Shown here piece after piece: positions 1 through 64,000 of a stretch of 64,000 nt of DNA. Both the position numbers and the translations under genes were made by a program. How positions within the stretch are numbered: position 1 is the first letter of the stretch; each line of letters begins with the position of its first letter. Origin of the DNA: a virus; the IMG/VR virus record IMGVR_UViG_3300023174_000064, positions 64,001 through 128,000 of that record; one strand, given 5' to 3'. Below the pieces are notes generated by a model. It did no database searches. It was given only the letters and a program-made list of their open reading frames with translations, and was not told the origin of the DNA.

Positions 1-252
1 AATCATGTTACGTCGGCCAAGATCGGTATCGTCTATATCTGTTTCTAGTCCGTCTAGATCAAGCATCTCTTTGAAATGCATGATGGCGTATCTGCCGCGT
101 TTGTGAAGAATATGACAGCTTTGATATAGTTTTTTTTCTTTTTTGGATGACACTCCCATTCGGGTAAGAGTCTCCTTCACCTTGAGAAAATCGTCTTTAG
201 ATTTTAATTTGATTTCAACTCCAAGGCCATCAAAAATATCTTCGTTTTCCAT
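1..252 (-). CDS. regA: RegA translational repressor (3' end runs off window)
   Basis: Hand translation MENEDIFDGLGVEIKLKSKDDFLKVKETLTRMGVSSKKEKKLYQSCHILHKRGRYAIMHFKE matches the RegA signature; lies downstream of gp62 as in T4. Confidence 0.95.
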   Translation of the reverse strand, partial: MENEDIFDGLGVEIKLKSKDDFLKVKETLTRMGVSSKKEKKLYQSCHILHKRGRYAIMHFKEMLDLDGLETDIDDTDLGRRNMI

Positions 253-290
253 TATATTCCGCTTTCATTAAAAAATTCAGTAATACGGAA

Positions 291-686
291 TTATTTAGGA
301 TTTTTAGTATTTGTGCCGCCTTGATCTAAAATGGAAAAAATTTCATCCCAATCTTCTTGTTTGATCAGGTCTACTACTTGCTTTGCTTTGGTGTGAGAAT
401 ACCCGTATAAGGTCTTTAAAGCGTCTATACGGTCATTAGACTCGTCCTTGATCCACTTGCTGAACCTCTTACGGGGTCGAACCGATATACGCAGAAAGTC
501 AAACTGCATCTTCTTGTCTAGGCCAGACAAACGATTCATCTCATTGGATAAAAAGATGGTGTCTGAGAAGTAAGAAAGACCCCGGTTGGTAAGAAATGGA
601 ATATATTCTCGTTCGCAACCGGGATCTTCATCCATCAAAGAAACCTTGGTTTGATTTATGGAATTTAAAAAGTCAAACGGTTTCAT
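291..686 (-). CDS. gp62: Clamp loader small subunit
   Basis: PFDFLNSIN...YIPFLTNRGLSYFSDTI...RPRKRFSKW motifs; start taken at the ATG overlapping the upstream TAA (TAATG). Confidence 0.92.
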   Translation of the reverse strand: MKPFDFLNSINQTKVSLMDEDPGCEREYIPFLTNRGLSYFSDTIFLSNEMNRLSGLDKKMQFDFLRISVRPRKRFSKWIKDESNDRIDALKTLYGYSHTKAKQVVDLIKQEDWDEIFSILDQGGTNTKNPK

Positions 687-1246
687 TAGCTCTTTCTTGC
701 TGCCCAAGACAATTCACCAAATCCAACAATTTCATTAGGCTTGTTTTGAAAAAATTCATTTACTGCCTGAACAACACCCGGCCAACCAGCCGAATAATCA
801 TGGCCACAAAAGTATCCTCCAGATTTAACTTTTGGATACCAAAGTTCTAGATCTTTTTTAACCGCCTCATATTCATGTGCAGCATCAATAAAAATACCAT
901 CTATGCTGTTATCTTCAAATGTCTTAGAGGCTTCTTCTGATGTCATTTGAAGTGGTTTAAATTTACCAGCAACAGGTGCCATGTTTGTGATAAACTCTTG
1001 AAATAACGTGTCATCAATTATTGACTTTTCGTCTTTATGCTCTTCACTTCCTTTCCAAGTATCTACAGCATAAATATTTAAATTTTTATTGTACTTGATT
1101 GCTTCTACTATAAAGTAAGCCAGACTTTTTCCCTTCCAAACTCCTACCTCAACAAACGTTCCGTTTTCAGGAAGAATTTGAGCTAATTCCGAATATAAAA
1201 CAGGGAAAGTAAACCAACCTTCTAATTTTTCGTAAAAATGTTCCAT
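686..1246 (-). CDS. Class I SAM-dependent methyltransferase (Methyltransf_24-like)
   Basis: FVEVGVWKGKS, AVDTW, IFIDAAHEYEAVKKD, GGYFCGHDY motifs. Confidence 0.88.
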   Translation of the reverse strand: MEHFYEKLEGWFTFPVLYSELAQILPENGTFVEVGVWKGKSLAYFIVEAIKYNKNLNIYAVDTWKGSEEHKDEKSIIDDTLFQEFITNMAPVAGKFKPLQMTSEEASKTFEDNSIDGIFIDAAHEYEAVKKDLELWYPKVKSGGYFCGHDYSAGWPGVVQAVNEFFQNKPNEIVGFGELSWAARKS

Positions 1247-1251
1247 TATAT

Positions 1252-2211
1252 TTAATCCTTAAAACTACAATTCATCATAAGTTCCACCATAAACGCACAC
1301 AGATTAATCTCTTGATCTGCCACAAACGCTGTCTTGTACTGATATTCACCAATAATAACCACCGCTTGAGGGATGCTGGCAGGTTCTAGGAATTCGTATA
1401 AACCATCGTAGACCTTTCTAAAGATGTCTTGAGGGCTGTTGTCTAGGTTGTTGGCTATCCACTTACGGATCTCTGTAAAGTTCTTGGTCTTCAAGAACCC
1501 CATGAGTTCCTTGACATTCAGTTCTCCAGCAGTACTAAGAATACCAATATCAATAGTACCAGCAGCAGAGTAACGCTGTAGTTCATTTAGAGTTCGTCTA
1601 AAATCTGGAAAATACTTGACTACAACCTTGGATAGCACCATGTTGTCGTATTCAATACCTTCTTCTTCCAAAATACCTTGACAGCGTTCCAGGAACTGTT
1701 TAGCTAGTTCTGGACGTTCCTTGGTTGGGAAATTAAAGTCAATAACCGTACAACGAGAATGAATTGGTTCAATAATCCGATTCTTGTAGTTACAGGTCAG
1801 AATAAAGCGACAAGTCTTGGCAAACTCCTCAATGGCTCCACGAAGGGCTGGCTGGATACTTTGAGCGTTCGAGTAATCAAACTCGTCTAGGATCACGATC
1901 TTTTGCTTGGCGTCTTCAGACAAAGAAACCGTGCTGGCAAACTGCCTGATCTTGGTTCGCAGAGTATCAATGTTACCGTCTTCTGAACAGTTGATCAGGA
2001 TATAGTCTGCACCCAATTGAGTACAGAGAGCACGAGCAACCGTAGTCTTACCCATACCTGGCTTGCCTGCCAACAGTAGATTAGGACATTCCCCCGATTC
2101 AATAATACTATTAAAAGTATCCTTTAAACTCTTGGGTAGAACACAATCATCGATGATTGCTGGACGATACTTTTCTACCAGCAGACCAACCGCATTGTTT
2201 GATGTTAGCAT
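1252..2211 (-). CDS. gp44: Clamp loader large subunit (AAA+)
   Basis: EKYRP, Walker A GKPGMGKTT, Walker B ILDEFD, IHSRC; start moved to the ATG just after the gp45 stop. Confidence 0.96.
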   Translation of the reverse strand: MLTSNNAVGLLVEKYRPAIIDDCVLPKSLKDTFNSIIESGECPNLLLAGKPGMGKTTVARALCTQLGADYILINCSEDGNIDTLRTKIRQFASTVSLSEDAKQKIVILDEFDYSNAQSIQPALRGAIEEFAKTCRFILTCNYKNRIIEPIHSRCTVIDFNFPTKERPELAKQFLERCQGILEEEGIEYDNMVLSKVVVKYFPDFRRTLNELQRYSAAGTIDIGILSTAGELNVKELMGFLKTKNFTEIRKWIANNLDNSPQDIFRKVYDGLYEFLEPASIPQAVVIIGEYQYKTAFVADQEINLCAFMVELMMNCSFKD

Positions 2212-2212
2212 T

Positions 2213-2899
2213 TTATTCCTTGTAAGTGCTGGTTGCATCCATAGCAACCCAGTAAGTTAGAGGACGACTGGCATGAGTAAACTGGCCAATAACATTCTTG
2301 GACAGGGCTACATGATAATCGCCGTCAAACATCTTCATATTCTCTAACTTGAAGTTGAATGAGAAGTCTGCTTGATCCTTATTGTCTCCAACACGGATAG
2401 AGAACACGTTGCAAGTTGGATCCTTAAGATCCTTAACCACCGCAAGCACGGCATCATCATCAGATACGAAGCACAGATCTGGATTTTGTAGAACTGCACC
2501 TGCACGAGACAGTTCGCGGAAATCGTCACTGGTCAGATCAAACTCAACCACCGCATCAATTTTCTTGATACTCTTGGTTGGATAAGACAGCAGCTTGGGG
2601 TCTGAATAGAAGTACTTAACCTTGGAACCACTTGCTCCGGTAATGGTCATGTACTTGTCGTCAAAGATAAACTCTGGATCTTGGAACAGGGAAATCACAC
2701 CCAGTAGCTTGTTAAGATCCCAGATACCAAACTCAGTATCAAAAGACTCCTCAACCTCGACTTCCGCCATGATATTCTTGGTGGGAGACATAGTTGTGAT
2801 CTTTGATCCAGCCTTTACGTACAGATTAGAGTTAATACCACTGAAATTCTTAAGAATGTTCAGGGTGTCCTTAGAAATTGTTGTTGTCGCTTTTGTCAT
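2213..2899 (-). CDS. gp45: Sliding clamp
   Basis: TLNILKNFSGINSNL, FGIWDLNKLL motifs; synteny. Confidence 0.95.
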   Translation of the reverse strand: MTKATTTISKDTLNILKNFSGINSNLYVKAGSKITTMSPTKNIMAEVEVEESFDTEFGIWDLNKLLGVISLFQDPEFIFDDKYMTITGASGSKVKYFYSDPKLLSYPTKSIKKIDAVVEFDLTSDDFRELSRAGAVLQNPDLCFVSDDDAVLAVVKDLKDPTCNVFSIRVGDNKDQADFSFNFKLENMKMFDGDYHVALSKNVIGQFTHASRPLTYWVAMDATSTYKE

Positions 2900-2914
2900 A
2901 ATATAAAGTTCCTT

Positions 2915-3097
2915 TTATCGTTCAAATCGTTCAAAATTTTCAAAGTCACCATCATCGGATGAGTGACCGTGCTTTAAATCGTTCAGCCATTGTTGTTGGT
3001 CTGGCTTGCGTGGACGCTTCTTTCGCTTTTGCTTTCGTTCCTTTTGTTCACGCTTCCAACGCTCGTATTCAGATTCAGGTTCAGGAGTATACATCAA
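2915..3097 (-). CDS. Small basic hypothetical protein
   Basis: ORF coupled to the rnh stop (ATGA overlap). Confidence 0.6.
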   Translation of the reverse strand: MMYTPEPESEYERWKREQKERKQKRKKRPRKPDQQQWLNDLKHGHSSDDGDFENFERFER

Positions 3098-3930
3098 AAT
3101 TCCTCTAGATGTGGCATAAGAGTCTTAAGTTTATGGTTCATAAAATATTGGAGCAGTTTTTCTCTGCCCTTTCCTTGTTGTGATCCATACGTTTCTAGGA
3201 TCTTGTCTTGAAGATCTTGTGGAATGTTATTCATGTCAATAAGAGTACTGTTCCTGATGTATTTAGGATCTTCAAAAAATGAAGAGTTCTCAGAATCTTT
3301 CTTTAGTTGATCAATTCGCTTCTGTGTCATTCGGACCTGTCGCTTACCGTCCGTAACAAAAGTATCATCGTCACTAAGCATATTAGGCACACCATCACTT
3401 GAATCACCTCCAATAACATGTTCAAAAAGAACCCCACGAGGATCTTCACACTTTAAAAATTCCTTGGTGGTTGGACTGTACTGTTGTACATTTGGAAAAA
3501 TTTGCAGTTGCTGAAAGTCCTTATCATTAGAAATAATAAGAATATTTTCAGACTGGCAGTACGTCTTGGTCAGTACGTAAATAATATCGTCTGCTTCTGC
3601 TCCCTGTAGACGAATACTGGGATACGGAAACACTTCTGCTACTTCGTTACGAATCTTGTCCAGCACGGCAAAAGCAGCCTTCCATTCGTCCTTCTTGGCT
3701 TCCTGTTGCTTACGGCGATTTTGCTTGTAGTACGGAAAGTACTTGCGTCGCCAGTAGTCAGTACCGTCACTGCAAATAACCAATTCTCCGTACTTACGAA
3801 AATCGGTTCGGTACTTGCGGTACGTATTTAACACGGTGTGACGAATATAATCCTCATTAAGAGGTTCGCCATCCTTAGAAGCCTGAAAAATATTGGCCAA
3901 GATAATTTGATTGTTGTCAATAAGTAACAT
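3094..3930 (-). CDS. rnh: T4-type RNase H / 5'-3' exonuclease
   Basis: MLLID, YWRRKYFPYYKQNR, EADDII, SNDKDFQQL, GDSSDGVPN. Confidence 0.95.
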   Translation of the reverse strand: MLLIDNNQIILANIFQASKDGEPLNEDYIRHTVLNTYRKYRTDFRKYGELVICSDGTDYWRRKYFPYYKQNRRKQQEAKKDEWKAAFAVLDKIRNEVAEVFPYPSIRLQGAEADDIIYVLTKTYCQSENILIISNDKDFQQLQIFPNVQQYSPTTKEFLKCEDPRGVLFEHVIGGDSSDGVPNMLSDDDTFVTDGKRQVRMTQKRIDQLKKDSENSSFFEDPKYIRNSTLIDMNNIPQDLQDKILETYGSQQGKGREKLLQYFMNHKLKTLMPHLEEF

Positions 3931-3936
3931 GTTATG

Positions 3937-3964
3937 AGTATATCACGCCTTTTTAAAAAGTCAA
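3937..3964 (-). promoter_or_regulatory. Sigma70-like promoter TTGACT-16-TATACT for rnh
   Basis: Hexamers read directly; -10 ends 6 nt before the ATG. Confidence 0.7.
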
Positions 3965-3971
3965 AACATTA

Positions 3972-4703
3972 TCAGTCATTTAGAATATCTTTGAAATTTT
4001 CCAAAGCAGTGATGATTGTTTTAATTTTGCGCTTACCAAGGAACGAAAACGCTTCCTTTAAATCCGGATCTCCCTTATACGCCTGCTTGAGTTCCTTGAT
4101 ATACGGATCCAAATTCTTTGCCAGCTTCTTAAAATGCACGTGCTTAATGCCTTGTAGAACCAGCCAGTCAGCATGATCCACGTTCTTAAGTTCATCAGAT
4201 TCAGCAAGTTCAAACAGTTCATCAATTCGACTTTCCAAAACAGACATGTACTCCTTTGTCTTGTTTTGAATACGTTCTTGAACATTGACCTTTTCTTTAT
4301 CGGTATTATCTACTTCTGGTCTGGTCTGGCCCAGCATAATAATATCTTTAACCTTGGATCGTATCATTTCAATAGTACGAGGATCCAACTTGGCCCCAAG
4401 AGTCATAATACGACAACGACTGCCAATCTGAATAAACTCTAAAGCGTTGATATTACATGCCATAGCATACTTGATATCTTTCTTAGAGTATTCGTTCTTC
4501 ATCATCCAGTCAATTGTCCAAGGTTTACACAGTGTATCCTCACATGAATAACTGTACCAGTTAAGGGCCTTCAATACTCGGGAATCGTGTTCTTCCGGAG
4601 TCAGTTTATCTGCGTCCTTCCATATGGGTTCATCACCCATAATTAAAGAATCAACAGAATCACCACGACCAATACGACGAGTTTTCTTCTTTTTCTTTTT
4701 CAT
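3972..4703 (-). CDS. Conserved hypothetical protein of T4-like phages
   Basis: 243-aa ORF; ALNWYSY and LKEAFSFL-type motifs; tight operon packing. Confidence 0.75.
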   Translation of the reverse strand: MKKKKKKTRRIGRGDSVDSLIMGDEPIWKDADKLTPEEHDSRVLKALNWYSYSCEDTLCKPWTIDWMMKNEYSKKDIKYAMACNINALEFIQIGSRCRIMTLGAKLDPRTIEMIRSKVKDIIMLGQTRPEVDNTDKEKVNVQERIQNKTKEYMSVLESRIDELFELAESDELKNVDHADWLVLQGIKHVHFKKLAKNLDPYIKELKQAYKGDPDLKEAFSFLGKRKIKTIITALENFKDILND

Positions 4704-4891
4704 CTGTATCCGTATTTTTTAAGTTCTTTTTTGTACCACTCAAAAAATTCTGTTTTTTCTTTTTTCTTTTTATTTTCTTCTTTTTTTATTCTGGCTTCCC
4801 ATAACTTGGGATTTTTAAGATAAGCATCAGGGACTCTAAATTTATGTGGAGATCCTTGATACGGTATTTTTCGTTTATCTTCTTTTCTCAT
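4700..4891 (-). CDS. Small basic hypothetical protein
   Basis: ATGA overlaps on both sides. Confidence 0.6.
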   Translation of the reverse strand: MRKEDKRKIPYQGSPHKFRVPDAYLKNPKLWEARIKKEENKKKKEKTEFFEWYKKELKKYGYR

Positions 4892-6612
4892 ACAATACGA
4901 CTAAAGTTCTTTTTCTTATCGAATTGAACCACGTTATTAAATCTATCTAGCAGTTGGTCCGTTTTATGGCTGATCACATAAACGTTTGCTTTGGACCCAA
5001 AACTAGATAGCAGTTTCATCAGCTCATCCACTCCACCACTGTCTAAACTGGAATCAAATACTTCATCCAGAATAAGCAGATTAGTATTGACACTGTTCTT
5101 CAACTTTGCGATCTCTCGCCATGTCAGAAGCAGTGCCAGATCGATCCTCATTTTTTCGCCTTCGCTAAACGACTCGTAACAAAACTCGTCACGATGGCGA
5201 CTCTTAATGACTTCGTTAAACTCCTCATCCAAATGAAAGTTTGCGTAGAAGTCCATACTGTTTAAATACTTGTTCACGTACTTGTTAATTAACGGAATAT
5301 AGTATTTTACAATCTTTGCTTTAATACCACTGTCCTTGAACAGGAATACCAGTTTATCATAAGAACGAAGTGTGTCAAGAGCTTTTTGTTTCTTTTTTAG
5401 TAATTCGCTTTGTTTGGTTAAAAGTTCAGACAGTTTATCTTGATTTTCTTGAATCTTAGATTGAGTATCAGCAGTTTCCACAACAGCCAACATCTCTTCG
5501 TCCAATCTTTGATTTAATTTAACCAAAGACTCTACAGTTTGTTCTTTTGAAGACGATTTAATGATTAGATCGTTTAATTTATTCTGAACACTTATCATCT
5601 TGTTCAGATTATTTTTGGACATATTGATTGCTTCTTTTATTCGATTCAGGCTATTCTTGTGTTCTTCAACCTTTTCTGTCTTCTCAGCAATCACATGTTC
5701 TTTATGCTCTTTGCTGATTGTCTGCTTACAGGTTGGGCAGCTTTGACTCTTTTCAAAGAACTTGATGTCTTCTTGTACACCTTCGAGAGTACTTTCCAAT
5801 TTGAACAACACAATCTGCTGTTTCTTGAGTTCAGCATTTATTTGATCTCCTGGTTCTAATTCGGTTTCCAGGGTCTTCATTGCGCTTTGAAGTTGTTTAA
5901 TTTCTTTTGAAATACTCTTTATAGTTTCTGTATTTTCTTCCAAAGTGCGTTTGCGATCTGCAACACGATCTGAAGTATTCTTTTGATAAGATTCTAAGAT
6001 CTCTTTGGTGGCAGACACCTTTTCATTTACAAGCACTAGTTCAGACTCAATAGCCTGCATTACTCCTTTGGCAGTACCAATCTTGGTCTTTAGTACGCCA
6101 TTCATTTCAGAGAAGATACCAATATCCAAAATGTTCTCAATGACTTGACGACGATCAGCAGGAGTTAACTGCATGAACGGAATAAATGAAGACGAACCAA
6201 GAACCACAACCTGAGAGAACGTTTTATGGTTCATACTTACAATCTGTTCTTCCAAGATGTTTTGGTAATCTTTACTCTTGGCGTCTTCGTTTAAAAGCTC
6301 ACCGTCTTTGAATATCTTAAACATCTTTGGAGCAAGACCACGAACAATCTTATATTCTGTCTTTCCAACAGTGAATTCCAGTTCAACAACACAATTCTTT
6401 TTATTGATACTATTGACCAATTGTGGAATATTCATGTTTCGGAATGGCTTTCCGAACAACGCAAAAGAAATAGAATCAAGAAATGCAAACGATTTGCCGT
6501 TGCCGTTTGAACCACACACCAAAGTGGTTGCGTTCTTGCCTAGTTCTATTTCAGTAAATGTATTACCAAAAGAACCAAAATTCTTAAAACGAACAGTCTT
6601 AAAATTAATCAA
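4888..6612 (-). CDS. gp46: Recombination nuclease ATPase subunit (Rad50/SbcC-like)
   Basis: GSNGNGKS, CPTC zinc hook, FSEGEKMRIDLA, LILDEVFD. Confidence 0.97.
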   Translation of the reverse strand: MINFKTVRFKNFGSFGNTFTEIELGKNATTLVCGSNGNGKSFAFLDSISFALFGKPFRNMNIPQLVNSINKKNCVVELEFTVGKTEYKIVRGLAPKMFKIFKDGELLNEDAKSKDYQNILEEQIVSMNHKTFSQVVVLGSSSFIPFMQLTPADRRQVIENILDIGIFSEMNGVLKTKIGTAKGVMQAIESELVLVNEKVSATKEILESYQKNTSDRVADRKRTLEENTETIKSISKEIKQLQSAMKTLETELEPGDQINAELKKQQIVLFKLESTLEGVQEDIKFFEKSQSCPTCKQTISKEHKEHVIAEKTEKVEEHKNSLNRIKEAINMSKNNLNKMISVQNKLNDLIIKSSSKEQTVESLVKLNQRLDEEMLAVVETADTQSKIQENQDKLSELLTKQSELLKKKQKALDTLRSYDKLVFLFKDSGIKAKIVKYYIPLINKYVNKYLNSMDFYANFHLDEEFNEVIKSRHRDEFCYESFSEGEKMRIDLALLLTWREIAKLKNSVNTNLLILDEVFDSSLDSGGVDELMKLLSSFGSKANVYVISHKTDQLLDRFNNVVQFDKKKNFSRIV

Positions 6613-7646
6613 TCTAGACTCTCCATATAAAGTTCACGAACAATATTCTTCAGTTCTTCTTTGTTTTCTGCTTCCATACTGTCAATCTCTTTATTGATTA
6701 AGCTTAGTGTGTCTTCAGAAATATTCACTTCACCTTCTTCACGAACACGATCACTTAGATCTTCAATGATACTAACACTGGCAGGTTCTGCTGCGTAAAG
6801 ACTGTCCAAGAACTGATCAAACTTGGTTTCACTTTTCTTTTCGTACACCAAAACCTTGACGTAAGTTCCCTTATATCGTGCAGGATCAAATCCTTCAATC
6901 AGTGTACCGTTTCTCCACTCCACATTATGAAACATCTTCATTGGGTTTTGAATAAATTGCAGTTCTCGGGTTTCTGTATCTAGGACATGAAATCCCTTTA
7001 CTTCATTGGTATCAATACTAGTCATCTGGTATTGAGTACCAAGATAATGAACATTACCTTTAGAACTCTTGCTGTGAAAATGACCGGACAGCACCATATC
7101 AAATTTTTCTAAGAACTTGTCACTCATGCCTTCATTAAACTTTATTCCGGGCATAACTTCATAACCACTTAATTCTAAATGGCCTGCCAGAATAGTTGCT
7201 TTACTGTCCTTGATTGTTTTCAAAAACTGTTCTTTGTTTTCTTCATTCAACCAAGGAACCATTAGTATGGTTGCACCGTTGAAACACACTTCTGTTGGTT
7301 CTTCGTATAGATGAAATGAAGAGTGGCATTCTCCCAGCACTTCTTTAGGAGAATTTAAACGATTAGTATTCTTATAGAATACATCGTGATTACCAAGAAT
7401 ACAGTGTAGTTCCACACCATTAGTTTCAAACCAGTTAACGAATCGCTTCTTGGTGTGATGTAGTGTGTTAAAGTTAATAAACTTTCTACGATCAAATAAA
7501 TCACCAAGATGAAGTACTTTAGTGATACCGTGTTCTTTCAGATAAGGAAAGAACTGTTCCTCAAAGAACTTTAAAAAGTGATTCAAGAAAAGGGGAGAGT
7601 CTCCTCTGGCCCCAAAGTGTGTATCACCAATAACTGCAATTTTCAT
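6609..7646 (-). CDS. gp47: Recombination nuclease subunit (Mre11/SbcD-like)
   Basis: DTHFG, LGDLFDRRK, GNHD, SGHFH. Confidence 0.97.
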   Translation of the reverse strand: MKIAVIGDTHFGARGDSPLFLNHFLKFFEEQFFPYLKEHGITKVLHLGDLFDRRKFINFNTLHHTKKRFVNWFETNGVELHCILGNHDVFYKNTNRLNSPKEVLGECHSSFHLYEEPTEVCFNGATILMVPWLNEENKEQFLKTIKDSKATILAGHLELSGYEVMPGIKFNEGMSDKFLEKFDMVLSGHFHSKSSKGNVHYLGTQYQMTSIDTNEVKGFHVLDTETRELQFIQNPMKMFHNVEWRNGTLIEGFDPARYKGTYVKVLVYEKKSETKFDQFLDSLYAAEPASVSIIEDLSDRVREEGEVNISEDTLSLINKEIDSMEAENKEELKNIVRELYMESLD

Positions 7647-8248
7647 GATTTATTTTTACTACGCTTCTTGCGCTTCTTTGGTTCGTACTTTTCAATATCT
7701 CGTTCAGAAATATTAAAATGTTCGCTTAATGCTTCACGTTCGTTGGTTTTTTCAAAATAATTTTCTTTAAACCACTTGTGAAGTGTACCATCGTTTAGCT
7801 CTTCTGTCAACTTGAATTTTACATATCCTTGTTTCTTCTCTTTTTCTATACGACGCAAGAAAGCGTAATATATTATTTGAGTAAAATAAGAAAATGGATT
7901 TTTTGATTTGCGTGGATTGAAATTGTGAGCGTACATCAAACAATTTTCAATTCCGTCTCCAATCATTTCATCTTTATACGGATAATTGGCAAAATTAGAT
8001 TTTGAACATAATCGTTCGGCTATCTTTAAGAAGCACTCACCAATATAATTTGAAATTGGTGGACGCTCATCATCAGTATCTTCTGCTTCTCGTATCTCTT
8101 TTTTCCATTTGATCATTTCTGCTAAGAATTCTTTATTATCAACATAATGATCATTATTTAATTGTTTTTCTAATTTCTTTTCTATTGTTTTAGCCGTTTT
8201 ATCTGTTTTTATTTTTAATTTATCTTTTTTAGGTTTTCCACTTGACAT
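7643..8248 (-). CDS. gp55: Late transcription sigma factor
   Basis: HYVDNKEF, YIGECFLKIA, NPFSYFTQIIYYAFLRRI. Confidence 0.96.
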   Translation of the reverse strand: MSSGKPKKDKLKIKTDKTAKTIEKKLEKQLNNDHYVDNKEFLAEMIKWKKEIREAEDTDDERPPISNYIGECFLKIAERLCSKSNFANYPYKDEMIGDGIENCLMYAHNFNPRKSKNPFSYFTQIIYYAFLRRIEKEKKQGYVKFKLTEELNDGTLHKWFKENYFEKTNEREALSEHFNISERDIEKYEPKKRKKRSKNKS

Positions 8249-8270
8249 GCTATAAATTTCCTGATATAAT
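8242..8270 (+). promoter_or_regulatory. Perfect consensus sigma70 promoter (TTGACA-17-TATAAT), antisense to the surrounding operon
   Basis: ttgaca tgctataaatttcctga tataat; overlaps the gp55 start codon. Confidence 0.65.
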
Positions 8271-8297
8271 ATTTTGTCTGAGTTAATAAAGAACTAT

Positions 8298-9005
8298 TTA
8301 CTTATAGTCTTCCGAGTGGGGATCAGCATTCCAATCTGTCCACTCGTTTCCCAGATCCTTCTTATCTTTTTTATTCCCGGTATACTTGGTAGGATTCATA
8401 CCCTCACCATTGGTGCTGGTAATTTCATCAATCATATCACCAAGTTCTTTTCGATCAAGTATACCTGAGCGAAGAAGTTCAACGATAACTTCTGGTGAAA
8501 AGATCATGTTCATAAACACCATTTTATCATCAAATTTAGGTTTTGCAAGATCTTTTAAGTTGGTTTCTTCTTCTGGGATATTGGTTAGATCTTCCATCAT
8601 TTGTTCCAGTTTACGACGCATATTGTCTAATGCAATTTGATCGTCTAACTCATCTTTTACTGGGGGTGGAAGTTGTGGTGGTTTATTTAAATTAACAGCT
8701 TTTGGTTTTTTGCTGTACTTATCTTCTTTAAACTTTTCTGCTTCGTATAAACTGGTAACTTCTGGAGTTGGTTCTAGTATGGTATTAACCGAGTCTAAAG
8801 AAATGTTAGTTTTAACTTCTGAAGAAAGAATCAACCAATTCTTGAGCATAAAGATTTCTCGCATGCCTCCAAACAAATCTGGAGAAACCATAGTCTTGAA
8901 AACCATGGGTCGGTGAAGACGAAGTTTACCGTCTTTAGTTTTGCGAACATCTGCAATAATGTCTTCACCCGATTTCATTTTGAGTATCTTGTATGTTTTT
9001 CTCAT
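8298..9005 (-). CDS. Conserved hypothetical protein downstream of uvsW (N-terminal Sm-like beta domain)
   Basis: KILKMKSGEDIIA...LHRPM N-terminus; similar to 52719..53051. Confidence 0.75.
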   Translation of the reverse strand: MRKTYKILKMKSGEDIIADVRKTKDGKLRLHRPMVFKTMVSPDLFGGMREIFMLKNWLILSSEVKTNISLDSVNTILEPTPEVTSLYEAEKFKEDKYSKKPKAVNLNKPPQLPPPVKDELDDQIALDNMRRKLEQMMEDLTNIPEEETNLKDLAKPKFDDKMVFMNMIFSPEVIVELLRSGILDRKELGDMIDEITSTNGEGMNPTKYTGNKKDKKDLGNEWTDWNADPHSEDYK

Positions 9006-10494
9006 TGGACTCCTTTGGTAACTGAATAGAAATCAACTTGTACGGAAATCTCTCATTAGTATATATTTTTAGTCTAGCACCAAGATGGTTCATTCCGTGG
9101 TTGGTATAGCTCTTGTAACGTAGATCGTCTGCAATATCAAATAATTTCATTTGTTGTTTGGTATCACTTCTTCGCAATCCGCGACCAATCGATTGCAAAA
9201 CTCTAATTATAGATTTGGACGGAGAAGCAAAAACTACATTATGAATATTTTTAATATTGATACCAGTACTGCAAGTTCCATAAGAAGCCAACAGTATTGA
9301 ATCAGATCCTTTATCTACCGCTTTACGAATTTGTTCGCGTTCGTCTACTTCGGTTTGACCGTGAATAAAGTAAACCGGTTTTGTGGAATCTTTTTGTAGT
9401 ATTTCGTGTAACGGTTTTCCTTGCAGTTCCACAAAGTTAAAAAGAACTAAAGTGTTGCCTGTCAGCTTACTACACAAATTTTTAATAAACTGATTGCGTC
9501 TAGGATTGCTAACAACCCAACGTATCTCGTCTACGTATGTCATCTTCTTGGTTGTTTGAATGTCTTCTGGAGAGTACTGAAATTGTAAACAATCAATATT
9601 GATTTGTGAAAGTAAGTCTTGATCAATTAATTTTTTGGTTGTGGTGGTATGATACGTTGGCCCAAATAATCCCTCAATAACCAGTTTATGGGTTTGTGTG
9701 CCATCCAAAGTACCGGTTGTGCCTATACGGTATTTGGTTTTCTTGGCCTTGCTCATAATAGAAGAAAGTGATTTGGCTTTAAACAAGTGGCACTCGTCTC
9801 CAAACACTCCCATAAAGTCTTCAAAGTAAGCAAACGGTTGATTGTAAATACTTTGCCAAGTGGAAATAATTATTCTCTTAGTGGAAGTTTTGTCCTTTCC
9901 AGACATTACTGTGTGGATGTTTCGGTCTGCTTTCCACGAGTCTTGTTTGGAATAATCTCGAAAATCTGCCAACATTTGAGCAACCAGACTGGTGGTTGGA
10001 ACAATTATCAACAACTTTCCTGTTGGGTTCTTATCCAACATCCAACGGCACAGCAGGTAGATCATCATGGACTTACCAGAGCCTGTAGGAGACACTAGGA
10101 GGGCCCTGGATCGATTCAGAGCGTGTTGGACGGCCTCTACCTGGTAATCGTATGGTTGGATGGGTTTACCGCCTGCACTGAGTGGCAAACTTTGAATGAA
10201 TTGCTTGACTTCTTCTGGCTTGGGAGTATCGTATGGAACCGGAATATGCTCCCAAGTGTACCCACGATCTTTAGCAAACTTGATTACAAGGTCTATCAGA
10301 CCTGCGTAAATGGTCTGGGTGTACAGATTAAAAAGACGAATTTTTCCATCCCAAAGACGCTTTTTGAAAGCTGGGGTGTATTGAAAATTGGGAACAGTAA
10401 ACGTAAAATAACCGTTTAGTTCTCTGGCTAAAGAACGATCACACTCAATCTTTAAATCGACAGCATCAGGTTGTGTGATACGTATATCTGCCAA
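8965..10494 (-). CDS. uvsW: UvsW SF2 helicase
   Basis: WDGKIRLF, SPTGSGKS, DECH, QSIGRGLR. Confidence 0.97.
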   Translation of the reverse strand: MADIRITQPDAVDLKIECDRSLARELNGYFTFTVPNFQYTPAFKKRLWDGKIRLFNLYTQTIYAGLIDLVIKFAKDRGYTWEHIPVPYDTPKPEEVKQFIQSLPLSAGGKPIQPYDYQVEAVQHALNRSRALLVSPTGSGKSMMIYLLCRWMLDKNPTGKLLIIVPTTSLVAQMLADFRDYSKQDSWKADRNIHTVMSGKDKTSTKRIIISTWQSIYNQPFAYFEDFMGVFGDECHLFKAKSLSSIMSKAKKTKYRIGTTGTLDGTQTHKLVIEGLFGPTYHTTTTKKLIDQDLLSQINIDCLQFQYSPEDIQTTKKMTYVDEIRWVVSNPRRNQFIKNLCSKLTGNTLVLFNFVELQGKPLHEILQKDSTKPVYFIHGQTEVDEREQIRKAVDKGSDSILLASYGTCSTGINIKNIHNVVFASPSKSIIRVLQSIGRGLRRSDTKQQMKLFDIADDLRYKSYTNHGMNHLGARLKIYTNERFPYKLISIQLPKESNEKNIQDTQNEIG

Positions 10495-10929
10495 TTAAAC
10501 TCCTTGGGTAAATTTCAACCAGTCAATCATGGCTCGGATTTGCCATTGACGATTTTGTACAATTTTAATTACACTTTCCAGATAACTAACTTTTTCTTCT
10601 TGAAAGTTAACCTTTTCAGAAGCCTTGATGTAGTCTACATCCGATTCAATCATGTCATCTGCTTCTGTCTTTAGGATGTTTAATTCGAACGGTTCCCAGC
10701 CAAACTGAGTCAATTCTTCTTGACTCATTCGACCAGTATAGTAAAGCCATTTATTTCTGCGAAGAACAGACAACTCGCTGTTCATTCGTTTTAGTTTTAA
10801 CTTTTCATCCATAAACATAACCAGATATTTGTTGTGAAGTTGTGGTGTTCTGGAAGACTCTGCATCAAGAGCAGTTTGATCAATATCCAGATCTTTTTTA
10901 ATCATTACTTTTAATTCATCTAGGTTCAT
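10495..10929 (-). CDS. uvsY: UvsY recombination mediator
   Basis: PQLHNKYL, KWLYYTG, IDWLKF; synteny. Confidence 0.93.
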   Translation of the reverse strand: MNLDELKVMIKKDLDIDQTALDAESSRTPQLHNKYLVMFMDEKLKLKRMNSELSVLRRNKWLYYTGRMSQEELTQFGWEPFELNILKTEADDMIESDVDYIKASEKVNFQEEKVSYLESVIKIVQNRQWQIRAMIDWLKFTQGV

Positions 10930-10935
10930 AATAAT

Positions 10936-10963
10936 ATTATATCACAAAATTACGGAGTTTCAA
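10936..10963 (-). promoter_or_regulatory. Sigma70-like promoter TTGAAA-16-TATAAT for uvsY
   Basis: Hexamers read directly; 6 nt before the ATG. Confidence 0.65.
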
Positions 10964-11450
10964 GTGGTTCTACAGTATATCCTGAATGCGCAAATTTAAC
11001 AGAAGCAATTACTTCTGTTGTTGTGGTAGTATTTACTGCAAATTTTATTCCACTTACATATTGAGGAAATACATTTTTAAAATGAACCTTTATCTTAGGT
11101 CTATAAGAGCTGTTTGTAATTAAAAGAGTTGCGTCTGAAACTTTTTCGCTATATGGAAGAGTGTTACAATCTGAAGTATAATTTCCTGTTGTTTTTATCC
11201 AATTGTGTAATTCTGTCCAATTTTTTAAATTTTCATCTACGCGAAAAGTTAATTCCAATTCTTCAAACCGAAACGCTCCTGTTGGTATTTTAACTGGATG
11301 ACCAAATATAGTTGGTTGATCCGCAGTACCAAAACCTATCCCAGGTAAATTTATTGTTTGACAAAAATAAACTACGCCAGGAACGCGATTCAATATAAAT
11401 TGAAAATAATTTACTAAAAGTGGGTTGTGTGATCCGGTAAATCCTACCAT
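10950..11450 (-). CDS. gp3: Tail completion / sheath stabiliser
   Basis: FCQTINLPGI, FRVDENLKNW, SDATLLI. Confidence 0.9.
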   Translation of the reverse strand: MVGFTGSHNPLLVNYFQFILNRVPGVVYFCQTINLPGIGFGTADQPTIFGHPVKIPTGAFRFEELELTFRVDENLKNWTELHNWIKTTGNYTSDCNTLPYSEKVSDATLLITNSSYRPKIKVHFKNVFPQYVSGIKFAVNTTTTTEVIASVKFAHSGYTVEPLETP

Positions 11451-11472
11451 ATTACTATTATTTATGTAAACG

Positions 11473-11502
11473 AAAAGGGCTCCCTTTTTAGGGGGAGCCC
11501 TT
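11473..11502 (-). terminator. Intrinsic terminator after gp23
   Basis: AAGGGCTCCC/GGGAGCCCTT stem followed by a T-run on the minus strand. Confidence 0.85.
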
Positions 11503-11528
11503 AGCGTTAGTTTTAGTTAAGGTTTAGA

Positions 11529-12962
11529 TCAGAGACCGAAACCAGTGTTACCGTGGAGATTATTGACGGCAAAGATACGGTAGTATTGGTTACCACCGAG
11601 AGCGTTGATGTCAGTGTTCTCGGCGAATGGATTGGATACCATGCCGTAACGAGTCTTGAAGCCGATCTTGGGTTGGAAAGTGCTTTGATCGACTGCACGT
11701 ACCATTTGTAACGGAACGTATGGGCAGTAGAACACACCAGCGTCGTATGGGCTTGCACCACGATAGCCGACTAGGCAGAAGTTTGCACCAGCAGCAGCGT
11801 ATGGATCGATATAAACCTTGAACTTGCCGTTTAGAACGCCAGCAAAAGTGTTGCCGGTGTCATCAACCTCTAGTTGAGTTTGTAGAGCAGGAGTTAGGTT
11901 TAGGAATCCACCCATGGCGAGAGCTGAAGCTACGTCGCTTGAGCAAACGATGAAGTTACCCTTACCACGACGAGTTTCCTTGGCGATTTGGTTAGCTTCA
12001 CGTTCGATTTGGAACATGAGACCACGGAAACGTTCTGCACTCCAACGACCATCAGAGTCGGTGTTTAGATCGTAAACACCACCAGTGGTGAGATCGGCTT
12101 GTTGGCAACCAGTCTTGGCAGTGCGGTATAGGGTGTAGATTAGCTCGCGGTTGATTTCGTTGAGAATTTCAGTGCTAAGAATGTTAGCAAGTTCGCTCTC
12201 AGCGTCAAGACCGTGAACAGCCTTTAGATCTTGAGCTAGCTCAGTGCTGTACTCTGCCTTTAGGGCGCGAGTCTTGGCTTCTACAGCTAGACGCTCAATG
12301 CTGAATGCCATTTGGTTGAAGTTTAGTTTGCCACTTTCGCCTAATTCTTCACCAACGTTGGTTAACATACCACGGAAGCTGTTGATATCAAAGCTGCTTT
12401 CGCGGATACCAAAGTTGGCACCTTGAGCAAAACCACCGTTGTTGCTACCGCTAACACCGATAGGGTTGATGCCTTGGTTAGCAGCAGTGGCAGCACCAGC
12501 AGAGGTGTTACCTGAACCACCGAACTTAGCAAAAACTTCTTGGAATAGAGCTTCGCGGCCTACACCAACGCTACCGCTTTCGGTTTGAGACTGATAGCGT
12601 GAACGCATGGCAAAGATTAGACCGGTTGGTGCACTCATTGGTTGCACGCCAGCTAGATCGTAAGCCATTAAGTTTGGCATGCTACGACGAACTAGGCTGA
12701 TTAGAATAGGATCGTAACCTGCGAGGTTAGAATTACCACCTGCAGCTTGTGTTACTCGGAAACCGCCTGCACCCATGGCATTGGCAGGGGCTTCAATAAG
12801 ATATTGCTCACGAAGAGCCTTCTCTTGATTTTCTAGTAGCATAGCAGTACACTTTTTCTTGTACGAATCTGAAATTGAAGGAATAGCCTCGTGTTCTAGT
12901 AGAGGGTTCCATTTTTCTACGAGTGTATCGTAGGGGGTAGTTTCGTTAAAATCCATTGACAT
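11529..12962 (-). CDS. gp23: Major capsid protein
   Basis: LVEKWNPLLE, GVQPMSAPTGLIFAMR, RALKAEYSTELAQDLKAVHGLDAE, YCPYVPLQ. Confidence 0.99.
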   Translation of the reverse strand: MSMDFNETTPYDTLVEKWNPLLEHEAIPSISDSYKKKCTAMLLENQEKALREQYLIEAPANAMGAGGFRVTQAAGGNSNLAGYDPILISLVRRSMPNLMAYDLAGVQPMSAPTGLIFAMRSRYQSQTESGSVGVGREALFQEVFAKFGGSGNTSAGAATAANQGINPIGVSGSNNGGFAQGANFGIRESSFDINSFRGMLTNVGEELGESGKLNFNQMAFSIERLAVEAKTRALKAEYSTELAQDLKAVHGLDAESELANILSTEILNEINRELIYTLYRTAKTGCQQADLTTGGVYDLNTDSDGRWSAERFRGLMFQIEREANQIAKETRRGKGNFIVCSSDVASALAMGGFLNLTPALQTQLEVDDTGNTFAGVLNGKFKVYIDPYAAAGANFCLVGYRGASPYDAGVFYCPYVPLQMVRAVDQSTFQPKIGFKTRYGMVSNPFAENTDINALGGNQYYRIFAVNNLHGNTGFGL

Positions 12963-12987
12963 TTTTAGTTTCTCCTTGATTTAAAGT

Positions 12988-12995
12988 TATTTATA
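12988..12995 (-). promoter_or_regulatory. T4-type late promoter TATAAATA (gp23)
   Basis: Exact octamer upstream of the AAGGAG SD. Confidence 0.85.
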
Positions 12996-13007
12996 CTTTA
13001 GTAATTT

Positions 13008-14009
13008 TTAGTAAGTCTTAGTTTGACGCGACAGAGCATTTACATATACAGACATGGGGCCTTCAGTGACTGCAGGTGCATTCCATTGCTCTGTAAGTGT
13101 TTCGGTTTGTTGGGCAACTACTGGAGCAGCCTTCAGATAATTTTCTTTGAGAATTAGAAGCTTGTTTTGGAAGTCTTGAGCGTTGCTGAAATCAATGCTC
13201 TCGGCTAGAGAAGCAAGACGTTCAGCGTCTACTTGAGACATATCAGAAACAGTGCTTAGGAAAATAGCACGAGCTTGACCAGCAGTGACTTCTCGGTTGA
13301 GATTCATGTTGGTTTGAATTTGCTCATTGAGAGCAGATTCTAGTTCTTGGTTCTCGTTAAATAGATCTTCAAGAATATCATGCTTCTTTTCTGGAACTTC
13401 AATGTAGTGAGTCTCGAATAGGCTCTTGAGACCACCAATAAAGCTTTCAGAAATTTCGGTACGAATACCGTTTTCTACGGCTAGCTTGTTTTCTTTCATC
13501 CACTCGTCTACAGCATAGTTTAAATACTCGTCTAGACGAGTTGCTAGTTCTTCAGTAACCTTTTGTACTTCTTCTTGAATGATTGAAGCACTTTCACGAA
13601 GAACTTGTTCACGAATCTTGGTGGTGCGCTCGTTGAGAGCAGCTTCAAAGATTACAGCAGTCTTGCTCATGAATTCTTCAGACAGATTTTCACCGTTAAA
13701 TAGTGAACCAAGATGTTCTTGGATTGTGTCTGGAATTTCGTCTTCATGTGCAGCCTCTTGGTCAGGAAGATCTTGACCTGCAGCTGTTGCGTGAGCAGCA
13801 GCCACGTCTCGTGTTTCCTTGGATCGTCTGGCTGCATCACCAGCAAATTGTGCACCGCCTGGACGAAGGCTCATTTGATTGCGTTGAGCACTTCCTTCCA
13901 TCCAACTGGTGTCAAGGGTACCAAGAAATGGTCCCTTACCTGTGGCATCCATTGCACCTTTGCCTGTTGCATCCATTACTACGGGTCGTTGTTGTTGTGT
14001 CTTTTTCAT
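13008..14009 (-). CDS. gp22: Prohead scaffold/core protein
   Basis: LSEEF..KTAVIFEAA, YLNYAVDEWMKENKLAVENGIRTEISESF. Confidence 0.95.
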   Translation of the reverse strand: MKKTQQQRPVVMDATGKGAMDATGKGPFLGTLDTSWMEGSAQRNQMSLRPGGAQFAGDAARRSKETRDVAAAHATAAGQDLPDQEAAHEDEIPDTIQEHLGSLFNGENLSEEFMSKTAVIFEAALNERTTKIREQVLRESASIIQEEVQKVTEELATRLDEYLNYAVDEWMKENKLAVENGIRTEISESFIGGLKSLFETHYIEVPEKKHDILEDLFNENQELESALNEQIQTNMNLNREVTAGQARAIFLSTVSDMSQVDAERLASLAESIDFSNAQDFQNKLLILKENYLKAAPVVAQQTETLTEQWNAPAVTEGPMSVYVNALSRQTKTY

Positions 14010-14031
14010 ATATTTTTCCTAATGGTAATGT

Positions 14032-14039
14032 TATTTATA
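14032..14039 (-). promoter_or_regulatory. Late promoter TATAAATA (gp22)
   Basis: Exact octamer. Confidence 0.8.
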
Positions 14040-14078
14040 ATTATTATTTTTTCAAAAATACTAGTAAATTTACGCTTT

Positions 14079-15338
14079 TTAAATCATTCCGTATCGTAGA
14101 TCTTTTTTCATCATCATTAAACGTCTGGCAGCTTCAGTATTCATCTGATCAATATAATTATTTGCCACTTTTCCTGCTAATTTTGCTGTTCCACCAAGAG
14201 CAACACCTGTGGTTTTAGCAAGCGCACCACTTGTTTTGTCGCCCAGCAAATTGGCTGCTATATTTCCTACCACACCGGTAGTAGCGTTCACAGCAATACC
14301 CAGAGGATTTGTTAAATCTAAGATATTTTTATAGTGCTTCATTTGTTCTGCACCTATACCTGACGGATCAAAAATGGCAGCTTGAGCCACTCGACCACTT
14401 CTGATCTTTGCCATAGTTTCTGGAGAAGTTGCAGCCAACATTCTAAAAAAGTTGGTTGTGTCTTCACCAGGAACAGGTTTAGTCATTCTGGAATAAGTTT
14501 CTGCAGCTTTCTTGGGATTTAAAGAAACGTCTAAAGCTTCTGCGGCTGTATCTTTAATTTTTCCAACTACGTCTTTAAATCCTTCGATGTATTTGTTATT
14601 TTGAGTCCACTTGTCAGATTCAATTTTTTTAAATCTTGCTGGATCTTCAGCCTTCATCGCACTAACAGAACCAGAAGGAGTCACGATTCCAGACTCTTGA
14701 TCTGTATCTAAAAGTTTTTCATTTAGAGTAACACTTTCAAGTAAAGACTTTAATGAATTAGGTCTAAATCTGAGAGTTTGTTCAAATATACCACGACTAG
14801 AACGGTTCATTCTAGCCAATCTGGCTGAGTGTCTAGCAGCAGCAAGTTCTTCTGATCGCTTTAATTCATTTTCTTCTGCTCGTTCTCTCATTCTATTTAA
14901 ACGAGCATCTCTTTTTGCTTTTCGTTCTCCTTCCAGTTCCTCTGGAGTTTTTGCTTTTCCGTATCCTTTTACTTTTGGTTTAACAGGAGGTTTTGGAGGT
15001 TCGGGAGTGGGCTCGGGCTTGGGTGGTTCGGGAGTGGGCTCGGGCTTGGGTGGTTCAGGTTCTGGATTAGGAACTAGACCTGGTGGTGGTTCACCGGGAG
15101 CTGGTGGTTGTGGTTCTGGATTAGGAACTAGACCTGGTGGTGGTTCACCGGGAGCTGGTGGTTCAGGTTCTGGATTAGGAACTAGACCTGGTGGTGGCTC
15201 CGGTTCAGAAACTCCTTGTTTATCTGTATTATTATTTTTGTTTTTATCTTTATCTTTACCACCAGCATTACCAGCAGTATCCATTATTGATGGTGGAGTA
15301 ATAACACTTTCTAATAAATTTTTTAATTTGATTTTCAT
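14079..15338 (-). CDS. Pro-rich hypothetical protein, putative internal head protein
   Basis: 419-aa ORF between gp21 and gp22; repeated LK(N/S)LLESV motif. Confidence 0.7.
   Translation of the reverse strand: MKIKLKNLLESVITPPSIMDTAGNAGGKDKDKNKNNNTDKQGVSEPEPPPGLVPNPEPEPPAPGEPPPGLVPNPEPQPPAPGEPPPGLVPNPEPEPPKPEPTPEPPKPEPTPEPPKPPVKPKVKGYGKAKTPEELEGERKAKRDARLNRMRERAEENELKRSEELAAARHSARLARMNRSSRGIFEQTLRFRPNSLKSLLESVTLNEKLLDTDQESGIVTPSGSVSAMKAEDPARFKKIESDKWTQNNKYIEGFKDVVGKIKDTAAEALDVSLNPKKAAETYSRMTKPVPGEDTTNFFRMLAATSPETMAKIRSGRVAQAAIFDPSGIGAEQMKHYKNILDLTNPLGIAVNATTGVVGNIAANLLGDKTSGALAKTTGVALGGTAKLAGKVANNYIDQMNTEAARRLMMMKKDLRYGMI
14998..15196. repeat. Tandem repeats: about 3 x 54 bp (EPPPGLVPNPEPxPPAPG) and about 2 x 27 bp (EPPKPEPTP)
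   Basis: tctggattaggaactagacctggtggtgg recurs at 15061, 15115, 15169. Confidence 0.9.
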
Positions 15339-15982
15339 TTTAATTTTCTTAAAAAGTCTTCAAATAATTTTACAGCTTTTTGTTCTAGTTGACGTGCAGA
15401 TACTTTAGAAAGTTCTCGGTGATACTCTTCAATTTGACGTTCAACAAGCATACCATTATCCCAGATCCACTCTTTGCCTTCCATGATACCGTTTACGAAA
15501 GCGTTAGGCGCAGAAGGATCAGCAACAATATCTACAGCGGAAAGCATGAAGTCAGGCTGAACTTCATTGTAACCATTTCTGGCTTTCAGTGAACCCATAC
15601 CACGAGTTGAAACGCCAAGACGAGCACCTTCATTGATCAGATTTTTAACAATCTCACCCATTGGAGTGCTCATAACTTTAGCTTTACCGTACACATCAGA
15701 ACCATCACATTTAAATTCTTTAATAATAATTGCAACACGGTCTAAGTTTACTGTTGGACCTGCTGGATGATTTAGTTCACCAAACGCACGGCTGTTGTTT
15801 ACAAACTCTTTGGTGTAACGATTAACTTCATTTAACAGAATGTGTTTTGGGTACATTCTTTTGTTTCGATTGAGGGTATCGGCTTGCATGAAGGTACCTT
15901 CAATGAAATAATTTTTGCCACCGTCAGCAGCTGCTTCGGTTAAAAACTCTACTTGTTCAACTGTCTCGGTTATTAGTTTCAT
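15335..15982 (-). CDS. gp21: Prohead protease
   Basis: MKLITE, NRNKRMYP, GELNHP, GVSTRGMGSL, DIVADPSAPNAFV. Confidence 0.97.
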   Translation of the reverse strand: MKLITETVEQVEFLTEAAADGGKNYFIEGTFMQADTLNRNKRMYPKHILLNEVNRYTKEFVNNSRAFGELNHPAGPTVNLDRVAIIIKEFKCDGSDVYGKAKVMSTPMGEIVKNLINEGARLGVSTRGMGSLKARNGYNEVQPDFMLSAVDIVADPSAPNAFVNGIMEGKEWIWDNGMLVERQIEEYHRELSKVSARQLEQKAVKLFEDFLRKLK

Positions 15983-15987
15983 TGATT

Positions 15988-16350
15988 TCAGTCTTCCTCT
16001 TCTTCTGAATCTTCGTCATCTTCTTCTGAGTCCTGATCATCTTCCTCATCTTCTTCTTCTTTGGGCTCACCTTCTTCTTCTTCCTCAGGTTGCTCCTCGT
16101 CCTCGGTTTCATCATCATTACCCCCTGCCCATTGAGTTGAAGCCTCTTCCCAACCAGAAATTTTGCCGTCACGATTCTTATCAGCTTTTTTGGCATCCCA
16201 CTTTTCAAAAATAGTGGGAGCAAAAGCTTCGTATTTTTCATTCAAAGCATTTGTTAGAGCTTCATTTAATTTTTCTTTAATTAAGCTTTGAGCTTGAACT
16301 AAATTCTCGTTCATTACGAGGTTTATAAAAGTTTTTAGAGAATTATTCAT
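15988..16350 (-). CDS. Prohead core protein (gp67/gp68-like) with acidic tail
   Basis: Lies between portal and protease; E/D-rich C-terminus. Confidence 0.6.
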   Translation of the reverse strand: MNNSLKTFINLVMNENLVQAQSLIKEKLNEALTNALNEKYEAFAPTIFEKWDAKKADKNRDGKISGWEEASTQWAGGNDDETEDEEQPEEEEEGEPKEEEDEEDDQDSEEDDEDSEEEED

Positions 16351-16768
16351 TTTTAGACCCTTGTTTTTTATTTTCTAACCTGGCCAAGTTTAATACTCGG
16401 TTAAAGGTTTCTTGTGATTCAGACAGTAATTTTACCATTCTTTCTTTGTTGTCATTATTTAGGTTTTTATATAGTTTAGACACCATTTCACGATCTTCTT
16501 CGGTTAGAACACCAATATTTCCGTCTTTTAATTTATATGTTTTTTCAAACAATAAATCTGTAATAACTTTTGTTTCCTGTATATCTGGCATAATAATTTT
16601 AGACAAAGCAGTTTTTTCAAGAATTTTTAACAAATTTTGACTTTCTGATTTGTGAATTCTTTCCATAAGAATAGCAGCACGTTCTCTCAATTCTTCCCCC
16701 AAGACGGTTTGAAATTGTTGGTTTTTGCCTCTAAGAATCATTTCTACTAATCTTTGTGGTGTGCTCAT
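16343..16768 (-). CDS. Putative prohead core protein
   Basis: Position after gp20; Y.NLN..NK.RM...SQETF-type motif. Confidence 0.55.
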   Translation of the reverse strand: MSTPQRLVEMILRGKNQQFQTVLGEELRERAAILMERIHKSESQNLLKILEKTALSKIIMPDIQETKVITDLLFEKTYKLKDGNIGVLTEEDREMVSKLYKNLNNDNKERMVKLLSESQETFNRVLNLARLENKKQGSKNE

Positions 16769-18345
16769 TGCTGTTCTTTCGATTGTTCTTCTTCTGGTTG
16801 TTCTTCTTCTGGTTGCTCTCCGGACAACATTTGTTGATATTGTTGCATGTCTTGTGCTTCTAATTGTTTTTGCATCTCTCTATTTATTTGTGCATCAATT
16901 TCAAGAATTTCTTCTTCTGATTGCTTTAAGAAATATTTTCTCACGTAATCATTAGAAAAGAATCTACCAATGTAGGGAGTTACTGCCGCGATAATATCTA
17001 ATCTTTCTCGAAGAATATCATTATCTTTCAATTCTGCAAAATACGAATCATTATTGAAAGTAAAAGTTATTTCTTGATGGATACGATTCCAATCTTCTTC
17101 ACTCATTATTCCCTTAAGAATTACTTGAGTTCTTAGAATATCTAAAAATAATGTACTAAATCGATGTCGTAAACGATCAATAAATTTATTAAATCGAACT
17201 TCATCTCGGGTAATCTCAGCAGAACGACCCATGTTAAATCCGCTATCTCCCTGCATTCTGGAGAGAGGAACACCCAATGCACGGAACAACTTTTGTTGCA
17301 GGTACATCACGTCTTCCATTTGACCCAAGTTTTGGCCACCGTCTAGCGTGGTAATTTCGGTACCTCGCCCACCTTCACGGCGCGGCATCCAAAAATCTTC
17401 CAACATGCTCATGTGGTTGCGTTCATCACGAATTTGACCAGTAGTAGGATCGTAAAGAATCTTGTTGCGATACCTGTTCATGATTTCGCGCAGGTATTGC
17501 TCGGCTTTTTGTTTTGGTAAATTACCTACATCCACATAAAAAATACGACGTTCTGGTGCACGCGAAATTCGATAAATGGCAACCGCATCTTCAATTTGAC
17601 GAAGAAGATTCAATGGTCTGACAGCTTTTTGTAGATACCCCACAACTCGCTTTGTTGCCGAATCAATGATACCAGAATGTGCGTACGCAATAGTATCTGG
17701 TGCAATTTTCCAACCAGCACTAGTTGTCGGAAACGCAGAATCTTTATCGGTATCTGCGTATACAAAATAATCTTGAACATTTTTAACAGGAGAAAATGGT
17801 GCCATACCACCATAAACTGCTTTATCTTTTTCTATTTTTTTAATCTTTTTAATCTTGATAGGATCAACAGGAATTAATTCTACAATTCCTTTTCTTAGAT
17901 CGTTCTTATCAATTTTTTTATAGTAATATACTTTAGAATCAATATACCATCTTCTAAAAATATCACTTGCTCTATTAGAAAAATCCATTAATTTTAAAAT
18001 GTGATTGTATTCTGTATACACTTTAGTTTTAATAGTTTCAGACAAATTTACTCGATCAAGATTTAACTTGATTGGTTTTCTGTCTTGATCTAAAACTATA
18101 GCTTCATTTACTATATCTTCAATAGCAGCATCCACTTCTGGATACAATGCCATAGAACGATAATGTTGAATCATCTGGTTTTCGTCACGAACCGCACCAG
18201 AAAAATCAACAAATGTACCAAATACTCCACCAGTTTCTAAAATATAAGAACCATCATAAGAATCTGGAGTGATAATATCACCAGTTTGTTTTGATGATTC
18301 TTGCTTTTTTTTACCTATAGAAAATCCAAATAATTCTAATTCCAT
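16765..18345 (-). CDS. gp20: Portal protein
   Basis: LFGFSI, YRISRAPERRIFYVDVGNLPK, EDFWMPRREGGRGTEITTL. Confidence 0.98.
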   Translation of the reverse strand: MELELFGFSIGKKKQESSKQTGDIITPDSYDGSYILETGGVFGTFVDFSGAVRDENQMIQHYRSMALYPEVDAAIEDIVNEAIVLDQDRKPIKLNLDRVNLSETIKTKVYTEYNHILKLMDFSNRASDIFRRWYIDSKVYYYKKIDKNDLRKGIVELIPVDPIKIKKIKKIEKDKAVYGGMAPFSPVKNVQDYFVYADTDKDSAFPTTSAGWKIAPDTIAYAHSGIIDSATKRVVGYLQKAVRPLNLLRQIEDAVAIYRISRAPERRIFYVDVGNLPKQKAEQYLREIMNRYRNKILYDPTTGQIRDERNHMSMLEDFWMPRREGGRGTEITTLDGGQNLGQMEDVMYLQQKLFRALGVPLSRMQGDSGFNMGRSAEITRDEVRFNKFIDRLRHRFSTLFLDILRTQVILKGIMSEEDWNRIHQEITFTFNNDSYFAELKDNDILRERLDIIAAVTPYIGRFFSNDYVRKYFLKQSEEEILEIDAQINREMQKQLEAQDMQQYQQMLSGEQPEEEQPEEEQSKEQQ

Positions 18346-18391
18346 ATATTCACCATTTTGTTTTTAAATCACGCTATGATATGTAGTTGAT

Positions 18392-18931
18392 TTATGCTAT
18401 CTTGTTTACAACATAATGACTGTACACAATACCAACACTAAATGCACCGAGTTTGTTGTCTTGTGCCATATCTAATTGGAATTGACCGATACCTACAGGC
18501 CAACAATTATTAAGGGTAAATTGTTTTATAACCTTAGCTCCGTTTGGATCATATTGTTGTATAGTCCAATCTGATGCAAAATTTGATTTAGGGCTTCCTG
18601 CGTTTGGACTGGTATTTAATTCATGATGATTCATTTGGTTATGCCAGTCATGAAAAGCTTTATATAATGTTTTTGAGCCTACATCGTCTAAAATAGAAAT
18701 TTCCCATGGTTTATATGTACGATCTCCCGGATAACTTACTGTTCTACCTCTCCAATTAACAGAAATACTTCCTACGATTGCTTCAGGTAAATTTGCAGAT
18801 CGAACGTGAAATTCGGTAAATGGAGTTTTTGTCCCTTTGCCTACCGGTCCTATCTGACCGGTTACGGTAAAACGATTTATTCTCGTTCCACCTTTAAATC
18901 CGCCAATAAAGTCTTCTATTTTGTGGCCCAT
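18392..18931 (-). CDS. gp19: Tail tube protein
   Basis: ANLPEA, WRGR...GDRTYKPW, CWP. Confidence 0.92.
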   Translation of the reverse strand: MGHKIEDFIGGFKGGTRINRFTVTGQIGPVGKGTKTPFTEFHVRSANLPEAIVGSISVNWRGRTVSYPGDRTYKPWEISILDDVGSKTLYKAFHDWHNQMNHHELNTSPNAGSPKSNFASDWTIQQYDPNGAKVIKQFTLNNCWPVGIGQFQLDMAQDNKLGAFSVGIVYSHYVVNKIA

Positions 18932-18943
18932 GTGTGTTCCTTT

Positions 18944-20074
18944 TTAGCTAACCAAAACTTCTCCGGTAGCAGAATTAGTTACTCGTATTGTTATTGTCGA
19001 TACTGGATACACTAAATCAACAACCACATCTAATATTAGATTGCCCGCAGCTCGAACAGCTTGAGTATTATTTGATTCATCACATATTAAACTATAACTA
19101 GCAATACCATTATTTGCTAAAATACCATTCATTATAGGAGTAGCAGAATTTACTACTTGTAGACGTGTGATTGCATCGTTTATCTCAAACAAATACTGTT
19201 TTAGTGTTGTTGTTAATTGTTTTTTGATGTATAAAGCCAACATCATAGAATTTATTATACTTTGTGATGTACCAGATACCGGATATGAGGTTATATTACT
19301 TAAGAAGAAAGTTCCTTGTCCTGGTATTGAGTTTATTGGATTTACTCCACCAGCTGTAAAATAAGAGATATCACTATCTGAGAATTTTTGTGTCAGATAA
19401 AGAACATTTAAAATTCTACCATTCGTATAACCTGCAGGACTTATCCAAATATTATTACTTTCTGCTGTTCTGGCAAAACAACCAGCAACATCCGGACTCA
19501 TTCCACCATCATACACTGTAGCAACACCGGAATTAAGGTAAGTAAATTTTTTACGACCAGCAACGTAAGTGACGTATTTACTTAAAGTTTTTTGACCAAA
19601 ATCTGCCGTAAATCCGTCATAATTACTACTCATTGATAGAGTAGCAATATCTCTGTAATTACCAACAATAGCCATGCAGTCGGTTCTTGTTGTTGCTGCA
19701 TTTATTGCAGCACTCGAAGAAAAAGTATTACCACCATCAAAAATTACATCCAATTCTACTATATTTTTATTATGGAGAGGGCTGTTTGTTAATAAGTTCA
19801 CGTTGTAAAACGATCCAGTGGATCCGGTTCCACCAACAAAACAAGAACCACCGTATTGCAAATAATTCCAAACACCAAACCATTCTCCTTGCCAATCTCC
19901 AGTTGGTCCACTGGTGGCAAATGTAGAATTACTTAATCTGCCTAGCCAGTCATTTAAAGAAGAAACTGTCATTAAACCAGTTTCTTTTTCCGAAATTCCA
20001 TCAGAACCAGTTATACCAAATTTTGGTACAAGTCCTTTAAAAGAAACCATTCCAGCTTTTAGGTCTTGTGGCAT
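18944..20074 (-). CDS. gp18: Tail sheath protein (unusually short, 376 aa)
   Basis: NYLQYG, WISPAG...G.I, YLFEIND..TR, ICDESNNT; lies upstream of gp19. Confidence 0.88.
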   Translation of the reverse strand: MPQDLKAGMVSFKGLVPKFGITGSDGISEKETGLMTVSSLNDWLGRLSNSTFATSGPTGDWQGEWFGVWNYLQYGGSCFVGGTGSTGSFYNVNLLTNSPLHNKNIVELDVIFDGGNTFSSSAAINAATTRTDCMAIVGNYRDIATLSMSSNYDGFTADFGQKTLSKYVTYVAGRKKFTYLNSGVATVYDGGMSPDVAGCFARTAESNNIWISPAGYTNGRILNVLYLTQKFSDSDISYFTAGGVNPINSIPGQGTFFLSNITSYPVSGTSQSIINSMMLALYIKKQLTTTLKQYLFEINDAITRLQVVNSATPIMNGILANNGIASYSLICDESNNTQAVRAAGNLILDVVVDLVYPVSTITIRVTNSATGEVLVS

Positions 20075-20100
20075 TTATATAGTCCTTTATTCCGTTCCAA

Positions 20101-20108
20101 TATTTATG
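20101..20108 (-). promoter_or_regulatory. Late promoter CATAAATA (gp18)
   Basis: Near-consensus octamer. Confidence 0.65.
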
Positions 20109-20112
20109 TTTT

Positions 20113-21762
20113 TTAAAAATTCACTTGTCCTTCATCGTTATCATAGGAACTAATAAAACCAAAACTAAACCAATCGTCTTCTTCTATTTTTTTAATTTCT
20201 CCCTCAAACAGCTCTTTTCTGATATCAATATTAGTAATTTCTTTAAAATACGGCTGTTTTGTAAGCCAAGAGAATAGCACCAAACACATAACTAGGTCGT
20301 CTGTATGACCATCATCTGCACTAAAACTATTCCATTTTGCTACAAACGATAGTAATTCTTTTATTATTTCTTCGTCTTCAATAATTAATTTGTCTTGTTC
20401 TACCAAACTCTTTAGGATAGAACAACCTAATTTTTTTACTATAGCAGTCGTTCTTACTCCAAATAACGTTTCACCTTTACCAAATCCGCCGTTTAATACC
20501 ATTCCAGCTCGGCCTTTATTCATGCTAGTTAGCAAGTTATCATATTCCAGATCGTAATGTAAAATATCAGCAACCTGTCCACCAATATCATTTACTTCTA
20601 CTAACATGTAAGCATTATTGTATTTTTTACCTAAAGCAGCTAAAATGGTAGGATAGAGCATAGGTGAAATAATATTATTTCTATATTTTGCCACAATTTT
20701 GTATGGCGATTCTGTTATATCAAATACCACTGCAGCACTGTAATCTTTTCCTTGTCCTCTGGAGGTATCCACAGTTATCACATATGCTCTGTTGGGCTTA
20801 GGTTCCTCGTATACCGAAAATCCTTCGGCTGATCTGGATAACGGTCTTTTAGAAACCAACACATGTAGTTTAGAAGTAGAAATTAGTGTGTTAGACGAAC
20901 CAATAAAGTCACAATCATATTCGCTTTTAAACTTCTGTTCACCACCAGAACCGCCACCTAATTGCTTAATAGTTCGTTGTTTCCATTTATCGTCTCGTAG
21001 CGGACCACCCGGATATAGAGGAACTTGGCTCCAATGTACCTCTACTGGCACGTATTCGTTCTTGCCTTCTTCTCCGGCCTTCCTAGAGGCTCCCTGCCAA
21101 AGGTTGTAAAACATGTTTAAACCGTTTGGTGTCGATACTATGATGACTTTAGTGGTTTGACCGGATGTAATAGTCGGATACACCGAGCTAAAAAACTCAT
21201 CCGCAATATTAGCTGGAACGTGGGCAAACTCATCCATAAAGATTACGTTATACGAACCACCGCGAACAGCAGAAGCAGAGGTGGCAGATGCCAAAACACG
21301 AGATCCATTTTCTAACTGAATAGAAGTCTTGTTCCACTCAACCACACCGTGTTGAAGCCATTTTGGAAGATACTCGTAAGCTTCTTTTAAACGCTTCATA
21401 ATTTCCATAGCAGTCTTCATCTTGTTGGCAAGAATGGCTATGTTTACGTTTTGATTAAATATTAAATAATGAACCATCCAAGCAACAGTGGTTGTAGTTT
21501 TACCGGTCTGTCGAGGTAGCTTGGCAATAACAAAACGATTATCTTGGATTGTTCTAACAATATTTTCTTGATAATCATACAACCCAAAAGACTCAAGACC
21601 TTTATCTGTAGTTACAATCTTAATGTATTTTTTAATAAAATATACTGGATCGTTCGCACATTTAATGTACTCTTCAACTTGCTCTTTAGTAAATTCAATA
21701 GAAACCCCAATCTCTTTAAGATTAGGATTGCCAAGATAACCTGATTTTTTTTTATATCCCAT
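20113..21762 (-). CDS. gp17: Terminase large subunit
   Basis: YLGNPNLK, PRQTGKTT, DEFAHV, STPNGLN, DTSRGQGKDYS, HTDDLVM. Confidence 0.98.
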   Translation of the reverse strand: MGYKKKSGYLGNPNLKEIGVSIEFTKEQVEEYIKCANDPVYFIKKYIKIVTTDKGLESFGLYDYQENIVRTIQDNRFVIAKLPRQTGKTTTTVAWMVHYLIFNQNVNIAILANKMKTAMEIMKRLKEAYEYLPKWLQHGVVEWNKTSIQLENGSRVLASATSASAVRGGSYNVIFMDEFAHVPANIADEFFSSVYPTITSGQTTKVIIVSTPNGLNMFYNLWQGASRKAGEEGKNEYVPVEVHWSQVPLYPGGPLRDDKWKQRTIKQLGGGSGGEQKFKSEYDCDFIGSSNTLISTSKLHVLVSKRPLSRSAEGFSVYEEPKPNRAYVITVDTSRGQGKDYSAAVVFDITESPYKIVAKYRNNIISPMLYPTILAALGKKYNNAYMLVEVNDIGGQVADILHYDLEYDNLLTSMNKGRAGMVLNGGFGKGETLFGVRTTAIVKKLGCSILKSLVEQDKLIIEDEEIIKELLSFVAKWNSFSADDGHTDDLVMCLVLFSWLTKQPYFKEITNIDIRKELFEGEIKKIEEDDWFSFGFISSYDNDEGQVNF

Positions 21763-22189
21763 CGTCTAAAAATTTCTGGCTGTCAAGAGCCTTGTTTCTG
21801 CTGCGATCTTTGTTTATTAGATCTTGTAATTCACTGGTAGAACCAACGTAAATTGAATTGTTAGTTGTATGATTAACTTTAATTTCTTCTTTCTTGATTG
21901 CTTTAGATTTTTGATATAAATCTATTAAATCTTTATTCATTTCTGAGACAGTTTTTAATAACTGTCCAAGAACTTCATAAGCTCTTGGTGAATCACCTGC
22001 TTTTGCAACTTTAAGAATTTCGTCTATTGCGCAAGAACCATTATCAATCAATCCTTTAATGTTATCACGAACATAATTAAAATCTGCATCAAGACTAACA
22101 CCTGTAGTGTTGTCTTTTTTTATGATAACTGGTTCCGATCCTTTAAATTCTATACCTAAATTTTGAGAAATAATATCAGAAGAATCCAT
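21752..22189 (-). CDS. gp16: Terminase small subunit
   Basis: SPRAYEV, NNSIYVGSTSELQ. Confidence 0.92.
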   Translation of the reverse strand: MDSSDIISQNLGIEFKGSEPVIIKKDNTTGVSLDADFNYVRDNIKGLIDNGSCAIDEILKVAKAGDSPRAYEVLGQLLKTVSEMNKDLIDLYQKSKAIKKEEIKVNHTTNNSIYVGSTSELQDLINKDRSRNKALDSQKFLDDGI

Positions 22190-22194
22190 ATAAT

Positions 22195-22863
22195 TTATAC
22201 ATTTCCATTTATAAGAGTTACTCCATCAATATCATATACATTAAAATTAACAGTTCGAATACTTGTACCAGTAGTAATTTTTCCATAAATGTACGATTTT
22301 GCAACAAACTGATAAGAACTAACAATAAATCTTCTGGTACTAAAATCACCTTCAAATTCTTGAGTTAAATTGCTGGTTGCTATACTAACAGGAACATCTA
22401 TATTTTGGCTTAAACTATTCATATTTACTGATATTAAAAATTCAGGAGAAAAATAAGGAAGAATTTGTTCCATTATTTGTAAATTTTCTTCTAAATTTCT
22501 AGTAAAAATACTTAAATTAAACACAAAATTATAAGGAACTTCGGCATAGGAATAACTGGCGGTTAGACCGTTATTGCTTATTTTTTTGTTTGTTTTATTT
22601 AATTTTCGTATAGGATCGTATATTATCTGAGACAATTCAAATGACATTCTAGGAAGAGAAATTTCTATACGTGTTTTATCGCTTATTGAACTGGGTTCAA
22701 TTAAACGTTTTATAAATTTTTCTTTTGCAGTGTACATCAAAGGAACAGTGAATATTCTTTCATCGCCATTTTCATCTGTCTGCTGTAGTTCAACGCCATT
22801 AAAAAGACTTCCAAAAGCAATAACGAGTTTTCTGATAGAATCATTTTTATAGTGTGAAAACAT
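22195..22863 (-). CDS. gp15: Tail sheath stabiliser / terminator
   Basis: IRKLVIAFGSLFN, LPRMSFE, QIMEQILPYFSP. Confidence 0.94.
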   Translation of the reverse strand: MFSHYKNDSIRKLVIAFGSLFNGVELQQTDENGDERIFTVPLMYTAKEKFIKRLIEPSSISDKTRIEISLPRMSFELSQIIYDPIRKLNKTNKKISNNGLTASYSYAEVPYNFVFNLSIFTRNLEENLQIMEQILPYFSPEFLISVNMNSLSQNIDVPVSIATSNLTQEFEGDFSTRRFIVSSYQFVAKSYIYGKITTGTSIRTVNFNVYDIDGVTLINGNV

Positions 22864-23792
22864 TAATAATTTCCTTCAGAGAATGGATCAGTTTCTGTGA
22901 AATTTATTATATCAGAATTTGTAGCTTCTTTTTCTATGTCATCATTATCACCAGCTGGTGTTTTATCTTCACTAGAAACAAGCACGATATTTGTTGTTTC
23001 GCCCACAATAGAAGTAACGTAACACTCTATACCGCTGTCTACACCCTTTAGAGTTTGTGATGTTTCTATATTTCCTGTGACATTCACTAATTCTAGATAA
23101 CCGTTTCCTGCAGGTTTAATTGCAACATAACCAACCCCAGTTGCATTTTGTTCCAGTGCGTCTTGTTCCCTGAATCCGTATACTTGATACACCTTTTCTC
23201 CCGGATAATAAGTGTGTAAAGTTATTCCAGCTATATCGTTGCCAATTGCATATTTTTGAGTATACTGGCGGCTTTCTTCTTGTAGTGCATCGATATCTGT
23301 GGTTCCTGTAGTTACGTTCTCTTGATCGTAAGTAAACAGCTCGCATGTTAAACGATACGAATACAATTTTCCTTGTTGATAAAAGGGATTTTCGTGTTCC
23401 ACAAAATTTATTTCAAACATAGATTTTGAGAGTGGAAAATAAATTAAATCTCCTTCTCTTGGTCGAGTAATTTCAGAAAATCTAGTTTGGACTTCTTGTA
23501 TAAAGCGTTTTTTAGATAAAGTAAGAAATATATTATCTTTAATTTCAATTCCAAATTTACTGGCAATATCACCTTGGCCCCTAAATCCGGTAACAGAATC
23601 AATATACATTTCTAATGGTACAGAATCTTTGTAAGATACTTGATTTCCTTCACCAAAAATTTTATCAAATACTACCATATTTCTTGGAATGTAATACATT
23701 TCTCTGCCCATCGTTTTAATTATTTCAATGGTCAGATCTTCTGTTACGTCTTGTTCACCAGAATAATCTTTAAAATATGGATTAGTGGGCAT
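22863..23792 (-). CDS. gp14: Neck protein
   Basis: YYIPR, RPREGDLIYFP, FEINFVEHENPFYQ. Confidence 0.94.
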   Translation of the reverse strand: MPTNPYFKDYSGEQDVTEDLTIEIIKTMGREMYYIPRNMVVFDKIFGEGNQVSYKDSVPLEMYIDSVTGFRGQGDIASKFGIEIKDNIFLTLSKKRFIQEVQTRFSEITRPREGDLIYFPLSKSMFEINFVEHENPFYQQGKLYSYRLTCELFTYDQENVTTGTTDIDALQEESRQYTQKYAIGNDIAGITLHTYYPGEKVYQVYGFREQDALEQNATGVGYVAIKPAGNGYLELVNVTGNIETSQTLKGVDSGIECYVTSIVGETTNIVLVSSEDKTPAGDNDDIEKEATNSDIINFTETDPFSEGNY

Positions 23793-23793
23793 A

Positions 23794-24594
23794 TTAACCT
23801 GTCATGAAATCAATTGGCAATTCGTAACTACGTAGGACATCTGCTTCTATTTGTGCTATTTCTGAAGTTGCTTCTGCAAAAATTTGAGCACCGCGCATAG
23901 TGACACCACCGGGTAATTGCACTCCCTCAAACTTAGACATGTTTGCTCCCCATTGACGCTTTATAAGAGCAGTCAAATATCTCTTCAAATAACGATCATT
24001 AAATATTTCAGTGTATTTTTCTGGATCTAAAGCAGCATACGCCAAAATACAAATCCAATTTCCTGCTTTTGCTTCTTCGCTCCAATTCATGTCAAGATAA
24101 AGACGATTGGTTACTTTGCTGAACTCAATAGCCTTTTCTGGTTGAAACATGTCTTGAATTAATTGAATGTATCGTTTTGTGGAATCATAAGAAGCCAGAC
24201 CCATAGAGTAAACACCACTTAAATTTCTATTAATACCAAAATAATCAGTTAGTGCTAATTGATAACGAACGTCAAACATGTTGATATTTGAAAACGCACC
24301 AAATTGCATAACTTTAACTACCGATACTATTTGTTTGCCAGTCGGGCCATCCGCTTCATTTGGTGATAAAATATTTTCTGTATTGATATAACGATTATCG
24401 ATATCTTGTTGGGTTACTTGATATTTAAAAAATACTTTTTCTACACCATCAAAATGACGTTCTGTGAAGTATTGAAGAGCGTCGTCTAAACGGTCTTCGC
24501 ACTGTTCCCAATCCACGTTGATTTCGACAACAGGAGCTCCTAATTGTCGCAAACTATATTGAATTAATGATTCTCTGGAATTTGGTGTTGCCAT
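23794..24594 (-). CDS. gp13: Neck protein
   Basis: LRQLGAPVVEINV, HFDG, IKRQWGANMSKFEGVQLPGG. Confidence 0.95.
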   Translation of the reverse strand: MATPNSRESLIQYSLRQLGAPVVEINVDWEQCEDRLDDALQYFTERHFDGVEKVFFKYQVTQQDIDNRYINTENILSPNEADGPTGKQIVSVVKVMQFGAFSNINMFDVRYQLALTDYFGINRNLSGVYSMGLASYDSTKRYIQLIQDMFQPEKAIEFSKVTNRLYLDMNWSEEAKAGNWICILAYAALDPEKYTEIFNDRYLKRYLTALIKRQWGANMSKFEGVQLPGGVTMRGAQIFAEATSEIAQIEADVLRSYELPIDFMTG

Positions 24595-24606
24595 GGTTGT
24601 TAAATA

Positions 24607-24614
24607 TATTTATG
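24607..24614 (-). promoter_or_regulatory. Late promoter CATAAATA (gp13)
   Basis: Near-consensus octamer. Confidence 0.65.
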
Positions 24615-24640
24615 GCAAACAACAATTTACCAATTAGATA

Positions 24641-25162
24641 TTATTCTAAATTTGTGCCTTCTGGTGGGGCGTGAACGTTTACAGGAATTTTCATAACTTC
24701 ACTATAATCTATAGTTTCAATATAGTATTTTCTACTAATAGGCTCTGTTTTTTCGTCTGAATTACTGGGTTCGTAATTTGAAAATCCGGGCATTTTAAGA
24801 GGACAATTTAATTTTGGGTAGTCTAGTTTGCTGTACTCTTCTGATGTTCCAGTCAACCAACTTCTTGGTTTATCACCACAACCACATCCACCACAGTAAA
24901 ATTTGCCTGCAGTTTCGCTGGTTTTGAGATGTTGACATGGTGGCAATTCACCACCATTTGATTGATTACCAAAACATCCCAAAACTCTGAGTTGTTTTGT
25001 TGGCGTATCAATCTTATTATCAGCAAATCCTCTAGACACAATTGCCTGAGCAAAACTTTGTATCAACCCTAGTTTTGTTGATAAGATATTTTTTACTTGT
25101 TGCTCTGGTGGTTCTTCTCTAAACTGTTCATTTTGTTTGTTTTTATTGCATCCACAACCCAT
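24641..25162 (-). CDS. Cys-rich hypothetical protein (CGCG...KL...CPL family)
   Basis: MGCGCNK, FYCGGCGCG, KLDYPKLNCPL. Confidence 0.75.
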   Translation of the reverse strand: MGCGCNKNKQNEQFREEPPEQQVKNILSTKLGLIQSFAQAIVSRGFADNKIDTPTKQLRVLGCFGNQSNGGELPPCQHLKTSETAGKFYCGGCGCGDKPRSWLTGTSEEYSKLDYPKLNCPLKMPGFSNYEPSNSDEKTEPISRKYYIETIDYSEVMKIPVNVHAPPEGTNLE

Positions 25163-25190
25163 AATATAATCCTTTCACTTACTATACTAT

Positions 25191-28100
25191 TTATCCGGTC
25201 AAACCTACTGGTGTCAAAGTATAATAACCAGTGAATATTGCTGTTTGTCTTGTTTGTGGTAAAAGATACAAAATAGCATCATTTCCGTTAATATTACAAC
25301 CAAGGTCCCAAGTAAGACGGCTAGGATGTGCTGTAAGATTTATTGCTACTACGTAAGTTTGTCTATCAGTTCCGTCACTAGAAACTCCATCGTGAACAAT
25401 AAGATCTTTTCTACCAATATAGTATCCAGTTGGAATTGGTGCGCCCACAGGCTCCACCCCAATTCCACTTGGCCAAACACCTTGAGAGGTATTTTGATCA
25501 ATGATGTTTACTGTTGAAGTAACATCTATCATATTATATTGATTTTTATTAAATCTGGCTACTTCGGCACTTAAACCTGTTTTAGACACAATTTTAAATG
25601 CATTCATTATTACTCTATTGTTTTCGGTAATACCCATTACTCGACCAAAACTAAAAGTGCCTCCAGAAACAACAGATCCTGTAAATGTAGCACCGGATGC
25701 ACTTAAACCGGCAGCAAAAATTTGTTGAGCAGTAAATGTGTTTGTTACATTTGTTGCTGCACCGCTTGTTGATATGGTAACTGCGCCAGTTAAGCCGTTA
25801 ACAGAAGACACCAGATTTGTAAATGACTGTCCGTTTAGACTCATCGTTCCACTTAACGTGGCACCGGATGCACTTAAACCATTTGGAAGTTGTAATTGCC
25901 CGTAAATAGTGGCAGATTGTTGTAGTGTGGTACCTAATACCGCAGTATTAGAACCTAAACCAATAGCATTAGTACCAATTACTATTTCGTTAATTTGGCT
26001 ATTTGCAGAAGCACGAGTATTATAACCTATGAAAACACCACCTGTTACTGATGTTAATGAAGTTCCTGATCCGAAGTACCTACCAGCATCATATCCTATA
26101 CCAGTATTATTACTGCCTGTTATATTTGATCTAAGTGCCTGCGTACCAATTGCCACGTTACTGCTGCCTGATGTGTTTGATGTTAGAGTATTGAAACCAA
26201 CAGCGGTATTGTCTTGACCACCAACATTACTGCTCAAAGCACCACTACCAAAAGCAGAATTTTCAGTACCAGAAATGTTTGCTGTCAGTGCATTAAAACC
26301 AACACCAGTATTATCAGCACCGTTAGTGTTGACCAATAAAGATCCAGAACCAACAGCAACATTATGAGTTCCTGTGGTGTTTGCGTTTAAAGCCCCAGAA
26401 CCAAGAGCCGCATTTGAAGTAAGATTTCCAGCACCAATACCAACACTAGCACTATTAACAGTAATATCTTTAGTGAAAGCTACACCAGTAATGCCACTGG
26501 GAACCGACAGTAAACCACGTAGTGTGGTGGATGTTGTATCGGTATTACCTATAACTGTAGTGTTTGATCCGTTACCAATAGCATCATAACCTATTACTAT
26601 TTCATTTGTTTGATCATTTGCCCCAGGAGAACAGTCTGCACCTATAAAAATAGAAGCAGTACAGCCAGTATGGTCATCACCATCTGGTAAAAATGCTCCA
26701 GCAGCATATCCTACAGAAACATAACTGTAACCGTCCAGATAATATCCGGAGAAAGCTCCTATACTGGTATTCCATTTTTTATTGTTATTGGCTCCAACGC
26801 TAGTGCCTATGAAAACGTTGTCTTCTTGGCCCAATCCGGTGTTTAAACCAATTCCAATTGATTGTAACGGTCTCGATATTAAACCAGAACCACCGCTTTG
26901 AAATCCAATACCAACACAAGATTCTGGATATAATGCATCTGTGCCTGCTCTACAGCCTATAAAAGTACAATTCTGTGCCCCTGCGGCTTGGCGGCCTTGA
27001 CCGTATTGCGGGCCGTTTCCTCCCGCGTTATATCCTATAAAAACATTTTCTTCGCGAATAGCAGTACATCCGTTGAGTACCTCGTGACCTATTAATACGT
27101 TTCTAAATGGTTGGCCACCAGTAACATATTGAGAAGAAAATAATGGATCTAATATGTTGTCACCAATAACAATAGTATTCGATACGCCGTTTCCTGCAGT
27201 ACTACCATTATCCGCAAAAATACGAGATCCAATACCAATATTATTCCCGTAAGTATACCTGTAAAACTGAGTCGTTCCTGAGACAACCTCTCTGGTTACA
27301 CCAAATCGTGCAATTGTTGTATACTGAGCAGTAAGCCCTACATGTTGGGCACCTAGTATTGGAAGATCAGGTTGTGTTGATGGTATACCAGCAATATTCG
27401 GATAAAACTGGTGATATAATTTTATATTTCCCGCATTTGTTATTCCACCATAACCTATACTACTGATAAGTGTTTCACCTCTAATTACTGTGGAATATAT
27501 AAACCATCCACATACTCCAAGTACAGCCTGGTAACCAGAATACGTAATTCCTTTTTCTGTTGTATAATTACCAAAAATTTGTAATTTTGTTGTTAAAGTT
27601 GTACCAATCACCGCAGTATTGGAACCTAAACCTACCGCATCAGCACCAATTACAATTTCATTGTTTGATAATGAACCAGTATTTACTCGGGTATTATAAC
27701 CTAATAGTACGGATTTGCTTGTGGTTGAGGAATTTTTTCCTGCCTCTGTACCAACAGCAGTATTGTAATTACCGCTTACCATATTGGTCAATGCTTGATA
27801 ACCAACACCCAGATTTCCTGTTGCTGTATTAGCTGCCAGCGCAGCAGAACCCACTGCAGTATTGTAATTACCTGATGAGTTTGTTGATAAGCTGTTATAA
27901 CCTACTGCAGTATTATCATTTCCGTTATTGTTTTGTAGTAAAGAGGAAGCACCAATTCCAGTGTTGTCTTCACCATTTCCATTACTGACTAATGCATTAG
28001 AACCTAATGCAGTATTGAAATTACCTGATGTGTTGTTAAATAAGCTGTTATAACCTACTGCAGTATTATCGTTTCCGTCTGTATTACTGCTTAATACATC

Positions 28101-29045
28101 GACGCCAACAGCTGTGGATTGATTTGGATTTTTACCACGACCAACAGTAATAGTATTAACACGTATATCTGCACCAAACGTGGCACCAGCCGCACTTATA
28201 CCAGCATTAAATGTTTGTACTGGAGTAAACACATTCGCCACTGATGTAGTAACACCAGTAACAGCACCAGTTAATCCGTTAAATGTAGCCACACCAGTTA
28301 AATTACCGGTTAATCCGTTTAAACTACTCACAACATTAGTTACTGTTGGTATACTTGCAGTTAAAGATCCAGTAATGGTAACATTTCCGTTAAAAACAGA
28401 AGCAGCATTAACTGTTAAATTACCGTTTAATGTAGCATTTCCATTTAATGTGGCACCAGCCGCACTTATACCAGCATTAAATGTTTGTACTGGAGTAAAC
28501 ACATTCGCCACTGATGTAGTAACACCAGTAACAGCACCAGTTAATCCGTTGAATGAAGCCACACCACTAACACTATTTGGATTAAATCCTGGAGCAATTA
28601 AATTTCCAGTTATTACGACATTACCATTAAATGTGGCACCACTAGCAGAAATACCTGCTGTGTATTCTTGTAGCGTGGTAAAAATCTGTGTGGTGTCTAA
28701 TCTTGCAATATTTTCTATTGCTCCAAACGATCCGTTTACCGACAAAACGCCAGCATTTGTTATTATGGGATTAGTAGTACCAGTGATGGTTATACCAGAA
28801 TTACCGGATCTAATTCCTGTGACACCAGAAACAGCACCAGTTAAACCATTAAAAGAACTTACGTAATTACTAAAAGTAACAACTCCAGTTAATCCATTAA
28901 ATGCCGCAACATAATCTCCACTAATACCAGTTGAGAGAGACCCACCACATATTCCAGCATTAACAGCTGCAATTAAACTGTTTGTTGTATTGAATAGTGT
29001 TTGAAAAGTATCGTTGCCAGTTAATGAAGTTATTGGTGTTGACAT
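25191..29045 (-). CDS. Tail fibre / adhesin-like protein with Gly/Thr/Asn-rich repeats
   Basis: Fibre-type N-terminus (DTFQTLFNTTN), repeated VxSFNGLTGAV, about 17-aa NTAVGxxxLxxNxxGxx autotransporter-like repeats. Confidence 0.8.
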   Translation of the reverse strand: MSTPITSLTGNDTFQTLFNTTNSLIAAVNAGICGGSLSTGISGDYVAAFNGLTGVVTFSNYVSSFNGLTGAVSGVTGIRSGNSGITITGTTNPIITNAGVLSVNGSFGAIENIARLDTTQIFTTLQEYTAGISASGATFNGNVVITGNLIAPGFNPNSVSGVASFNGLTGAVTGVTTSVANVFTPVQTFNAGISAAGATLNGNATLNGNLTVNAASVFNGNVTITGSLTASIPTVTNVVSSLNGLTGNLTGVATFNGLTGAVTGVTTSVANVFTPVQTFNAGISAAGATFGADIRVNTITVGRGKNPNQSTAVGVDVLSSNTDGNDNTAVGYNSLFNNTSGNFNTALGSNALVSNGNGEDNTGIGASSLLQNNNGNDNTAVGYNSLSTNSSGNYNTAVGSAALAANTATGNLGVGYQALTNMVSGNYNTAVGTEAGKNSSTTSKSVLLGYNTRVNTGSLSNNEIVIGADAVGLGSNTAVIGTTLTTKLQIFGNYTTEKGITYSGYQAVLGVCGWFIYSTVIRGETLISSIGYGGITNAGNIKLYHQFYPNIAGIPSTQPDLPILGAQHVGLTAQYTTIARFGVTREVVSGTTQFYRYTYGNNIGIGSRIFADNGSTAGNGVSNTIVIGDNILDPLFSSQYVTGGQPFRNVLIGHEVLNGCTAIREENVFIGYNAGGNGPQYGQGRQAAGAQNCTFIGCRAGTDALYPESCVGIGFQSGGSGLISRPLQSIGIGLNTGLGQEDNVFIGTSVGANNNKKWNTSIGAFSGYYLDGYSYVSVGYAAGAFLPDGDDHTGCTASIFIGADCSPGANDQTNEIVIGYDAIGNGSNTTVIGNTDTTSTTLRGLLSVPSGITGVAFTKDITVNSASVGIGAGNLTSNAALGSGALNANTTGTHNVAVGSGSLLVNTNGADNTGVGFNALTANISGTENSAFGSGALSSNVGGQDNTAVGFNTLTSNTSGSSNVAIGTQALRSNITGSNNTGIGYDAGRYFGSGTSLTSVTGGVFIGYNTRASANSQINEIVIGTNAIGLGSNTAVLGTTLQQSATIYGQLQLPNGLSASGATLSGTMSLNGQSFTNLVSSVNGLTGAVTISTSGAATNVTNTFTAQQIFAAGLSASGATFTGSVVSGGTFSFGRVMGITENNRVIMNAFKIVSKTGLSAEVARFNKNQYNMIDVTSTVNIIDQNTSQGVWPSGIGVEPVGAPIPTGYYIGRKDLIVHDGVSSDGTDRQTYVVAINLTAHPSRLTWDLGCNINGNDAILYLLPQTRQTAIFTGYYTLTPVGLTG
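28180..28550. repeat. Exact 101-bp direct repeat (28180-28280 and 28450-28550)
   Basis: Identical sequence 270 bp apart inside the fibre gene. Confidence 0.9.
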
Positions 29046-29063
29046 TGTAAGTTAAACTTTCCT

Positions 29064-29753
29064 TTAAATAATACTTCTGATTGTTAATCCGTTTCGGAAA
29101 CCAATATAACCAGTCGTTCCCGTTCTGACTGCAGTAAATATAGGAACCATGTATTCTCCAGTTCCTGCAGTTCTACCAAAACCACTGATTTGTAATTTTA
29201 ATCTGTCTGCACCACAAGGTCCGTTTACAAAATTCATATTATGGGAATCTTGTAGTGTTCTGTCTTGTGTTGTGCCTGCTGTATCGTTTGTTGTGCAACT
29301 AATAGTTACTGGTTTGATCACCATACCGTAATCTCCAGTACTTCCTGTTGCTCCAGTAAATCCACTCATAATAGTTCTTGCAGTATTATTATAAACCCAA
29401 ACACCAAGACCGCCATTAGTGTTATTGTGTTTGATGAGATACCATCCAGCACTTCCTGTTGCAGTAATAGAAGTAGAACCACTAGAAGAAATCAGAGAAG
29501 AAGTATAAGGCGTACATCCATCCCAAGGAACGGTTCCAGCTGTCCATCCCTGACTTTGTAAACCACTATTTAATGTATTTTGTACATAAAATATTTCTTG
29601 AATTTCATTTAATTCAGATGCTTGTAGTGGATATCCTGCTTTAAATGCAACAGCATAATAATTTTTTGAAGCGTTTATTTGAGATTCTACTCTGCTTCTA
29701 AAAGGATTTTGGTTGAACGGAAATCCGCCTGTAAATGGTGTTGGTATTGGCAT
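29064..29753 (-). CDS. Virion structural protein (short DUF4815/VrlC-like N-terminal domain)
   Basis: KNYYAVAFKAGYPLQASELNEIQ and GADRLK motifs. Confidence 0.7.
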   Translation of the reverse strand: MPIPTPFTGGFPFNQNPFRSRVESQINASKNYYAVAFKAGYPLQASELNEIQEIFYVQNTLNSGLQSQGWTAGTVPWDGCTPYTSSLISSSGSTSITATGSAGWYLIKHNNTNGGLGVWVYNNTARTIMSGFTGATGSTGDYGMVIKPVTISCTTNDTAGTTQDRTLQDSHNMNFVNGPCGADRLKLQISGFGRTAGTGEYMVPIFTAVRTGTTGYIGFRNGLTIRSII

Positions 29754-29777
29754 AATTCTATTTTATTTAGTATAAAT

Positions 29778-30875
29778 TTATGTATCGCATGTAAATAATT
29801 CGTTTGGAAACGTATAACCGCTATTTGGTAGTAATTGTGCAAAATCTGATAATTTTATTACACCAAAACTAACACCAACAGGATATTGTGAAATTTCTAC
29901 ATCCCAAGTTGGAAAAATATAAGTTGGAGCAGCCAAACCGGAGATACAACCAAAAGTATAACCTATACTTTGTTTGGAACCTAAAGTATAACCAGTATAA
30001 TTTTTTATTTTTGGTATTTCGTATACGGTTATTAGTGATTGTGCATTGTATTCATTATTAAATATATCCGATCTGTAATTAAATAAATCACGTAATCCTG
30101 CTGGATGCATGATTGGTCTGACAACGCCAGTGTACTCTTGATCACTTAAATTTGCACAATTAATAACGTAAGAGTATTCTTGCCATACATCACCGTCTCC
30201 CATAACCGACCAATTTAATCTGCTTCCTGACAATTGAACATAGCTGGAAGAAACTTCAGCAGAATAATTGCCTAAAGGATTTAAATTATCTTGCATCCAA
30301 TCAAAATTACCACCATTTAATCTAAAAAGGTATCTTTTAGGATAAGAAATAGAAATATTTTCTACTGGAATATTAAAAACTGTGTTTATTAACAGTTTAA
30401 TACTTTCCTCTGATCCTTTCTTTGAGTATATGTTAGATTTTATATTTTTTATTAAATCAATAAGTCCAGTTTCACTGATAATTCCATTAGTTATGGATTG
30501 TTCCGGAATAGCATTCACATAAGAATTTGCAACATTTGTTAATAAACTGGTTGGTATATTTTCTAAATTTGTTAAATCTTCTAGACTGAAAAAATTAATG
30601 CCTGTAATATCATTACATTCGCAAGACAACCATTTATAATATTGTTCCGTTAAAGATATTAAAACAGAATTTGAATTGTTATTAGATATTCTTAACCAAT
30701 ACGGAAATAAATTTGCAATGTTTTGCGGATAATGACAAGTAACTCCAGCAGTTTGTGTTTTTACAAAAAATGAAGAAAGATTAGTGGAAGACGCATCAAA
30801 TTCACCACCACTCAAACCTAAAGTTGTTGGGTTTGTATTTAATTCGTAATTATTATTTTTAAAAATTAAAATCAT
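29778..30875 (-). CDS. Baseplate wedge protein (gp7-like, short)
   Basis: IKNIKSNIYSKKGSEESIKLL, WQEYSYVI, HPAG. Confidence 0.7.
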   Translation of the reverse strand: MILIFKNNNYELNTNPTTLGLSGGEFDASSTNLSSFFVKTQTAGVTCHYPQNIANLFPYWLRISNNNSNSVLISLTEQYYKWLSCECNDITGINFFSLEDLTNLENIPTSLLTNVANSYVNAIPEQSITNGIISETGLIDLIKNIKSNIYSKKGSEESIKLLINTVFNIPVENISISYPKRYLFRLNGGNFDWMQDNLNPLGNYSAEVSSSYVQLSGSRLNWSVMGDGDVWQEYSYVINCANLSDQEYTGVVRPIMHPAGLRDLFNYRSDIFNNEYNAQSLITVYEIPKIKNYTGYTLGSKQSIGYTFGCISGLAAPTYIFPTWDVEISQYPVGVSFGVIKLSDFAQLLPNSGYTFPNELFTCDT

Positions 30876-30879
30876 TTAA

Positions 30880-32601
30880 TTATGTGGATTGTGTTATATT
30901 TGTATTAAATGATGCAGTCAATAAAAATTCATCCTTTATTACGGTAGAGTCTGGATATCGTGGATATGCTGTCATGTCTATAGATTTATTTTTTGCTAAC
31001 ACGTTTTCGCTTATTACAGCATATCCATCAGAATAATTTACATACCCTAAATAACCAAAACCACCAATTAAAGATGAATTTGCATCCACAGAAACAAGTT
31101 TTCCTTCTGTTGCTGTTCCGGTAGAATCAAATGTAATAGGTGTATCTGCCAAATAAATTGTTTGACTGCTATACGATAATCCTGTTGTTTTTATTGCATT
31201 TCCGTATGCTGCTGTGCTTCCAGGTCTTAATTGATTTTTAAAGTTTACTAATTTTTGGCCATCGGAACCACATACTCCTAAAACAAAATTTAAAGAATTT
31301 ATTCCTATACTTTTTATATTTGTAAAATTTGCGTCCGCCACAGTTTTCATATCTGCCACTCTAATATTATTATTAAATATTCTAGGACTATTATAATAAT
31401 TTTGTAATATACCAGCCAAACCAGTCACCGATGTTGAATTAGTTGTTACTACATCTAACGTAATGTTAGCTGTTATTGGTTGTGCCTGAACATATTCAGG
31501 TAAAGTTCCTATTATTGATTTTGCCTTTAAGAATGCTATAGAATTTTTAACTTGTAAAGATCCTGCAGTAATTCCTGTGTTTGCAAAAGAAACAAATATT
31601 CTACCATATGCTGGAGGTGTTGCCGTATCTCCTCCCCATATATTTAATTGTTCTTTTTGGGTTATAGACGAAGGTAGTAAATTTGAAGATAACAAAAAGC
31701 TGTAATAATCTTCTTGTGTTACTGCTCTTTGATTAGCTGCAAACGATTTGGGAGCAGAATAACGAATTGCGTCTAGATTGGGAGAATCTGTTCCACCAGA
31801 AGTAGAAGTAGAACTTTTTATTGTTATACTTGCATTTTTTATAGAAGTAATACTGTTTGCTGCAGTTCCAGAAGAAACCAAATAAGAAACCTGAACAATG
31901 TCGGATTCGTTTATTGTCTTTCCTTCAGAAGTTGAATAACTACTCGCATTTGTTTTTCCAAATACTAGTTGAAATCCATCTACAATTCTTTCAACATAGA
32001 ATATTTCACTATCAGAATTTGGTATTTGTGAACCATCATATCGGGTCCATAGTGTTCCGTTAACTTTAACACTAACAGTAACTGGATCTATAGTTCCTAA
32101 GAAAGCAGTTTGTTTATTTAAATCTACGGATATTGTTAAATCCTTAACAACGCTGTTTGCTTCGTATACTGTAAATTCAGTATTTGTTGATACATTTACA
32201 TCACTTATTGTATAAAATTTATAGGTAGAACCAGAAATATTATTTCCAGTAAATGTTGTAGAATATCTTAATACTTTAAATGGGCTTGATGGATTCAAAG
32301 AATCTGCTATAATTTGTGATGTTGCACAACTTTTGCTAGGAACAGATACGCCTAACATATTGGCAAGGCGAACCACATTATTTTCTATTTGAGCAGTATC
32401 TAAAAATGTTTCATTTGCTATCATATTTGTATAATAGCCGTAGAACATGGTGTTATACGCAAGAACATCTAATAAAAGATTTAAAGTACTTCCACTAAAA
32501 TCATATCCAGAAAATTCTGGTTTAGAACTAAGGTATGATTTTAATGATGCTTTTACTCCATCAAAATCTAAAGACGAAATGTTTATTGGTGTGTTTGCCA
32601 T
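30880..32601 (-). CDS. gp6: Baseplate wedge subunit
   Basis: LDFDGVK, YDFSGS.L..LLDVLAYNT, ETFLDTA, QRAVTQEDY. Confidence 0.94.
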   Translation of the reverse strand: MANTPINISSLDFDGVKASLKSYLSSKPEFSGYDFSGSTLNLLLDVLAYNTMFYGYYTNMIANETFLDTAQIENNVVRLANMLGVSVPSKSCATSQIIADSLNPSSPFKVLRYSTTFTGNNISGSTYKFYTISDVNVSTNTEFTVYEANSVVKDLTISVDLNKQTAFLGTIDPVTVSVKVNGTLWTRYDGSQIPNSDSEIFYVERIVDGFQLVFGKTNASSYSTSEGKTINESDIVQVSYLVSSGTAANSITSIKNASITIKSSTSTSGGTDSPNLDAIRYSAPKSFAANQRAVTQEDYYSFLLSSNLLPSSITQKEQLNIWGGDTATPPAYGRIFVSFANTGITAGSLQVKNSIAFLKAKSIIGTLPEYVQAQPITANITLDVVTTNSTSVTGLAGILQNYYNSPRIFNNNIRVADMKTVADANFTNIKSIGINSLNFVLGVCGSDGQKLVNFKNQLRPGSTAAYGNAIKTTGLSYSSQTIYLADTPITFDSTGTATEGKLVSVDANSSLIGGFGYLGYVNYSDGYAVISENVLAKNKSIDMTAYPRYPDSTVIKDEFLLTASFNTNITQST

Positions 32602-32607
32602 TTGAAA

Positions 32608-32979
32608 TTATGTTTGTATTGTTACTGTTTTTGATATATTTTTATCGTACACTGGAGTAAAGGCTATATCTATTATCCAGCTATTAAATCCGGTATTTTT
32701 AATATCTATATTTTGAATAATAGCTCTAGGTTCCTGTAACTGCAATTCACCAAATATTAACATTTTTGCATCATCTAATTGAAACGGCAATAAAGAACTA
32801 AAATCTAACAAATTTGCATTAGTACCAAATTTTAAATTAAATAATTTTTCATTTTTATTTGTTAATATAATAGTTTTTATCGATTGTGATATAGCATTCA
32901 AATCATATTTTACTCCAATATCATCAGATATGACGTTTTTTGTTAAATTAGAATCGATATCAAAGTAAATTTTTTTCAT
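32608..32979 (-). CDS. gp25: Baseplate wedge subunit
   Basis: AISQSIKTIILT...EKLF...FG, EPRA. Confidence 0.88.
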   Translation of the reverse strand: MKKIYFDIDSNLTKNVISDDIGVKYDLNAISQSIKTIILTNKNEKLFNLKFGTNANLLDFSSLLPFQLDDAKMLIFGELQLQEPRAIIQNIDIKNTGFNSWIIDIAFTPVYDKNISKTVTIQT

Positions 32980-32990
32980 GATTGTTATCT

Positions 32991-34001
32991 TTATTTATCT
33001 GTTTTATCAATAAAAATTTCACTAGTTCTGTTTGGATCTACGGTTGGATAATCTCTCATCAGATAAAGATACATTGAGTGCTTTCCTGGTTTAATTATTC
33101 TTTCTGCTTTATAAACCATCCAGTAACCATCTAATCTAGATCTTAGCACATCTGCGTTTCTATTGTCTGTAGGTCTACTGATATAAACTAAAGAACCTGG
33201 TTTTACAGTAAAATCACCATTTACTAAAATTTTAATTCTTAGGTATCTTAATAAAGCAACCTGTGCTTTTCTATACAAAGGAGTATGCTCGGGAGTATTC
33301 CAAAAAGTAGCATTAGTTTTAGAGTACTCTAAATAGTACGGAAAATTTGAACCAATTAAAGTTGGATAAATTGCTTGATTTGCTGCAGACTTATCTTCGA
33401 TATTATCCAATACGCTATTGGTGTCTTTTACATCCCATGCACTATTTTCAGAATCATCAGTACTAAATGTCTTTCTAATAGCATAAGGAAAATACCCTCC
33501 ACCAATCGATGATCCTAATCCTTCTTTTTGTGATAAATCTTTTGTTGTTTGTAATGGTCCCGGTTCACCAATTTCAAATAAAGAATCTTGCCACTGAAAT
33601 CTTCCATATTCTTTGGATCCCATACAATTGTATGTACTGTCTTTATTTGAATAGTCAATACCACCCCATTTTACATATTCTGCCGACTTAAATCCATTTT
33701 TAACACCAAATTCTCTTCTTATAAAATAACATTCTTGAGATTGGTTTCTGGCTCTTTCCAGTTCTGATATTGAGGGTTCAGGATCTGCCGGTCTCAATTC
33801 AATTAGTGCATTAGGGCAGTTGCAGTCTGGGTATTCTTTTGGGCAATTTAAATTGCTAACAGGACCCCATATACTGATACAGTCCATATCACTACTCATG
33901 TTACTGGTTGTATTAAACTTTGAAGGAAATACCGTTAAAGAATCGCTATTTAAACGATCTTCATACGAAATATTCAAAGCTGTGATATGGTTATTTAACA
34001 T
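32991..34001 (-). CDS. Putative baseplate hub protein, C-terminal part
   Basis: IKILVNGDFTVKPGSLV...LDGYWMV resembles the C-terminus of gp27/GPD-like hubs. Confidence 0.55.
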   Translation of the reverse strand: MLNNHITALNISYEDRLNSDSLTVFPSKFNTTSNMSSDMDCISIWGPVSNLNCPKEYPDCNCPNALIELRPADPEPSISELERARNQSQECYFIRREFGVKNGFKSAEYVKWGGIDYSNKDSTYNCMGSKEYGRFQWQDSLFEIGEPGPLQTTKDLSQKEGLGSSIGGGYFPYAIRKTFSTDDSENSAWDVKDTNSVLDNIEDKSAANQAIYPTLIGSNFPYYLEYSKTNATFWNTPEHTPLYRKAQVALLRYLRIKILVNGDFTVKPGSLVYISRPTDNRNADVLRSRLDGYWMVYKAERIIKPGKHSMYLYLMRDYPTVDPNRTSEIFIDKTDK

Positions 34002-34023
34002 TTTTAAATATTTATCTTATTTT

Positions 34024-36405
34024 TTAACCACCAGTACAATCAGCGCAGAATCCATCATGTGCATTTTCTGTATCAAACAAGAACAAATAATCTCTTTCTA
34101 CTCTGTACGGTTCGTCAACATCATCTTTTGTTTGTGCCACAAATCCCGTAGACGCCATATCATTTACACCAGGTAAAATTATACTTTGAATGGTTTCTTT
34201 AGGTATAGCAGACATTTGGACTACTCTTCCAGCATAGTAAAATCCTTTTTCATTTCCATCTGGTGTTTTGCCATCGTGTAAGAAATCTGGGCAATTAGCA
34301 GAAATAACCCGAAATTTACCTACAGGTAACATTTGTGATTTTTTTGGATAAGCAGTTTTTTCAGCATCATAATCTCCTAATATTGTTGATATTCCAGGAT
34401 TCATTATCACACTTTTAATAGATCCGTCTGTTTCAAATGCATCGGGAATTCTTGAATTTAAAATTTCATTCAAATTATAAGCTCTATTGTCTTTTGTGTT
34501 TATTGTTACTTCTTTTATTTCATTTCCAGATGCAGTATCTGTTGTTCCGGTTTGTTTGATTACGTTTATTTTTTTCTCTTCTGATATTTTACCTTGCAGG
34601 GCCCATGGTGACTGTACAAATATAAATGGAAAATCTGATGAATCTGCTCCTTCTGTTTCAAATTCAATAATTTGTTTTCCTGCATCTAACATTTTAGTTA
34701 TTTTGTTGATTCCGCCCTCTCCCTTTTCTTGAGGCCATAATTCAACTTCCACCCAAGAATATGCCCATATTCCAGAAGAATCCTCTTTAGGAAATGCAGT
34801 AGAACCAGTAGAACCATAAATTTTTTCTGCACCCGTTATTATTGCAAAAAAATTACTAGGAACAGGACGTTCACAACACATTTTTTTTCTGTAAACATCC
34901 CAAATAGTTTTTTTATTTTTTAAATTGATGTATTCTTCACCGTAAATTTTTGCGCTATTTTTAATATCATTTACTACAGACAATATAGAACCTGGTAATT
35001 CACAAAAATCAAATTGTGATTGCCAATATTCTTTTTCTGTTGTGTGATTAAATGATTTTATTTGCCAAGATGAAATTTGTTTTGCATTATATGGAGCAGA
35101 ATAAAAACCAAAAACATTATCGGTTAGAGCATTAAATGTGTAATTATTAAAAGCTAATAATTTATCACCAGTATATCCATGTGGTGTTTCTGTTCCATAA
35201 CCACCAATGCTAGTAGGATCTATAATAATTTCATTATTTTCGTTTGTTGTGTATCGTGGTATTCCTGTTGCGTCTTGAATAAAATCTATTCTGTCAACAA
35301 ATATACTAGTTTTATCATCTGCTTTCTTTCCAGAAATATCATACCATTTTCTAAAATCTAAAGTATAATTATAATTTATAGTTTTAACAGTAAAACTTTT
35401 CATAACATCAACAAATCCTCTATAAGGATCTTTCCAAGCTGGTTTTACTCTATCATAAGTAGAAAATGCTGCACCACTATCTAAAATATAATTAGTATCA
35501 ATATCATTTATAATTTCCATAGAAAATAAAGCGTCTTCTGCAAATTCATTTAAATGCGGTCGATATGTTTTTATATTTTCTGAATTAGGATCCATCAAAT
35601 CTTCTTGTGCATCCTCCATCAGTCCTTCTATGCATTTAAAATTCCATTTATCAAGATCTTCCCAAAAGAAAAAATTTGCAGCATTTTTATTTTTTTTATA
35701 ACAAGCATACTCACAAATATAATTCATTAGCTGTGAAATTCTTAAATTATTTGCATCTTTTAAATACGGATAAAATGTAAACGCATTTTTTATCCATATA
35801 TCATTAAAAGTCTCGTGAGCTTCTAGAGGTTTTTTTGTTTTATTACTAGCTTGGCTCATAATAAATTGAACAAATCCTCTTTCCTTATCTAATATCTCTG
35901 TTGGTACATTTATATCTTCTAAATATTCATTTAATACAGGATCAACAGTAGATTCTGATCCTTCTACTTTTGATATTTTTCCTATAAAATCATCAACTAT
36001 TATTTGAAAATTTTTCCAAAGAAATTCATCGGAAACAAAACTTATTGTTGTTTTTATAGGAGAACCAGAAGGTCCGTGTATAGTTTTTTGAGCAAGATTG
36101 CTTTGTGTTTTTATTTCTGATATTTTAAAATCATGTACTTTTCCATCAAGTATTAAACGGATCCAAGAAGAATCACTACTAAGATTCCACTGATCCAATA
36201 TATTGGAAGAGTCCACAAAAGACAAATATCCAAATACTGTTGGAGAAAACATGTCTTCGTTTATTATAATTTCTTCCAGTGAGAAATATTCTCCTCCTTC
36301 ATCGTTTCTTGGATATAACTCAAAAGGAGATAAAGTTCCTTGTGTTTCTTTATAGAGATATACTCTTATTGCTACGTTTGGAGAAAGTACTGCCATATAA
36401 TTCAC
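34024..36405 (-). CDS. Putative baseplate hub protein, N-terminal part
   Basis: IIINEDMFSPTVFGYLSFVDS and FFFWEDLDKWNFKCIE hub-like motifs; follows gp53. Confidence 0.55.
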   Translation of the reverse strand: MNYMAVLSPNVAIRVYLYKETQGTLSPFELYPRNDEGGEYFSLEEIIINEDMFSPTVFGYLSFVDSSNILDQWNLSSDSSWIRLILDGKVHDFKISEIKTQSNLAQKTIHGPSGSPIKTTISFVSDEFLWKNFQIIVDDFIGKISKVEGSESTVDPVLNEYLEDINVPTEILDKERGFVQFIMSQASNKTKKPLEAHETFNDIWIKNAFTFYPYLKDANNLRISQLMNYICEYACYKKNKNAANFFFWEDLDKWNFKCIEGLMEDAQEDLMDPNSENIKTYRPHLNEFAEDALFSMEIINDIDTNYILDSGAAFSTYDRVKPAWKDPYRGFVDVMKSFTVKTINYNYTLDFRKWYDISGKKADDKTSIFVDRIDFIQDATGIPRYTTNENNEIIIDPTSIGGYGTETPHGYTGDKLLAFNNYTFNALTDNVFGFYSAPYNAKQISSWQIKSFNHTTEKEYWQSQFDFCELPGSILSVVNDIKNSAKIYGEEYINLKNKKTIWDVYRKKMCCERPVPSNFFAIITGAEKIYGSTGSTAFPKEDSSGIWAYSWVEVELWPQEKGEGGINKITKMLDAGKQIIEFETEGADSSDFPFIFVQSPWALQGKISEEKKINVIKQTGTTDTASGNEIKEVTINTKDNRAYNLNEILNSRIPDAFETDGSIKSVIMNPGISTILGDYDAEKTAYPKKSQMLPVGKFRVISANCPDFLHDGKTPDGNEKGFYYAGRVVQMSAIPKETIQSIILPGVNDMASTGFVAQTKDDVDEPYRVERDYLFLFDTENAHDGFCADCTGG

Positions 36406-38246
36406 TTAATATTAATTTTTATCTCACTTTTTGTTTTTAAGTCTACACTTAATTGATTTTTTATAGTTTGGATGTTTGTTTCTGATATTGTGTTTAATTG
36501 CAATTGATCGTATGTTTTTTGTTCAACTGCATCTTTTTTTACCGTAATAAATTCATTATTTTCTGCGTCTTTATATCCTGTCAAATAAACATCTTTCCAA
36601 TTATTACCAACAGACGGTTGTAATTCGTTTCCACCTTGTATTATTTTAGTGGTGGAATCCAAATGTCTTTGTACAGAAAGTAATTGATGCTGAATAATAT
36701 AACTTTCATAAACATCACCATTACTGTCATGGTCTCTTATAGAAACTGAAATAGAAGCAGGATCAGTATTTGCCGTATTGCCATTCAATAATTCTGGTAT
36801 TACGTCTGGATACACATAAGATTTTACCACTATTCTCTTAAAATCAGTATCAACCGAATCAATTACTCCAGAATATTTTTTATTTGTGCCTGTTTCTTTC
36901 GCAATAATGTGCTCATCGCCTGAATTTATTTCAGAGAAAGTTCCAGGTAATGCAGACGGTATAACCTTTTGTAAAGATATTGGTGGAGAAAAATTATTAT
37001 ACATTGTTGCAATTTTACCCCATATCACCATTTTTCCTTCTGTTGTGAGAGCTGCAGAATGATATCTACCAGCAGAAATTTTGGAATATACTCCGGATGG
37101 AATGTCTAACTGTCCATCTAACGTGTTGCCACCACCGTAAATTGTTCCGTTATCCTTTAATGCCAAAAAATGATTGTATCCTAAAGCAACCGCAGTAATT
37201 CCCGTGATGCCTTGATTAAAACCTATGAATAAATTATTTTTATTGGGTCCCCATCCAGTTACGCCATAATTGCTTTTTGTATTTATACCGATACAATCAG
37301 TTCTGTTACAATCAGCATCAAACAAAGAAATACCAGAAGGAGTAGAAGCAAATCCGTAATAAGTAGGATTGCCATTTTGCTTTAAAGCAACACCACTAGT
37401 AAGTCCTTCGGTCCAAGAAGTTTTTACGTAACCAGTATCTCCACCATATAACGAAATAAATGTGGTACACGAACCAAAACAAGTAATACCACCATCAGAT
37501 TTTATTGCTAATATACCGGAATTTGTAGAATTTATATAAGAACAACCAGGTAAATTTTTAAAAAAATAATTTCCACCGTACATATCACTGGTACCGCTAC
37601 TAAACGGGAAAGGATTCCCACCCCAATAATAAATATTATTGTTATCAGTTAAAACTGCACTGTTAAATGAACCACAAGAAATTTGTTTTATTCCAGTAAC
37701 TCCATTTATAACAGGAATCACGCATTGTCTATGGTGTGGTTGACCGGAGACAGAATCTATTGGTATTTGACCGGCTCCCAAAGCTCTCAAACTATAATTT
37801 CCATTACCAATTTCAAAAATAATTAATTGGCCACGTTTTAATCGTTCCATGTCTCGGTTTATGTCGGTTCCACTATAAGGATTATATTTACCATCAATGT
37901 AAGTGGGAGTGTTAAATGTTGGATTGTATTTTGATACGTTTCCAAATTGATAAACCAATCCAGGATAGGTATTTTGTAGTTCTGTGTCTGTTTTTGGATC
38001 TGTTTCTGGATCTGTAATTAACCATTCTTGTAATGGATTTCGTATATTATTTGTTAAAAATAATACCCAGTAGTGATCTGGTGTTTGATATATTCTATTA
38101 GAAAATTGATCTGGTCGCTCATCATCTATTCGGGTTTGTTCGGGAGTAGTGTTTGGTATAGTTATTTCTACATTTTTAAAAATGTTTAAAGCAGTGAAAG
38201 TTCCTCCACTAAATCCGTAATTGATTTTAGAAAAATACTGTAACAT
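36402..38246 (-). CDS. gp53: Baseplate wedge gp53 fused to RCC1-like repeats
   Basis: QYFSKI...ERPDQFSNRIY...YWVLFLTNNI.NP..EW, then ISCGSFNSAVL, VALGYNHFLALK, ISAGRYHSAAL repeats. Confidence 0.85.
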   Translation of the reverse strand: MLQYFSKINYGFSGGTFTALNIFKNVEITIPNTTPEQTRIDDERPDQFSNRIYQTPDHYWVLFLTNNIRNPLQEWLITDPETDPKTDTELQNTYPGLVYQFGNVSKYNPTFNTPTYIDGKYNPYSGTDINRDMERLKRGQLIIFEIGNGNYSLRALGAGQIPIDSVSGQPHHRQCVIPVINGVTGIKQISCGSFNSAVLTDNNNIYYWGGNPFPFSSGTSDMYGGNYFFKNLPGCSYINSTNSGILAIKSDGGITCFGSCTTFISLYGGDTGYVKTSWTEGLTSGVALKQNGNPTYYGFASTPSGISLFDADCNRTDCIGINTKSNYGVTGWGPNKNNLFIGFNQGITGITAVALGYNHFLALKDNGTIYGGGNTLDGQLDIPSGVYSKISAGRYHSAALTTEGKMVIWGKIATMYNNFSPPISLQKVIPSALPGTFSEINSGDEHIIAKETGTNKKYSGVIDSVDTDFKRIVVKSYVYPDVIPELLNGNTANTDPASISVSIRDHDSNGDVYESYIIQHQLLSVQRHLDSTTKIIQGGNELQPSVGNNWKDVYLTGYKDAENNEFITVKKDAVEQKTYDQLQLNTISETNIQTIKNQLSVDLKTKSEIKINIK

Positions 38247-38252
38247 TTGTTT

Positions 38253-38984
38253 TTATAGAAAATTAAATCGTTCGGATCTGCTCAATAAACCTAGTGTACC
38301 ATCGCCCAATTGCATTGCTGGTTCTAATTCTATGAATTGTAATTTTATATTAATTGCCAGCGGTTTGTAATCTGTAGTCATAAATGGCGTATTAGAAATG
38401 GGAGAATGGTTGATGTCTACACTTTCTAGTACAGAAACTAAAGGATTTCCATCCCAATACCATTTAACCGGACTTATATTGGTACCACTGGCATAAAAAT
38501 ACCAAAGAGGAGGATGTGTCATATTTAAAATAGACTCAGTAAATGTTCCAGGATACATGTAAGTTTGAAAGGCCAGACCTATTTTACTGATTGCTTCTGC
38601 ATGAGCTGCTGTTTTTGCCACCAAATTCATATCAAAAACATGCGTTCTTCTTGCTCCAGGAGTTAAAACGGTCTCTACGTGATCATAAGAAAAGATTCCA
38701 AGACCTTCCGCAAACGCATTATCCGTTTCGCTTTCTTTTAAATCGTATTCGGTTTTATCAAATAAACCTTCACTATCTCCGTATTTACCGGTCATGTATC
38801 TTTGAGAATTCCTTGTAGAAAACCTAAAGGGATATGGAACAGAGATAGAAACTGCCGCATTGCTCAGTACGTGACCTCTGGTACGTTCTGCAACAAAACT
38901 ACTGTATCTAGCAGCTTTAAATGTCATCCAAACCGGTATTTCAGAAGCAGCTGAATCGTTTGGAAAATAATATTCTATAGCCAT
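38253..38984 (-). CDS. gp48: Baseplate tail-tube cap
   Basis: RTHVFDMNLVAKT..EA..I, VLESVDINHSP, LQFIELE. Confidence 0.75.
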   Translation of the reverse strand: MAIEYYFPNDSAASEIPVWMTFKAARYSSFVAERTRGHVLSNAAVSISVPYPFRFSTRNSQRYMTGKYGDSEGLFDKTEYDLKESETDNAFAEGLGIFSYDHVETVLTPGARRTHVFDMNLVAKTAAHAEAISKIGLAFQTYMYPGTFTESILNMTHPPLWYFYASGTNISPVKWYWDGNPLVSVLESVDINHSPISNTPFMTTDYKPLAINIKLQFIELEPAMQLGDGTLGLLSRSERFNFL

Positions 38985-38985
38985 T

Positions 38986-38993
38986 TATAAATA
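38986..38993 (+). promoter_or_regulatory. Late promoter TATAAATA (gp4 operon)
   Basis: Exact octamer. Confidence 0.75.
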
Positions 38994-39006
38994 TATATTG
39001 AAAATT

Positions 39007-39480
39007 ATGGCGTATAAAACTAAATACCAACCCAAAAATCCAAATAAATATGTTGGCAACCCATCCAACATTATTTGTAGATCTAATTGGGAACGAAAAT
39101 TTTGTAAATACTTGGACGAAAATCAAAATATACTAACCTGGTCCAGTGAAGAGTTAAAAATACCATATTTATCCACAATAGACAAACAAATACACAATTA
39201 TTATCCTGATTTTGTATTTGAAGCAAAAATCAACCAAGCTGAGATAGAAACCTTTATTGTAGAAATAAAACCAAAAAAACAAACAATAGAACCTACTCCT
39301 AAAAAAAATAAAAGAGCGTATTTAAATGAATGTATAACTTATGAAACTAATAGATGTAAATGGACGGCTGCTGCTTTATTTTGTGAAGATAAAAAATGGA
39401 AATTTAAAATATTAACCGAAGATGATTTGTTCAAAACTAATACCAAAAAGGAATCACCCATAAATGTCTTCAAAATTTAA
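39007..39480 (+). CDS. gp4: Head completion nuclease
   Basis: PKNPNKYVG, RSNWERKF, WSSEE, YYPDF, VEIKP, ILTE. Confidence 0.94.
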   Translation: MAYKTKYQPKNPNKYVGNPSNIICRSNWERKFCKYLDENQNILTWSSEELKIPYLSTIDKQIHNYYPDFVFEAKINQAEIETFIVEIKPKKQTIEPTPKKNKRAYLNECITYETNRCKWTAAALFCEDKKWKFKILTEDDLFKTNTKKESPINVFKI

Positions 39481-40012
39481 TTCAGTTAACGATCTAATTT
39501 ATACCTTTGAAAGGATGCAAGGATTTCAAAGAGGTAATCGTTTTGAAATCTCAATTACACCTCCTATAGGATTACTTTCTCCAAAAACTCCATTTTTTGC
39601 TTCCAGTATACAAATACCAACACACGTTACACAGTTTTATAGAGATACTATGGCTCCTTCTGCTGGTACCATAAGTGTTCCTATAAAACGTCAATACGAT
39701 GAATTATTTAAAATAGATTTTATAGTTGATTCTAATTGGGAAGTTAGAAAGTTTTTTGAAGACTGGACAGATTTAATATTTCCAAGAAATTATATAACTG
39801 GAAAAAATGCACTCATGGTAAATTATTGGAATGATATATGTGGAACATTTAACATATTGGCATTAGATGAAAATGCTAATACAATGAGAACCATTACTCT
39901 AAATCAAGCATGGCCATCCACCATTCTTCCCAGCGGATTCAATAACGATATGCCAAACAATTACTTAGTTCTATCAGTTGATATAGACTATCGAAATTAC
40001 ACAATTTCATAA
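39464..40012 (+). CDS. Tail tube initiator (gp54/gp19-like)
   Basis: RGNRFEI, VRKFFEDW, AWP tube-fold motifs. Confidence 0.7.
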   Translation: MSSKFNSVNDLIYTFERMQGFQRGNRFEISITPPIGLLSPKTPFFASSIQIPTHVTQFYRDTMAPSAGTISVPIKRQYDELFKIDFIVDSNWEVRKFFEDWTDLIFPRNYITGKNALMVNYWNDICGTFNILALDENANTMRTITLNQAWPSTILPSGFNNDMPNNYLVLSVDIDYRNYTIS

Positions 40013-40017
40013 ACCCA

Positions 40018-40025
40018 TATAAATA
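40018..40025 (+). promoter_or_regulatory. Late promoter TATAAATA (gp26)
   Basis: Exact octamer 6 nt before the ATG. Confidence 0.75.
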
Positions 40026-40031
40026 TTTAAA

Positions 40032-40928
40032 ATGGCATTAAAAGATTTATTAACATCATCATTACCTAATTATTGTGTTACTTTATTGTCTGGAAGAAAT
40101 ATATGTTTCAGACCAATGATGGTCTCAGAAGAAAAATCATTATTATTGGCAAAACAACACGAACAAAAACAAACAATAATAAAAAATTTAATAAATGTAT
40201 TATCAAATTGTTGTTCTGAAGAAAATTTAAAAAAAATAAAAGAAGTAACAATAGCAGAATTTGAAAATATATTCTTATTAGTAAGAGCCAAATCAATCGG
40301 TGAAACTGAATCGTTTTTAATAAAATGCCCAGAAACTAAAGAGCAAGTTCGTATTAGTGTTAATTTAGAAACTGATGTAAAATTAACACAAAACAAACCA
40401 AATAACATTATTAAAATAAATGACAATTTAGTTATTTTAATGAAAGAACCTTCTGTTTTTTCTTTATTTCAATACCCAGAATACGATAAAAACCCAGATC
40501 AAATGTTTGGGTTTATAGGATCTTGTATTAAAGAAATACAAACTCCCAAAGAAATTATAAATTGTGAAGATATATCAGAACAAGAATTAATTGATTTTAT
40601 TAAAAATTTAACAAAAAAACAATTTAATGAAATATCAAATTATTTAAACAAAATATCAAAAACTTATATCTTAGCGGATTATACGACATCAGACGGTAAA
40701 TCCAGACAAATAAAAATAAATGGCATCTTCAACTACTTTAATTTTTTTTTTGATCACCTAAATCTTAAATTGTTTTATAAACAAAATTTTTTATTAAAAA
40801 ATTATCATAATTACAGTTTATACGAAATAGAAAATATGATACCTTGGGAAAGAACAATTTATATTGAACAAATAAGAAGTTATTTAAAAGAAAAAGAACA
40901 AGCAAAAAAAGGATTTGAATTTCTATGA
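40032..40928 (+). CDS. gp26: Baseplate hub assembly protein gp26 fused in frame to a gp51-like domain
   Basis: FRPMMVSEEKSLL, RAKSIGE, then YSLYEIENMIPWERTIY (gp51-like). Confidence 0.85.
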   Translation: MALKDLLTSSLPNYCVTLLSGRNICFRPMMVSEEKSLLLAKQHEQKQTIIKNLINVLSNCCSEENLKKIKEVTIAEFENIFLLVRAKSIGETESFLIKCPETKEQVRISVNLETDVKLTQNKPNNIIKINDNLVILMKEPSVFSLFQYPEYDKNPDQMFGFIGSCIKEIQTPKEIINCEDISEQELIDFIKNLTKKQFNEISNYLNKISKTYILADYTTSDGKSRQIKINGIFNYFNFFFDHLNLKLFYKQNFLLKNYHNYSLYEIENMIPWERTIYIEQIRSYLKEKEQAKKGFEFL

Positions 40929-41563
40929 TTGAAGAAGATAAAGAAGAACCAGTAAATCAACCAGCTCCAGACACATTTTTTGATGCACTGGTAGATTCTG
41001 GTTTTTTCCCCGAATCATTAGAATTTGTAAAAGATAAAATAAATCCTGGAAATACTGAAGAAGAAACAGATAAAAGTCCAGATATAACAGAAACGCAACA
41101 AGAATCTAATATTGCTATAGAAGACATAAAGCCTATAGAACAATCAGAAGAAACAGAACAAGAACAGGCAATCTCTCTTTCTGATTTAAAAATCGAACAA
41201 ACTTCTGATACAAACAATGAATCTAATATTGCAACACAAGAATTAGAACAACAATCAGAAGAGCAAGAAAAAAGTGAATCAGAATTAAAGTCGGAACCCA
41301 TATCTGAACCAGAGTCTTCTGAAAGTTCCGATAAAATTAATGAAAGTTTAAAAGATCTAATACAAAAAAGCAAAGCAAATCAAGCACAGTCGTTTGCAAA
41401 CGAAGAGCCTGAAGAACCAAACCAAGAATCAGAAGATATAAAAGGTATTGATATTACTAATGAATCAAGCACAACAAATGTAATGCCTTTAGAGCCTGAT
41501 CATTTTAAAATAGTAAAAGACAAATATAAACAAATTCCTAATTGGAGAACATTAATTGGGTAA
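40925..41563 (+). CDS. Acidic low-complexity hypothetical protein
   Basis: 212-aa E/S/Q-rich ORF; ATGA overlap. Confidence 0.7.
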   Translation: MIEEDKEEPVNQPAPDTFFDALVDSGFFPESLEFVKDKINPGNTEEETDKSPDITETQQESNIAIEDIKPIEQSEETEQEQAISLSDLKIEQTSDTNNESNIATQELEQQSEEQEKSESELKSEPISEPESSESSDKINESLKDLIQKSKANQAQSFANEEPEEPNQESEDIKGIDITNESSTTNVMPLEPDHFKIVKDKYKQIPNWRTLIG

Positions 41564-41566
41564 AAG

Positions 41567-41590
41567 AAAAGGCCCCTTTCGGGGCCTTTT
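41567..41590. terminator. Bidirectional intrinsic terminator
   Basis: aaaaggcccc tttc ggggcctttt between convergent genes. Confidence 0.9.
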
Positions 41591-42463
41591 TTATTCGTCT
41601 CCTAGAGACTTCAGGTAACTTTCAACATCTACATCTTCATCCACTTCCGTCTTTGGGGACGGCTTTCGTGAAGGCCGAGCAGGTGCTTCATTCTCAATAG
41701 TGTCCTCTTCGGTGGCTTCACCGCGAACATCGCCTCCTAGAGCGTCTACGAGCTTCACCTTGAGTTCTGCGTAACTCTTGAACTCCTTGGGATTCACAAA
41801 CTCCTTGAGGGCGTATTGCTTCTTCCACAGAGCCTCAAGTTTGGCGTCATCACCGTCAAGCAGTTCTGAAGCCGCACTAAACTCAGACTTATCGTAGTTG
41901 ACATAACCTTCAACCTTACGAATCTTTAGCTTGAAGTTGGCACCCTTCCAGAAGTCAAACGGATTTACTGCATTCTCGTCTTCAAACTCTGGGTTCATTT
42001 GCTCTTGAATCTTCTCAAAAATCTTCTTGCCGTACTTAAACAGGAACACCTTACCCTTGTTTTGAGGAGCAGCAGGATCTTCCACAACAAGAATATTAGA
42101 CACGTAATTAAGCTTACGCTTACGATCACGAGCAATACGCTTATCGCTTTCAGTACCACTATTCCATAGCTCACTGTTTGCTTCACAAACCGGGCACTTT
42201 TCGCCAAGGGTAGTGGGGCAGTTGTGAATAAACCAACCACTCTTTCCCTTAAACGCGTGAGAGTACAGCTTAACCCATGGAATATCCTCGTTCTCCACTG
42301 CTGGAAGAAATCGAATTACAGCATATCCATTACTAGCAGAGTCCAGAGTTGGTCGCCAAAATCGATCATCCTTGTAGTCGTTGTTCTTGTTACTCTTCTC
42401 AAGTTCCTCTTGGAGCTTGCTGGCCATTGTCGTTGAATTCTTCTTTAGATCTTTAAATCCCAT
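41591..42463 (-). CDS. gp32: Single-stranded DNA-binding protein
   Basis: DDRFW, NGYAVIRFLP, CPTTLGEKCPVCE, PFDFWKGANFKLKIR. Confidence 0.97.
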   Translation of the reverse strand: MGFKDLKKNSTTMASKLQEELEKSNKNNDYKDDRFWRPTLDSASNGYAVIRFLPAVENEDIPWVKLYSHAFKGKSGWFIHNCPTTLGEKCPVCEANSELWNSGTESDKRIARDRKRKLNYVSNILVVEDPAAPQNKGKVFLFKYGKKIFEKIQEQMNPEFEDENAVNPFDFWKGANFKLKIRKVEGYVNYDKSEFSAASELLDGDDAKLEALWKKQYALKEFVNPKEFKSYAELKVKLVDALGGDVRGEATEEDTIENEAPARPSRKPSPKTEVDEDVDVESYLKSLGDE

Positions 42464-42485
42464 TATAAATCTCCTTTAATATAAA

Positions 42486-42513
42486 AGTATACACCGGATA
42501 AACTGTAAGTCAA
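42486..42513 (-). promoter_or_regulatory. Sigma70-like promoter TTGACT-16-TATACT (gp32)
   Basis: Hexamers read directly. Confidence 0.7.
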
Positions 42514-42514
42514 A

Positions 42515-42745
42515 TCAAATTGGTAATTTTGATGATTTTGGAAGGTAATTTAATCGCTGTCCTTCTTGCTCTATTTTTTCAATAATAGGCTTTGAAAGTA
42601 TTTTTGCAACACTTTCTGGAAGTACATCTTTACTTTCACAAATAGTAACAACAGCATCCATATAAGACACTTTCCATTGTTCTACATATTTTTCTACTTG
42701 TCGGCAGAAATCGTTTTGTGATTCTTCATCAAAAAATATCACCAT
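42515..42745 (-). CDS. gp33: Late transcription co-activator
   Basis: SYMDAV, KILSKPIIEKIEQEG..LNYL..KLPI. Confidence 0.9.
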   Translation of the reverse strand: MVIFFDEESQNDFCRQVEKYVEQWKVSYMDAVVTICESKDVLPESVAKILSKPIIEKIEQEGQRLNYLPKSSKLPI

Positions 42746-42790
42746 AAGTACAAATATTTATAGGGCATTACTATTAAAATCCAAATATTA

Positions 42791-43324
42791 TTAAATCTTT
42801 ATACGATCAATTATTGAATATAAAACACCCTTAATTGCATCCTTGGTGTGTTTCCATTTCTTTTCTTCTCCTTTTACTGGAGAAAATTTACTGAGAGGAC
42901 ATGTAGTACCTGCCAAAGTTAGTTTAACAGAAAGTGCTGCGCGTCTGCTTGCACCACAACCACATAGTGAACAAAATCCAATACCACCTGGATCTGTTTT
43001 GTCTTCTAAACTATCAACCCTACCTGGGCATCCCTTGCACAAGTCTAATCTCTTTTTTATTTCTTTTTGAGGAGCAGGTCCTTGAGTTGCATGTTTTACC
43101 TCAACCTTTAAATATTGTTTGGCTTTAATTAAAAATAATCTAAAATCTTTAATTTTTTTATTCCAAAAAATATAAAATAAACTAGTTTTTAAAGGATCTG
43201 TGCCATTACTGCACTTTTTTAAATCCTGAATAACTTCAGAGGTCATTTTTGCTGTTTTTCTTTTTTGTAATTTTGCGTGATGTTCAATTACTTTTTGTTT
43301 ACATTTTATAAAAAAATCATCCAT
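42791..43324 (-). CDS. Cys-rich hypothetical protein (paralog of 24641..25162)
   Basis: RLDLCKGCP, FCSLCGCG, KLTLAGTTCPL. Confidence 0.75.
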   Translation of the reverse strand: MDDFFIKCKQKVIEHHAKLQKRKTAKMTSEVIQDLKKCSNGTDPLKTSLFYIFWNKKIKDFRLFLIKAKQYLKVEVKHATQGPAPQKEIKKRLDLCKGCPGRVDSLEDKTDPGGIGFCSLCGCGASRRAALSVKLTLAGTTCPLSKFSPVKGEEKKWKHTKDAIKGVLYSIIDRIKI

Positions 43325-43329
43325 AAAAA

Positions 43330-46300
43330 TTAATCTCCATTAAATCCAGTACAACCTGTTGTTCCGCTTGGCCAACTAATTTCACCACTAATACAACCGG
43401 ATGCAGTACAACCAAGAGTGTATCCCCATGCTGTATAATTCCATTCGTAATCATCCAAACAAGATGTCCAAGATCCTGTAACTCCAGACCATTGACCCTT
43501 TTGAGCAAGTTTCTTTGTGTTGGTTGATGGAACGGGAACCCATGAAGGATAATGACCAAATGTTGCTCCAGTAACTCCTACATTTATTGGCCACGGTGGA
43601 CACGGATCTTCTAGTGTTCCACTAACCCATAACTTTAGTCCCTTTGTGGTATCTGATGTAGAATTACTGTAACCTTTAGGCATCAACTTATTATAATATC
43701 TTCTGTTTTCATTGCAAGAAGAAGACCAAACAAATTCACCAGAAAGTCCTCTAGACCAAGGGGTTGCTCTGATGTGAACACCAAAACTTCTTCCTGTTGC
43801 GTAACTTATTACAGGATTATTAAAACACCAACGATTAATTGAATCACTTAATCCGGCATCACACATAAATCCGGTTTGTCCGGATAGCGACCAAGGACCA
43901 TTTGGATCTTGAGCAGGATATCCTGGAAGTTTATCTTCTCCTCCCGCATCAACAGCAAATGCTGTACTGCTTTCACAAGACAAACTTATACCATCACACT
44001 TCCACAAAAATCGTACACCACGAGGATTACAAGCACACGGATTATTTGTAATTTGTGGTGTGGTATAACAATCTATACCTCCAACAGTCGCAGTTTGAGA
44101 AAATGGTGGTTGATCTGGATCGCAACCTGTTCCTATTGCACTTATTGGGAAATAGTACTGCATGGAATTTGGCCAGTCGTTTCCATATACTGTTCTTGGA
44201 AAAAATGTTGCTGGTCTTTGGTCTTGTTTATAACAATTATTCATAAACCAAGTAGGCATTCCTGGACCCAATCTACTACCACTATTCCACGGTAAATTTT
44301 CTAGTGGCATATCAGTACCACCACCGTTTCTGTAAGTAACATACACTCCAGTTTTATTGTATTTTCTGGCACATACAGCAAGATCCACGTAATTAGGAAC
44401 AGCAAATCCCACATCAGTTTCTATATTCCAAGGTCCCCAAGGTCTTGTTGGGAACATGTGAGCACTCAAAGGTAGGGCAGGACCTATGCTACATTCTGTT
44501 GCAAACGGATCAGTGTAAAATGGATTGTTTACTCCATTACTGTCACCGTTACCACTTGGAGGTTCTGTATTACTATCACTTGGAATGTAAATACCAGCGT
44601 ATGTTGTATTTCCTACTTCAACCGAATGTTCTGATGCATTTCCACCAACGTAACCACATTCTGCACACGGATCAGGTACGTAAATACTTCCGCCATTTCC
44701 GCCGTAATCGGTATCCCATGAATTCTGACCCTGATTGTTTGTAACTGGATTACCACTAGTTCTATTCAGACCTTTATCATCCATTAAATGATATTTTTCG
44801 CATTTAGAGTAAGCAGATGTAGTAATCAAATTTGCAGCTAATCCTTCACCCAATTCTTGGCCAGTAAGAACTCGTGTGGAAGAAACCCAAGCAACCGTGT
44901 TTGTACCAGCAACACATGTAAGAGACCGTGCCATATGAGACGGGTATCTAAAGATTCCAGGAACTCCTTTTACGCCCATTGCACCAGAAAAATTACCGTC
45001 AGACGGACAGAAAGACTCACATGGATGGTCTGCACCAAAGTTCATAGTACATCTGTTAGCAAGTTCTCCATCGTTTGCACATCTTGAAGGAATACCAGGA
45101 AGATTTCTAGAAGATGGTCTACTTCTACTTGGTGCTGCAACTTTTGTGCTCCAACCGTAAGAAGCATTGACTCTATTCCAACTAGGATATAATCCTCCCG
45201 TGAATCCAGCAGGTCTTACTTGCTGCCCTGCTGTCCATAAATTAGTTGTTGTGATTGCCCAATTAGGATCATAACCGGATTCTCCATAGTCACAATTAAA
45301 ACATCCAATTCCTTCTCCTCTTGGTGGTAAAGAAGGAGTACAACTATAAAAACTATTACTACTAAAATCCCAATTATCGTAGGCTGGACAGTCGTATTGT
45401 TGTTTTGAACAAGGAGTAATATAACCTCGATCAGTCATATAAAATTTACAATCTATAGGATCGCTGGGAACACAACCAGGACATACTCCACCAACCGGTG
45501 GTTGATCGTTGCAACAAGTTAATGTATTATTGTAGTTGTAACCACGGTCTTTAGGTGTTACTGTTCCTTGGTATGGTACATAATTACTGTCAAACGAACA
45601 GTCTCTGCTGTACAGTCTGGTTGGTCCGTCTGGAGCGTAAGCAGTGTCTGCTGCATTTGATTTTCGTGTAGTAACAATCTGTCCGGATCTTCTCATGCCT
45701 ACAGCAAAATCTTTATAGATGGTTAGACCAGCGCAGTCTTCACACCAAACTTTAGGATCAAACCAACTCTTATCAGTTGCTCCATCGATTGGATCTGATA
45801 TATTTCCTGTATATAACCAATTTACAGGATATATTGGATCCACATGAACTCCCAGATCAAAGTGCGGGAATCCGGGAGTTCCTTTTCTCCAGTACGCAAA
45901 CCAGTCAGTGTTTGCATTATATGTTGGATTATCGTATTTGTTACTGGGATATTGTGGTGAAATGGGATCCGGATAACCAATACTGCCAGGACCCATGCAC
46001 GCAGATCCTTCTCCTGCTTGTCCGTTGTGGCGTTTGATTGGAGAAATTTTAATGTCTGTCCAATTGTTTACCGCACACGCCACATCAGGATCACCCCAAC
46101 AAAGAGCTGTGCCGTCATTAAACAGCACTGCACTGGTACTAAATCCTGCATGTATACTGACAATTTTATTGATCTTGGGGTGGCGTCCTAGTGTTATTCC
46201 GGCTTTTAGTGATTCTGGAACATTGCATTGTCCCATGGAATTTAATCCCCAACACATAATAGTATTGTCTTCTAGACGAATTATGTTGTGATAAGCACCA

Positions 46301-47358
46301 CACTCAATGTCTATAACTTTTAATTTTGTTGATCCTGCACCTTTTGTTGGTAGAGTTGGAACACACAAAGGATGGCCAACAGGAGCAGGAATTACTGCTG
46401 GTTTGTAATACTCGTAAACGGTTATACCAGTTAAAAAGGTTACACCATTTGGTCCAGTTACTGAGTACAGATAATTACTAAAAGTGACCGAATTTAAATC
46501 ACCAAAAGTACCGTACTTTTTTGTTATCAGATATTTCCAACGTTCACTGGTTACTCCACCAATTCCAAAAGTATTACCAGTATTTAATTTATACGGCCTT
46601 TCTACTCTTGATCCTTCACCATCAAATTCAATGTATCCGTGAGGCCAATTGTATGTAAAATGATTTGCAGGATCACCTTCATTGCCTGGTCCGTCGTATG
46701 TGGTTATTCTGTTTCTTGTGTACCAACATCCTCTGCCTATCGGGCCGGTTTCCCCGGATGATATGTCATTGTTTATGCCGGTACAACCAGAACAACCAGT
46801 GCATCCAATTCCAGTGATGTACACACAAGTTCCAGTACAACCAGTACATCCTTGATATAAACTTAATTCTAAACTTTCACTGGATCTGCATATACCAGTA
46901 AACACGTTAAACAAACTTTTAACGATAGGGTACTTGCTGGTTTCTGAACAATTATAATTTGTTAGTTGAGAACCCACTCCTTCTCTGGCAGGAGAAGTTA
47001 CAGATTCTGCAGGAGAGTGAATCATTATATCAACATCTTGATCTGAATTAGTCCAATTTGTTCTGTTTGGACTTCCATTTGGATTGAATGTTGTGATGTA
47101 ACGATTAGCTCCGTCAGAAAAATATGGAGACTCGTGCACACGCATCCAATCGTAATCAAAAACACCCCAAGCACGAGTGTCTTGATTACCTATTTGGCCG
47201 TACGTTACACCTTTTGCGCCTTCTAATCCAGAACCAATAAAACAATTAATTCTGCCGTCTAATGTCATCACTAAAAAGTGATACCATCCGGCTCGAACTA
47301 AAACCATATCTCCGGTTAAACCTATAGGTGAACAACAACAAGGATTCCATCTAGACAT
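43330..47358 (-). CDS. Large Cys-rich putative virion protein with RCC1-like blades
   Basis: 1342 aa; MSRWNPCCC; IECGAYHNIIRLEDNTIMCWGLNSMGQ, IHAGFSTSAVLFNDGTALCWG. Confidence 0.75.
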   Translation of the reverse strand: MSRWNPCCCSPIGLTGDMVLVRAGWYHFLVMTLDGRINCFIGSGLEGAKGVTYGQIGNQDTRAWGVFDYDWMRVHESPYFSDGANRYITTFNPNGSPNRTNWTNSDQDVDIMIHSPAESVTSPAREGVGSQLTNYNCSETSKYPIVKSLFNVFTGICRSSESLELSLYQGCTGCTGTCVYITGIGCTGCSGCTGINNDISSGETGPIGRGCWYTRNRITTYDGPGNEGDPANHFTYNWPHGYIEFDGEGSRVERPYKLNTGNTFGIGGVTSERWKYLITKKYGTFGDLNSVTFSNYLYSVTGPNGVTFLTGITVYEYYKPAVIPAPVGHPLCVPTLPTKGAGSTKLKVIDIECGAYHNIIRLEDNTIMCWGLNSMGQCNVPESLKAGITLGRHPKINKIVSIHAGFSTSAVLFNDGTALCWGDPDVACAVNNWTDIKISPIKRHNGQAGEGSACMGPGSIGYPDPISPQYPSNKYDNPTYNANTDWFAYWRKGTPGFPHFDLGVHVDPIYPVNWLYTGNISDPIDGATDKSWFDPKVWCEDCAGLTIYKDFAVGMRRSGQIVTTRKSNAADTAYAPDGPTRLYSRDCSFDSNYVPYQGTVTPKDRGYNYNNTLTCCNDQPPVGGVCPGCVPSDPIDCKFYMTDRGYITPCSKQQYDCPAYDNWDFSSNSFYSCTPSLPPRGEGIGCFNCDYGESGYDPNWAITTTNLWTAGQQVRPAGFTGGLYPSWNRVNASYGWSTKVAAPSRSRPSSRNLPGIPSRCANDGELANRCTMNFGADHPCESFCPSDGNFSGAMGVKGVPGIFRYPSHMARSLTCVAGTNTVAWVSSTRVLTGQELGEGLAANLITTSAYSKCEKYHLMDDKGLNRTSGNPVTNNQGQNSWDTDYGGNGGSIYVPDPCAECGYVGGNASEHSVEVGNTTYAGIYIPSDSNTEPPSGNGDSNGVNNPFYTDPFATECSIGPALPLSAHMFPTRPWGPWNIETDVGFAVPNYVDLAVCARKYNKTGVYVTYRNGGGTDMPLENLPWNSGSRLGPGMPTWFMNNCYKQDQRPATFFPRTVYGNDWPNSMQYYFPISAIGTGCDPDQPPFSQTATVGGIDCYTTPQITNNPCACNPRGVRFLWKCDGISLSCESSTAFAVDAGGEDKLPGYPAQDPNGPWSLSGQTGFMCDAGLSDSINRWCFNNPVISYATGRSFGVHIRATPWSRGLSGEFVWSSSCNENRRYYNKLMPKGYSNSTSDTTKGLKLWVSGTLEDPCPPWPINVGVTGATFGHYPSWVPVPSTNTKKLAQKGQWSGVTGSWTSCLDDYEWNYTAWGYTLGCTASGCISGEISWPSGTTGCTGFNGD

Positions 47359-47385
47359 ACTGTAAAGCGACTTTCTGACCTGAAA

Positions 47386-47733
47386 TTATTTCAGGGTCAG
47401 TAGATATTTAGTTTGATTTACCAAACCAAGCATTTCGTCACGGATATTGGAAAGATCAGTGTTTCCGGACAGTTCTTTTTCTATTTCAACCGAAAAAAAG
47501 TGTACTGCTTGATCTAACAGTTTCATTGGGCTTCCTAGAGTGTACGGACGGAGATCTAATTTAATAGGTGGTAGATTCTTACCATGGCTTCCCATGTATG
47601 TTTCCACAAACGTGTCTATCAGTTCATCTAAACCTTCGTAAGCCTTGCCTAAAGCTTTATGTTCAGCATAAGAGCTTGTACCCCAGTGAAGCATACGAAG
47701 TTGGTTTTGAAGTCCTAATAGTTTATCTACCAT
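47386..47733 (-). CDS. Ferritin/Dps-like four-helix protein (DUF5856-like)
   Basis: LHWGTSSYAEHKALG..YE...D.FVE, NIRDEM...KYLLTL. Confidence 0.8.
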   Translation of the reverse strand: MVDKLLGLQNQLRMLHWGTSSYAEHKALGKAYEGLDELIDTFVETYMGSHGKNLPPIKLDLRPYTLGSPMKLLDQAVHFFSVEIEKELSGNTDLSNIRDEMLGLVNQTKYLLTLK

Positions 47734-47833
47734 ATGTGTTCTCCTATAGTATATAATGCACCCGGGTGGGGATGCAAAGTATCTATAGAAATTCCATTTT
47801 CAATAAATACCCGTAGAAGGAAGGTGATTTCTA

Positions 47834-47941
47834 ATGCAAATAATCAATTGGCTAAAAGCTCAATTAAACACCGTTCTAGTTAAATTAAATCTAAAACCAC
47901 AACCCAAGAAGTGTTCAAAGAAGCAGTGCTGCAAAAAGTAA
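47834..47941 (+). CDS. 35-aa basic peptide MQIINWLKAQLNTVLVKLNLKPQPKKCSKKQCCKK
   Basis: Strong SD (AAGGAAGGTGA), upstream AATAAATA, downstream hairpin. Confidence 0.55.
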   Translation: MQIINWLKAQLNTVLVKLNLKPQPKKCSKKQCCKK

Positions 47942-47958
47942 AGAGTATTCAATAATGG

Positions 47959-47997
47959 AATAACGGGCTCCCACCTGTGACGGCGGGAGCCCTTATT
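47959..47997. terminator. Hairpin / terminator between convergent genes
   Basis: gggctccc...gggagccc stem. Confidence 0.7.
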
Positions 47998-48001
47998 CTT
48001 T

Positions 48002-48550
48002 TTACACTATTACCTTTTTACAGTAGTCGTACATGGCAATGCCACTTGCCGTACCTACATTCAGGCTACGCACAGAACCGTACTGAGTGATGTATACGGT
48101 GTCCTGAGCCATCTGGAGCAGCTCTGGAGGCACTCCAACCTGTTCTTGGCCCAGAATGATTACTGCGTGCTTATTGATGGGCCATTGGTAAGATTCCAAA
48201 TTAATGGAATTTTCCACATTATCCATGGCAACCAGATGTAGTGGTCCTACTTGTTCCGCCAGCGTGTCAAGTCCTTGCACCAACCGATCCAACGTTCCAC
48301 AGTGTACAGAACGAACATAGTGGTGAGTACCAACAGTACCACGACGATCATACTGCTTAGACCCATAGATAAAAACTCGTTTAGCCAAGAATGCGTTAGC
48401 GTTCCGGATGCAAGTAGCAATATTAAAGTCATTGTATAGGTTGCTGCAAATAATAGAGAAGTTGTTTGCTCGTGAGTCAAGATCCGCAATAATTGCTTCA
48501 TGATTCCAGTAATGGTAATGGTCAATGATGTTACGAGATTCACTCGCCAT
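48002..48550 (-). CDS. SpoU/TrmH-family RNA 2'-O-methyltransferase
   Basis: NIATCIRNANAF, ILGQEQVGV, ITQYGSVRSLNVGTASGIAMY SPOUT motifs; start uncertain. Confidence 0.9.
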   Translation of the reverse strand: MASESRNIIDHYHYWNHEAIIADLDSRANNFSIICSNLYNDFNIATCIRNANAFLAKRVFIYGSKQYDRRGTVGTHHYVRSVHCGTLDRLVQGLDTLAEQVGPLHLVAMDNVENSINLESYQWPINKHAVIILGQEQVGVPPELLQMAQDTVYITQYGSVRSLNVGTASGIAMYDYCKKVIV

Positions 48551-48875
48551 CCCAGTTCTTGAAGAATTGATTGAAGTCAGGTCCGTCATTGTCTCGCTTT
48601 CGCTTCTTGTTTTTGTTTCCCAGATAAAAATTCTTGTAGTAATACTTAAAGTCGGTAAAACCTGGCCATCCAGCAGCATTTAATGCTTTAGTTTCTAACT
48701 TGATGCCATGCTTAACAAACCAAGCACCTAAATTGTATCGTAACTGTTTTACTGAGCCAGGATAACATTCTTTGGATGGATTCCAATCACGAGCATCCAT
48801 CTTTAAAAGAATACCAAATCCTAGATTAATGAGCTTCTTACCAAACCAAATTTTAAATGTATTAAATGTTTTCAT
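48540..48875 (-). CDS. Hypothetical protein
   Basis: ORF trimmed to the ATG just downstream of tRNA-Gly. Confidence 0.55.
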   Translation of the reverse strand: MKTFNTFKIWFGKKLINLGFGILLKMDARDWNPSKECYPGSVKQLRYNLGAWFVKHGIKLETKALNAAGWPGFTDFKYYYKNFYLGNKNKKRKRDNDGPDFNQFFKNWDGE

Positions 48876-48877
48876 AA

Positions 48878-48948
48878 TGCGGGTAAAGGGAATCGAACCC
48901 TTGTCTACTGCTTGGAAGGCAGTCGTGCTACCATTATACCACACCCGC
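48878..48948 (-). tRNA. tRNA-Gly(UCC)
   Basis: GCGGGTG...ACTGC CT TCC AA GCAGT...GGTTCGATTCC...TACCCGC A cloverleaf. Confidence 0.93.
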
Positions 48949-49860
48949 GTATTCTGTCAAATACTTTTTGAGAGCAAGATCCTTTGCCTTGGTTTCCAGC
49001 ATGACGTCGTACATGCGATTCGTATTAAATTCTGGAAGAGGACCTTCAATATAATCTGAATGTGCTTGTGGACGCTTACCGGGAGCAGATTCTGAATAAT
49101 GAATCTTGGGAACCTGATCATCCGGCCAAGTGGAAAACATCATGTCTACTGCTTCGTCTACCGTTTCGTTGGAACAAAAACGGTGATGGTGATAATCGTA
49201 AACTAGGCGAATTCCACACTTAGAGTAAATCATATCGTACAATTCCTTGGGTGACCACATAGATTGCTTGTCATCATTCTCCAAAGTTAGTTGCATTTTT
49301 AATGCAGGATTCAACCGCTTAAAATTTTCACAAAAACGTTCTGCGGTAGTCTGCTTGTCTTCGTAAACACCGCCAACATGAATATTGATATTGAAATCGT
49401 GATCTTGACCAAGCAGGCTACCAATCAGTTGATGCATTTCTAGTGATCGCACAGACTTCACCACGATCGCGCTATTAGGGCTTGCAAGGCACGTATACGG
49501 CCCAGGATGGCACGACAGGCGAATACCCGCCTGACGAGCAATAGAGCCTGCTTCAACCAACTCAGACACAATATCAGTATGGTGCTCTCGTGACAAGTCT
49601 CCCAGAGTATATCCTAGTTCAGAGTGATCCATAAATGGAAAAATTTCACTGCTGACACGGAACATTTGAATTCCGTTATCACGGTTCCATTCCATGATCT
49701 TAACCAGATCCTTGCTATTTTGAAGTGCCAGTTGACCTACACGATCCAAACTAAAACCAGACATACGCAGAGTACGACTGGCAGTAATCTGATCCTTCTT
49801 CTTAACGCCTTCGTTAAGAGTAAGATTCATACAAGCATAACCAATTTTACGAACTGGCAT
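48934..49860 (-). CDS. uvsE: UV damage endonuclease
   Basis: IGYACMN, FRVSSEIFP, RLSCHPG, LTLENDD, DYHHH, HSDYI, MLETKAKD. Confidence 0.95.
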   Translation of the reverse strand: MPVRKIGYACMNLTLNEGVKKKDQITASRTLRMSGFSLDRVGQLALQNSKDLVKIMEWNRDNGIQMFRVSSEIFPFMDHSELGYTLGDLSREHHTDIVSELVEAGSIARQAGIRLSCHPGPYTCLASPNSAIVVKSVRSLEMHQLIGSLLGQDHDFNINIHVGGVYEDKQTTAERFCENFKRLNPALKMQLTLENDDKQSMWSPKELYDMIYSKCGIRLVYDYHHHRFCSNETVDEAVDMMFSTWPDDQVPKIHYSESAPGKRPQAHSDYIEGPLPEFNTNRMYDVMLETKAKDLALKKYLTEYAGVV

Positions 49861-50008
49861 TTGTTTTATTCTCTAGTTCTTTGATACGAGTTTGGAGACG
49901 CTTAATTTCTTCGTGTGCCATCAGCATGATGTCTTGCATTTCACGCCAACCAGAGTACACTTGAGTATACGCTAGTTTAAATAGTTTATTTAAATCATCA
50001 TCTGTCAT
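49847..50008 (-). CDS. Small hypothetical protein (53 aa, coiled coil)
   Basis: Hand translation MTDDDLNKLFKLAY...EEIKRLQTRIKELE. Confidence 0.5.
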   Translation of the reverse strand: MTDDDLNKLFKLAYTQVYSGWREMQDIMLMAHEEIKRLQTRIKELENKTNASS

Positions 50009-50015
50009 AATGAAG

Positions 50016-50089
50016 TGACCCCAGCGGGACTCGAACCCGCAGTCATCGCCTTGAAAGGGCGAGGATTTGGCCAGTTAATCTATGGGGCC
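50016..50089 (-). tRNA. tRNA-Glu(UUC)
   Basis: GGCCCCA...CT TTC AA...GGTTCGAGTCC...TGGGGTC A. Confidence 0.92.
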
Positions 50090-50283
50090 TTTTTGTTCTT
50101 TGTTTTGTTTGGAATTGGATCAGTCTGCTTAGGAAAACTTCCACGCATACTCTTACTAATAATCATATGGATGTTGTTTATGTCTTTTTGAGTGAACAAC
50201 ATGCCGCTGGCTGTCATGTACTTTAATACATTACGAGTAACCGTGTCCGCAAGAGTTTGTTGTTTTGATTTTCGCATAAACAT
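50080..50283 (-). CDS. Hypothetical protein
   Basis: 67-aa ORF filling the space between two tRNAs. Confidence 0.5.
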   Translation of the reverse strand: MFMRKSKQQTLADTVTRNVLKYMTASGMLFTQKDINNIHMIISKSMRGSFPKQTDPIPNKTKNKKAP

Positions 50284-50289
50284 ATTTAG

Positions 50290-50361
50290 TAGGATACCAG
50301 AGACTCGAACTCTGCAATAGATCGTTATAAGCGATCCTGTCCCACCCGAGACTTGTATCCC
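50290..50361 (-). tRNA. tRNA-Ile(UAU)
   Basis: GGGATAC AA GTC TCGGGTGG GAC AG GATCG CT TAT AA CGATC TATTG CAGAG TTCGAGT CTCTG GTATCCT A. Confidence 0.85.
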
Positions 50362-50367
50362 ATGCGC

Positions 50368-50607
50368 TTATTCTACCTCAGATTCAGCAGAAAGCAAGTT
50401 AATTCGTGACTTTTTATTAGCAATATGTCCGTTTTCATTACGAATCATGTAGTTGGACTTTTGACGGTCGTGGTCATTACCAAGACGGTAATTGATATCA
50501 GTAATGCCCATACCAATTAATTCTTCCTTATGGGCATCAAGGAAAGCAATAAACTTATTGCAAGCATCCATTGAATCTGATTCAGGTGTTGTCAGTGGAA
50601 AGTCCAT
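50368..50607 (-). CDS. Hypothetical protein
   Basis: ORF; start taken at MDFPL to limit overlap. Confidence 0.5.
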   Translation of the reverse strand: MDFPLTTPESDSMDACNKFIAFLDAHKEELIGMGITDINYRLGNDHDRQKSNYMIRNENGHIANKKSRINLLSAESEVE

Positions 50608-50776
50608 GTGCAGTCGAAACATCGATTGGCTCCTGTTCTTGTGTGATGTACTGTCTAATCTGATCTCGTAGCTGTACCATACGGCCACGAATTACTGTGA
50701 GTTGTGCACTCATCTGATCTAGTTCTGCTTGTAGCACATCTAACGCTTGTAGATCACTAGGTTTAGGTTGTCTCAT
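50582..50776 (-). CDS. Hypothetical coiled-coil protein
   Basis: ATGA overlap with the deaminase stop. Confidence 0.55.
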   Translation of the reverse strand: MRQPKPSDLQALDVLQAELDQMSAQLTVIRGRMVQLRDQIRQYITQEQEPIDVSTAHGLSTDNT

Positions 50777-51144
50777 AGAGTAATAATTCCTTGATCTGTA
50801 GTGTAATGAATTTCATGAAAGATTTCTTGACACCACGGAAGGCAAAGTTCACACGGCCTTGCAATACGAAGTTCCCCAAATCGATTAAAACGAACATTAA
50901 GGAGAGTTAGCTTCTTGTCACGAAGATTTCTAGGAACCTTACGATAAGCGTCCAGTTCGGAGTGCATTTCATCAAATGCGTATCCAATAACCTTGGCCTT
51001 TGGGTGTGTTTTAAAAAAGTTACGACCGGTTGCTACAATTCGATTCTTATGTAGAATAAAAGAAAGATGCTTCTTTTGGCGAGGCAATTCCATACAAAGA
51101 GGAAAAGCCTGCTCCAAATACTCATCAATAAGAGTGTTGGTCAT
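50773..51144 (-). CDS. Zn-dependent cytidine/dCMP deaminase-fold protein
   Basis: IVATGRN, HSE, ARPCELC motifs. Confidence 0.82.
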   Translation of the reverse strand: MTNTLIDEYLEQAFPLCMELPRQKKHLSFILHKNRIVATGRNFFKTHPKAKVIGYAFDEMHSELDAYRKVPRNLRDKKLTLLNVRFNRFGELRIARPCELCLPWCQEIFHEIHYTTDQGIITL

Positions 51145-51151
51145 AATAACT

Positions 51152-51179
51152 AATATACATCACTTCTGCTTAGAGTCAA
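51152..51179 (-). promoter_or_regulatory. Sigma70-like promoter TTGACT-16-TATATT
   Basis: 7 nt before the deaminase ATG. Confidence 0.65.
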
Positions 51180-51297
51180 TTTTTTTCGCAGACTTTTTCT
51201 TCTTTTTATTAAAGATATCGTCCCAGTTTTTGGAATACTGTTCCCAGTTTACTGGTCGATATTGATCACCTTTTCCTGCTGCGTGCTTGCCGCCCAT
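51160..51297 (-). CDS. Small phage protein MGGKHAAGKGDQYRPVNWEQYSKNWDDIF
   Basis: 45 aa; GKGD..RP....Y..NWD.IF motif common in phage small ORFs. Confidence 0.65.
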   Translation of the reverse strand: MGGKHAAGKGDQYRPVNWEQYSKNWDDIFNKKKKKSAKKIDSKQK

Positions 51298-51912
51298 TTA
51301 TTGTTCCTTTAAATCATAATAATAATTATCGTCGTCTCCGTCTATAATCCATCTATCGCTAGATCCTTCACAACGAAATATTTTATTATCTACTTTAAAA
51401 TCTGGTTTGGTTGGAAACGGTTTAGTGACAAAAGACATATGTTTCCAATAAATTCTATTATTTGGCTGTAAAGTATAACAACCATTATCCAGTTTAATCA
51501 TATGCAAACATTTATATTGTGTTGGTTCGTCACTATACGGGTTATCATACCAATCAAACGTCATGGTGTAATCTCCCCAATGTTCAGAACCATCTTTCAG
51601 TATTACTTTTGCTCTGGAATTTTTTAGGTAATCGTACACAATATTTGTACAATTAATAGAAAAACAATCCCACAATTGTAGATGATCTAGTGGAATACTG
51701 GGAGCAGATTCTTTATGACACAGCATGTGTATTGGTATTCTGCTTCTAACTAAACCATCATCAGTTAATACAGTAAATAATAAAGCAGTATCTGAATTTG
51801 ATTGAGCACCAAAAACAGTAACTTTAACAAATTCACCAACATGATCTTTATGCTGGTACATTTGTTCTTTTCTCATATAACAATAGAAATGAGGAATATT
51901 AACATTTAACAT
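51298..51912 (-). CDS. Conserved hypothetical phage protein
   Basis: MLNVNIP, LQLWDCFS, LDNGCYTLQPNNRI. Confidence 0.75.
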   Translation of the reverse strand: MLNVNIPHFYCYMRKEQMYQHKDHVGEFVKVTVFGAQSNSDTALLFTVLTDDGLVRSRIPIHMLCHKESAPSIPLDHLQLWDCFSINCTNIVYDYLKNSRAKVILKDGSEHWGDYTMTFDWYDNPYSDEPTQYKCLHMIKLDNGCYTLQPNNRIYWKHMSFVTKPFPTKPDFKVDNKIFRCEGSSDRWIIDGDDDNYYYDLKEQ

Positions 51913-51922
51913 AATATTTAAA

Positions 51923-51995
51923 CTCTCGAAACTGGACTCGAACCAGTGACCCGTGAGTTAACAGCTCACTGCTCTACCAACTGAGCTATTCGAGA
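51923..51995 (-). tRNA. tRNA-Asn(GUU)
   Basis: TCTCGAA TAGCTCAGTTGGTAGAGC...CT GTT AA...GGTTCGAGTCC. Confidence 0.95.
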
Positions 51996-52001
51996 AATTT
52001 T

Positions 52002-52277
52002 TTAATCCTTAAATCGTGTAAACTTAGGATTATTTTTGTTGTACTCTAAAACAGTTTCCTTTACGTCCATATCCGTAAGTGCTTCACTAATAGTGTTACG
52101 AATACAAAGAAGTTCATCGTAAGAGTATCCGTCAATCATTTCATCACAGTCAGTTGCTTGAAAACAAGCAAGAAATTTGCCAGGGTTCAGAGGATCTGGA
52201 AATACTGTGATCATTGGCTTACGAACATCATCAAGACGATTCACACCAGTTGCAACAAATACGTTTTGTTTATGCAT
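52002..52277 (-). CDS. Hypothetical protein
   Basis: 91-aa ORF in operon. Confidence 0.6.
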   Translation of the reverse strand: MHKQNVFVATGVNRLDDVRKPMITVFPDPLNPGKFLACFQATDCDEMIDGYSYDELLCIRNTISEALTDMDVKETVLEYNKNNPKFTRFKD

Positions 52278-52279
52278 AA

Positions 52280-52510
52280 TTAATCCTGTAAAAATTCACG
52301 TTGATTAGAATTTTCTGTTAGACGATTACGAGAATTTTCATAATCACGACGAACATTCTCTAGAATAGTACGGTTGGCATCAAACCAACCTGCACGATAC
52401 TCATCCCAATACACACCAATTTCACTAGTTGAAGGCATCTCTCTGCCTTCCATTCGGGCATCATACCCGCTTCGATACGCTTGACCGGGAACGTACTTTG
52501 GTTGACTCAT
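52280..52510 (-). CDS. Hypothetical protein
   Basis: SD AAGGAG; AY..GY...Y.AGW motif. Confidence 0.65.
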   Translation of the reverse strand: MSQPKYVPGQAYRSGYDARMEGREMPSTSEIGVYWDEYRAGWFDANRTILENVRRDYENSRNRLTENSNQREFLQD

Positions 52511-52613
52511 TTGATGACTCCTTTGATTGAGAAATATTCATTCCAAATTGTATGCCTAACAAAAATATTTGAACGCAGCACAAAAAAATTAAAGTGTAAA
52601 ACCAGTATTCCAT
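52461..52613 (-). CDS. Small membrane protein MEYWFYTLIFLCCVQIFLLGIQFG
   Basis: GAAAGGA SD; hydrophobic N-terminal helix. Confidence 0.45.
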   Translation of the reverse strand: MEYWFYTLIFLCCVQIFLLGIQFGMNISQSKESSNESTKVRSRSSVSKRV

Positions 52614-52632
52614 ACAATCCTTTCTATAAAAA

Positions 52633-52707
52633 CACACCCGGCTGGGTTCGAACCAGCGACCTTAGCATTAGAAGTGCCACGCTCTAATCCAACTGAGCTA
52701 CGGGTGT
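52633..52707 (-). tRNA. tRNA-Arg(UCU)
   Basis: ACACCCG TAGCTCAGTTGGATTAGAGC...CT TCT AA...GGTTCGAACCC. Confidence 0.95.
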
Positions 52708-52718
52708 ATGCTGATTGT

Positions 52719-53051
52719 TTAGTCAGCCCCGACTAGCTTCATGCCACCGCCTGGTGTAACAAGCTTCTTTGAAGGAGCAGAGATACCAGTCTTAAATGAC
52801 ATGTATTGAGTTTCAATTTCCTTCTCGGCCTTTAGAGTTAGCCACACAAAGTCAGCAGGAATATTCACGCCGTCCTTGGTGTCAGCAAAAGGCATCCAAC
52901 CAATAAATGCAAGACGACCATCTGGAGTGGGAACAAGGGCCATAGGATCCTTGAGGTTCCAACCAGTGTTCGTCTTGGTTGCACGGCAAAGAACGTCTTC
53001 ACCTGTCTTCATACGCATAATTAGAGTTTCAGTGTTTTCCATAGTGTTCAT
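52719..53051 (-). CDS. Conserved T4-like small protein (Sm-like fold)
   Basis: IMRMKTGEDVL, LKDPMAL, WMPFA. Confidence 0.75.
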   Translation of the reverse strand: MNTMENTETLIMRMKTGEDVLCRATKTNTGWNLKDPMALVPTPDGRLAFIGWMPFADTKDGVNIPADFVWLTLKAEKEIETQYMSFKTGISAPSKKLVTPGGGMKLVGAD

Positions 53052-53106
53052 ATTATATCTCCTAAATTAAAAAATGCAAACACAATCACAAATTTATTTA
53101 TAAAAA

Positions 53107-53136
53107 AAATCTGTCCTTTTTAAAGGGACAGATTTT
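53107..53136 (-). terminator. Intrinsic terminator after the HTH gene
   Basis: aatctgtcc...ggacagatt stem with A/T tails. Confidence 0.8.
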
Positions 53137-53163
53137 CATCGAAAAACTCAATCAAAATTTAAC

Positions 53164-53436
53164 TCAGCGAGTCTTGTAACGAGTACCGTCTGCACGGAAC
53201 TTGAACACACGACGACCCGGATGAGTGTCCTTCATGAAGTATTGGGTACGACCGGTTGAACTCATACGAGTCTCAACGCTCCAGTTACCGAACTCTTCAA
53301 CGATCTCGCGGATGTCGCTGATGGTTGCACGGAGGTTCTGCACGCCGAAACGAGCACGAGCCTCAGCAGCAGTCAGAGTACGGCCACGCTTGCTCAGATA
53401 GTTAATCACCTTGTTTTGCTTAGTAATAGTACGCAT
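53164..53436 (-). CDS. Small basic winged-helix DNA-binding protein
   Basis: KVINYL...TLTAAEARARFGVQNLRATISDIRE. Confidence 0.8.
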   Translation of the reverse strand: MRTITKQNKVINYLSKRGRTLTAAEARARFGVQNLRATISDIREIVEEFGNWSVETRMSSTGRTQYFMKDTHPGRRVFKFRADGTRYKTR

Positions 53437-53459
53437 AATAAAACCTTTCTAGAAATTTT

Positions 53460-53501
53460 AGGACATTCAGTTATTACCATTCACTGTCCTGTGATGAATG
53501 G
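53460..53501 (-). promoter_or_regulatory. Predicted H-type pseudoknot in the 5' leader of the HTH gene
   Basis: Stem 1 CCAUUCAU/GUGAAUGG; loop AGGACA pairs with downstream UGUCCU. Confidence 0.6.
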
Positions 53502-53514
53502 CTTACGTTTAGTA

Positions 53515-53542
53515 AATATACACCCAAAATAACGAGTGTCAA
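53515..53542 (-). promoter_or_regulatory. Sigma70-like promoter TTGACA-16-TATATT
   Basis: Hexamers read directly. Confidence 0.7.
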
Positions 53543-53549
53543 GAAATAA

Positions 53550-53834
53550 TTAAATCTTTTCTGCGATTTCTCGCACCTTCATCCACTCTGGACGACGGTA
53601 ATCATCCATGGGAGGAAATTGTGACTTCTTGAGAACTGGATGATTGAATGCTTGCTTCATGTCTGCCATGATCAAGTTAAGATCTTCAATATTAGCACCG
53701 AATACACTGGACTGACTCACAGTATGATCAATGGGTTCATCATCAATGTAATACACTTCATGAATACCATACCATGGAGTTTCATTAGTATCATCCACAA
53801 TAATACGGTAATTCCAAGTTAATTTTCCACTCAT
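53550..53834 (-). CDS. Conserved hypothetical phage protein
   Basis: WNYRI, YGIHEVYY, AFNHPVL motif. Confidence 0.7.
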   Translation of the reverse strand: MSGKLTWNYRIIVDDTNETPWYGIHEVYYIDDEPIDHTVSQSSVFGANIEDLNLIMADMKQAFNHPVLKKSQFPPMDDYRRPEWMKVREIAEKI

Positions 53835-54073
53835 TGCTTGTATTCCTTTCGTTCCTGATCACGCTTCTCGCAAATCAGTTGCCATTCCTTATCATCGTTT
53901 GGAAGATAAGTGGTGGCAGCAACATCAACTTCCACCACAGTGGCTCGCCAACCGTCTGGAAGAACCACAACACTGCCGTGTTTCATTTCTTCGTTCATTC
54001 GTGTAACTTCTTGATTTAAAGAACGATTAGAAATTGTATGATTTGGTCGAACTAGTAAAATCTTACGTGTCAT
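53831..54073 (-). CDS. Hypothetical protein
   Basis: Coupled ORF. Confidence 0.55.
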   Translation of the reverse strand: MTRKILLVRPNHTISNRSLNQEVTRMNEEMKHGSVVVLPDGWRATVVEVDVAATTYLPNDDKEWQLICEKRDQERKEYKQ

Positions 54074-54510
54074 TACTTTTTCCTTTTTCTAAACAGAGCC
54101 GCAATTCCTGCTGCCACAATTAATGTGAGTGAAGCAGGAGCAGGTACAGCCGCTGTTGTAGTGCCTTCAGAAGGAGTTAGTGGTACGCCCAAACAAAATC
54201 CTTCTACCTGATCAAACGCAACTGAAATACAAAACTGTTGATCAGACATCTGGTATGTTCCAACCAACTCGCCGTTTAGGTACAACTTATAGACCCAAAG
54301 ACCAACAGCTTCTCCGGTAAACATGGTATCGCTGTATGTTGCCAGCGGAACTGTATTACCGGAAATAGAACCACCAAATTCGGTGGCCATTGACAGGGCT
54401 GGCTTAAACTGAGGAGGCTGTGTATACGCTTGTGTGGTATACATTGATCCTTCGTATGCAGCCCTATGTGAGAACTGTCCTTGTCCGTAAAATGTAGATG
54501 TAAAACCCAT
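54073..54510 (-). CDS. PEP-CTERM-like sorting-domain protein
   Basis: C-terminus AVPAPASLTLIVAAGIAALFRKRKK (motif + TM helix + basic tail). Confidence 0.75.
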   Translation of the reverse strand: MGFTSTFYGQGQFSHRAAYEGSMYTTQAYTQPPQFKPALSMATEFGGSISGNTVPLATYSDTMFTGEAVGLWVYKLYLNGELVGTYQMSDQQFCISVAFDQVEGFCLGVPLTPSEGTTTAAVPAPASLTLIVAAGIAALFRKRKK

Positions 54511-54520
54511 AGTATTTAAG

Positions 54521-54603
54521 TAGGAGCGACAGGACTCGAACCTGCATGATCTTGCGACCAGAACGTTTTAAGCGTTCCGTGTATGCCATTCCACCACGCT
54601 CCC
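54521..54603 (-). tRNA. tRNA-Leu(UAA)
   Basis: GGGAGCG TGGTGGAATGGCATACAC...CT TAA AA, long variable arm, GGTTCGAGTCC. Confidence 0.93.
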
Positions 54604-54608
54604 AAAAG

Positions 54609-54681
54609 TGCCCCCTGTAGGAATTGAACCTACGACCTATAGATTAAAAGTCTACTGCTCTACCAACTGAGCTAAGAGGGC
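54609..54681 (-). tRNA. tRNA-Lys(UUU)
   Basis: GCCCTCT TAGCTCAGTTGGTAGAGC...CT TTT AA...GGTTCAATTCC. Confidence 0.95.
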
Positions 54682-54701
54682 TATTCACTTGTAACTCACA
54701 T

Positions 54702-54729
54702 AATATAGCTCAGGATTTACGGGAGTCAA
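54702..54729 (-). promoter_or_regulatory. Sigma70-like promoter TTGACT-16-TATATT for tRNA-Lys/Leu
   Basis: Hexamers read directly. Confidence 0.7.
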
Positions 54730-54732
54730 GAA

Positions 54733-55896
54733 TTATTTGTTATATGCTTGCGGATAGTAAGTGGGAAACCATTCTCCCCTTTTTTGTCTTTCACGAACAG
54801 CTTTGAATCCTGCTGGATCACCTTCTAATTCGCCTTCTGGTGTAATATTAAAAGCAAGACCAGCATCACTTTGAAACATTTTTTCCATTTGTTGCCTAGT
54901 TCTATTATCTGGTGGATGTAATAAACCAACCATACTATCTATTGCGGCGGGAGCTGCAGCTGCCATACCACCTACAACCGCACTGCCTACGCCAGACATT
55001 AAAGCTAAAGTATCAGCAGAAATTGCACCCCGTCTTGCACCACTTGGAGGTGTTTGTGGTTTCGTGGGTGTGGATGCGGAAGCTGGTGTTTGTGTTGTAG
55101 TTGGGGTTACTGGTTTTGAAACTTCTATTGTGCCTGCTCTTAATGGTCCACTAGAATAACCTTCTATTGTGCCTGCTCTTAATGGTCCACTAGAATAACC
55201 TTCTATTGTGCCTGCTCTTAATGGTCCAGAAGAAATATTTGCTGTTGCTTTTGTTGTCTGGGGGGCTAACACATGAGGAGAAAGTATAATTTTTTTGGGA
55301 TCTCTTACATTAATTATTTCATGCGGGACAACTTCTCCAATTTTTTTATCATATGCTTTTATAGCGTCTATTCCTCTTTCATCTAAAGCACTTTGTATTC
55401 GTGCTAAATAGTCAGGGTTTTTTCTATCTTTAAAATTATCTGGAATAGATATTCCCAATCGTTCGCCCACTGTTGGTATATTTTCTCCATAACCCATTTC
55501 TATTGGATTTTCTATATTAGCATACGCAGTAATAATTCTACTACCTGGTGCGTATGAATGTGTAGTTTTACTTGTTGGTGGTTTGAAAGGACGAAGATAC
55601 CATGGTTGTTTTATTTCTATACTATTTGGTATTGTTGTCAGATAACGTTCAGCATAAGTTGGACTTGAAGTCCAATATTGTCCGGGACCCCATGTATTAG
55701 TACCAAGATTATTACTTATTCTTCCTGTTTCTGCAAAATCAAAATTTGGTGTAGCAGACGTTCCACGATATAGTGGTTGAGGTAATCCGGTTTTAGGGTC
55801 TATAGCCTTTGTTCCTTTTAAACGGGTTAAAAGATCATTTACATAATTATTAAATGAATTATCAGATTCTGATAAAAATTGAATAAAGCTTTTCAT
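54733..55896 (-). CDS. Putative virion-packaged ADP-ribosyltransferase-like (ART-PolyVal-like) protein
   Basis: MKSFIQFLSE start; LYRGT...GPGQYWTSS...AERY...AYANIENP...GIDAI...EII. Confidence 0.65.
   Translation of the reverse strand: MKSFIQFLSESDNSFNNYVNDLLTRLKGTKAIDPKTGLPQPLYRGTSATPNFDFAETGRISNNLGTNTWGPGQYWTSSPTYAERYLTTIPNSIEIKQPWYLRPFKPPTSKTTHSYAPGSRIITAYANIENPIEMGYGENIPTVGERLGISIPDNFKDRKNPDYLARIQSALDERGIDAIKAYDKKIGEVVPHEIINVRDPKKIILSPHVLAPQTTKATANISSGPLRAGTIEGYSSGPLRAGTIEGYSSGPLRAGTIEVSKPVTPTTTQTPASASTPTKPQTPPSGARRGAISADTLALMSGVGSAVVGGMAAAAPAAIDSMVGLLHPPDNRTRQQMEKMFQSDAGLAFNITPEGELEGDPAGFKAVRERQKRGEWFPTYYPQAYNK
55122..55228. repeat. 39-bp tandem repeat, about 2.7 copies (SSGPLRAGTIEGY)
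   Basis: cttctattgtgcctgctcttaatggtcca at 55122, 55161, 55200. Confidence 0.95.
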
Positions 55897-55901
55897 ACTA
55901 A

Positions 55902-55909
55902 TATTTATA
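55902..55909 (-). promoter_or_regulatory. Late promoter TATAAATA
   Basis: Exact octamer 5 nt before the ATG. Confidence 0.75.
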
Positions 55910-55911
55910 AT

Positions 55912-55941
55912 AAAAAACCTCACTTTTACGTGAGGTTTTTT
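55912..55941 (-). terminator. Intrinsic terminator
   Basis: aaaaaacctcac tttt..gtgaggtttttt. Confidence 0.85.
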
Positions 55942-56037
55942 AAGAGTTATTTGTACGATTCTGTTAGACTCTAATCACAGACAACGCTGAAGTTGTAGCA
56001 CCTTCAGAAAGCTTTTATAATATAAAATAAAGTGTCT

Positions 56038-56199
56038 TTAATAATTCTTAGCAATACTAGGAAGACGACCAAGCCGTTCTAGGGCTTCGCGGGTCTTCTT
56101 CTTGGCATTTTCAGCAATAGCAAGTTGACGATCTCGCGTAGCATTACGCTTACGCTTACGGTGCTTCATGAAAACTTTACGAGTAGGTGTGTTAGCCAT
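56038..56199 (-). CDS. 53-aa very basic protein MANTPTRKVFMKHRKRKRNATRDRQLAIAENAKKKTREALERLGRLPSIAKNY
   Basis: Hand translation; has its own promoter. Confidence 0.65.
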   Translation of the reverse strand: MANTPTRKVFMKHRKRKRNATRDRQLAIAENAKKKTREALERLGRLPSIAKNY

Positions 56200-56206
56200 A
56201 ATGTTT

Positions 56207-56234
56207 ATTATATACTACGGTTTAAACAAGTCAA
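56207..56234 (-). promoter_or_regulatory. Sigma70-like promoter TTGACT-16-TATAAT
   Basis: 7 nt before the ATG at 56199. Confidence 0.75.
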
Positions 56235-56466
56235 ATAATTTATCCCAAAATCTTTTAATAAAATTTGGAAATCCTAGAGGTCCTCGTTGTAGGCTGTACT
56301 GCCAACCAGACAGATCTGTGGCTCTCATAAACTCTTCGGCACTCATTCTGGAGGACTGAGTGGAAATGCTTCTCCACAGCTTAACTTCATTAGACAACAC
56401 CTTGATCTGCTTTAACAGCAGTTCTTGGTATTGTGTATGAAGGTCTCGGCAGTTTTTATCACACAT
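56215..56466 (-). CDS. Hypothetical protein
   Basis: TAATG overlap with guaC. Confidence 0.55.
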   Translation of the reverse strand: MCDKNCRDLHTQYQELLLKQIKVLSNEVKLWRSISTQSSRMSAEEFMRATDLSGWQYSLQRGPLGFPNFIKRFWDKLFDLFKP

Positions 56467-57524
56467 TATGAAAAGATCGTATTAATTTGTCGGTTCACTC
56501 GTATAAACGTAGTACACTTTGGAAGATCCTTGAGACGAGCCGCACCAACGTATGTGCAAGCAGAACGAACACCACCAAGAATTTGTTGCATCACACCAGC
56601 CACAGGGCCTGCTGGTTCAACAAACACTCGCTTTCCTTCTGCTGCACGATATGTTGCCACTCCTCCAGAACGCTTCTCCATTGCTGCTGCTGAGGACATC
56701 CCGTAGAACTCCTTGCCCTCGTCTGTCAGCTCGCCTGCTGATTCGTCTGTACCAGCAAACATTCCACCAATCATAACAAAATCTGCACCCGCTCCAAATG
56801 CCTTGGCTACATCACCAGGACAGGTACAACCACCGTCCGATATCACGTAACCACCCAATCCGTGTGCGGCATCAGCACACTCCATGATGCACGACAGTTG
56901 CGGATAGCCAACACCAGCAACCTTGCGAGTCGTGCAGACTGATCCAGGACCAATACCAATCTTTACAATATTTGCTCCTGCAAGAATCAGTGCTTCAGTC
57001 ATTTCTCGTGTCACAACATTTCCAGCAATCAGAATATGATCCGGAAACAATCCACGAATAGTACGAACATAATTCACAAACTTTTCAGTGTACCCGTTTG
57101 CCACATCAATACAAATAAATTTGATGGACTTATGCTTGTTTAGAATTCGTTCAGCCTTTTGAATTTCTTCCATGCTGGAATTCATGTCACCCATGCCCAT
57201 GGTGTACACCACATTAGGTGGCCAGTTCACATGATCCGTGATCCAACCGTACATAAAGTTGTCCCATTCGGCTTCTGTGTAATATTTGTGAATACCACAC
57301 AGTGCATTATATTCTGCTAGGCTGTCAGCCATTTGAAACGTACCAACTGTGTCCATGTTGGCAGCAACAATCGGCACACCAGTCCATTCTTGTTCCATAT
57401 TGTCTGGAAGTTTAAACGTAAACTTGCGTGCCACATCAACTTTACTGCGACTGTCAAGATTACTGCGCTTTGGGCGAATCAGAACGTCGGCAAAATCCAG
57501 CTTGATATCATCTTCAATCTTCAT
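56466..57524 (-). CDS. guaC: GMP reductase
   Basis: [49 protein letters not shown]. Confidence 0.95.
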
Positions 57525-57530
57525 AATAAC

Positions 57531-57559
57531 AATTTACTCCAAAAAAGTCACACAGTCAA
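57531..57559 (-). promoter_or_regulatory. Sigma70-like promoter TTGACT-17-TAAATT (guaC)
   Basis: 6 nt before the ATG. Confidence 0.55.
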
Positions 57560-57569
57560 GTAAAAAACA

Positions 57570-57809
57570 TTATTTTCCGCCAGCAGCGTAGTAACCAGAG
57601 ATGGCAGAACGCAGTTTAGTCATGATTTTTGCCAAATTACGCCAATCTTTTTGATCAAGCAGATACTCTTCGTACATACCAAGCACTTCAGCAGCAGTTT
57701 CGGCCAATTTTTGTGAAGTTTTTTCGAGAAGTTCTGATTTTTTCTCTTCAGGCATTGGTAGATCCCCTTGTGGTTCTGGTTTTTTCTTATTGGATGTCAG
57801 TTTTTTCAT
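57570..57809 (-). CDS. Hypothetical protein
   Basis: 79-aa ORF in operon. Confidence 0.6.
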   Translation of the reverse strand: MKKLTSNKKKPEPQGDLPMPEEKKSELLEKTSQKLAETAAEVLGMYEEYLLDQKDWRNLAKIMTKLRSAISGYYAAGGK

Positions 57810-58224
57810 TTCTGATCAATTTAAAAACGCGATTTGGGTAAAAACTTCTCCACTCACTAGCATCTAAGTCCCAAACTGCCATAACTCCTTGTCTATTGTA
57901 TTTAGTTGCAACCGGATCTTTATCTTGCAGAGTACATCTCATGCGTCTCATGGTTCCGTCAGTGATTTTATAAAAGAAAAGAGTGCAAACTCCTTCATTT
58001 AATTGTTCATCAATTTCGGTTGGTGAAGGATTTATTATTTCAACAGGAGTTTTATCTTTTCTTTCCTGAATTTCTGCTAAAGATTGATCAACAAACTTTA
58101 ATTCACCAATAGTTCGTAAAATTTTATTTTCACTTTTGGCAAATTTACCACTAGCATCTCGCGGTTGGAGTGCTTTTGACCACATTCCAGAAAAATCTAA
58201 TGGATTTTTTTTAAATTTTGCCAT
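57787..58224 (-). CDS. WYL_2/SH3-like beta-barrel protein with N-terminal RDASGKF motif
   Basis: F.K..DG..R.M.CTL...VWDL....WRSF; start taken at MAKFKK. Confidence 0.7.
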   Translation of the reverse strand: MAKFKKNPLDFSGMWSKALQPRDASGKFAKSENKILRTIGELKFVDQSLAEIQERKDKTPVEIINPSPTEIDEQLNEGVCTLFFYKITDGTMRRMRCTLQDKDPVATKYNRQGVMAVWDLDASEWRSFYPNRVFKLIRNEKTDIQ

Positions 58225-58225
58225 T

Positions 58226-58597
58226 TTATTCGTAAAAATCCGGATTTTTCTTTCCGTATAGCCGAATAATTTGACCTGCAGTTGCGTTTGCTTCGTTTTC
58301 GCAGTCAGAACCTGTGTCGCCATTCAGTTCTTCACCGTTCACGTTTTGTTTGTGGTGTACAAGTTCGTGTGCAAGTGATCTGGCAACATCAAAAAGTGCT
58401 CGACCTTTGGCGTAAACTTTGATATTTTTAGTGTTTGGGCAATAATTTGCCGTTGTCATGTTGCCGTCTCGTACTTGCACCAATTCAATTTTTGGTGTAT
58501 CTTGTAATTTCAGATGATCACAAGCAAATTGAACAAAATCGTCCAATTTTTCTTCCAACAACATGGTGGTTTTTAGATATTCGTTGAATCCTAACAT
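58226..58597 (-). CDS. Zincin-like metallopeptidase
   Basis: RSLAHELVHHKQ...ENEANA (HExxH...E). Confidence 0.75.
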   Translation of the reverse strand: MLGFNEYLKTTMLLEEKLDDFVQFACDHLKLQDTPKIELVQVRDGNMTTANYCPNTKNIKVYAKGRALFDVARSLAHELVHHKQNVNGEELNGDTGSDCENEANATAGQIIRLYGKKNPDFYE

Positions 58598-58605
58598 GAC
58601 TCTAG

Positions 58606-58625
58606 TATTTATAGAAAGCTAAATA
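58606..58625. promoter_or_regulatory. Divergent late promoters (TATAAATA on -, CTAAATA on +)
   Basis: Between the divergent zincin and M15 genes. Confidence 0.6.
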
Positions 58626-58630
58626 TTGGT

Positions 58631-59251
58631 ATGAAATCATTTTTACAACACCTTCAAGAACGTTCTTTATTGGCTCCCATGATGTTGTCTGCTGCAATTG
58701 GTGCAGGAACTCCTCCAGAAGAACCACCACCAACAACCACTACCACTACGACAACAAAACCCACAGAACCAAAAAAACCAAAAACAGTTACTACACAACA
58801 GTACGCAACAGATAATGCAGCAAAAAATGGTATTTTGCAATCTGAAGATTTAACTCTTGTTGGAAATTTACAAAATCCAACACCATGGAATGATAAATTT
58901 GGAGAAAAGCCGTGGTATTTTGGTAAAGCTTATTTAAATCCACAAGCAGCAAGTGCATTTAAAAGAATGGATGACGATTACTATAAAGAAACCGGAAAAC
59001 GTATAGGCATTAATAGTGCTTATAGAAGCCGACAACAGCAAGCAATGTTTGGTGGAAAATATGATGTTGCTGCTCAACCTGGGAAGTCTAGACACGGGCT
59101 AGGATTAGCGTTAGATGTTCAACCAGGAACTCCAGAATTTAATTGGATGAAATCACGAGGTGGCAATTACGGTTGGAAATGGATGAATATTAAGAATGAT
59201 GCTTGCCACTTTGGATACTGTGGAAACATGGAAGTTCCAGATAAAGATTAA
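58631..59251 (+). CDS. Peptidase M15 (VanY-like) peptidoglycan peptidase with capsid-targeting-like N-terminus
   Basis: INSAYRS..QQ, PGKSRHGLGLALDV, DACHF. Confidence 0.85.
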   Translation: MKSFLQHLQERSLLAPMMLSAAIGAGTPPEEPPPTTTTTTTTKPTEPKKPKTVTTQQYATDNAAKNGILQSEDLTLVGNLQNPTPWNDKFGEKPWYFGKAYLNPQAASAFKRMDDDYYKETGKRIGINSAYRSRQQQAMFGGKYDVAAQPGKSRHGLGLALDVQPGTPEFNWMKSRGGNYGWKWMNIKNDACHFGYCGNMEVPDKD

Positions 59252-59332
59252 TTAAATTAAATAATAATTCCACGTTGACGTAATTTAAATTTCATCCAAT
59301 CGTTGGCATTTTCAAAAACGGTTTTAACTGGT

Positions 59333-60181
59333 TCATAACTTACTTTTGCTGGTTTTTTTTACTTCTTTTCTAGCTTTTATAATTTCTTTCATGCTCATTC
59401 CTGGTATTGCAGAGTGAACAAGTTTAGAGAGCAGGGCGTCTTCTTTGGCTTGAAATTTTATATCCCCTTTTTGTTTTTTCTCTCCCTCATCATAAACACC
59501 AGATAAAGCTCGTATTGTTGCTTCCTGATCTTTAGTTTGTATTCCTAACTGTGTTAAATGTTTTCCTATGTAATATTTGCTTGTTGGTACTGTGGAAAAT
59601 CTTTTAACTCTATCTCCGTGAACTAATGTGATAACATCAATTCCTTCTCTTCTATGATGAGCCGCCAATCCCATTTTTGCTCTTTGAGTATCTTCTTTTC
59701 CTAGTGGAGTTCTAGAAGAAACTTTTCCTTCTTTTGGGGGAACAGGCTTAACTCCTTGTTGTTGTAATTCTTTAGAAAGCCGTGTGGATGAAACAAGAGC
59801 GGGTCTAGGTCCACGTGAAAGAACTCCCCCTTTTATTTCCTCTCCAGTACGTCTAAATGTGGTTGGTGAAGATCTGTCCGTTTTAGATCCAACTTCTTCA
59901 AAAGAAACGTCCAATTCTCCTTTAGCCCCAGGTCTACTAACTTTAACTACCCAACTACCAGATCCATTTTTATGTGGTATTGTGTGAGTATAATCGTGCT
60001 CATGACGATCAACATAAAAGTGCTTGTGTATATCTTTAAAAAATGCGTCTTTATTTTGTTGTGTAATTTTGTGACCTTCGTAAGAATATAATTCACCTAT
60101 TGTATCCGCAGCACCGACCATCTGTGCTTCATCACCCGATTCTCTAGAGGATAAAATAGGTTGTCTAGTTATTTTGCTCAT
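59333..60181 (-). CDS. Hypothetical protein, possibly frameshift-disrupted at both ends
   Basis: 282-aa ORF; alternative-frame extension to 59257. Confidence 0.55.
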   Translation of the reverse strand: MSKITRQPILSSRESGDEAQMVGAADTIGELYSYEGHKITQQNKDAFFKDIHKHFYVDRHEHDYTHTIPHKNGSGSWVVKVSRPGAKGELDVSFEEVGSKTDRSSPTTFRRTGEEIKGGVLSRGPRPALVSSTRLSKELQQQGVKPVPPKEGKVSSRTPLGKEDTQRAKMGLAAHHRREGIDVITLVHGDRVKRFSTVPTSKYYIGKHLTQLGIQTKDQEATIRALSGVYDEGEKKQKGDIKFQAKEDALLSKLVHSAIPGMSMKEIIKARKEVKKTSKSKL

Positions 60182-60226
60182 TTGGGTTGATTAAATACTG
60201 TTATTATAAACTGAATAAAAGCATTT

Positions 60227-61417
60227 TTATTTTTGTTGATTTGCTGGATGATCTTTACCAACAACAACTGGAGAACCAGGTTCGCTTGTTGGTCGTACAG
60301 CAAAGTTTCCTGCTTTTGCTAGATTCTTCTTACCACCTTTAATACGAAGACCAGCAATAACACCTTCATTCTCACCAATACCGTTTAGTTGTTTATCCAA
60401 ATAACGGTGATCGTGAGCGTCTGCATCAACAACTCGCCACTTCTTACCGGTAGCTTCGTCTACCACATGTGAAGGTAGAACACCACCGGGTTTTTCGCCT
60501 CTGCCAGCGTGAACAGCAAACACCATGGCAACAACTCCACCATTATTTAAATGTTGACGTGCGTGATGCCAATTGCTGTCTGGGCCTTGAATACCTGTAG
60601 AAGAAAATGTGAGATGGTAATTATCAGGAAGTTTTTTAGGAGTACCGTCTGTATTCATTACTCTGCTGGCTATCTTGGTGTAATCGTAAAATTGAGTGTT
60701 TTTGTGTTCGCTAAAAATTTCAGGATGTACGGTTTCCCAAGGAATATCAGAAACAACATTTAGACGAGCAACAGCTTTCTTACCTTGTTTGGCCATGGCC
60801 CGTTCGTGTGCGTCTAATTCATTGTGTAGTATTATACCAGCACTTTTTGCTTTAGTTACTACTCTTTCTAATTTTCTTCCCCGTGCTTCTTGACTCATGG
60901 CTCCACGGCCAGTCATGTTTAAACAAGCTTTAGCACACTCTCCGGTTGCACACGGACAAGTATTAATTAAACCGGATTGTTTTTCTGGAAGCAAAGTTAA
61001 TCCTATTGTTCCTCTGTCTGGAATTGTGGATTCTTCTTTTGCTAGTTTGGGATTTCCACCTTGTGCAGTAAATAATTTAGTTCCAGGTCTAATTCCTAAA
61101 TCTGCTCTTGCTGCTTTTTTTGCTTTTTTATCTCTCCAGAGTTTATGTGATTCACCCATGTCTGCTTTCATTGTTGCAAACGAATATTTTTTAGCTTCAG
61201 GTTGAGGAGCAGTGGACGCAAGAACTGGTAATGAGATTTGTTCGCTTAAAAATTCAATATAAGTTTCAAAAGTAATGTCTTCAAATAGTTCATCAAATAC
61301 TGATTCGGTTATTAAACGATCAGCAGTAGTTTCATAATTTTCTACTATTACATCACTAATGGTTCTGAATTGTTTTCCAATAAAACGCTCTATTAATTTT
61401 TTGCTGAATGGATTCAT
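60227..61417 (-). CDS. Gp88-like Cys-cluster protein with N-terminal extension
   Basis: NPKLAK, NTCPCATGECAKACLN, RLNVVSDIPWE, FYDYTK, NYHLTFS. Confidence 0.75.
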   Translation of the reverse strand: MNPFSKKLIERFIGKQFRTISDVIVENYETTADRLITESVFDELFEDITFETYIEFLSEQISLPVLASTAPQPEAKKYSFATMKADMGESHKLWRDKKAKKAARADLGIRPGTKLFTAQGGNPKLAKEESTIPDRGTIGLTLLPEKQSGLINTCPCATGECAKACLNMTGRGAMSQEARGRKLERVVTKAKSAGIILHNELDAHERAMAKQGKKAVARLNVVSDIPWETVHPEIFSEHKNTQFYDYTKIASRVMNTDGTPKKLPDNYHLTFSSTGIQGPDSNWHHARQHLNNGGVVAMVFAVHAGRGEKPGGVLPSHVVDEATGKKWRVVDADAHDHRYLDKQLNGIGENEGVIAGLRIKGGKKNLAKAGNFAVRPTSEPGSPVVVGKDHPANQQK

Positions 61418-61429
61418 TTTACTTTCCTG

Positions 61430-62149
61430 TTATAAACTGAGTCGTTGATCTTGTTTGGATCTGAGATATTCTGTAACTTTATCTAGGTATCCTAGATTGC
61501 GTAACTCTTTGAACACCAAGTTCTCCACCGAGAACTCGCCACCTTGTTTCAGTGCAGCTGCACGCATCTCACGGAATTTAGTTTTTAATGCTTCAAACGC
61601 TTCATCTTCCGCACTGGTACTGATTAGCGTATCAATCTTTTCCACGTACTGTTCAACTTTACGTTTGATGCCCGGATCTTTCAGATTGACTTCTTTCTTT
61701 ACCGGTTGAACCAACCACTTATCATTCTTGACACTGTACACGCCTTGATCTTTGGTGTACGCGGTATCTTTGTCTTGAGCGTACAGTTCAACGTCGTGTC
61801 CGTAAATTTTAATATCGTGGACGAGCCCCCATAGTTGTTTCTTGCCACGCAGGTACTCGTCAAGTAGTCCTTCGCATTCTGGAATCTTATCCATGTCAAC
61901 CACAACGTGCAGATCAATGTCTGAATACGGTGTGTAGTTGTAATTGGCGTTACCACCAACTAAAATAATGTCAGTGATTGCCGCAGGAGGAATCTTGGCG
62001 AATCCTGCCCAGGTTCTGGCAATCATCATCAGCTTGGCACGAACTTCAGACTTCAATTTGGTGTCATCCCAAATTTTGAGATTTAACTCGTCATGATACT
62101 GCAGTGTTAACTCTACTGCTTCTCGTAAAATGTTCCGGAAAGATTTCAT
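61430..62149 (-). CDS. Pol-beta-family nucleotidyltransferase
   Basis: DIILVGGNANYNYTPYSDIDLH, VELYAQD, GEFSVENLVFKELRN. Confidence 0.85.
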   Translation of the reverse strand: MKSFRNILREAVELTLQYHDELNLKIWDDTKLKSEVRAKLMMIARTWAGFAKIPPAAITDIILVGGNANYNYTPYSDIDLHVVVDMDKIPECEGLLDEYLRGKKQLWGLVHDIKIYGHDVELYAQDKDTAYTKDQGVYSVKNDKWLVQPVKKEVNLKDPGIKRKVEQYVEKIDTLISTSAEDEAFEALKTKFREMRAAALKQGGEFSVENLVFKELRNLGYLDKVTEYLRSKQDQRLSL

Positions 62150-62979
62150 TAGTCAATCTTGTCTGGATTGCCGTTCATGTAGTCGTGTACTGAACTAATG
62201 TAGTCTTTAGCCTTGGTGATTTTGGATTGTACCCAAGCTTCTAGTTGGGTGTCGTCCTTCATCATGCTTGCAAGCTCTTGAGCCTTTTGTGCAAGAACTT
62301 TTAGTTCACCGATAGCCATTTGACCTTCGGTGTCTCGTTCCTCGTATATTTTTGGCATACTTGGAAGTGAGCCGGTTACCGAATTGTACATCTTCTTGTT
62401 AGCGTTTAGAACACTGTTTAACAAACCGCTGCCGGTTGTTGCAGGTACTGTAGATTGTGGTGCAGGTGTGCGTATTGGGATGCTGGGTATCTTATCTTGA
62501 TAGACTGGATATTTTCCACGTATATTATCGTTTGGGTTCTCTTTATCCGGAAGAATACGGTCGTATCCAGATGTTGGTTTTGGAGTTGGAGTAGTATTAT
62601 CTTCTACTCCAATAAGGTTTCCGTCTGGACCGTAAATTGGTTTTCCTGGTTGTGCACCACCCCATGCGCCGGTTCCGGGTTTTGGTTTGCTGCCACCCCA
62701 ACTGCCGTCTCCAGGAGTTGGTGTTGGCTTGGGTTTTGGAAACCATGAAGGAAGTGGACGTTCCGGAGCGTCCTTTTTTCTTATCCATCGGTTTCGTGGT
62801 TTATAATTAAGACCTACTAATTTGCGATCATATAGTATCTCCCAACCACCGTCGTCGGTTGGTGGTTTTGACATATCACTCATTGGATCATAAAATGGGG
62901 TATATGGGGTATATGTAATTTTATCTTCACTAACAATTTTTTTCCAGGTTTCGTGTAATGCTTTGGTGATGGGATCCAT
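62149..62979 (-). CDS. Pro/Gly-rich putative internal virion protein with C-terminal LEAWVQSKITKA.DY domain
   Basis: Start taken at MDPITKALHE after the AAAGGA SD and late promoter. Confidence 0.65.
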   Translation of the reverse strand: MDPITKALHETWKKIVSEDKITYTPYTPFYDPMSDMSKPPTDDGGWEILYDRKLVGLNYKPRNRWIRKKDAPERPLPSWFPKPKPTPTPGDGSWGGSKPKPGTGAWGGAQPGKPIYGPDGNLIGVEDNTTPTPKPTSGYDRILPDKENPNDNIRGKYPVYQDKIPSIPIRTPAPQSTVPATTGSGLLNSVLNANKKMYNSVTGSLPSMPKIYEERDTEGQMAIGELKVLAQKAQELASMMKDDTQLEAWVQSKITKAKDYISSVHDYMNGNPDKID

Positions 62980-62996
62980 ATAATTTCCTTTTTTAG

Positions 62997-63004
62997 TATT
63001 TATA
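62997..63004 (-). promoter_or_regulatory. Late promoter TATAAATA
   Basis: Exact octamer heading the 62979-59333 operon. Confidence 0.75.
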
Positions 63005-63011
63005 CAAAATG

Positions 63012-63038
63012 AAAACCCCCGGATTTCTCCGAGGGTTT
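63012..63038 (-). terminator. Intrinsic terminator
   Basis: aaacccccgga tttc tccgagggttt. Confidence 0.75.
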
Positions 63039-63062
63039 CCAAAGACCTAAGAGATTACAGGA

Positions 63063-63221
63063 TCACTTGGCGGCGCAAGCACTCACAGCAGCAACCCCAG
63101 ACCACACCCAAGCAATGGTCTTTACAGCGTAGGGAAGCACAGCAAGAAACAGCGCAACTTGAAGAGGATTCTTCCAGCAGAATCCACCGCTAACCGGACA
63201 TGACTTATTATTAGTACTCAT
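63063..63221 (-). CDS. 52-aa membrane protein MSTNNKSCPVSGGFCWKNPLQVALFLAVLPYAVKTIAWVW
   Basis: Strong SD AAAGGAG; hydrophobic segment; own terminator. Confidence 0.65.
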   Translation of the reverse strand: MSTNNKSCPVSGGFCWKNPLQVALFLAVLPYAVKTIAWVWSGVAAVSACAAK

Positions 63222-63304
63222 TAGTGTCTCCTTTATAAAATGCCTTCCCGAAAGAAGGTAAGATATCTAGCAGGATTCCACTAATTTTTCCGTTTTAGGA
63301 AAAC

Positions 63305-63850
63305 TTAAAAAACCTCGTTTATAGCGTGAATAACGCCTTTTTGAATGCCAGCATTTGGAAAAACTGCATGAACTGTCTTTAAGTACGATTCTAGGTTCTG
63401 GTTACGCTGCCACGAATCTTTCTTGGTTTGTTTTCCTACACCACTTTTATCACCAGGATATACGGATATAAACAATCTGCCACCCGGCTTCAAGTGCGAT
63501 TGTGCGGCTTTCAGTACGTCAAGATGAACTTCTGGTTCTTTGATTGTGTTCAGCACGTTGAATAAAGTCACAGTGTCTGCGCCTCCGCGAGCCTTCACGG
63601 TTTCCGCCACTTTTTTATTGTGTTCTTCTGAACGATTGAACGGATCCAGCACGTGACTTTCCACTCCGTGTTTGGCTAAAAAGTTCACACCGTGATCGTA
63701 CTTGCCACCACCCAGATCCACATTAAGTGTGTCCGGCTTCCATCCAATATGTTTGGCAACAGTACTAAACCCTTTGGCCACTTGCGATTGTGAGGTTCCG
63801 GCAGATGAAAACTCTTGAGCTTCTTGTAAGTGTTGTTTAAATGTTTTCAC
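63305..63850 (-). CDS. Class I SAM methyltransferase with capsid-targeting-like N-terminus
   Basis: VDLGGGKYD, LDPFNR, ADTVTLFNVLNTI, LKPGG; GTG start. Confidence 0.8.
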   Translation of the reverse strand: MKTFKQHLQEAQEFSSAGTSQSQVAKGFSTVAKHIGWKPDTLNVDLGGGKYDHGVNFLAKHGVESHVLDPFNRSEEHNKKVAETVKARGGADTVTLFNVLNTIKEPEVHLDVLKAAQSHLKPGGRLFISVYPGDKSGVGKQTKKDSWQRNQNLESYLKTVHAVFPNAGIQKGVIHAINEVF

Positions 63851-64000
63851 GAAGGATCTCCTGGCGATTTTATTGTTCCTGCTTCTCGTAGTCGTTGCCT
63901 AATTTCAGGAGTAACTCGGTTTGAAAATGCCTGAAGTCTGCGAACCGTATTAGAATCTCCACCGTTTCTGTATAAATCTATAAATCCACGTTTATCAACT
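63847..64000 (-). CDS. 3' end of an upstream hypothetical gene
   Basis: Open frame ...RLREAGTIKSPGDPS* with GTGA overlap. Confidence 0.5.
   Translation of the reverse strand, partial: VDKRGFIDLYRNGGDSNTVRRLQAFSNRVTPEIRQRLREAGTIKSPGDPS

Follow-up and report, generated by a model that had tools for sequence, protein, structure and literature searches.

The virion proteins of an uncultured, T4-like phage contain the tripeptide Gly-x-Thr (G-x-T) more often than their composition predicts. The excess is confined to one clade, and is biased to outer virion proteins. The explanation that we favour, and consider somewhat likelier to be right than wrong, is O-glycosylation of the virion surface that is encoded by the phage and directed by the motif. 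The particle probably carries a coat of sugars, because a G-x-T excess on outward-facing proteins is found together with an enzyme of G-x-T-glycosylating type that is encoded beside the tail-fibre genes.

G-x-T in the window and in related loci

Twenty-four open reading frames (ORFs; 9337 amino acids) at positions 18944-47358 of the window (the whole stretch of 64,000 nucleotides that was analysed) were scored with a per-protein correction for composition. G-x-T was observed 118 times versus 71.2 expected (1.66-fold, z 5.5), and ranked first among all 400 pairs of residues at positions i and i+2. Two giant proteins accounted for 59 of the sites (37.5 expected), and the remaining 22 ORFs for another 59 (33.7 expected). 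A first-pass annotation of this DNA had described G-x-[T/S/C] as recurrent in structural proteins; after composition correction of the 24 ORFs this holds for Thr, but not for Ser or Cys (G-x-S, 60 versus 68.9; G-x-C, 15 versus 13.3; neither enriched). Gly and Thr at other spacings showed no excess in the same ORFs (ratios of 0.84, 0.90, and 0.77). The annotation's remark that the motif is usually followed by Gly, Ala, Phe, or Leu was borne out, as G-x-T-[G/A/F/L] carries the entire excess (75 versus 29.9; G-x-T-G by itself, 36 versus 9.9), while sites outside it numbered 43 versus 41 expected. All of the example peptides that it quoted are present in the translations, though one of them, the GFTG of gp3 (residue 3 of ORF 10950-11450), lies outside the 18944-47358 range to which it was assigned. 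The consensus [S/N/T/A]-G-[I/V/L/A]-T-[G/A/F] on outward-facing virion proteins most likely serves as acceptor for a cytoplasmic protein O-glycosyltransferase encoded by the phage.

Several trivial sources of the excess were rejected. Shuffling in blocks of 10-40 residues yielded 73-75 ± 7 sites, and none of 500 shuffles gave more than 100, which rules out a local composition artefact. Gly codons at G-x-T sites match overall Gly usage and every codon combination is present; the signal is therefore at the level of protein, and a DNA motif is ruled out. Shared paralogous domains were also discarded as a source, since blastp among the structural proteins revealed two links only. Periodicity of Gly in the window protein set is weak, and G-X-Y runs reach two to three triplets, with no long uninterrupted runs of the BclA type; long runs were found in the fibres of relatives. 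The remaining 53 ORFs of the window contained 34 G-x-T versus 43.5 expected, so that the scarcity in replication proteins noted in the annotation is real relative to structural proteins, but does not amount to significant depletion.

An excess of G-x-T was observed in 79 of 79 related IMG/VR loci (4127 versus 2319, summed). In the exterior proteins of six genomes, G-x-T was found 898 times versus 503 expected (z 17.6), and G-x-T-[GAFL] 598 times versus 133. No excess was detected in T4 (ratio 0.87), in cyanophage S-RIM14 (1.04-1.13), or in ca. 55 other T4-like loci from a gp6-centred survey (ca. 1.05). These three comparisons rule out that tail proteins which are T4-like or rich in beta structure have the excess as a rule, and we conclude that the fold does not impose the motif. 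Avoidance of G-x-T in the non-virion proteins of the six genomes was sought and none was found (62 versus 67.5; 0.92), an observation that counts against O-glycosylation.

Sites in individual virion proteins

Features that bear on the analysis are collected in Table 1. Per-protein counts for the clade are observed versus expected numbers of G-x-T-[GAFLY] over the six genomes.

Table 1. Coordinates of virion proteins and enzymes discussed in the text (window positions unless marked G000, the genome of this phage)
Feature	Position	Strand	Basis or remark
Methyltransf_24 / TylF-like methyltransferase	686..1246	-	Pfam
Major capsid protein	11529..12962	-	3 versus 2.9 in this phage, not enriched
Two-domain minimal tail sheath, 376 aa	18944..20074	-	PHROG tail sheath
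gp15-like tail sheath stabiliser, motif-enriched	22195..22863	-	PHROG 227; six genomes, 11 versus 1.7
gp14-like neck protein, moderate enrichment	22863..23792	-	PHROG 460; six genomes, 11 versus 4.0
gp13-like neck protein, enriched	23794..24594	-	PHROG 211; six genomes, 8 versus 1.9
Giant fibre-like protein, 1284 aa, 32 G-x-T	25191..29045	-	Repeat units
229-aa baseplate protein, 10 G-x-T including GFTGATGSTG	29064..29753	-	Weak DUF4815 and TssK-like signal
gp7-like wedge protein, 365 aa, enriched	29778..30875	-	Six genomes, 20 versus 3.4
gp6 baseplate wedge, 8 sites in this phage	30880..32601	-	PHROG 219
Baseplate or tail protein, 793 aa, enriched	34024..36405	-	Six genomes, 40 versus 9.9
gp53-like N-terminus fused to RCC1-repeat propeller, 614 aa	36402..38246	-	Pfam Phage_gp53, RCC1_2
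Giant Cys-rich protein with RCC1 repeats, 1342 aa	43330..47358	-	27 G-x-T versus 13 expected
GT-A (DxD) + TPR enzyme, 414 aa	G000 48762-50006		15 kb upstream of window

Over the six genomes, enrichment was observed in the fibres, the adaptor, the sheath (28 versus 7.2), gp13, gp14, gp15, the gp7-like protein, and the gp53-RCC1 fusion (21 versus 4.6), and more weakly in the major capsid protein (20 versus 7.2), which has a clade-specific C-terminal tail, HGNTGFGL. The portal, protease, scaffold, gp25, hub, gp4, terminases, SSB, and enzymes were not enriched. Neither was the gp6 wedge (7 versus 6.5), which fits an inner, buried ring. Enrichment thus follows virion exposure, as judged by classification into outer and inner proteins, and not fold class. 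The buried tube protein, with 16 G-x-T in total versus 6.5 expected, is counter-evidence to exposure. All 10 G-x-T sites of the gp53-RCC1 fusion are retained in a 64%-identical orthologue. The 1284-aa protein is built of the repeats FNGLTGAV-x-GVT and SA[AS]GATF, which it has in common with a 1428-aa fibre upstream of the window, and the 1342-aa protein includes GCTGCTG tracts.

The sheath contains seven sites (GITG20, GPTG56, GGTGSTG81-87, GNTF115, GFTA154, and GYTN215), and its AlphaFold2 model (pLDDT 90.5) matches the sheaths of T4 (gp18), AFP, and PVC in Foldseek. Four N-terminal sites are retained in 73-112 of 118 homologues. The family of the 229-aa baseplate protein, for which Foldseek returned weak TssK and phi812 baseplate matches only, comprises 71 sequences, with 7-12 sites in each of the nearest 22 and 1-5 in the remaining 49; GCTP79 is the sole invariant site, and 6-8 sites were gained in one subclade. 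Nine of its ten sites are predicted to lie in loops (AlphaFold2 model, pLDDT 84.6). The convergent placement in surface loops put forward in the first-pass annotation is supported in part, namely by loops in the two models and by clade-specific gain of sites on conserved folds (the sheath and the 229-aa family).

A clade-specific structural or folding motif, left unmodified while the glycan island described below serves something else, would account for some of these data, though we regard it as unlikely. Such a motif could be a helix N-cap, a cap at the transition from beta-turn to strand, or a miniature collagen-like or fibre repeat. In the sheath model, T58 precedes a helix (residues 59-72) and T117 starts another (117-130); as the sites are near-invariant in the 118 homologues, being kept down to 30% identity, and stand at predicted helix N-termini, they could be structural caps. 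Modelled Thr residues of the 229-aa protein likewise stand just before strands, fibres are truly repetitive in places (FNGLTGAV) and have G-x-T in short tandems, and Thr is selected rather than Ser, as would be the case for a beta-branched structural residue. However, the orthologous T4 and cyanophage folds do without the Thr: the T4 and S-RIM14 sheaths retain the Gly, but have Gln, Ala, Leu, or Asn in place of the Thr of the clade. Between proteins of 65% identity, 74% of sites are conserved versus 38% expected, but turnover of sites is seen at 34% identity, and the bulk gain in the 229-aa family took place in one subclade. The motif precedes helices, precedes strands, and sits in long loops, and so has no single structural context; it tracks exposure and not fold. 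When collagen-like tracts (runs of at least three triplets) were masked in the six genomes, 684 sites versus 424 expected remained (1.61-fold), which rules out such tracts as the sole cause.

A candidate glycosyltransferase and its glycan island

A 15-kb glycan island encoding at least eight glycosyltransferases is located at G000 48762-63845 and ends 155 bases before the window. The first-pass annotation saw no glycosyltransferase in the window and pointed to the rest of the genome as the place to look; none was seen because the island sits just upstream of the window edge. The island contains 11-15 soluble glycosyltransferases, sugar-nucleotide enzymes, and methyltransferases, and is hypervariable, with 0-29% of gene content common to most genome pairs. 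The methyltransferase gene that the annotation placed at the start of the window is real. Its paralogue in the island (G000 53849) shares 53% identity with it, while none of the five related genomes has a homologue; with this paralogue in the island, a role as a glycan O-methylase is plausible.

The island terminates in a clade-conserved enzyme in which a GT2 domain (Pfam Glycos_transf_2, 7e-11, residues 8-95) precedes a TPR region, and which is encoded directly before the genes for a 135-aa adaptor, at G000 48340-48747, and for fibres. Six orthologues have IDADD and DTGSTDGT without variation. Matches to the TPR proteins MamA and CTPR (E ca. 2e-3), and to NCBIfam TPR families, span residues 180-299 and are weak but consistent. 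The top PDB matches are ThuS (4.6e-10), GmaR (7.9e-9), and SunS (1e-7), and the best NCBIfam match is the SunS-family peptide glycosyltransferase. From these similarities, we consider the GT2-TPR enzyme a candidate protein glycosyltransferase. It is present in five of five related long contigs (56-82% identity); no homologue was found at E<=1e-3 in the cyanophage or T-even records of a 50,697-record phage collection, and none in four non-enriched T4-like contigs. The word TATAAATA, of the T4 late-promoter type, occurs at -26/-21 relative to its start in 19 of 70 loci versus 1.8 expected.

The strongest excess of the motif lies directly downstream of this enzyme. The adaptor (25 versus 3.7) and the fibres (131 versus 18.8) exceed by far all other proteins in the six-genome counts, and over 80 loci the proteins encoded downstream contain 3352 G-x-T versus 1586 expected, compared to 751 versus 664 in the enzymes encoded upstream. 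This distribution would suit a narrower scheme, in which the substrates of enzyme and island are limited to fibres, adaptor, and collagen-like G-x-T tracts, as for BclA, and the scattered sites on sheath, neck, baseplate, and capsid are left unmodified and enriched for some other reason; the involvement of collagen-like tracts both in the SgtA system and in jumbo phage Tunturi_5 (see below) agrees with it. We nevertheless find the scheme improbable, since the sheath, gp13, gp15, gp7-like, and gp53-RCC1 proteins have the extended motif at four to six times expectation without collagen tracts, and no second cause is at hand for the scattered sites. That the targets of the island are phage DNA or the surface of the host cell, with the motif excess unrelated, is very improbable: T-even phages do glucosylate DNA, and for cyanophage glycosyltransferase clusters a role on the host surface or on DNA is usually proposed (PMC12801897), but the nearest characterised relatives of the enzyme act on peptides or proteins and not on DNA or lipid carriers, the island proteins include no membrane segment, membrane protein, flippase, or polymerase, and the enzyme precedes fibre genes and has late-promoter words.

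Proposed mechanism and related systems

The O-glycosylation sequon that the first-pass annotation had suggested is the best-supported reading, for Thr specifically and not for Ser or Cys. Late in infection, the GT2-TPR enzyme would transfer a first sugar to Thr of exposed G-x-T loops, and also of short or long collagen-like G-x-T tracts, with sheath, neck, outer baseplate, fibre, and capsid proteins as substrates. The variable enzymes of the island would then extend and methylate the glycan, giving a lineage-specific coat, which might, speculatively, serve in shielding or in interaction with the host surface.

The closest parallel is SgtA of C. difficile, a GT-A enzyme with TPRs, which attaches O-GlcNAc to Thr of the G-P-T triplets of the collagen-like exosporium glycoprotein BclA3, accepts Ser in vitro, and leaves the initiating sugar to be extended by other enzymes (PMC7157674). 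The two are set together by architecture: in both cases, a soluble GT-A enzyme with C-terminal TPRs is encoded beside the gene of its putative or known substrate, and the acceptor is, or would be, Thr of Gly-x-Thr followed by Gly. Bacillus anthracis BclA, with its GPT repeats, is a further parallel, and the fibres of the phage and of Tunturi_5 have true (G-x-T)n tracts. The phage system differs in that its G-x-T-[G/A/F] words mostly stand singly, in loops of virion proteins that are globular, and not in collagen helices, in that its motif makes no use of Ser, and in its position beside a hypervariable island. That G-x-S is not enriched, even though SgtA takes Ser in vitro (PMC7157674), counts against O-glycosylation.

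The glycocin S/O-glycosyltransferases SunS and ThuS and the flagellin O-GlcNAc transferase GmaR of Listeria, the best matches among solved structures and curated families, also combine a GT2 domain with a helical-repeat domain, and SunS is itself phage-borne (SPbeta). These cytoplasmic enzymes use a nucleotide sugar as direct donor and glycosylate Ser, Thr, or Cys residues of peptides or proteins, and the phage enzyme may, by analogy, do the same. Its identity to all three is low; with a TIGR04195 score of 47 bits versus a cut-off of 350 it is not an equivalog of SunS, and it would act on dozens of virion proteins, where its relatives modify a single bacteriocin or flagellin. As G-x-C is not enriched, nothing points to S-glycosylation.

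Freeman et al. 2023, as cited in PMC12801897, reportedly described glycosylation of mycobacteriophage virions by phage-encoded glycosyltransferases. To our knowledge, virion glycosylation by phage-encoded enzymes has been demonstrated experimentally in mycobacteriophages only, and we know of no sequon there. A literature search found no description of a G-x-T phage sequon. As in the phage studied here, mycobacteriophage glycosyltransferases are encoded beside structural genes: residues 337-499 of a 499-aa GT2 of the island are 35-37% identical to LittleE gp15 and the Omega glycosyltransferase, and these homologues adjoin the capsid gene, which LittleE gp15 follows. Host group, virion type (here that of a T4-like myovirus), and initiating enzyme are different, however, and LittleE structural proteins have no G-x-T excess (54 versus 52.2) and do not share the acceptor motif; LittleE was accordingly rejected as a second motif-bearing lineage.

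The broader proposition that a large uncultured T4-like clade bears a virion coat of O-glycans on a Thr sequon, G-x-T-(G/A/F), built by an SgtA/SunS-like GT2-TPR enzyme and diversified by the island, is more tentative, and we place it a little short of an even chance. If it is true, a bacterial virus would have a glycan shield that is based on a sequon and able to evolve, as is known of animal viruses, glycoproteins of bacterial viruses would have a sequon readable from sequence, and a function could be given to the large glycosyltransferase islands that have been a puzzle in aquatic T4-like phages. The hypervariable island and the gain and loss of sites would speak of an arms race at the level of glycans, with effects, in lakes and seas, on host range, on the binding of decoys, and on the stability of particles, and the enzyme would be a candidate Thr-specific peptide glycosyltransferase for glyco-engineering.

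Outside the clade, megaphages with GT2-TPR homologues had no G-x-T-rich neighbours within 20 kb, nor did three other IMG/VR lineages (L299, L303, and L304) within 10 kb; in fragmentary contigs that encode long (GxT)n proteins (L071-L073) no enzyme was found, these contigs being just 4-17% complete. At least 560 IMG/VR contigs encode the enzyme, and in relatives of higher GC content (L300-L302) its gene is placed among those for replication. Apart from Tunturi_5, co-occurrence of enzyme and motif is essentially limited to one clade, and so to one evolutionary event, which counts against O-glycosylation. Tunturi_5 is an independent lineage with the enzyme near a motif-rich protein: its GT2-TPR homologue is encoded 4 kb from a (GPT/GAT)n tail fibre that has long G-X-Y runs and is richer in G-x-T than any other protein of that genome (79 versus 30 expected).

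G-x-T in the virion proteins of a T4-like myovirus

The window, bases 64001-128000 of a 146,037-bp virus contig (G000), comes from a T4-like myovirus whose capsid protein is ~56% identical to cyanomyovirus capsid proteins, and whose sheath and baseplate proteins show <30% identity to any cultured phage. The gene order predicted with PHROG and Pfam is the customary one: sheath, terminases, gp15, gp14, gp13, a giant fibre-like protein, a 229-aa baseplate protein, and a gp7-like protein, followed by gp6, gp25, further baseplate proteins, a gp53-RCC1 fusion, gp4, hub proteins, SSB, and a second giant protein. The RCC1-repeat beta-propeller is an unusual domain in a T4-type baseplate.

Features of the virus contig, with coordinates in the window or in G000
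Feature	Coordinates	Remarks
2041-aa upstream protein	G000 41944-48069	C-terminal end copies C-terminal module of gp7-like protein (42% identity/79 aa)
135-aa adaptor	G000 48340-48747 (L007 340-747)	between GT2-TPR enzyme and fibres
GT2-TPR enzyme (414 aa)	G000 48762-50006	putative glycosyltransferase
Island glycosyltransferases	G000 48762-63845	two GT2, DXD sugar-binding glycosyltransferase, GT92, two GT47-like, GT10-like
Other island sugar enzymes	G000 48762-63845	epimerase/dehydratase, UDP-galactopyranose mutase, nucleotide-diphospho-sugar transferase, cytidylyltransferase
Island methyltransferases	G000 48762-63845	Methyltransf_24, FkbM
Capsid protein	window 11529-12962	extra C-terminal tail HGNTGFGL in the clade; none in T4 gp23 or S-RIM14 capsid protein
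G-x-T-depleted protein	window 13008-14009	1 versus 5.6 expected, six genomes
24-ORF set	window 18944-47358	
First giant protein (1284 aa)	window 25191-29045	
229-aa protein	window 29064-29753	
gp7-like protein	window 29778-30875	
gp53-RCC1 fusion	window 36402-38246	RCC1 repeats fused to gp53-like N-terminus (Pfam RCC1_2, 6e-23)
G-x-T-depleted protein	window 38253-38984	0 versus 6.3 expected, six genomes
Genes preceded by TATAAATA	window 38998-39480, 40032-40928	
Second giant protein (1342 aa)	window 43330-47358	RCC1 repeats (Pfam RCC1_2, 4e-19); 4.3% Cys; G-C-T-G tracts (GCTGCTGTC, GCTGCSGCTG)

The first-pass annotation had described G-x-[T/S/C], usually followed by G/A/F/L, as a recurrent motif of virion proteins and a candidate glycosylation sequon; every peptide that it quoted is present. 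Counts in the 24-ORF set were compared with those expected from each protein's own composition. G-x-T occurred 118 times versus 71.2 expected and ranked first for over-representation among the 400 i/i+2 residue pairs, but G-x-S (60 versus 68.9) and G-x-C (15 versus 13.3) were ordinary, and G and T at spacings 0, 2, and 3 were slightly low. The remaining ORFs of the window contained 34 G-x-T versus 43.5 expected. The composition-corrected contrast between structural and other ORFs upholds the annotation for Thr but not for Ser or Cys. The preference for the following residue was borne out: G-x-T-[G/A/F/L] (75 versus 29.9) accounts for the entire excess, and G-x-T followed by any other residue is at expectation. 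Local Gly/Thr richness is excluded as the cause, because shuffling within 10-40-residue blocks gave only 73-75 +/- 7 G-x-T. Codon usage at the sites places the signal in the protein rather than in the DNA, and blastp among the proteins of the set revealed almost no common domains. We conclude that the over-representation is real. At the x position, Cys was 4.9-fold over-represented in the window set.

Across six genomes (the window's contig and five long related contigs), tail, baseplate, fibre, and neck proteins contained 898 G-x-T versus 503 expected (z 17.6) and 598 G-x-T-[GAFL] versus 133, with 61 G-x-T versus 53 in head and inner proteins, and 262 versus 280 in non-virion proteins. The excess persisted when collagen-like tracts were masked (684 versus 424); the extended motif was [S/N/T/A]-G-[I/V/L/A]-T-[G/A/F], and charged residues tended not to follow Thr. 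By family, enrichment was found in fibres, the 135-aa adaptor, sheath, gp13, gp14, gp15, the gp7-like protein, a 793-aa protein, gp53-RCC1, the second giant protein, and the capsid protein (2.8-fold), and none was found in portal, protease, scaffold-like protein, gp25, hub, gp4, gp48/54-like protein, terminases, SSB, or gp6. Motif density in the clade is highest in the adaptor (25 G-x-T-[GAFLY] versus 3.7 in five orthologues). The pattern corresponds roughly to an outer versus inner virion split, to which the tube (total G-x-T 16 versus 6.5) is an imperfect exception. Two G-x-T-depleted proteins of the virion module may be internal or assembly proteins.

Distribution and setting of the sites

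The excess is not general to such virion proteins. T4 structural proteins contain 45 G-x-T versus 51.6 expected, the ratio in cyanophage S-RIM14 is 1.13, falling to 1.04 when its giant proteins are left out, and the median ratio for ~60 gp6-centred IMG/VR loci is ~1.05. The only outliers among these loci were close kin of the window's phage and three contigs with long (G-x-T)n collagen-like proteins. The latter contigs, T4-like and fragmentary (L071-L073; IMG/VR 3300027608_000911, 3300008339_000381, and 3300008113_000714), carry these very long proteins beside gp6, with up to 432 G-x-T versus 148 expected; a GT2-TPR gene was looked for and not found on these fragments, which are 4-17% complete. 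Loci encoding a relative of the 229-aa protein were enriched in 79 cases out of 79 (4127 versus 2319), at every identity tier, with control spacings at ~0.9.

In a comparison with a relative at 65% identity, 29 of the 39 sites were retained, versus 38% expected from conservation of other Gly/Thr; with one at 34% identity, only 2 of 27 were. The 229-aa protein family has 7-12 sites in the 22 nearest sequences and 1-5 in 49 more distant ones, with a single invariant site. In the sheath, which Foldseek identifies as the minimal two-domain type, four N-terminal G-x-T-G sites are retained in most of 118 homologues. Mapping on predicted structures, also proposed in the first-pass annotation, placed sites in loops at helix/strand edges (AlphaFold models of sheath, pLDDT 90.5, and 229-aa protein, 84.6). 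Helix capping is a possible role of the sheath sites. At the four places, T4 and S-RIM14 sheaths retain the glycines without the Thr (GPQT, GASA, GGLS, AGYN); therefore, Thr was gained next to structural glycines that were already there, and the fold does without it.

Glycosyltransferases upstream of the window

No glycosyltransferase had been visible in the window. A search beyond it revealed a glycan island, which ends 155 bases short of the window; none of its proteins has membrane segments. Only the island flanks are conserved in the five related contigs: at the fibre end, the 414-aa GT2 (56-82% identical), and at the opposite end, a GT10-like gene and a 212-aa gene, sometimes with a 499-aa GT2. 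The 11-15 genes in between mostly differ from genome to genome.

The 414-aa enzyme has GT-A motifs, including an invariant IDADD, and resembles TPR proteins over residues 180-299. Among proteins of solved structure it comes closest to ThuS, GmaR, and SunS, and the best curated family is the SunS-type peptide glycosyltransferase, with a score far below the family cut-off. The gene order (island, GT2-TPR, adaptor, fibres) is constant, and in 80 IMG/VR loci G-x-T numbered 3352 versus 1586 in proteins downstream of the enzyme and 751 versus 664 in enzymes upstream. At E<=1e-3, the enzyme had no match among the cyanophage and T-even records of a 50,697-record phage collection, nor in four non-enriched T4-like contigs. 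SgtA of C. difficile, a 358-aa GT-A + TPR enzyme whose gene adjoins bclA3, attaches beta-O-GlcNAc to Thr of G-P-T triplets in the collagen-like region of BclA3 (PMC7157674). The closest isolate homologue of the GT2-TPR enzyme (37-39% identical) is encoded by jumbo phage Tunturi_5, 4 kb from tail fibre gp29, which is richer in G-x-T than any other protein of the 308-kb genome (79 versus 30) and is built of (GPT/GAT)n tracts. Tunturi_5 is an independent phage lineage pairing an enzyme homologue with a G-x-T-rich fibre.

With moderate confidence, we consider glycosylation the best available reading of the G-x-T excess; literature searches found no published description of it. Besides possible helix caps in the sheath, several points weaken this reading. 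Enzyme and motif co-occur essentially in one clade. SgtA also accepts Ser in vitro (PMC7157674), whereas here Ser is not used. Cytoplasmic proteins show no avoidance of G-x-T. In megaphages, no G-x-T-rich protein is encoded within 20 kb of the GT2-TPR homologues, and in three other lineages none within 10 kb. Mycobacteriophage LittleE, which encodes a homologue of the 499-aa island glycosyltransferase beside its capsid gene, has no G-x-T excess.

In higher-GC (48-54%) T4-like relatives (L300-L302 and L305), a GT2-TPR gene 50-54% identical lies among replication genes, beside the clamp loader and not before fibres, in loci without structural genes in view. Of 70 loci, 19 have the T4 late-promoter word TATAAATA 21-26 bases ahead of the GT2-TPR start, where 1.8 would be expected, and 23 have it ahead of the adaptor gene; in the window's genome, the copy nearest to the enzyme lies 61 bases ahead of the epimerase gene that precedes the enzyme. 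The word also occurs 5-26 bases before the starts of capsid, gp4, hub, and a few small genes, a placement that agrees with T4-type late promoters.

Follow-up and report, generated by a model that had tools for sequence, protein, structure and literature searches.

The locus examined here lies in a 64,000-nucleotide stretch of viral DNA (positions 64,001 to 128,000 of IMG/VR record IMGVR_UViG_3300023174_000064; hereafter the window) and raises the question of why proteins with no other resemblance should begin with nearly the same ten residues. Judged from its genes, this uncultured freshwater relative of T4 carries a ten-residue tag of the T4 internal-protein type on ten or more unrelated proteins, including several enzymes.

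Scanning the whole 146-kb genome for starts of the strict form M-K-S/T-F-x-Q-H/Y-L/I-x-E yielded ten, all within a 12-kb span running from window position 55896 to approximately 4 kb beyond the window end. The window edge splits this cluster, with six further strict leaders at genome positions 129550–131980 (window-equivalent 65550–67980). The four leaders quoted in the first-pass annotation were each found at exactly the coordinate given there; all four were correct but the set was too small. The motif scan of N-termini that it proposed, when run on this genome, places the motif at no N-terminus outside the cluster, the remaining 134 kb containing zero strict leaders. With a score matrix trained on leaders from other viral contigs and applied to the whole proteome, the ten leaders score 13–30 bits and the best other position 12 bits. 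Positions above 9 bits number 12 in the real proteome versus a mean of 0.9 in shuffled proteomes. The proteins that follow the leader are mutually unrelated.

Leader positions F4, H/Y/F7 (Ile in one leader), L/I8 and E10 are invariant or nearly so. Ser, Leu and Gln codons differ synonymously between leaders and the DNA 5′ of the leader genes is unrelated from gene to gene, which argues that selection acts on the peptide and not on the DNA. The T4 capsid targeting sequence (CTS) is MKTYQEFIAE (PMC8442874), and suppressor genetics in T4 has assigned its positions 4 and 7 to targeting and 8 and 10 to processing (PMC9026906). The leader retains both the targeting pair and the cutting pair, so that the likeness to the T4 sequence proposed earlier holds at the very positions mapped in T4. 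MKTYQEFIAE itself scores +9.5 bits on the matrix built from environmental leaders.

Table 1. Head-module, promoter and leader-cluster features.
Feature	Coordinates	Strand	Details
gp23-type major capsid protein	11529..12962	-	phrog_138 6e-150; TATAAATA upstream
gp22-type scaffolding protein	13008..14009	-	phrog_237 1e-69; TATAAATA upstream
Extra Pro-rich core protein, 419 aa	14079..15338	-	between protease and scaffold
gp21-type prohead protease	15335..15982	-	phrog_207 1.5e-79; T4 gp21 structure 5jbl 1.8e-25
ART-like protein, 387 aa	54733..55896	-	leader MKSFIQFLSE at 55896
Hairpin terminator then TATAAATA	55902..55942	-	TATAAATA at 55909(-), hairpin L001 3911-3942; 6 nt 5′ of ART-like ATG
Zincin-like protein, 123 aa, HExxH	58226..58597	-	degenerate leader, L-L-E ends at residue 15
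TATAAATA at zincin-like gene	58606-58613		
VanY/M15 peptidoglycan peptidase, 206 aa	58631..59251	+	leader MKSFLQHLQE; VanY 4e-9
GP88-family protein, 396 aa	60227..61417	-	variant leader MNPFSKKLIE; GP88 1e-33, domain from residue 121
Pol-beta-type nucleotidyltransferase, 239 aa	61430..62149	-	leader MKSFRNILRE; NTP_transf_2 9e-5
Pro/Gly-rich protein, 276 aa	62149..62979	-	starts MDPITKALHE, L-x-E at residues 8-10
Terminator + TATAAATA before 276-aa MDPITKALHE gene	62997-63041		
Class I SAM methyltransferase, 181 aa	63305..63850	-	leader MKTFKQHLQE, GTG start; Methyltransf_23 4e-9
567-aa tagged protein (MLSFRQYLEE), 3′ end	63847..64000	-	continues past window

Cargo in the window would comprise an ART-like enzyme, an M15 wall peptidase, a Pol-beta nucleotidyltransferase, a SAM methyltransferase, the GP88 protein and probably a small zincin (Table 1). 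The domain calls of the first-pass annotation stand for the peptidase, nucleotidyltransferase, methyltransferase and GP88 protein; the zincin call is weak (DUF6647, 0.003) and the ART call falls below the Pfam cut-off (ART-PolyVal, E=0.002). In the ART-like protein the leader is followed by the ART-like domain, a low-complexity linker with three repeats, a Gly/Ala-rich hydrophobic segment and a conserved C-terminal tail. A search of 1.8 billion representatives returned three close homologues, 3/3 starting with the same leader, beyond which the sole match to the domain is a 5291-aa protein. Foldseek matched its poor AF2 model (pLDDT 55) to the ART domains of PARP, tankyrase, MbcT, RES and diphtheria toxin, and also to a cyanophage pre-ejectosome chain. 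Drawn from a sub-threshold Pfam match and a low-confidence model, the ART assignment is a weak one. The M15 peptidase leader precedes a weakly hydrophobic segment (1.21 over residues 12–28) and a Pro/Thr linker; in the PDB the protein matches YodJ (1e-4), and among PHROGs it best matches a peptidase domain within tape-measure proteins. The AF2 model of the nucleotidyltransferase (pLDDT 74) weakly matches aminoglycoside nucleotidyltransferases, CD-NTases and MNT, and its homologues bear the leader in relatives and lack it in DSL-LC02 and Lak-A1. Approximately 60 of 78 methyltransferase homologues carry the leader, and the GTG start of the gene overlaps the stop codon of the upstream gene.

Several weaker versions of the leader had also been proposed. 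That of the GP88 protein is borne out by homologue N-termini, which begin M-K/N-x-F-x-K-N-L-V-E or similar and keep F4, L/I/V8 and E10 (n=120); a second T4-like site, T-Y-I-E-F-L-S-E near residue 59, recurs in 86/120. That of the zincin is upheld by homologues with a strict leader in one relative (G003) and M-K-N-Y-...-L-I-E in another (L114). The two MDPIT starts are uncertain as leaders, sharing only L/I-x-E at residues 8–10 with the main form. MDPITKALHE scores negatively on the main matrix and is possibly a second leader type; many marine contigs preserve the C-terminal domain of this 276-aa protein, and in them the protein starts M-K-S-K-L-N-D-A-G-L-I-A-E. Past the window end the leader genes run to genome position 131980 and encode a putative helical-repeat protein, a DUF6321 protein (4e-19) and four small unknown proteins. 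The 567-aa protein falls among viral LRV/HEAT-repeat clusters in a protein atlas (score 0.92), which serves as a lead only. The cluster is not a pure cargo operon, with an untagged GMP reductase, a WYL_2 protein and others interleaved.

The genome encodes a complete T4-type head module comprising portal, gp21-type protease, scaffold and capsid protein. The processing enzyme implied by the first-pass annotation is thus present and intact, with its catalytic His in E-L-N-H-P and its catalytic Ser in G-V-S-T-R-G, both of which are Ala in the crystallised 5jbl chain. This protease is the predicted remover of the leaders, and the gp22-type scaffold is their likely docking surface. Aligned to T4 gp23, the end of the capsid propeptide, Y-L-I-E↓A-P (arrow, cut site), resembles F-L-T-E↓A-E. 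The 419-aa core protein, for which a PHROG match was not found, starts M-K-I-K-L-K-N-L-L-E↓S-V and repeats S-L-L-E↓S-V internally. Late promoters had been claimed for the tagged genes, and TATAAATA does lie just upstream of five cluster genes as well as 5′ of the capsid and scaffold genes; two of the five cluster sites are terminator-promoter cassettes. Genome-wide there are 21 copies, 17 of them just 5′ of gene starts. Sigma-70-like sites show no enrichment in the cluster. In other contigs TATAAATA precedes 11% of leader ORFs versus 3%, a real but modest enrichment.

The leader is widespread in other viral contigs. A back-translated leader pattern matched more than 118 IMG/VR contigs against approximately one expected by chance on our own estimate, and the loci held 168 leader ORFs in 69 cargo groups, 64 of which were retained after five spurious groups were dropped. 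Cargo includes Acb1, S-AdoMet lyase, ART-PolyVal, cytidylyltransferases, lysozyme and a poly(A) polymerase with an HD domain. A gp21-type protease is encoded in 8/8 long contigs tested, and the leader peptide is kept across phages whose proteases are 35–66% identical and whose G+C ranges from 36 to 49%. Nucleotidyltransferase and DUF6267 homologues exist in both tagged and untagged forms, and marine cyanophages encode some of the cargo families in their replication module, where the proteins lack the leader. The tag is modular, because distant methyltransferase homologues without it begin with the conserved core directly after E10, the predicted cut. The cargo set changes fast between relatives, as expected for takeover and counter-defence functions.

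Independent experimental support for packaging comes from the virion proteome of a cultured relative, S-CREM2. Four of its ORFs carry an MK-type leader (a SAM hydrolase, a kinase, a cytidylyltransferase and a 78-aa protein) and 4/4 occur in the published CsCl-virion proteome, where 52 of 219 proteins were recorded (P=0.003). Tagged homologues are represented there by 1 to 21 unique peptides each, the authors of that proteome warning that abundant proteins may co-purify with virions. ORF156, the S-CREM2 homologue of the window nucleotidyltransferase, was also detected in virions. The S-CRM01 kinase, likewise reported in virions (PMC10665884), starts M-I-S-F-D-Q-F-L-S-E.

Our results favour, with a probability of roughly 0.78, a model in which the leader is the form that the T4 capsid targeting sequence takes in this lineage and the tagged enzymes are loaded, cut and injected. 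Put more plainly, this would be T4's internal-protein machinery with enzymes as its cargo. The tagged genes would be transcribed late, alongside the head genes, and the amphipathic leader, through Phe4 and the aromatic residue 7, would dock the proteins on the scaffolding core as the prohead forms. The gp21-type protease would then cleave after L/I8-x-E10 while maturing the capsid protein, and the mature cargo would be retained in the DNA-filled head. At the next infection the cargo would exit via the tail with the DNA and would therefore be active before any phage gene expression. Packaging in this phage is suggested by analogy with T4 together with the evidence from its relative, and cleavage and injection by the T4 analogy; docking and the target of each enzyme are what we infer for this phage. 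By the same analogy, the phage probably carries a ready-made protein toolkit into the cell along with its DNA. All parts of the earlier reading that sequence could address are supported.

Other explanations of the leader were considered. It may be a genuine gp21-processed propeptide on proteins that are not injected effectors but transient parts of the core, degraded or expelled, or enzymes activated late in the producing cell. Most T4 core proteins (gp22, gp67, gp68) are indeed cut and lost rather than delivered (PMC5694885), the 419-aa core protein beside the protease bears the same type of cut site, and several tagged proteins are small, acidic and of low complexity. However, T4 proteins cut once after the CTS remain in the head (PMC8442874), tagged homologues are present in mature, CsCl-purified S-CREM2 virions, and folded Acb1, SAM hydrolase and ARTs have evident uses in the next host but none evident in a prohead, which makes such roles unlikely. 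It is far less probable still that the common start is a nucleic-acid signal for translation initiation or mRNA stability of late messages, or a scar of cassette recombination, with a functionless peptide. Gene shuffling at conserved boundary sequences does occur in T4-type phages and several leader genes share a promoter-proximal context, but the residues are kept despite synonymous changes and unconserved DNA 5′ of the ATG, the peptide outlasts divergence in protease and G+C, the conserved residues are those functionally mapped in T4, and the leader is missing from late structural genes of this genome.

A further alternative concerns the M15/VanY peptidase (58631–59251), which could be the endolysin, its N-terminus a weak SAR-like signal-anchor and its leader match incidental or expression-related. 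Phage_lysozyme and Amidase_2 were not found elsewhere in the genome (estimated 80% complete), leaving M15 as the only peptidoglycan hydrolase found; its gene is the sole plus-strand gene in the cluster, residues 12–28 are weakly hydrophobic and Gly/Ala/Ser-rich, and there is a weak endolysin PHROG match (2.6e-4). Yet 1.21 is a low hydrophobicity for a membrane segment, and the DUF6321 protein 7 kb away begins with exactly the same ten residues. The tape-measure-embedded domain that is its best PHROG match points to virion-borne wall hydrolases, and a lysozyme with the same leader is among the IMG/VR cargo. On balance an endolysin role is doubtful, and the peptidase is better accommodated by the model of packaged, injected enzymes.

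The closest known system is that of the T-even internal proteins Ip1–Ip3 (and Ip4–Ip13), which carry a CTS and are processed by gp21 (Mullaney and Black 1996; Repoila et al. 1994; PMC9026906; PMC12373910). Both have a ten-residue N-terminal tag, M-K-T/S-Y/F-x-Q/E-F/Y/H-I/L-x-E, with the same four key positions, a gp21-type protease and T4-type scaffold in the genome, late expression, and unrelated cargo with only the tag in common, clustered in a fast-changing locus. T4 has three tagged proteins whereas this phage has 10 to 14, and T-even cargo consists of small GmrSD-type restriction enzyme inhibitors without enzymatic domains in contrast to the recognisable enzymes here. Enzyme cargo is thus without precedent in the CTS-tagged set of T4. 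The freshwater phage is also far from Tequatrovirus, its capsid protein being at most approximately 57% identical to those of cyanomyophages, and its tagged system is predicted from its genes.

T4 Alt is an ADP-ribosyltransferase that is packaged in the head, trimmed by gp21 and injected to hit host proteins at time zero. The ART-like protein of this phage would similarly be a late-made ART-fold enzyme packaged in a T4-type head, trimmed and delivered with DNA. Alt differs in belonging to the Alt/VIP2 family with its own N- and C-terminal propeptides in place of the internal-protein CTS, while the protein described here is nearest to ART-PolyVal/PARP-like folds and has a CTS-type leader.

In the cluster C T4-like cyanophages S-CRM01 and S-CREM2, virion-associated non-structural proteins have been identified by mass spectrometry (PMC10665884). 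These include a kinase, a cytidylyltransferase, a SAM hydrolase and the homologue of the window nucleotidyltransferase, with the same leader type; that paper records them in virions but offers no mechanism for loading and says nothing of a leader, and the overlap in cargo with this phage is limited to the nucleotidyltransferase. Phages and conjugative elements also encode polyvalent proteins, predicted to be packaged in advance and injected as an arsenal, in which ART, metallopeptidase and methyltransferase domains are the most frequent enzymes (Iyer et al. 2017, PMC5512222). The first-pass annotation saw here a polyvalent protein broken into modules; only the ART domain provides a link, and a weak one, the rest being analogy rather than evidence of descent from such a protein. 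Polyvalent proteins are single giant polypeptides of 2 to 15 domains, often anchored by MuF/portal fusion, whereas in this phage the domains are encoded by separate genes, each individually tagged.

The leader observation is confirmed and extended. The window spans bases 64001–128000 of one viral contig of 146,037 bp. All four leaders quoted in the first-pass annotation are present, exact in sequence and position, and a six-frame scan of all start codons in the genome with a relaxed pattern (position 4 hydrophobic, position 8 L/I/V/M, position 10 E) yields ten strict leaders in one cluster and none in the remaining 134 kb or among other N-termini. Six of these ORFs are additional to the first-pass set and lie just past the window end, which cuts the cluster. 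On a position matrix trained solely on leaders from other viral contigs the ten score 13–30 bits while the next best position in the proteome scores 12 bits, and 12 proteome positions exceed 9 bits compared with a mean of 0.9 in shuffled proteomes. The ten ORFs all have F4, H/Y/F (once I) at position 7, L/I8 and E10, with A or S immediately after the leader in eight. Since leader codons vary synonymously (four Ser, five Leu and both Gln codons are used) and the DNA 5' of the ATG is unrelated among leader genes, promoters excepted, selection is on the peptide. The two ORFs with MDPIT starts (like MDPITKALHE) and a Pro-rich core protein encoded between the prohead protease and scaffold genes were excluded from the ten because the L-x-E register is all they have in common with them. 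The region has no Megablast match among 50,697 phage records.

Coordinates of the leader cluster, the head genes and related loci
Feature	Sequence	Position	Description
T4-type morphogenesis module	window	left half	large terminase, tail sheath, tail tube, portal, two small gp67/68-position genes, gp21-type protease, gp22-type scaffold, gp23-type major capsid protein
Core protein	window	14079-15338	419 aa, Pro-rich; L-L-E-S-V at residue 8 and again internally
ART-like protein	window	54733-55896	C-terminal third holds the shared 38-residue segment
GMP reductase/IMPDH-family gene	window	56466-57524	untagged, inside the cluster; 2e-71
WYL_2 protein	window	57787-58323	untagged, inside the cluster
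GP88 protein	window	60227-61417	internal T-Y-I-E-F-L-S-E, nearer the T4 capsid targeting sequence than its N-terminal leader
First MDPIT ORF	window	62149-62979	
Ten strict leaders	genome	119896-131980	
190-aa tagged protein	genome	130874-131446	holds the shared 38-residue segment
Acb1	L020 (IMG/VR leader locus)	8640-9134	Pfam 4e-17; leader-tagged
ART-PolyVal	L027 (152-kb relative)	1180-1638	Pfam 5e-12, above cut-off, unlike the window's ART-like protein; leader-tagged
Fused tagged modules	L114 (close-relative IMG/VR fragment)	1947-3503	two tagged modules in one frame, no stop between
Cas9-like protein	L155 (S-CREM2)	7704-10313	869 aa, virion-detected; no N-terminal leader

A shared N-terminus could in principle reflect secretion or common descent. 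A signal peptide is ruled out, the leader being charged and amphipathic rather than hydrophobic, and the tagged proteins are not diverged paralogues because all-against-all BLAST of the cargo behind the leaders finds a single similarity, a 38-residue C-terminal segment (47% identity) common to the ART-like and 190-aa proteins. Homologues of the ART-like protein all keep a Gly/Ala-rich hydrophobic stretch ahead of this segment, and the two together may form a membrane-insertion or docking module. Pfam recognises at most one domain per tagged ORF, and the families differ between cargoes. For one protein a separate role is to be weighed: the M15 peptidase could be the phage endolysin, of SAR or secreted type, given that no other muralytic domain was found and that lysozyme and amidase are absent elsewhere in the 80%-complete genome. 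Its residues 12–28 are weakly hydrophobic (1.21), and its best PHROG family match is to peptidase domains borne in tape-measure proteins.

Packaging of the tagged proteins into the head is supported by the sequence tests and, indirectly, by tagged homologues listed in virions of S-CREM2, a cultured T4-like cyanophage. The S-CREM2 virion, purified on CsCl, has a proteome of 52 proteins (PMC10665884). When the entire S-CREM2 genome was put through the same leader scan, four ORFs were found to start M-K-x-F/L-x-x-F-L-x-E, encoding a SAM hydrolase, a 78-aa protein, an APH-like kinase and a cytidylyltransferase, and each of the four products appears among the virion proteins (hypergeometric P=0.003). 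So does ORF156, which is 51% identical to the window's nucleotidyltransferase. The virion-detected Cas9-like protein of S-CREM2 has R-F-A-S-F-M-A-E|A at residues 18–25, resembling the longer propeptide of T4 IPI. A kinase of S-CRM01 starts M-I-S-F-D-Q-F-L-S-E and is reported from virions by the proteome paper, which gives no loading mechanism (PMC10665884); the term 'capsid targeting' was not found in cyanophage papers among the searchable literature.

The machinery expected of such a system is encoded in the same window. The prohead serine protease is of gp21 type (phrog_207, 1.5e-79; T4 gp21 structure, PDB 5jbl, 1.8e-25), has His and Ser aligned where the crystallised T4 chain has Ala, and lies in one neighbourhood with the portal, scaffold and gp23-type capsid genes. 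The major capsid protein has at most about 57% identity to any cultured phage, the nearest being cyanomyophages, and its propeptide is predicted to end Y-L-I-E|A-P, near the aligned T4 gp23 cut position L-T-E|A. The core protein, for which no family match was found, has predicted sites at its start (...N-L-L-E|S-V) and internally (S-L-L-E|S-V), so that capsid and core proteins of the phage itself also contain the L/I-x-E cut motif. An uncontrolled co-fold of protease with a tagged protein scored 0.00 and weighs on neither side. By analogy with T4, leader cleavage and injection of the cargo are plausible. The first-pass claim of late expression agrees with a predicted promoter, TATAAATA, that precedes the capsid and scaffold genes and five genes of the cluster. 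Its 21 occurrences in the genome approximate the base-composition expectation, and it is their placement rather than their count that stands out, with 17 lying no more than 60 nt upstream of the start of a gene. Two form terminator-promoter cassettes, a hairpin followed by TATAAATA, before the ART-like gene and the first MDPIT gene. The other leader genes are packed end to end 3' of TATAAATA promoters, often with overlapping stop and start codons, and sigma-70-like sites show no enrichment in the cluster.

The domains assigned to the cargo by the first-pass annotation are upheld for VanY/M15, NTP_transf_2, Methyltransf_23 and GP88, which pass Pfam cut-offs, while the zincin (DUF6647, E=0.003) and ART-PolyVal (E=0.002; 19.4 bits, cut-off 31.2) are sub-cut-off matches. 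Searching with the ART-like domain, by word index and by full HMMER, recovered three close homologues and one giant protein, and because homologues are so few the alignment is too shallow and the structural model poor. All three close homologues have the leader, a linker, the Gly/Ala-rich hydrophobic segment and a conserved tail. The low-confidence model (pLDDT 55) retrieves PARP, tankyrase, MbcT, RES and diphtheria-toxin catalytic domains, with a cyanophage pre-ejectosome chain as its top match, and we describe the product as ART-like with moderate confidence. By Foldseek, the nucleotidyltransferase model (pLDDT 74) weakly resembles aminoglycoside nucleotidyltransferases and CD-NTases. PDB sequence searches with the nucleotidyltransferase, methyltransferase and GP88 protein yielded nothing useful, and for six proteins, tagged or neighbouring, PHROGs offered no function. 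As a lead only, a 567-aa tagged protein may be an LRV/HEAT-repeat protein. The untagged GMP reductase/IMPDH and WYL_2 pair likewise sits beside leader genes in the relative genome G003.

The tag is portable, being found on unrelated cargo whose homologues occur both with and without it. About 60 of 78 methyltransferase homologues have the leader, and the most distant lack it and start at the conserved core that follows E10 of the tagged forms. Nucleotidyltransferase homologues have the strict leader in close relatives and shorter variants in S-CRM01, Caulobacter phage Cr30 and contigs of marine origin; the leader is missing from those of a freshwater cyanophage, DSL-LC02, and of a Lak megaphage. 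Two of the weaker leaders proposed in the first pass gain support: the zincin homologue in the closest large relative has a strict leader, and GP88 homologues identify that of GP88 as a true variant. A second T4-like site, at about residues 52–60 of the window's GP88 protein and near residue 55 in homologues (Y-[ILV]-x-F-L-x-E in 86 of 120), suggests, from sequence, a propeptide that is removed in two steps or is roughly 59 residues long.

Beyond this genome, a degenerate back-translated leader pattern matched at least 118 IMG/VR contigs, against about one expected by chance on our own estimate from pattern degeneracy. Among the matches listed there are at least 168 leader ORFs in at least 69 cargo groups, from which 64 representatives were kept after five spurious groups were dropped. 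Besides the anti-CBASS nuclease Acb1, Pfam identifies an S-AdoMet lyase, three cytidylyltransferase-like groups, DUF6267, a lysozyme with LysM, a poly(A) polymerase with an HD domain, methyltransferases and a HAD phosphatase. A gp21-type protease (35–66% identity) is encoded by each of the eight long contigs tested, which range in size from 103 to 511 kb. The same leader is present in L070 (511 kb) and L072 (315 kb), complete jumbo-phage genomes with terminal repeats and proteases 35% and 41% identical to the window's; therefore the tag is not confined to T4-sized phages. Whole-genome scans of three relatives found 6, 2 and 2–3 leader ORFs, which makes the ten of this phage an expansion. Cargo turnover between relatives is fast, since the closest large relative, with 76 of 184 genes in common, shares only the zincin and a DUF6321 domain among tagged cargo. 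A gene trio is conserved in L031, L060, L063, L064 and some 20 further marine IMG/VR loci. One member starts M-K-S-K-L-N-D-A-G-L-I-A-E and resembles the window's MDPIT protein at its C-terminus; the others are a 148-aa leader protein with a weak match to Zn_protease and a nucleotidyltransferase whose leader has 9 residues and ends F-F-E. The 148-aa protein had no tblastn match in cultured phages.

Injected proteins act ahead of the reading of any phage gene, at the point where the outcome is settled by restriction, CBASS and similar defences. To our knowledge, a few model phages aside, they are known only from scattered virion proteomes. We consider it somewhat better than even (roughly 0.6) that the T4 capsid targeting sequence is a clade-wide, sequence-readable address label rather than a T-even peculiarity. 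Phages of about 100 kb to more than 500 kb that encode a gp21 protease would stock their capsids in advance with active enzymes (ADP-ribosyltransferases, nucleotidyltransferases, methyltransferases, wall peptidases, kinases, SAM-destroying enzymes and Acb1) and deliver first-minute takeover and counter-defence as protein, not genes. The present phage, whose single late cluster holds 10 to 14 tagged cargoes, would exemplify an expanded set, and the motif would predict injected proteomes from metagenomes. Provided that the leader reliably signals loading, the cargo that is injected becomes readable straight from uncultured phage genomes. Such a signal would also account for the kinases, cytidylyltransferases and SAM hydrolases that recur in purified cyanophage particles, mark dozens of unknown families out as candidates for takeover or counter-defence, add to the natural tags with which foreign proteins could be loaded into T4-type heads, and give this genome's 12-kb block of otherwise hypothetical genes a role.

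Polyvalent proteins carry two to fifteen effector domains per polypeptide, whereas the window's tagged ORFs have at most one recognisable domain, and the first-pass idea of a polyvalent protein broken into modules remains an analogy. A fusion of two tagged modules is seen in L114, where a second leader, M-K-K-F-V-Q-Y-I-S-E, follows the first module; it could be a two-cargo polyprotein that the head protease separates, or an artefact of assembly. We read the cluster as the T4 internal-protein system, already known from T-even phages, in a distant lineage and with enzymes. The T4 capsid targeting sequence, MKTYQEFIAE, is removed by a single gp21 cut (PMC8442874) and scores +9.5 bits on the environmental leader matrix. 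Suppressor genetics assign targeting mainly to residues 4 and 7 and processing to 8 and 10 (PMC9026906), and the same four positions are conserved here. T-even phages have at least ten Ip families with only the tag in common (PMC12373910). The gp21-type protease, T4-type head module, predicted late promoters and portable tag are likewise features of both systems, and what sets this phage apart from the T-even internal proteins is its distant lineage, its expanded set and its enzyme cargo.
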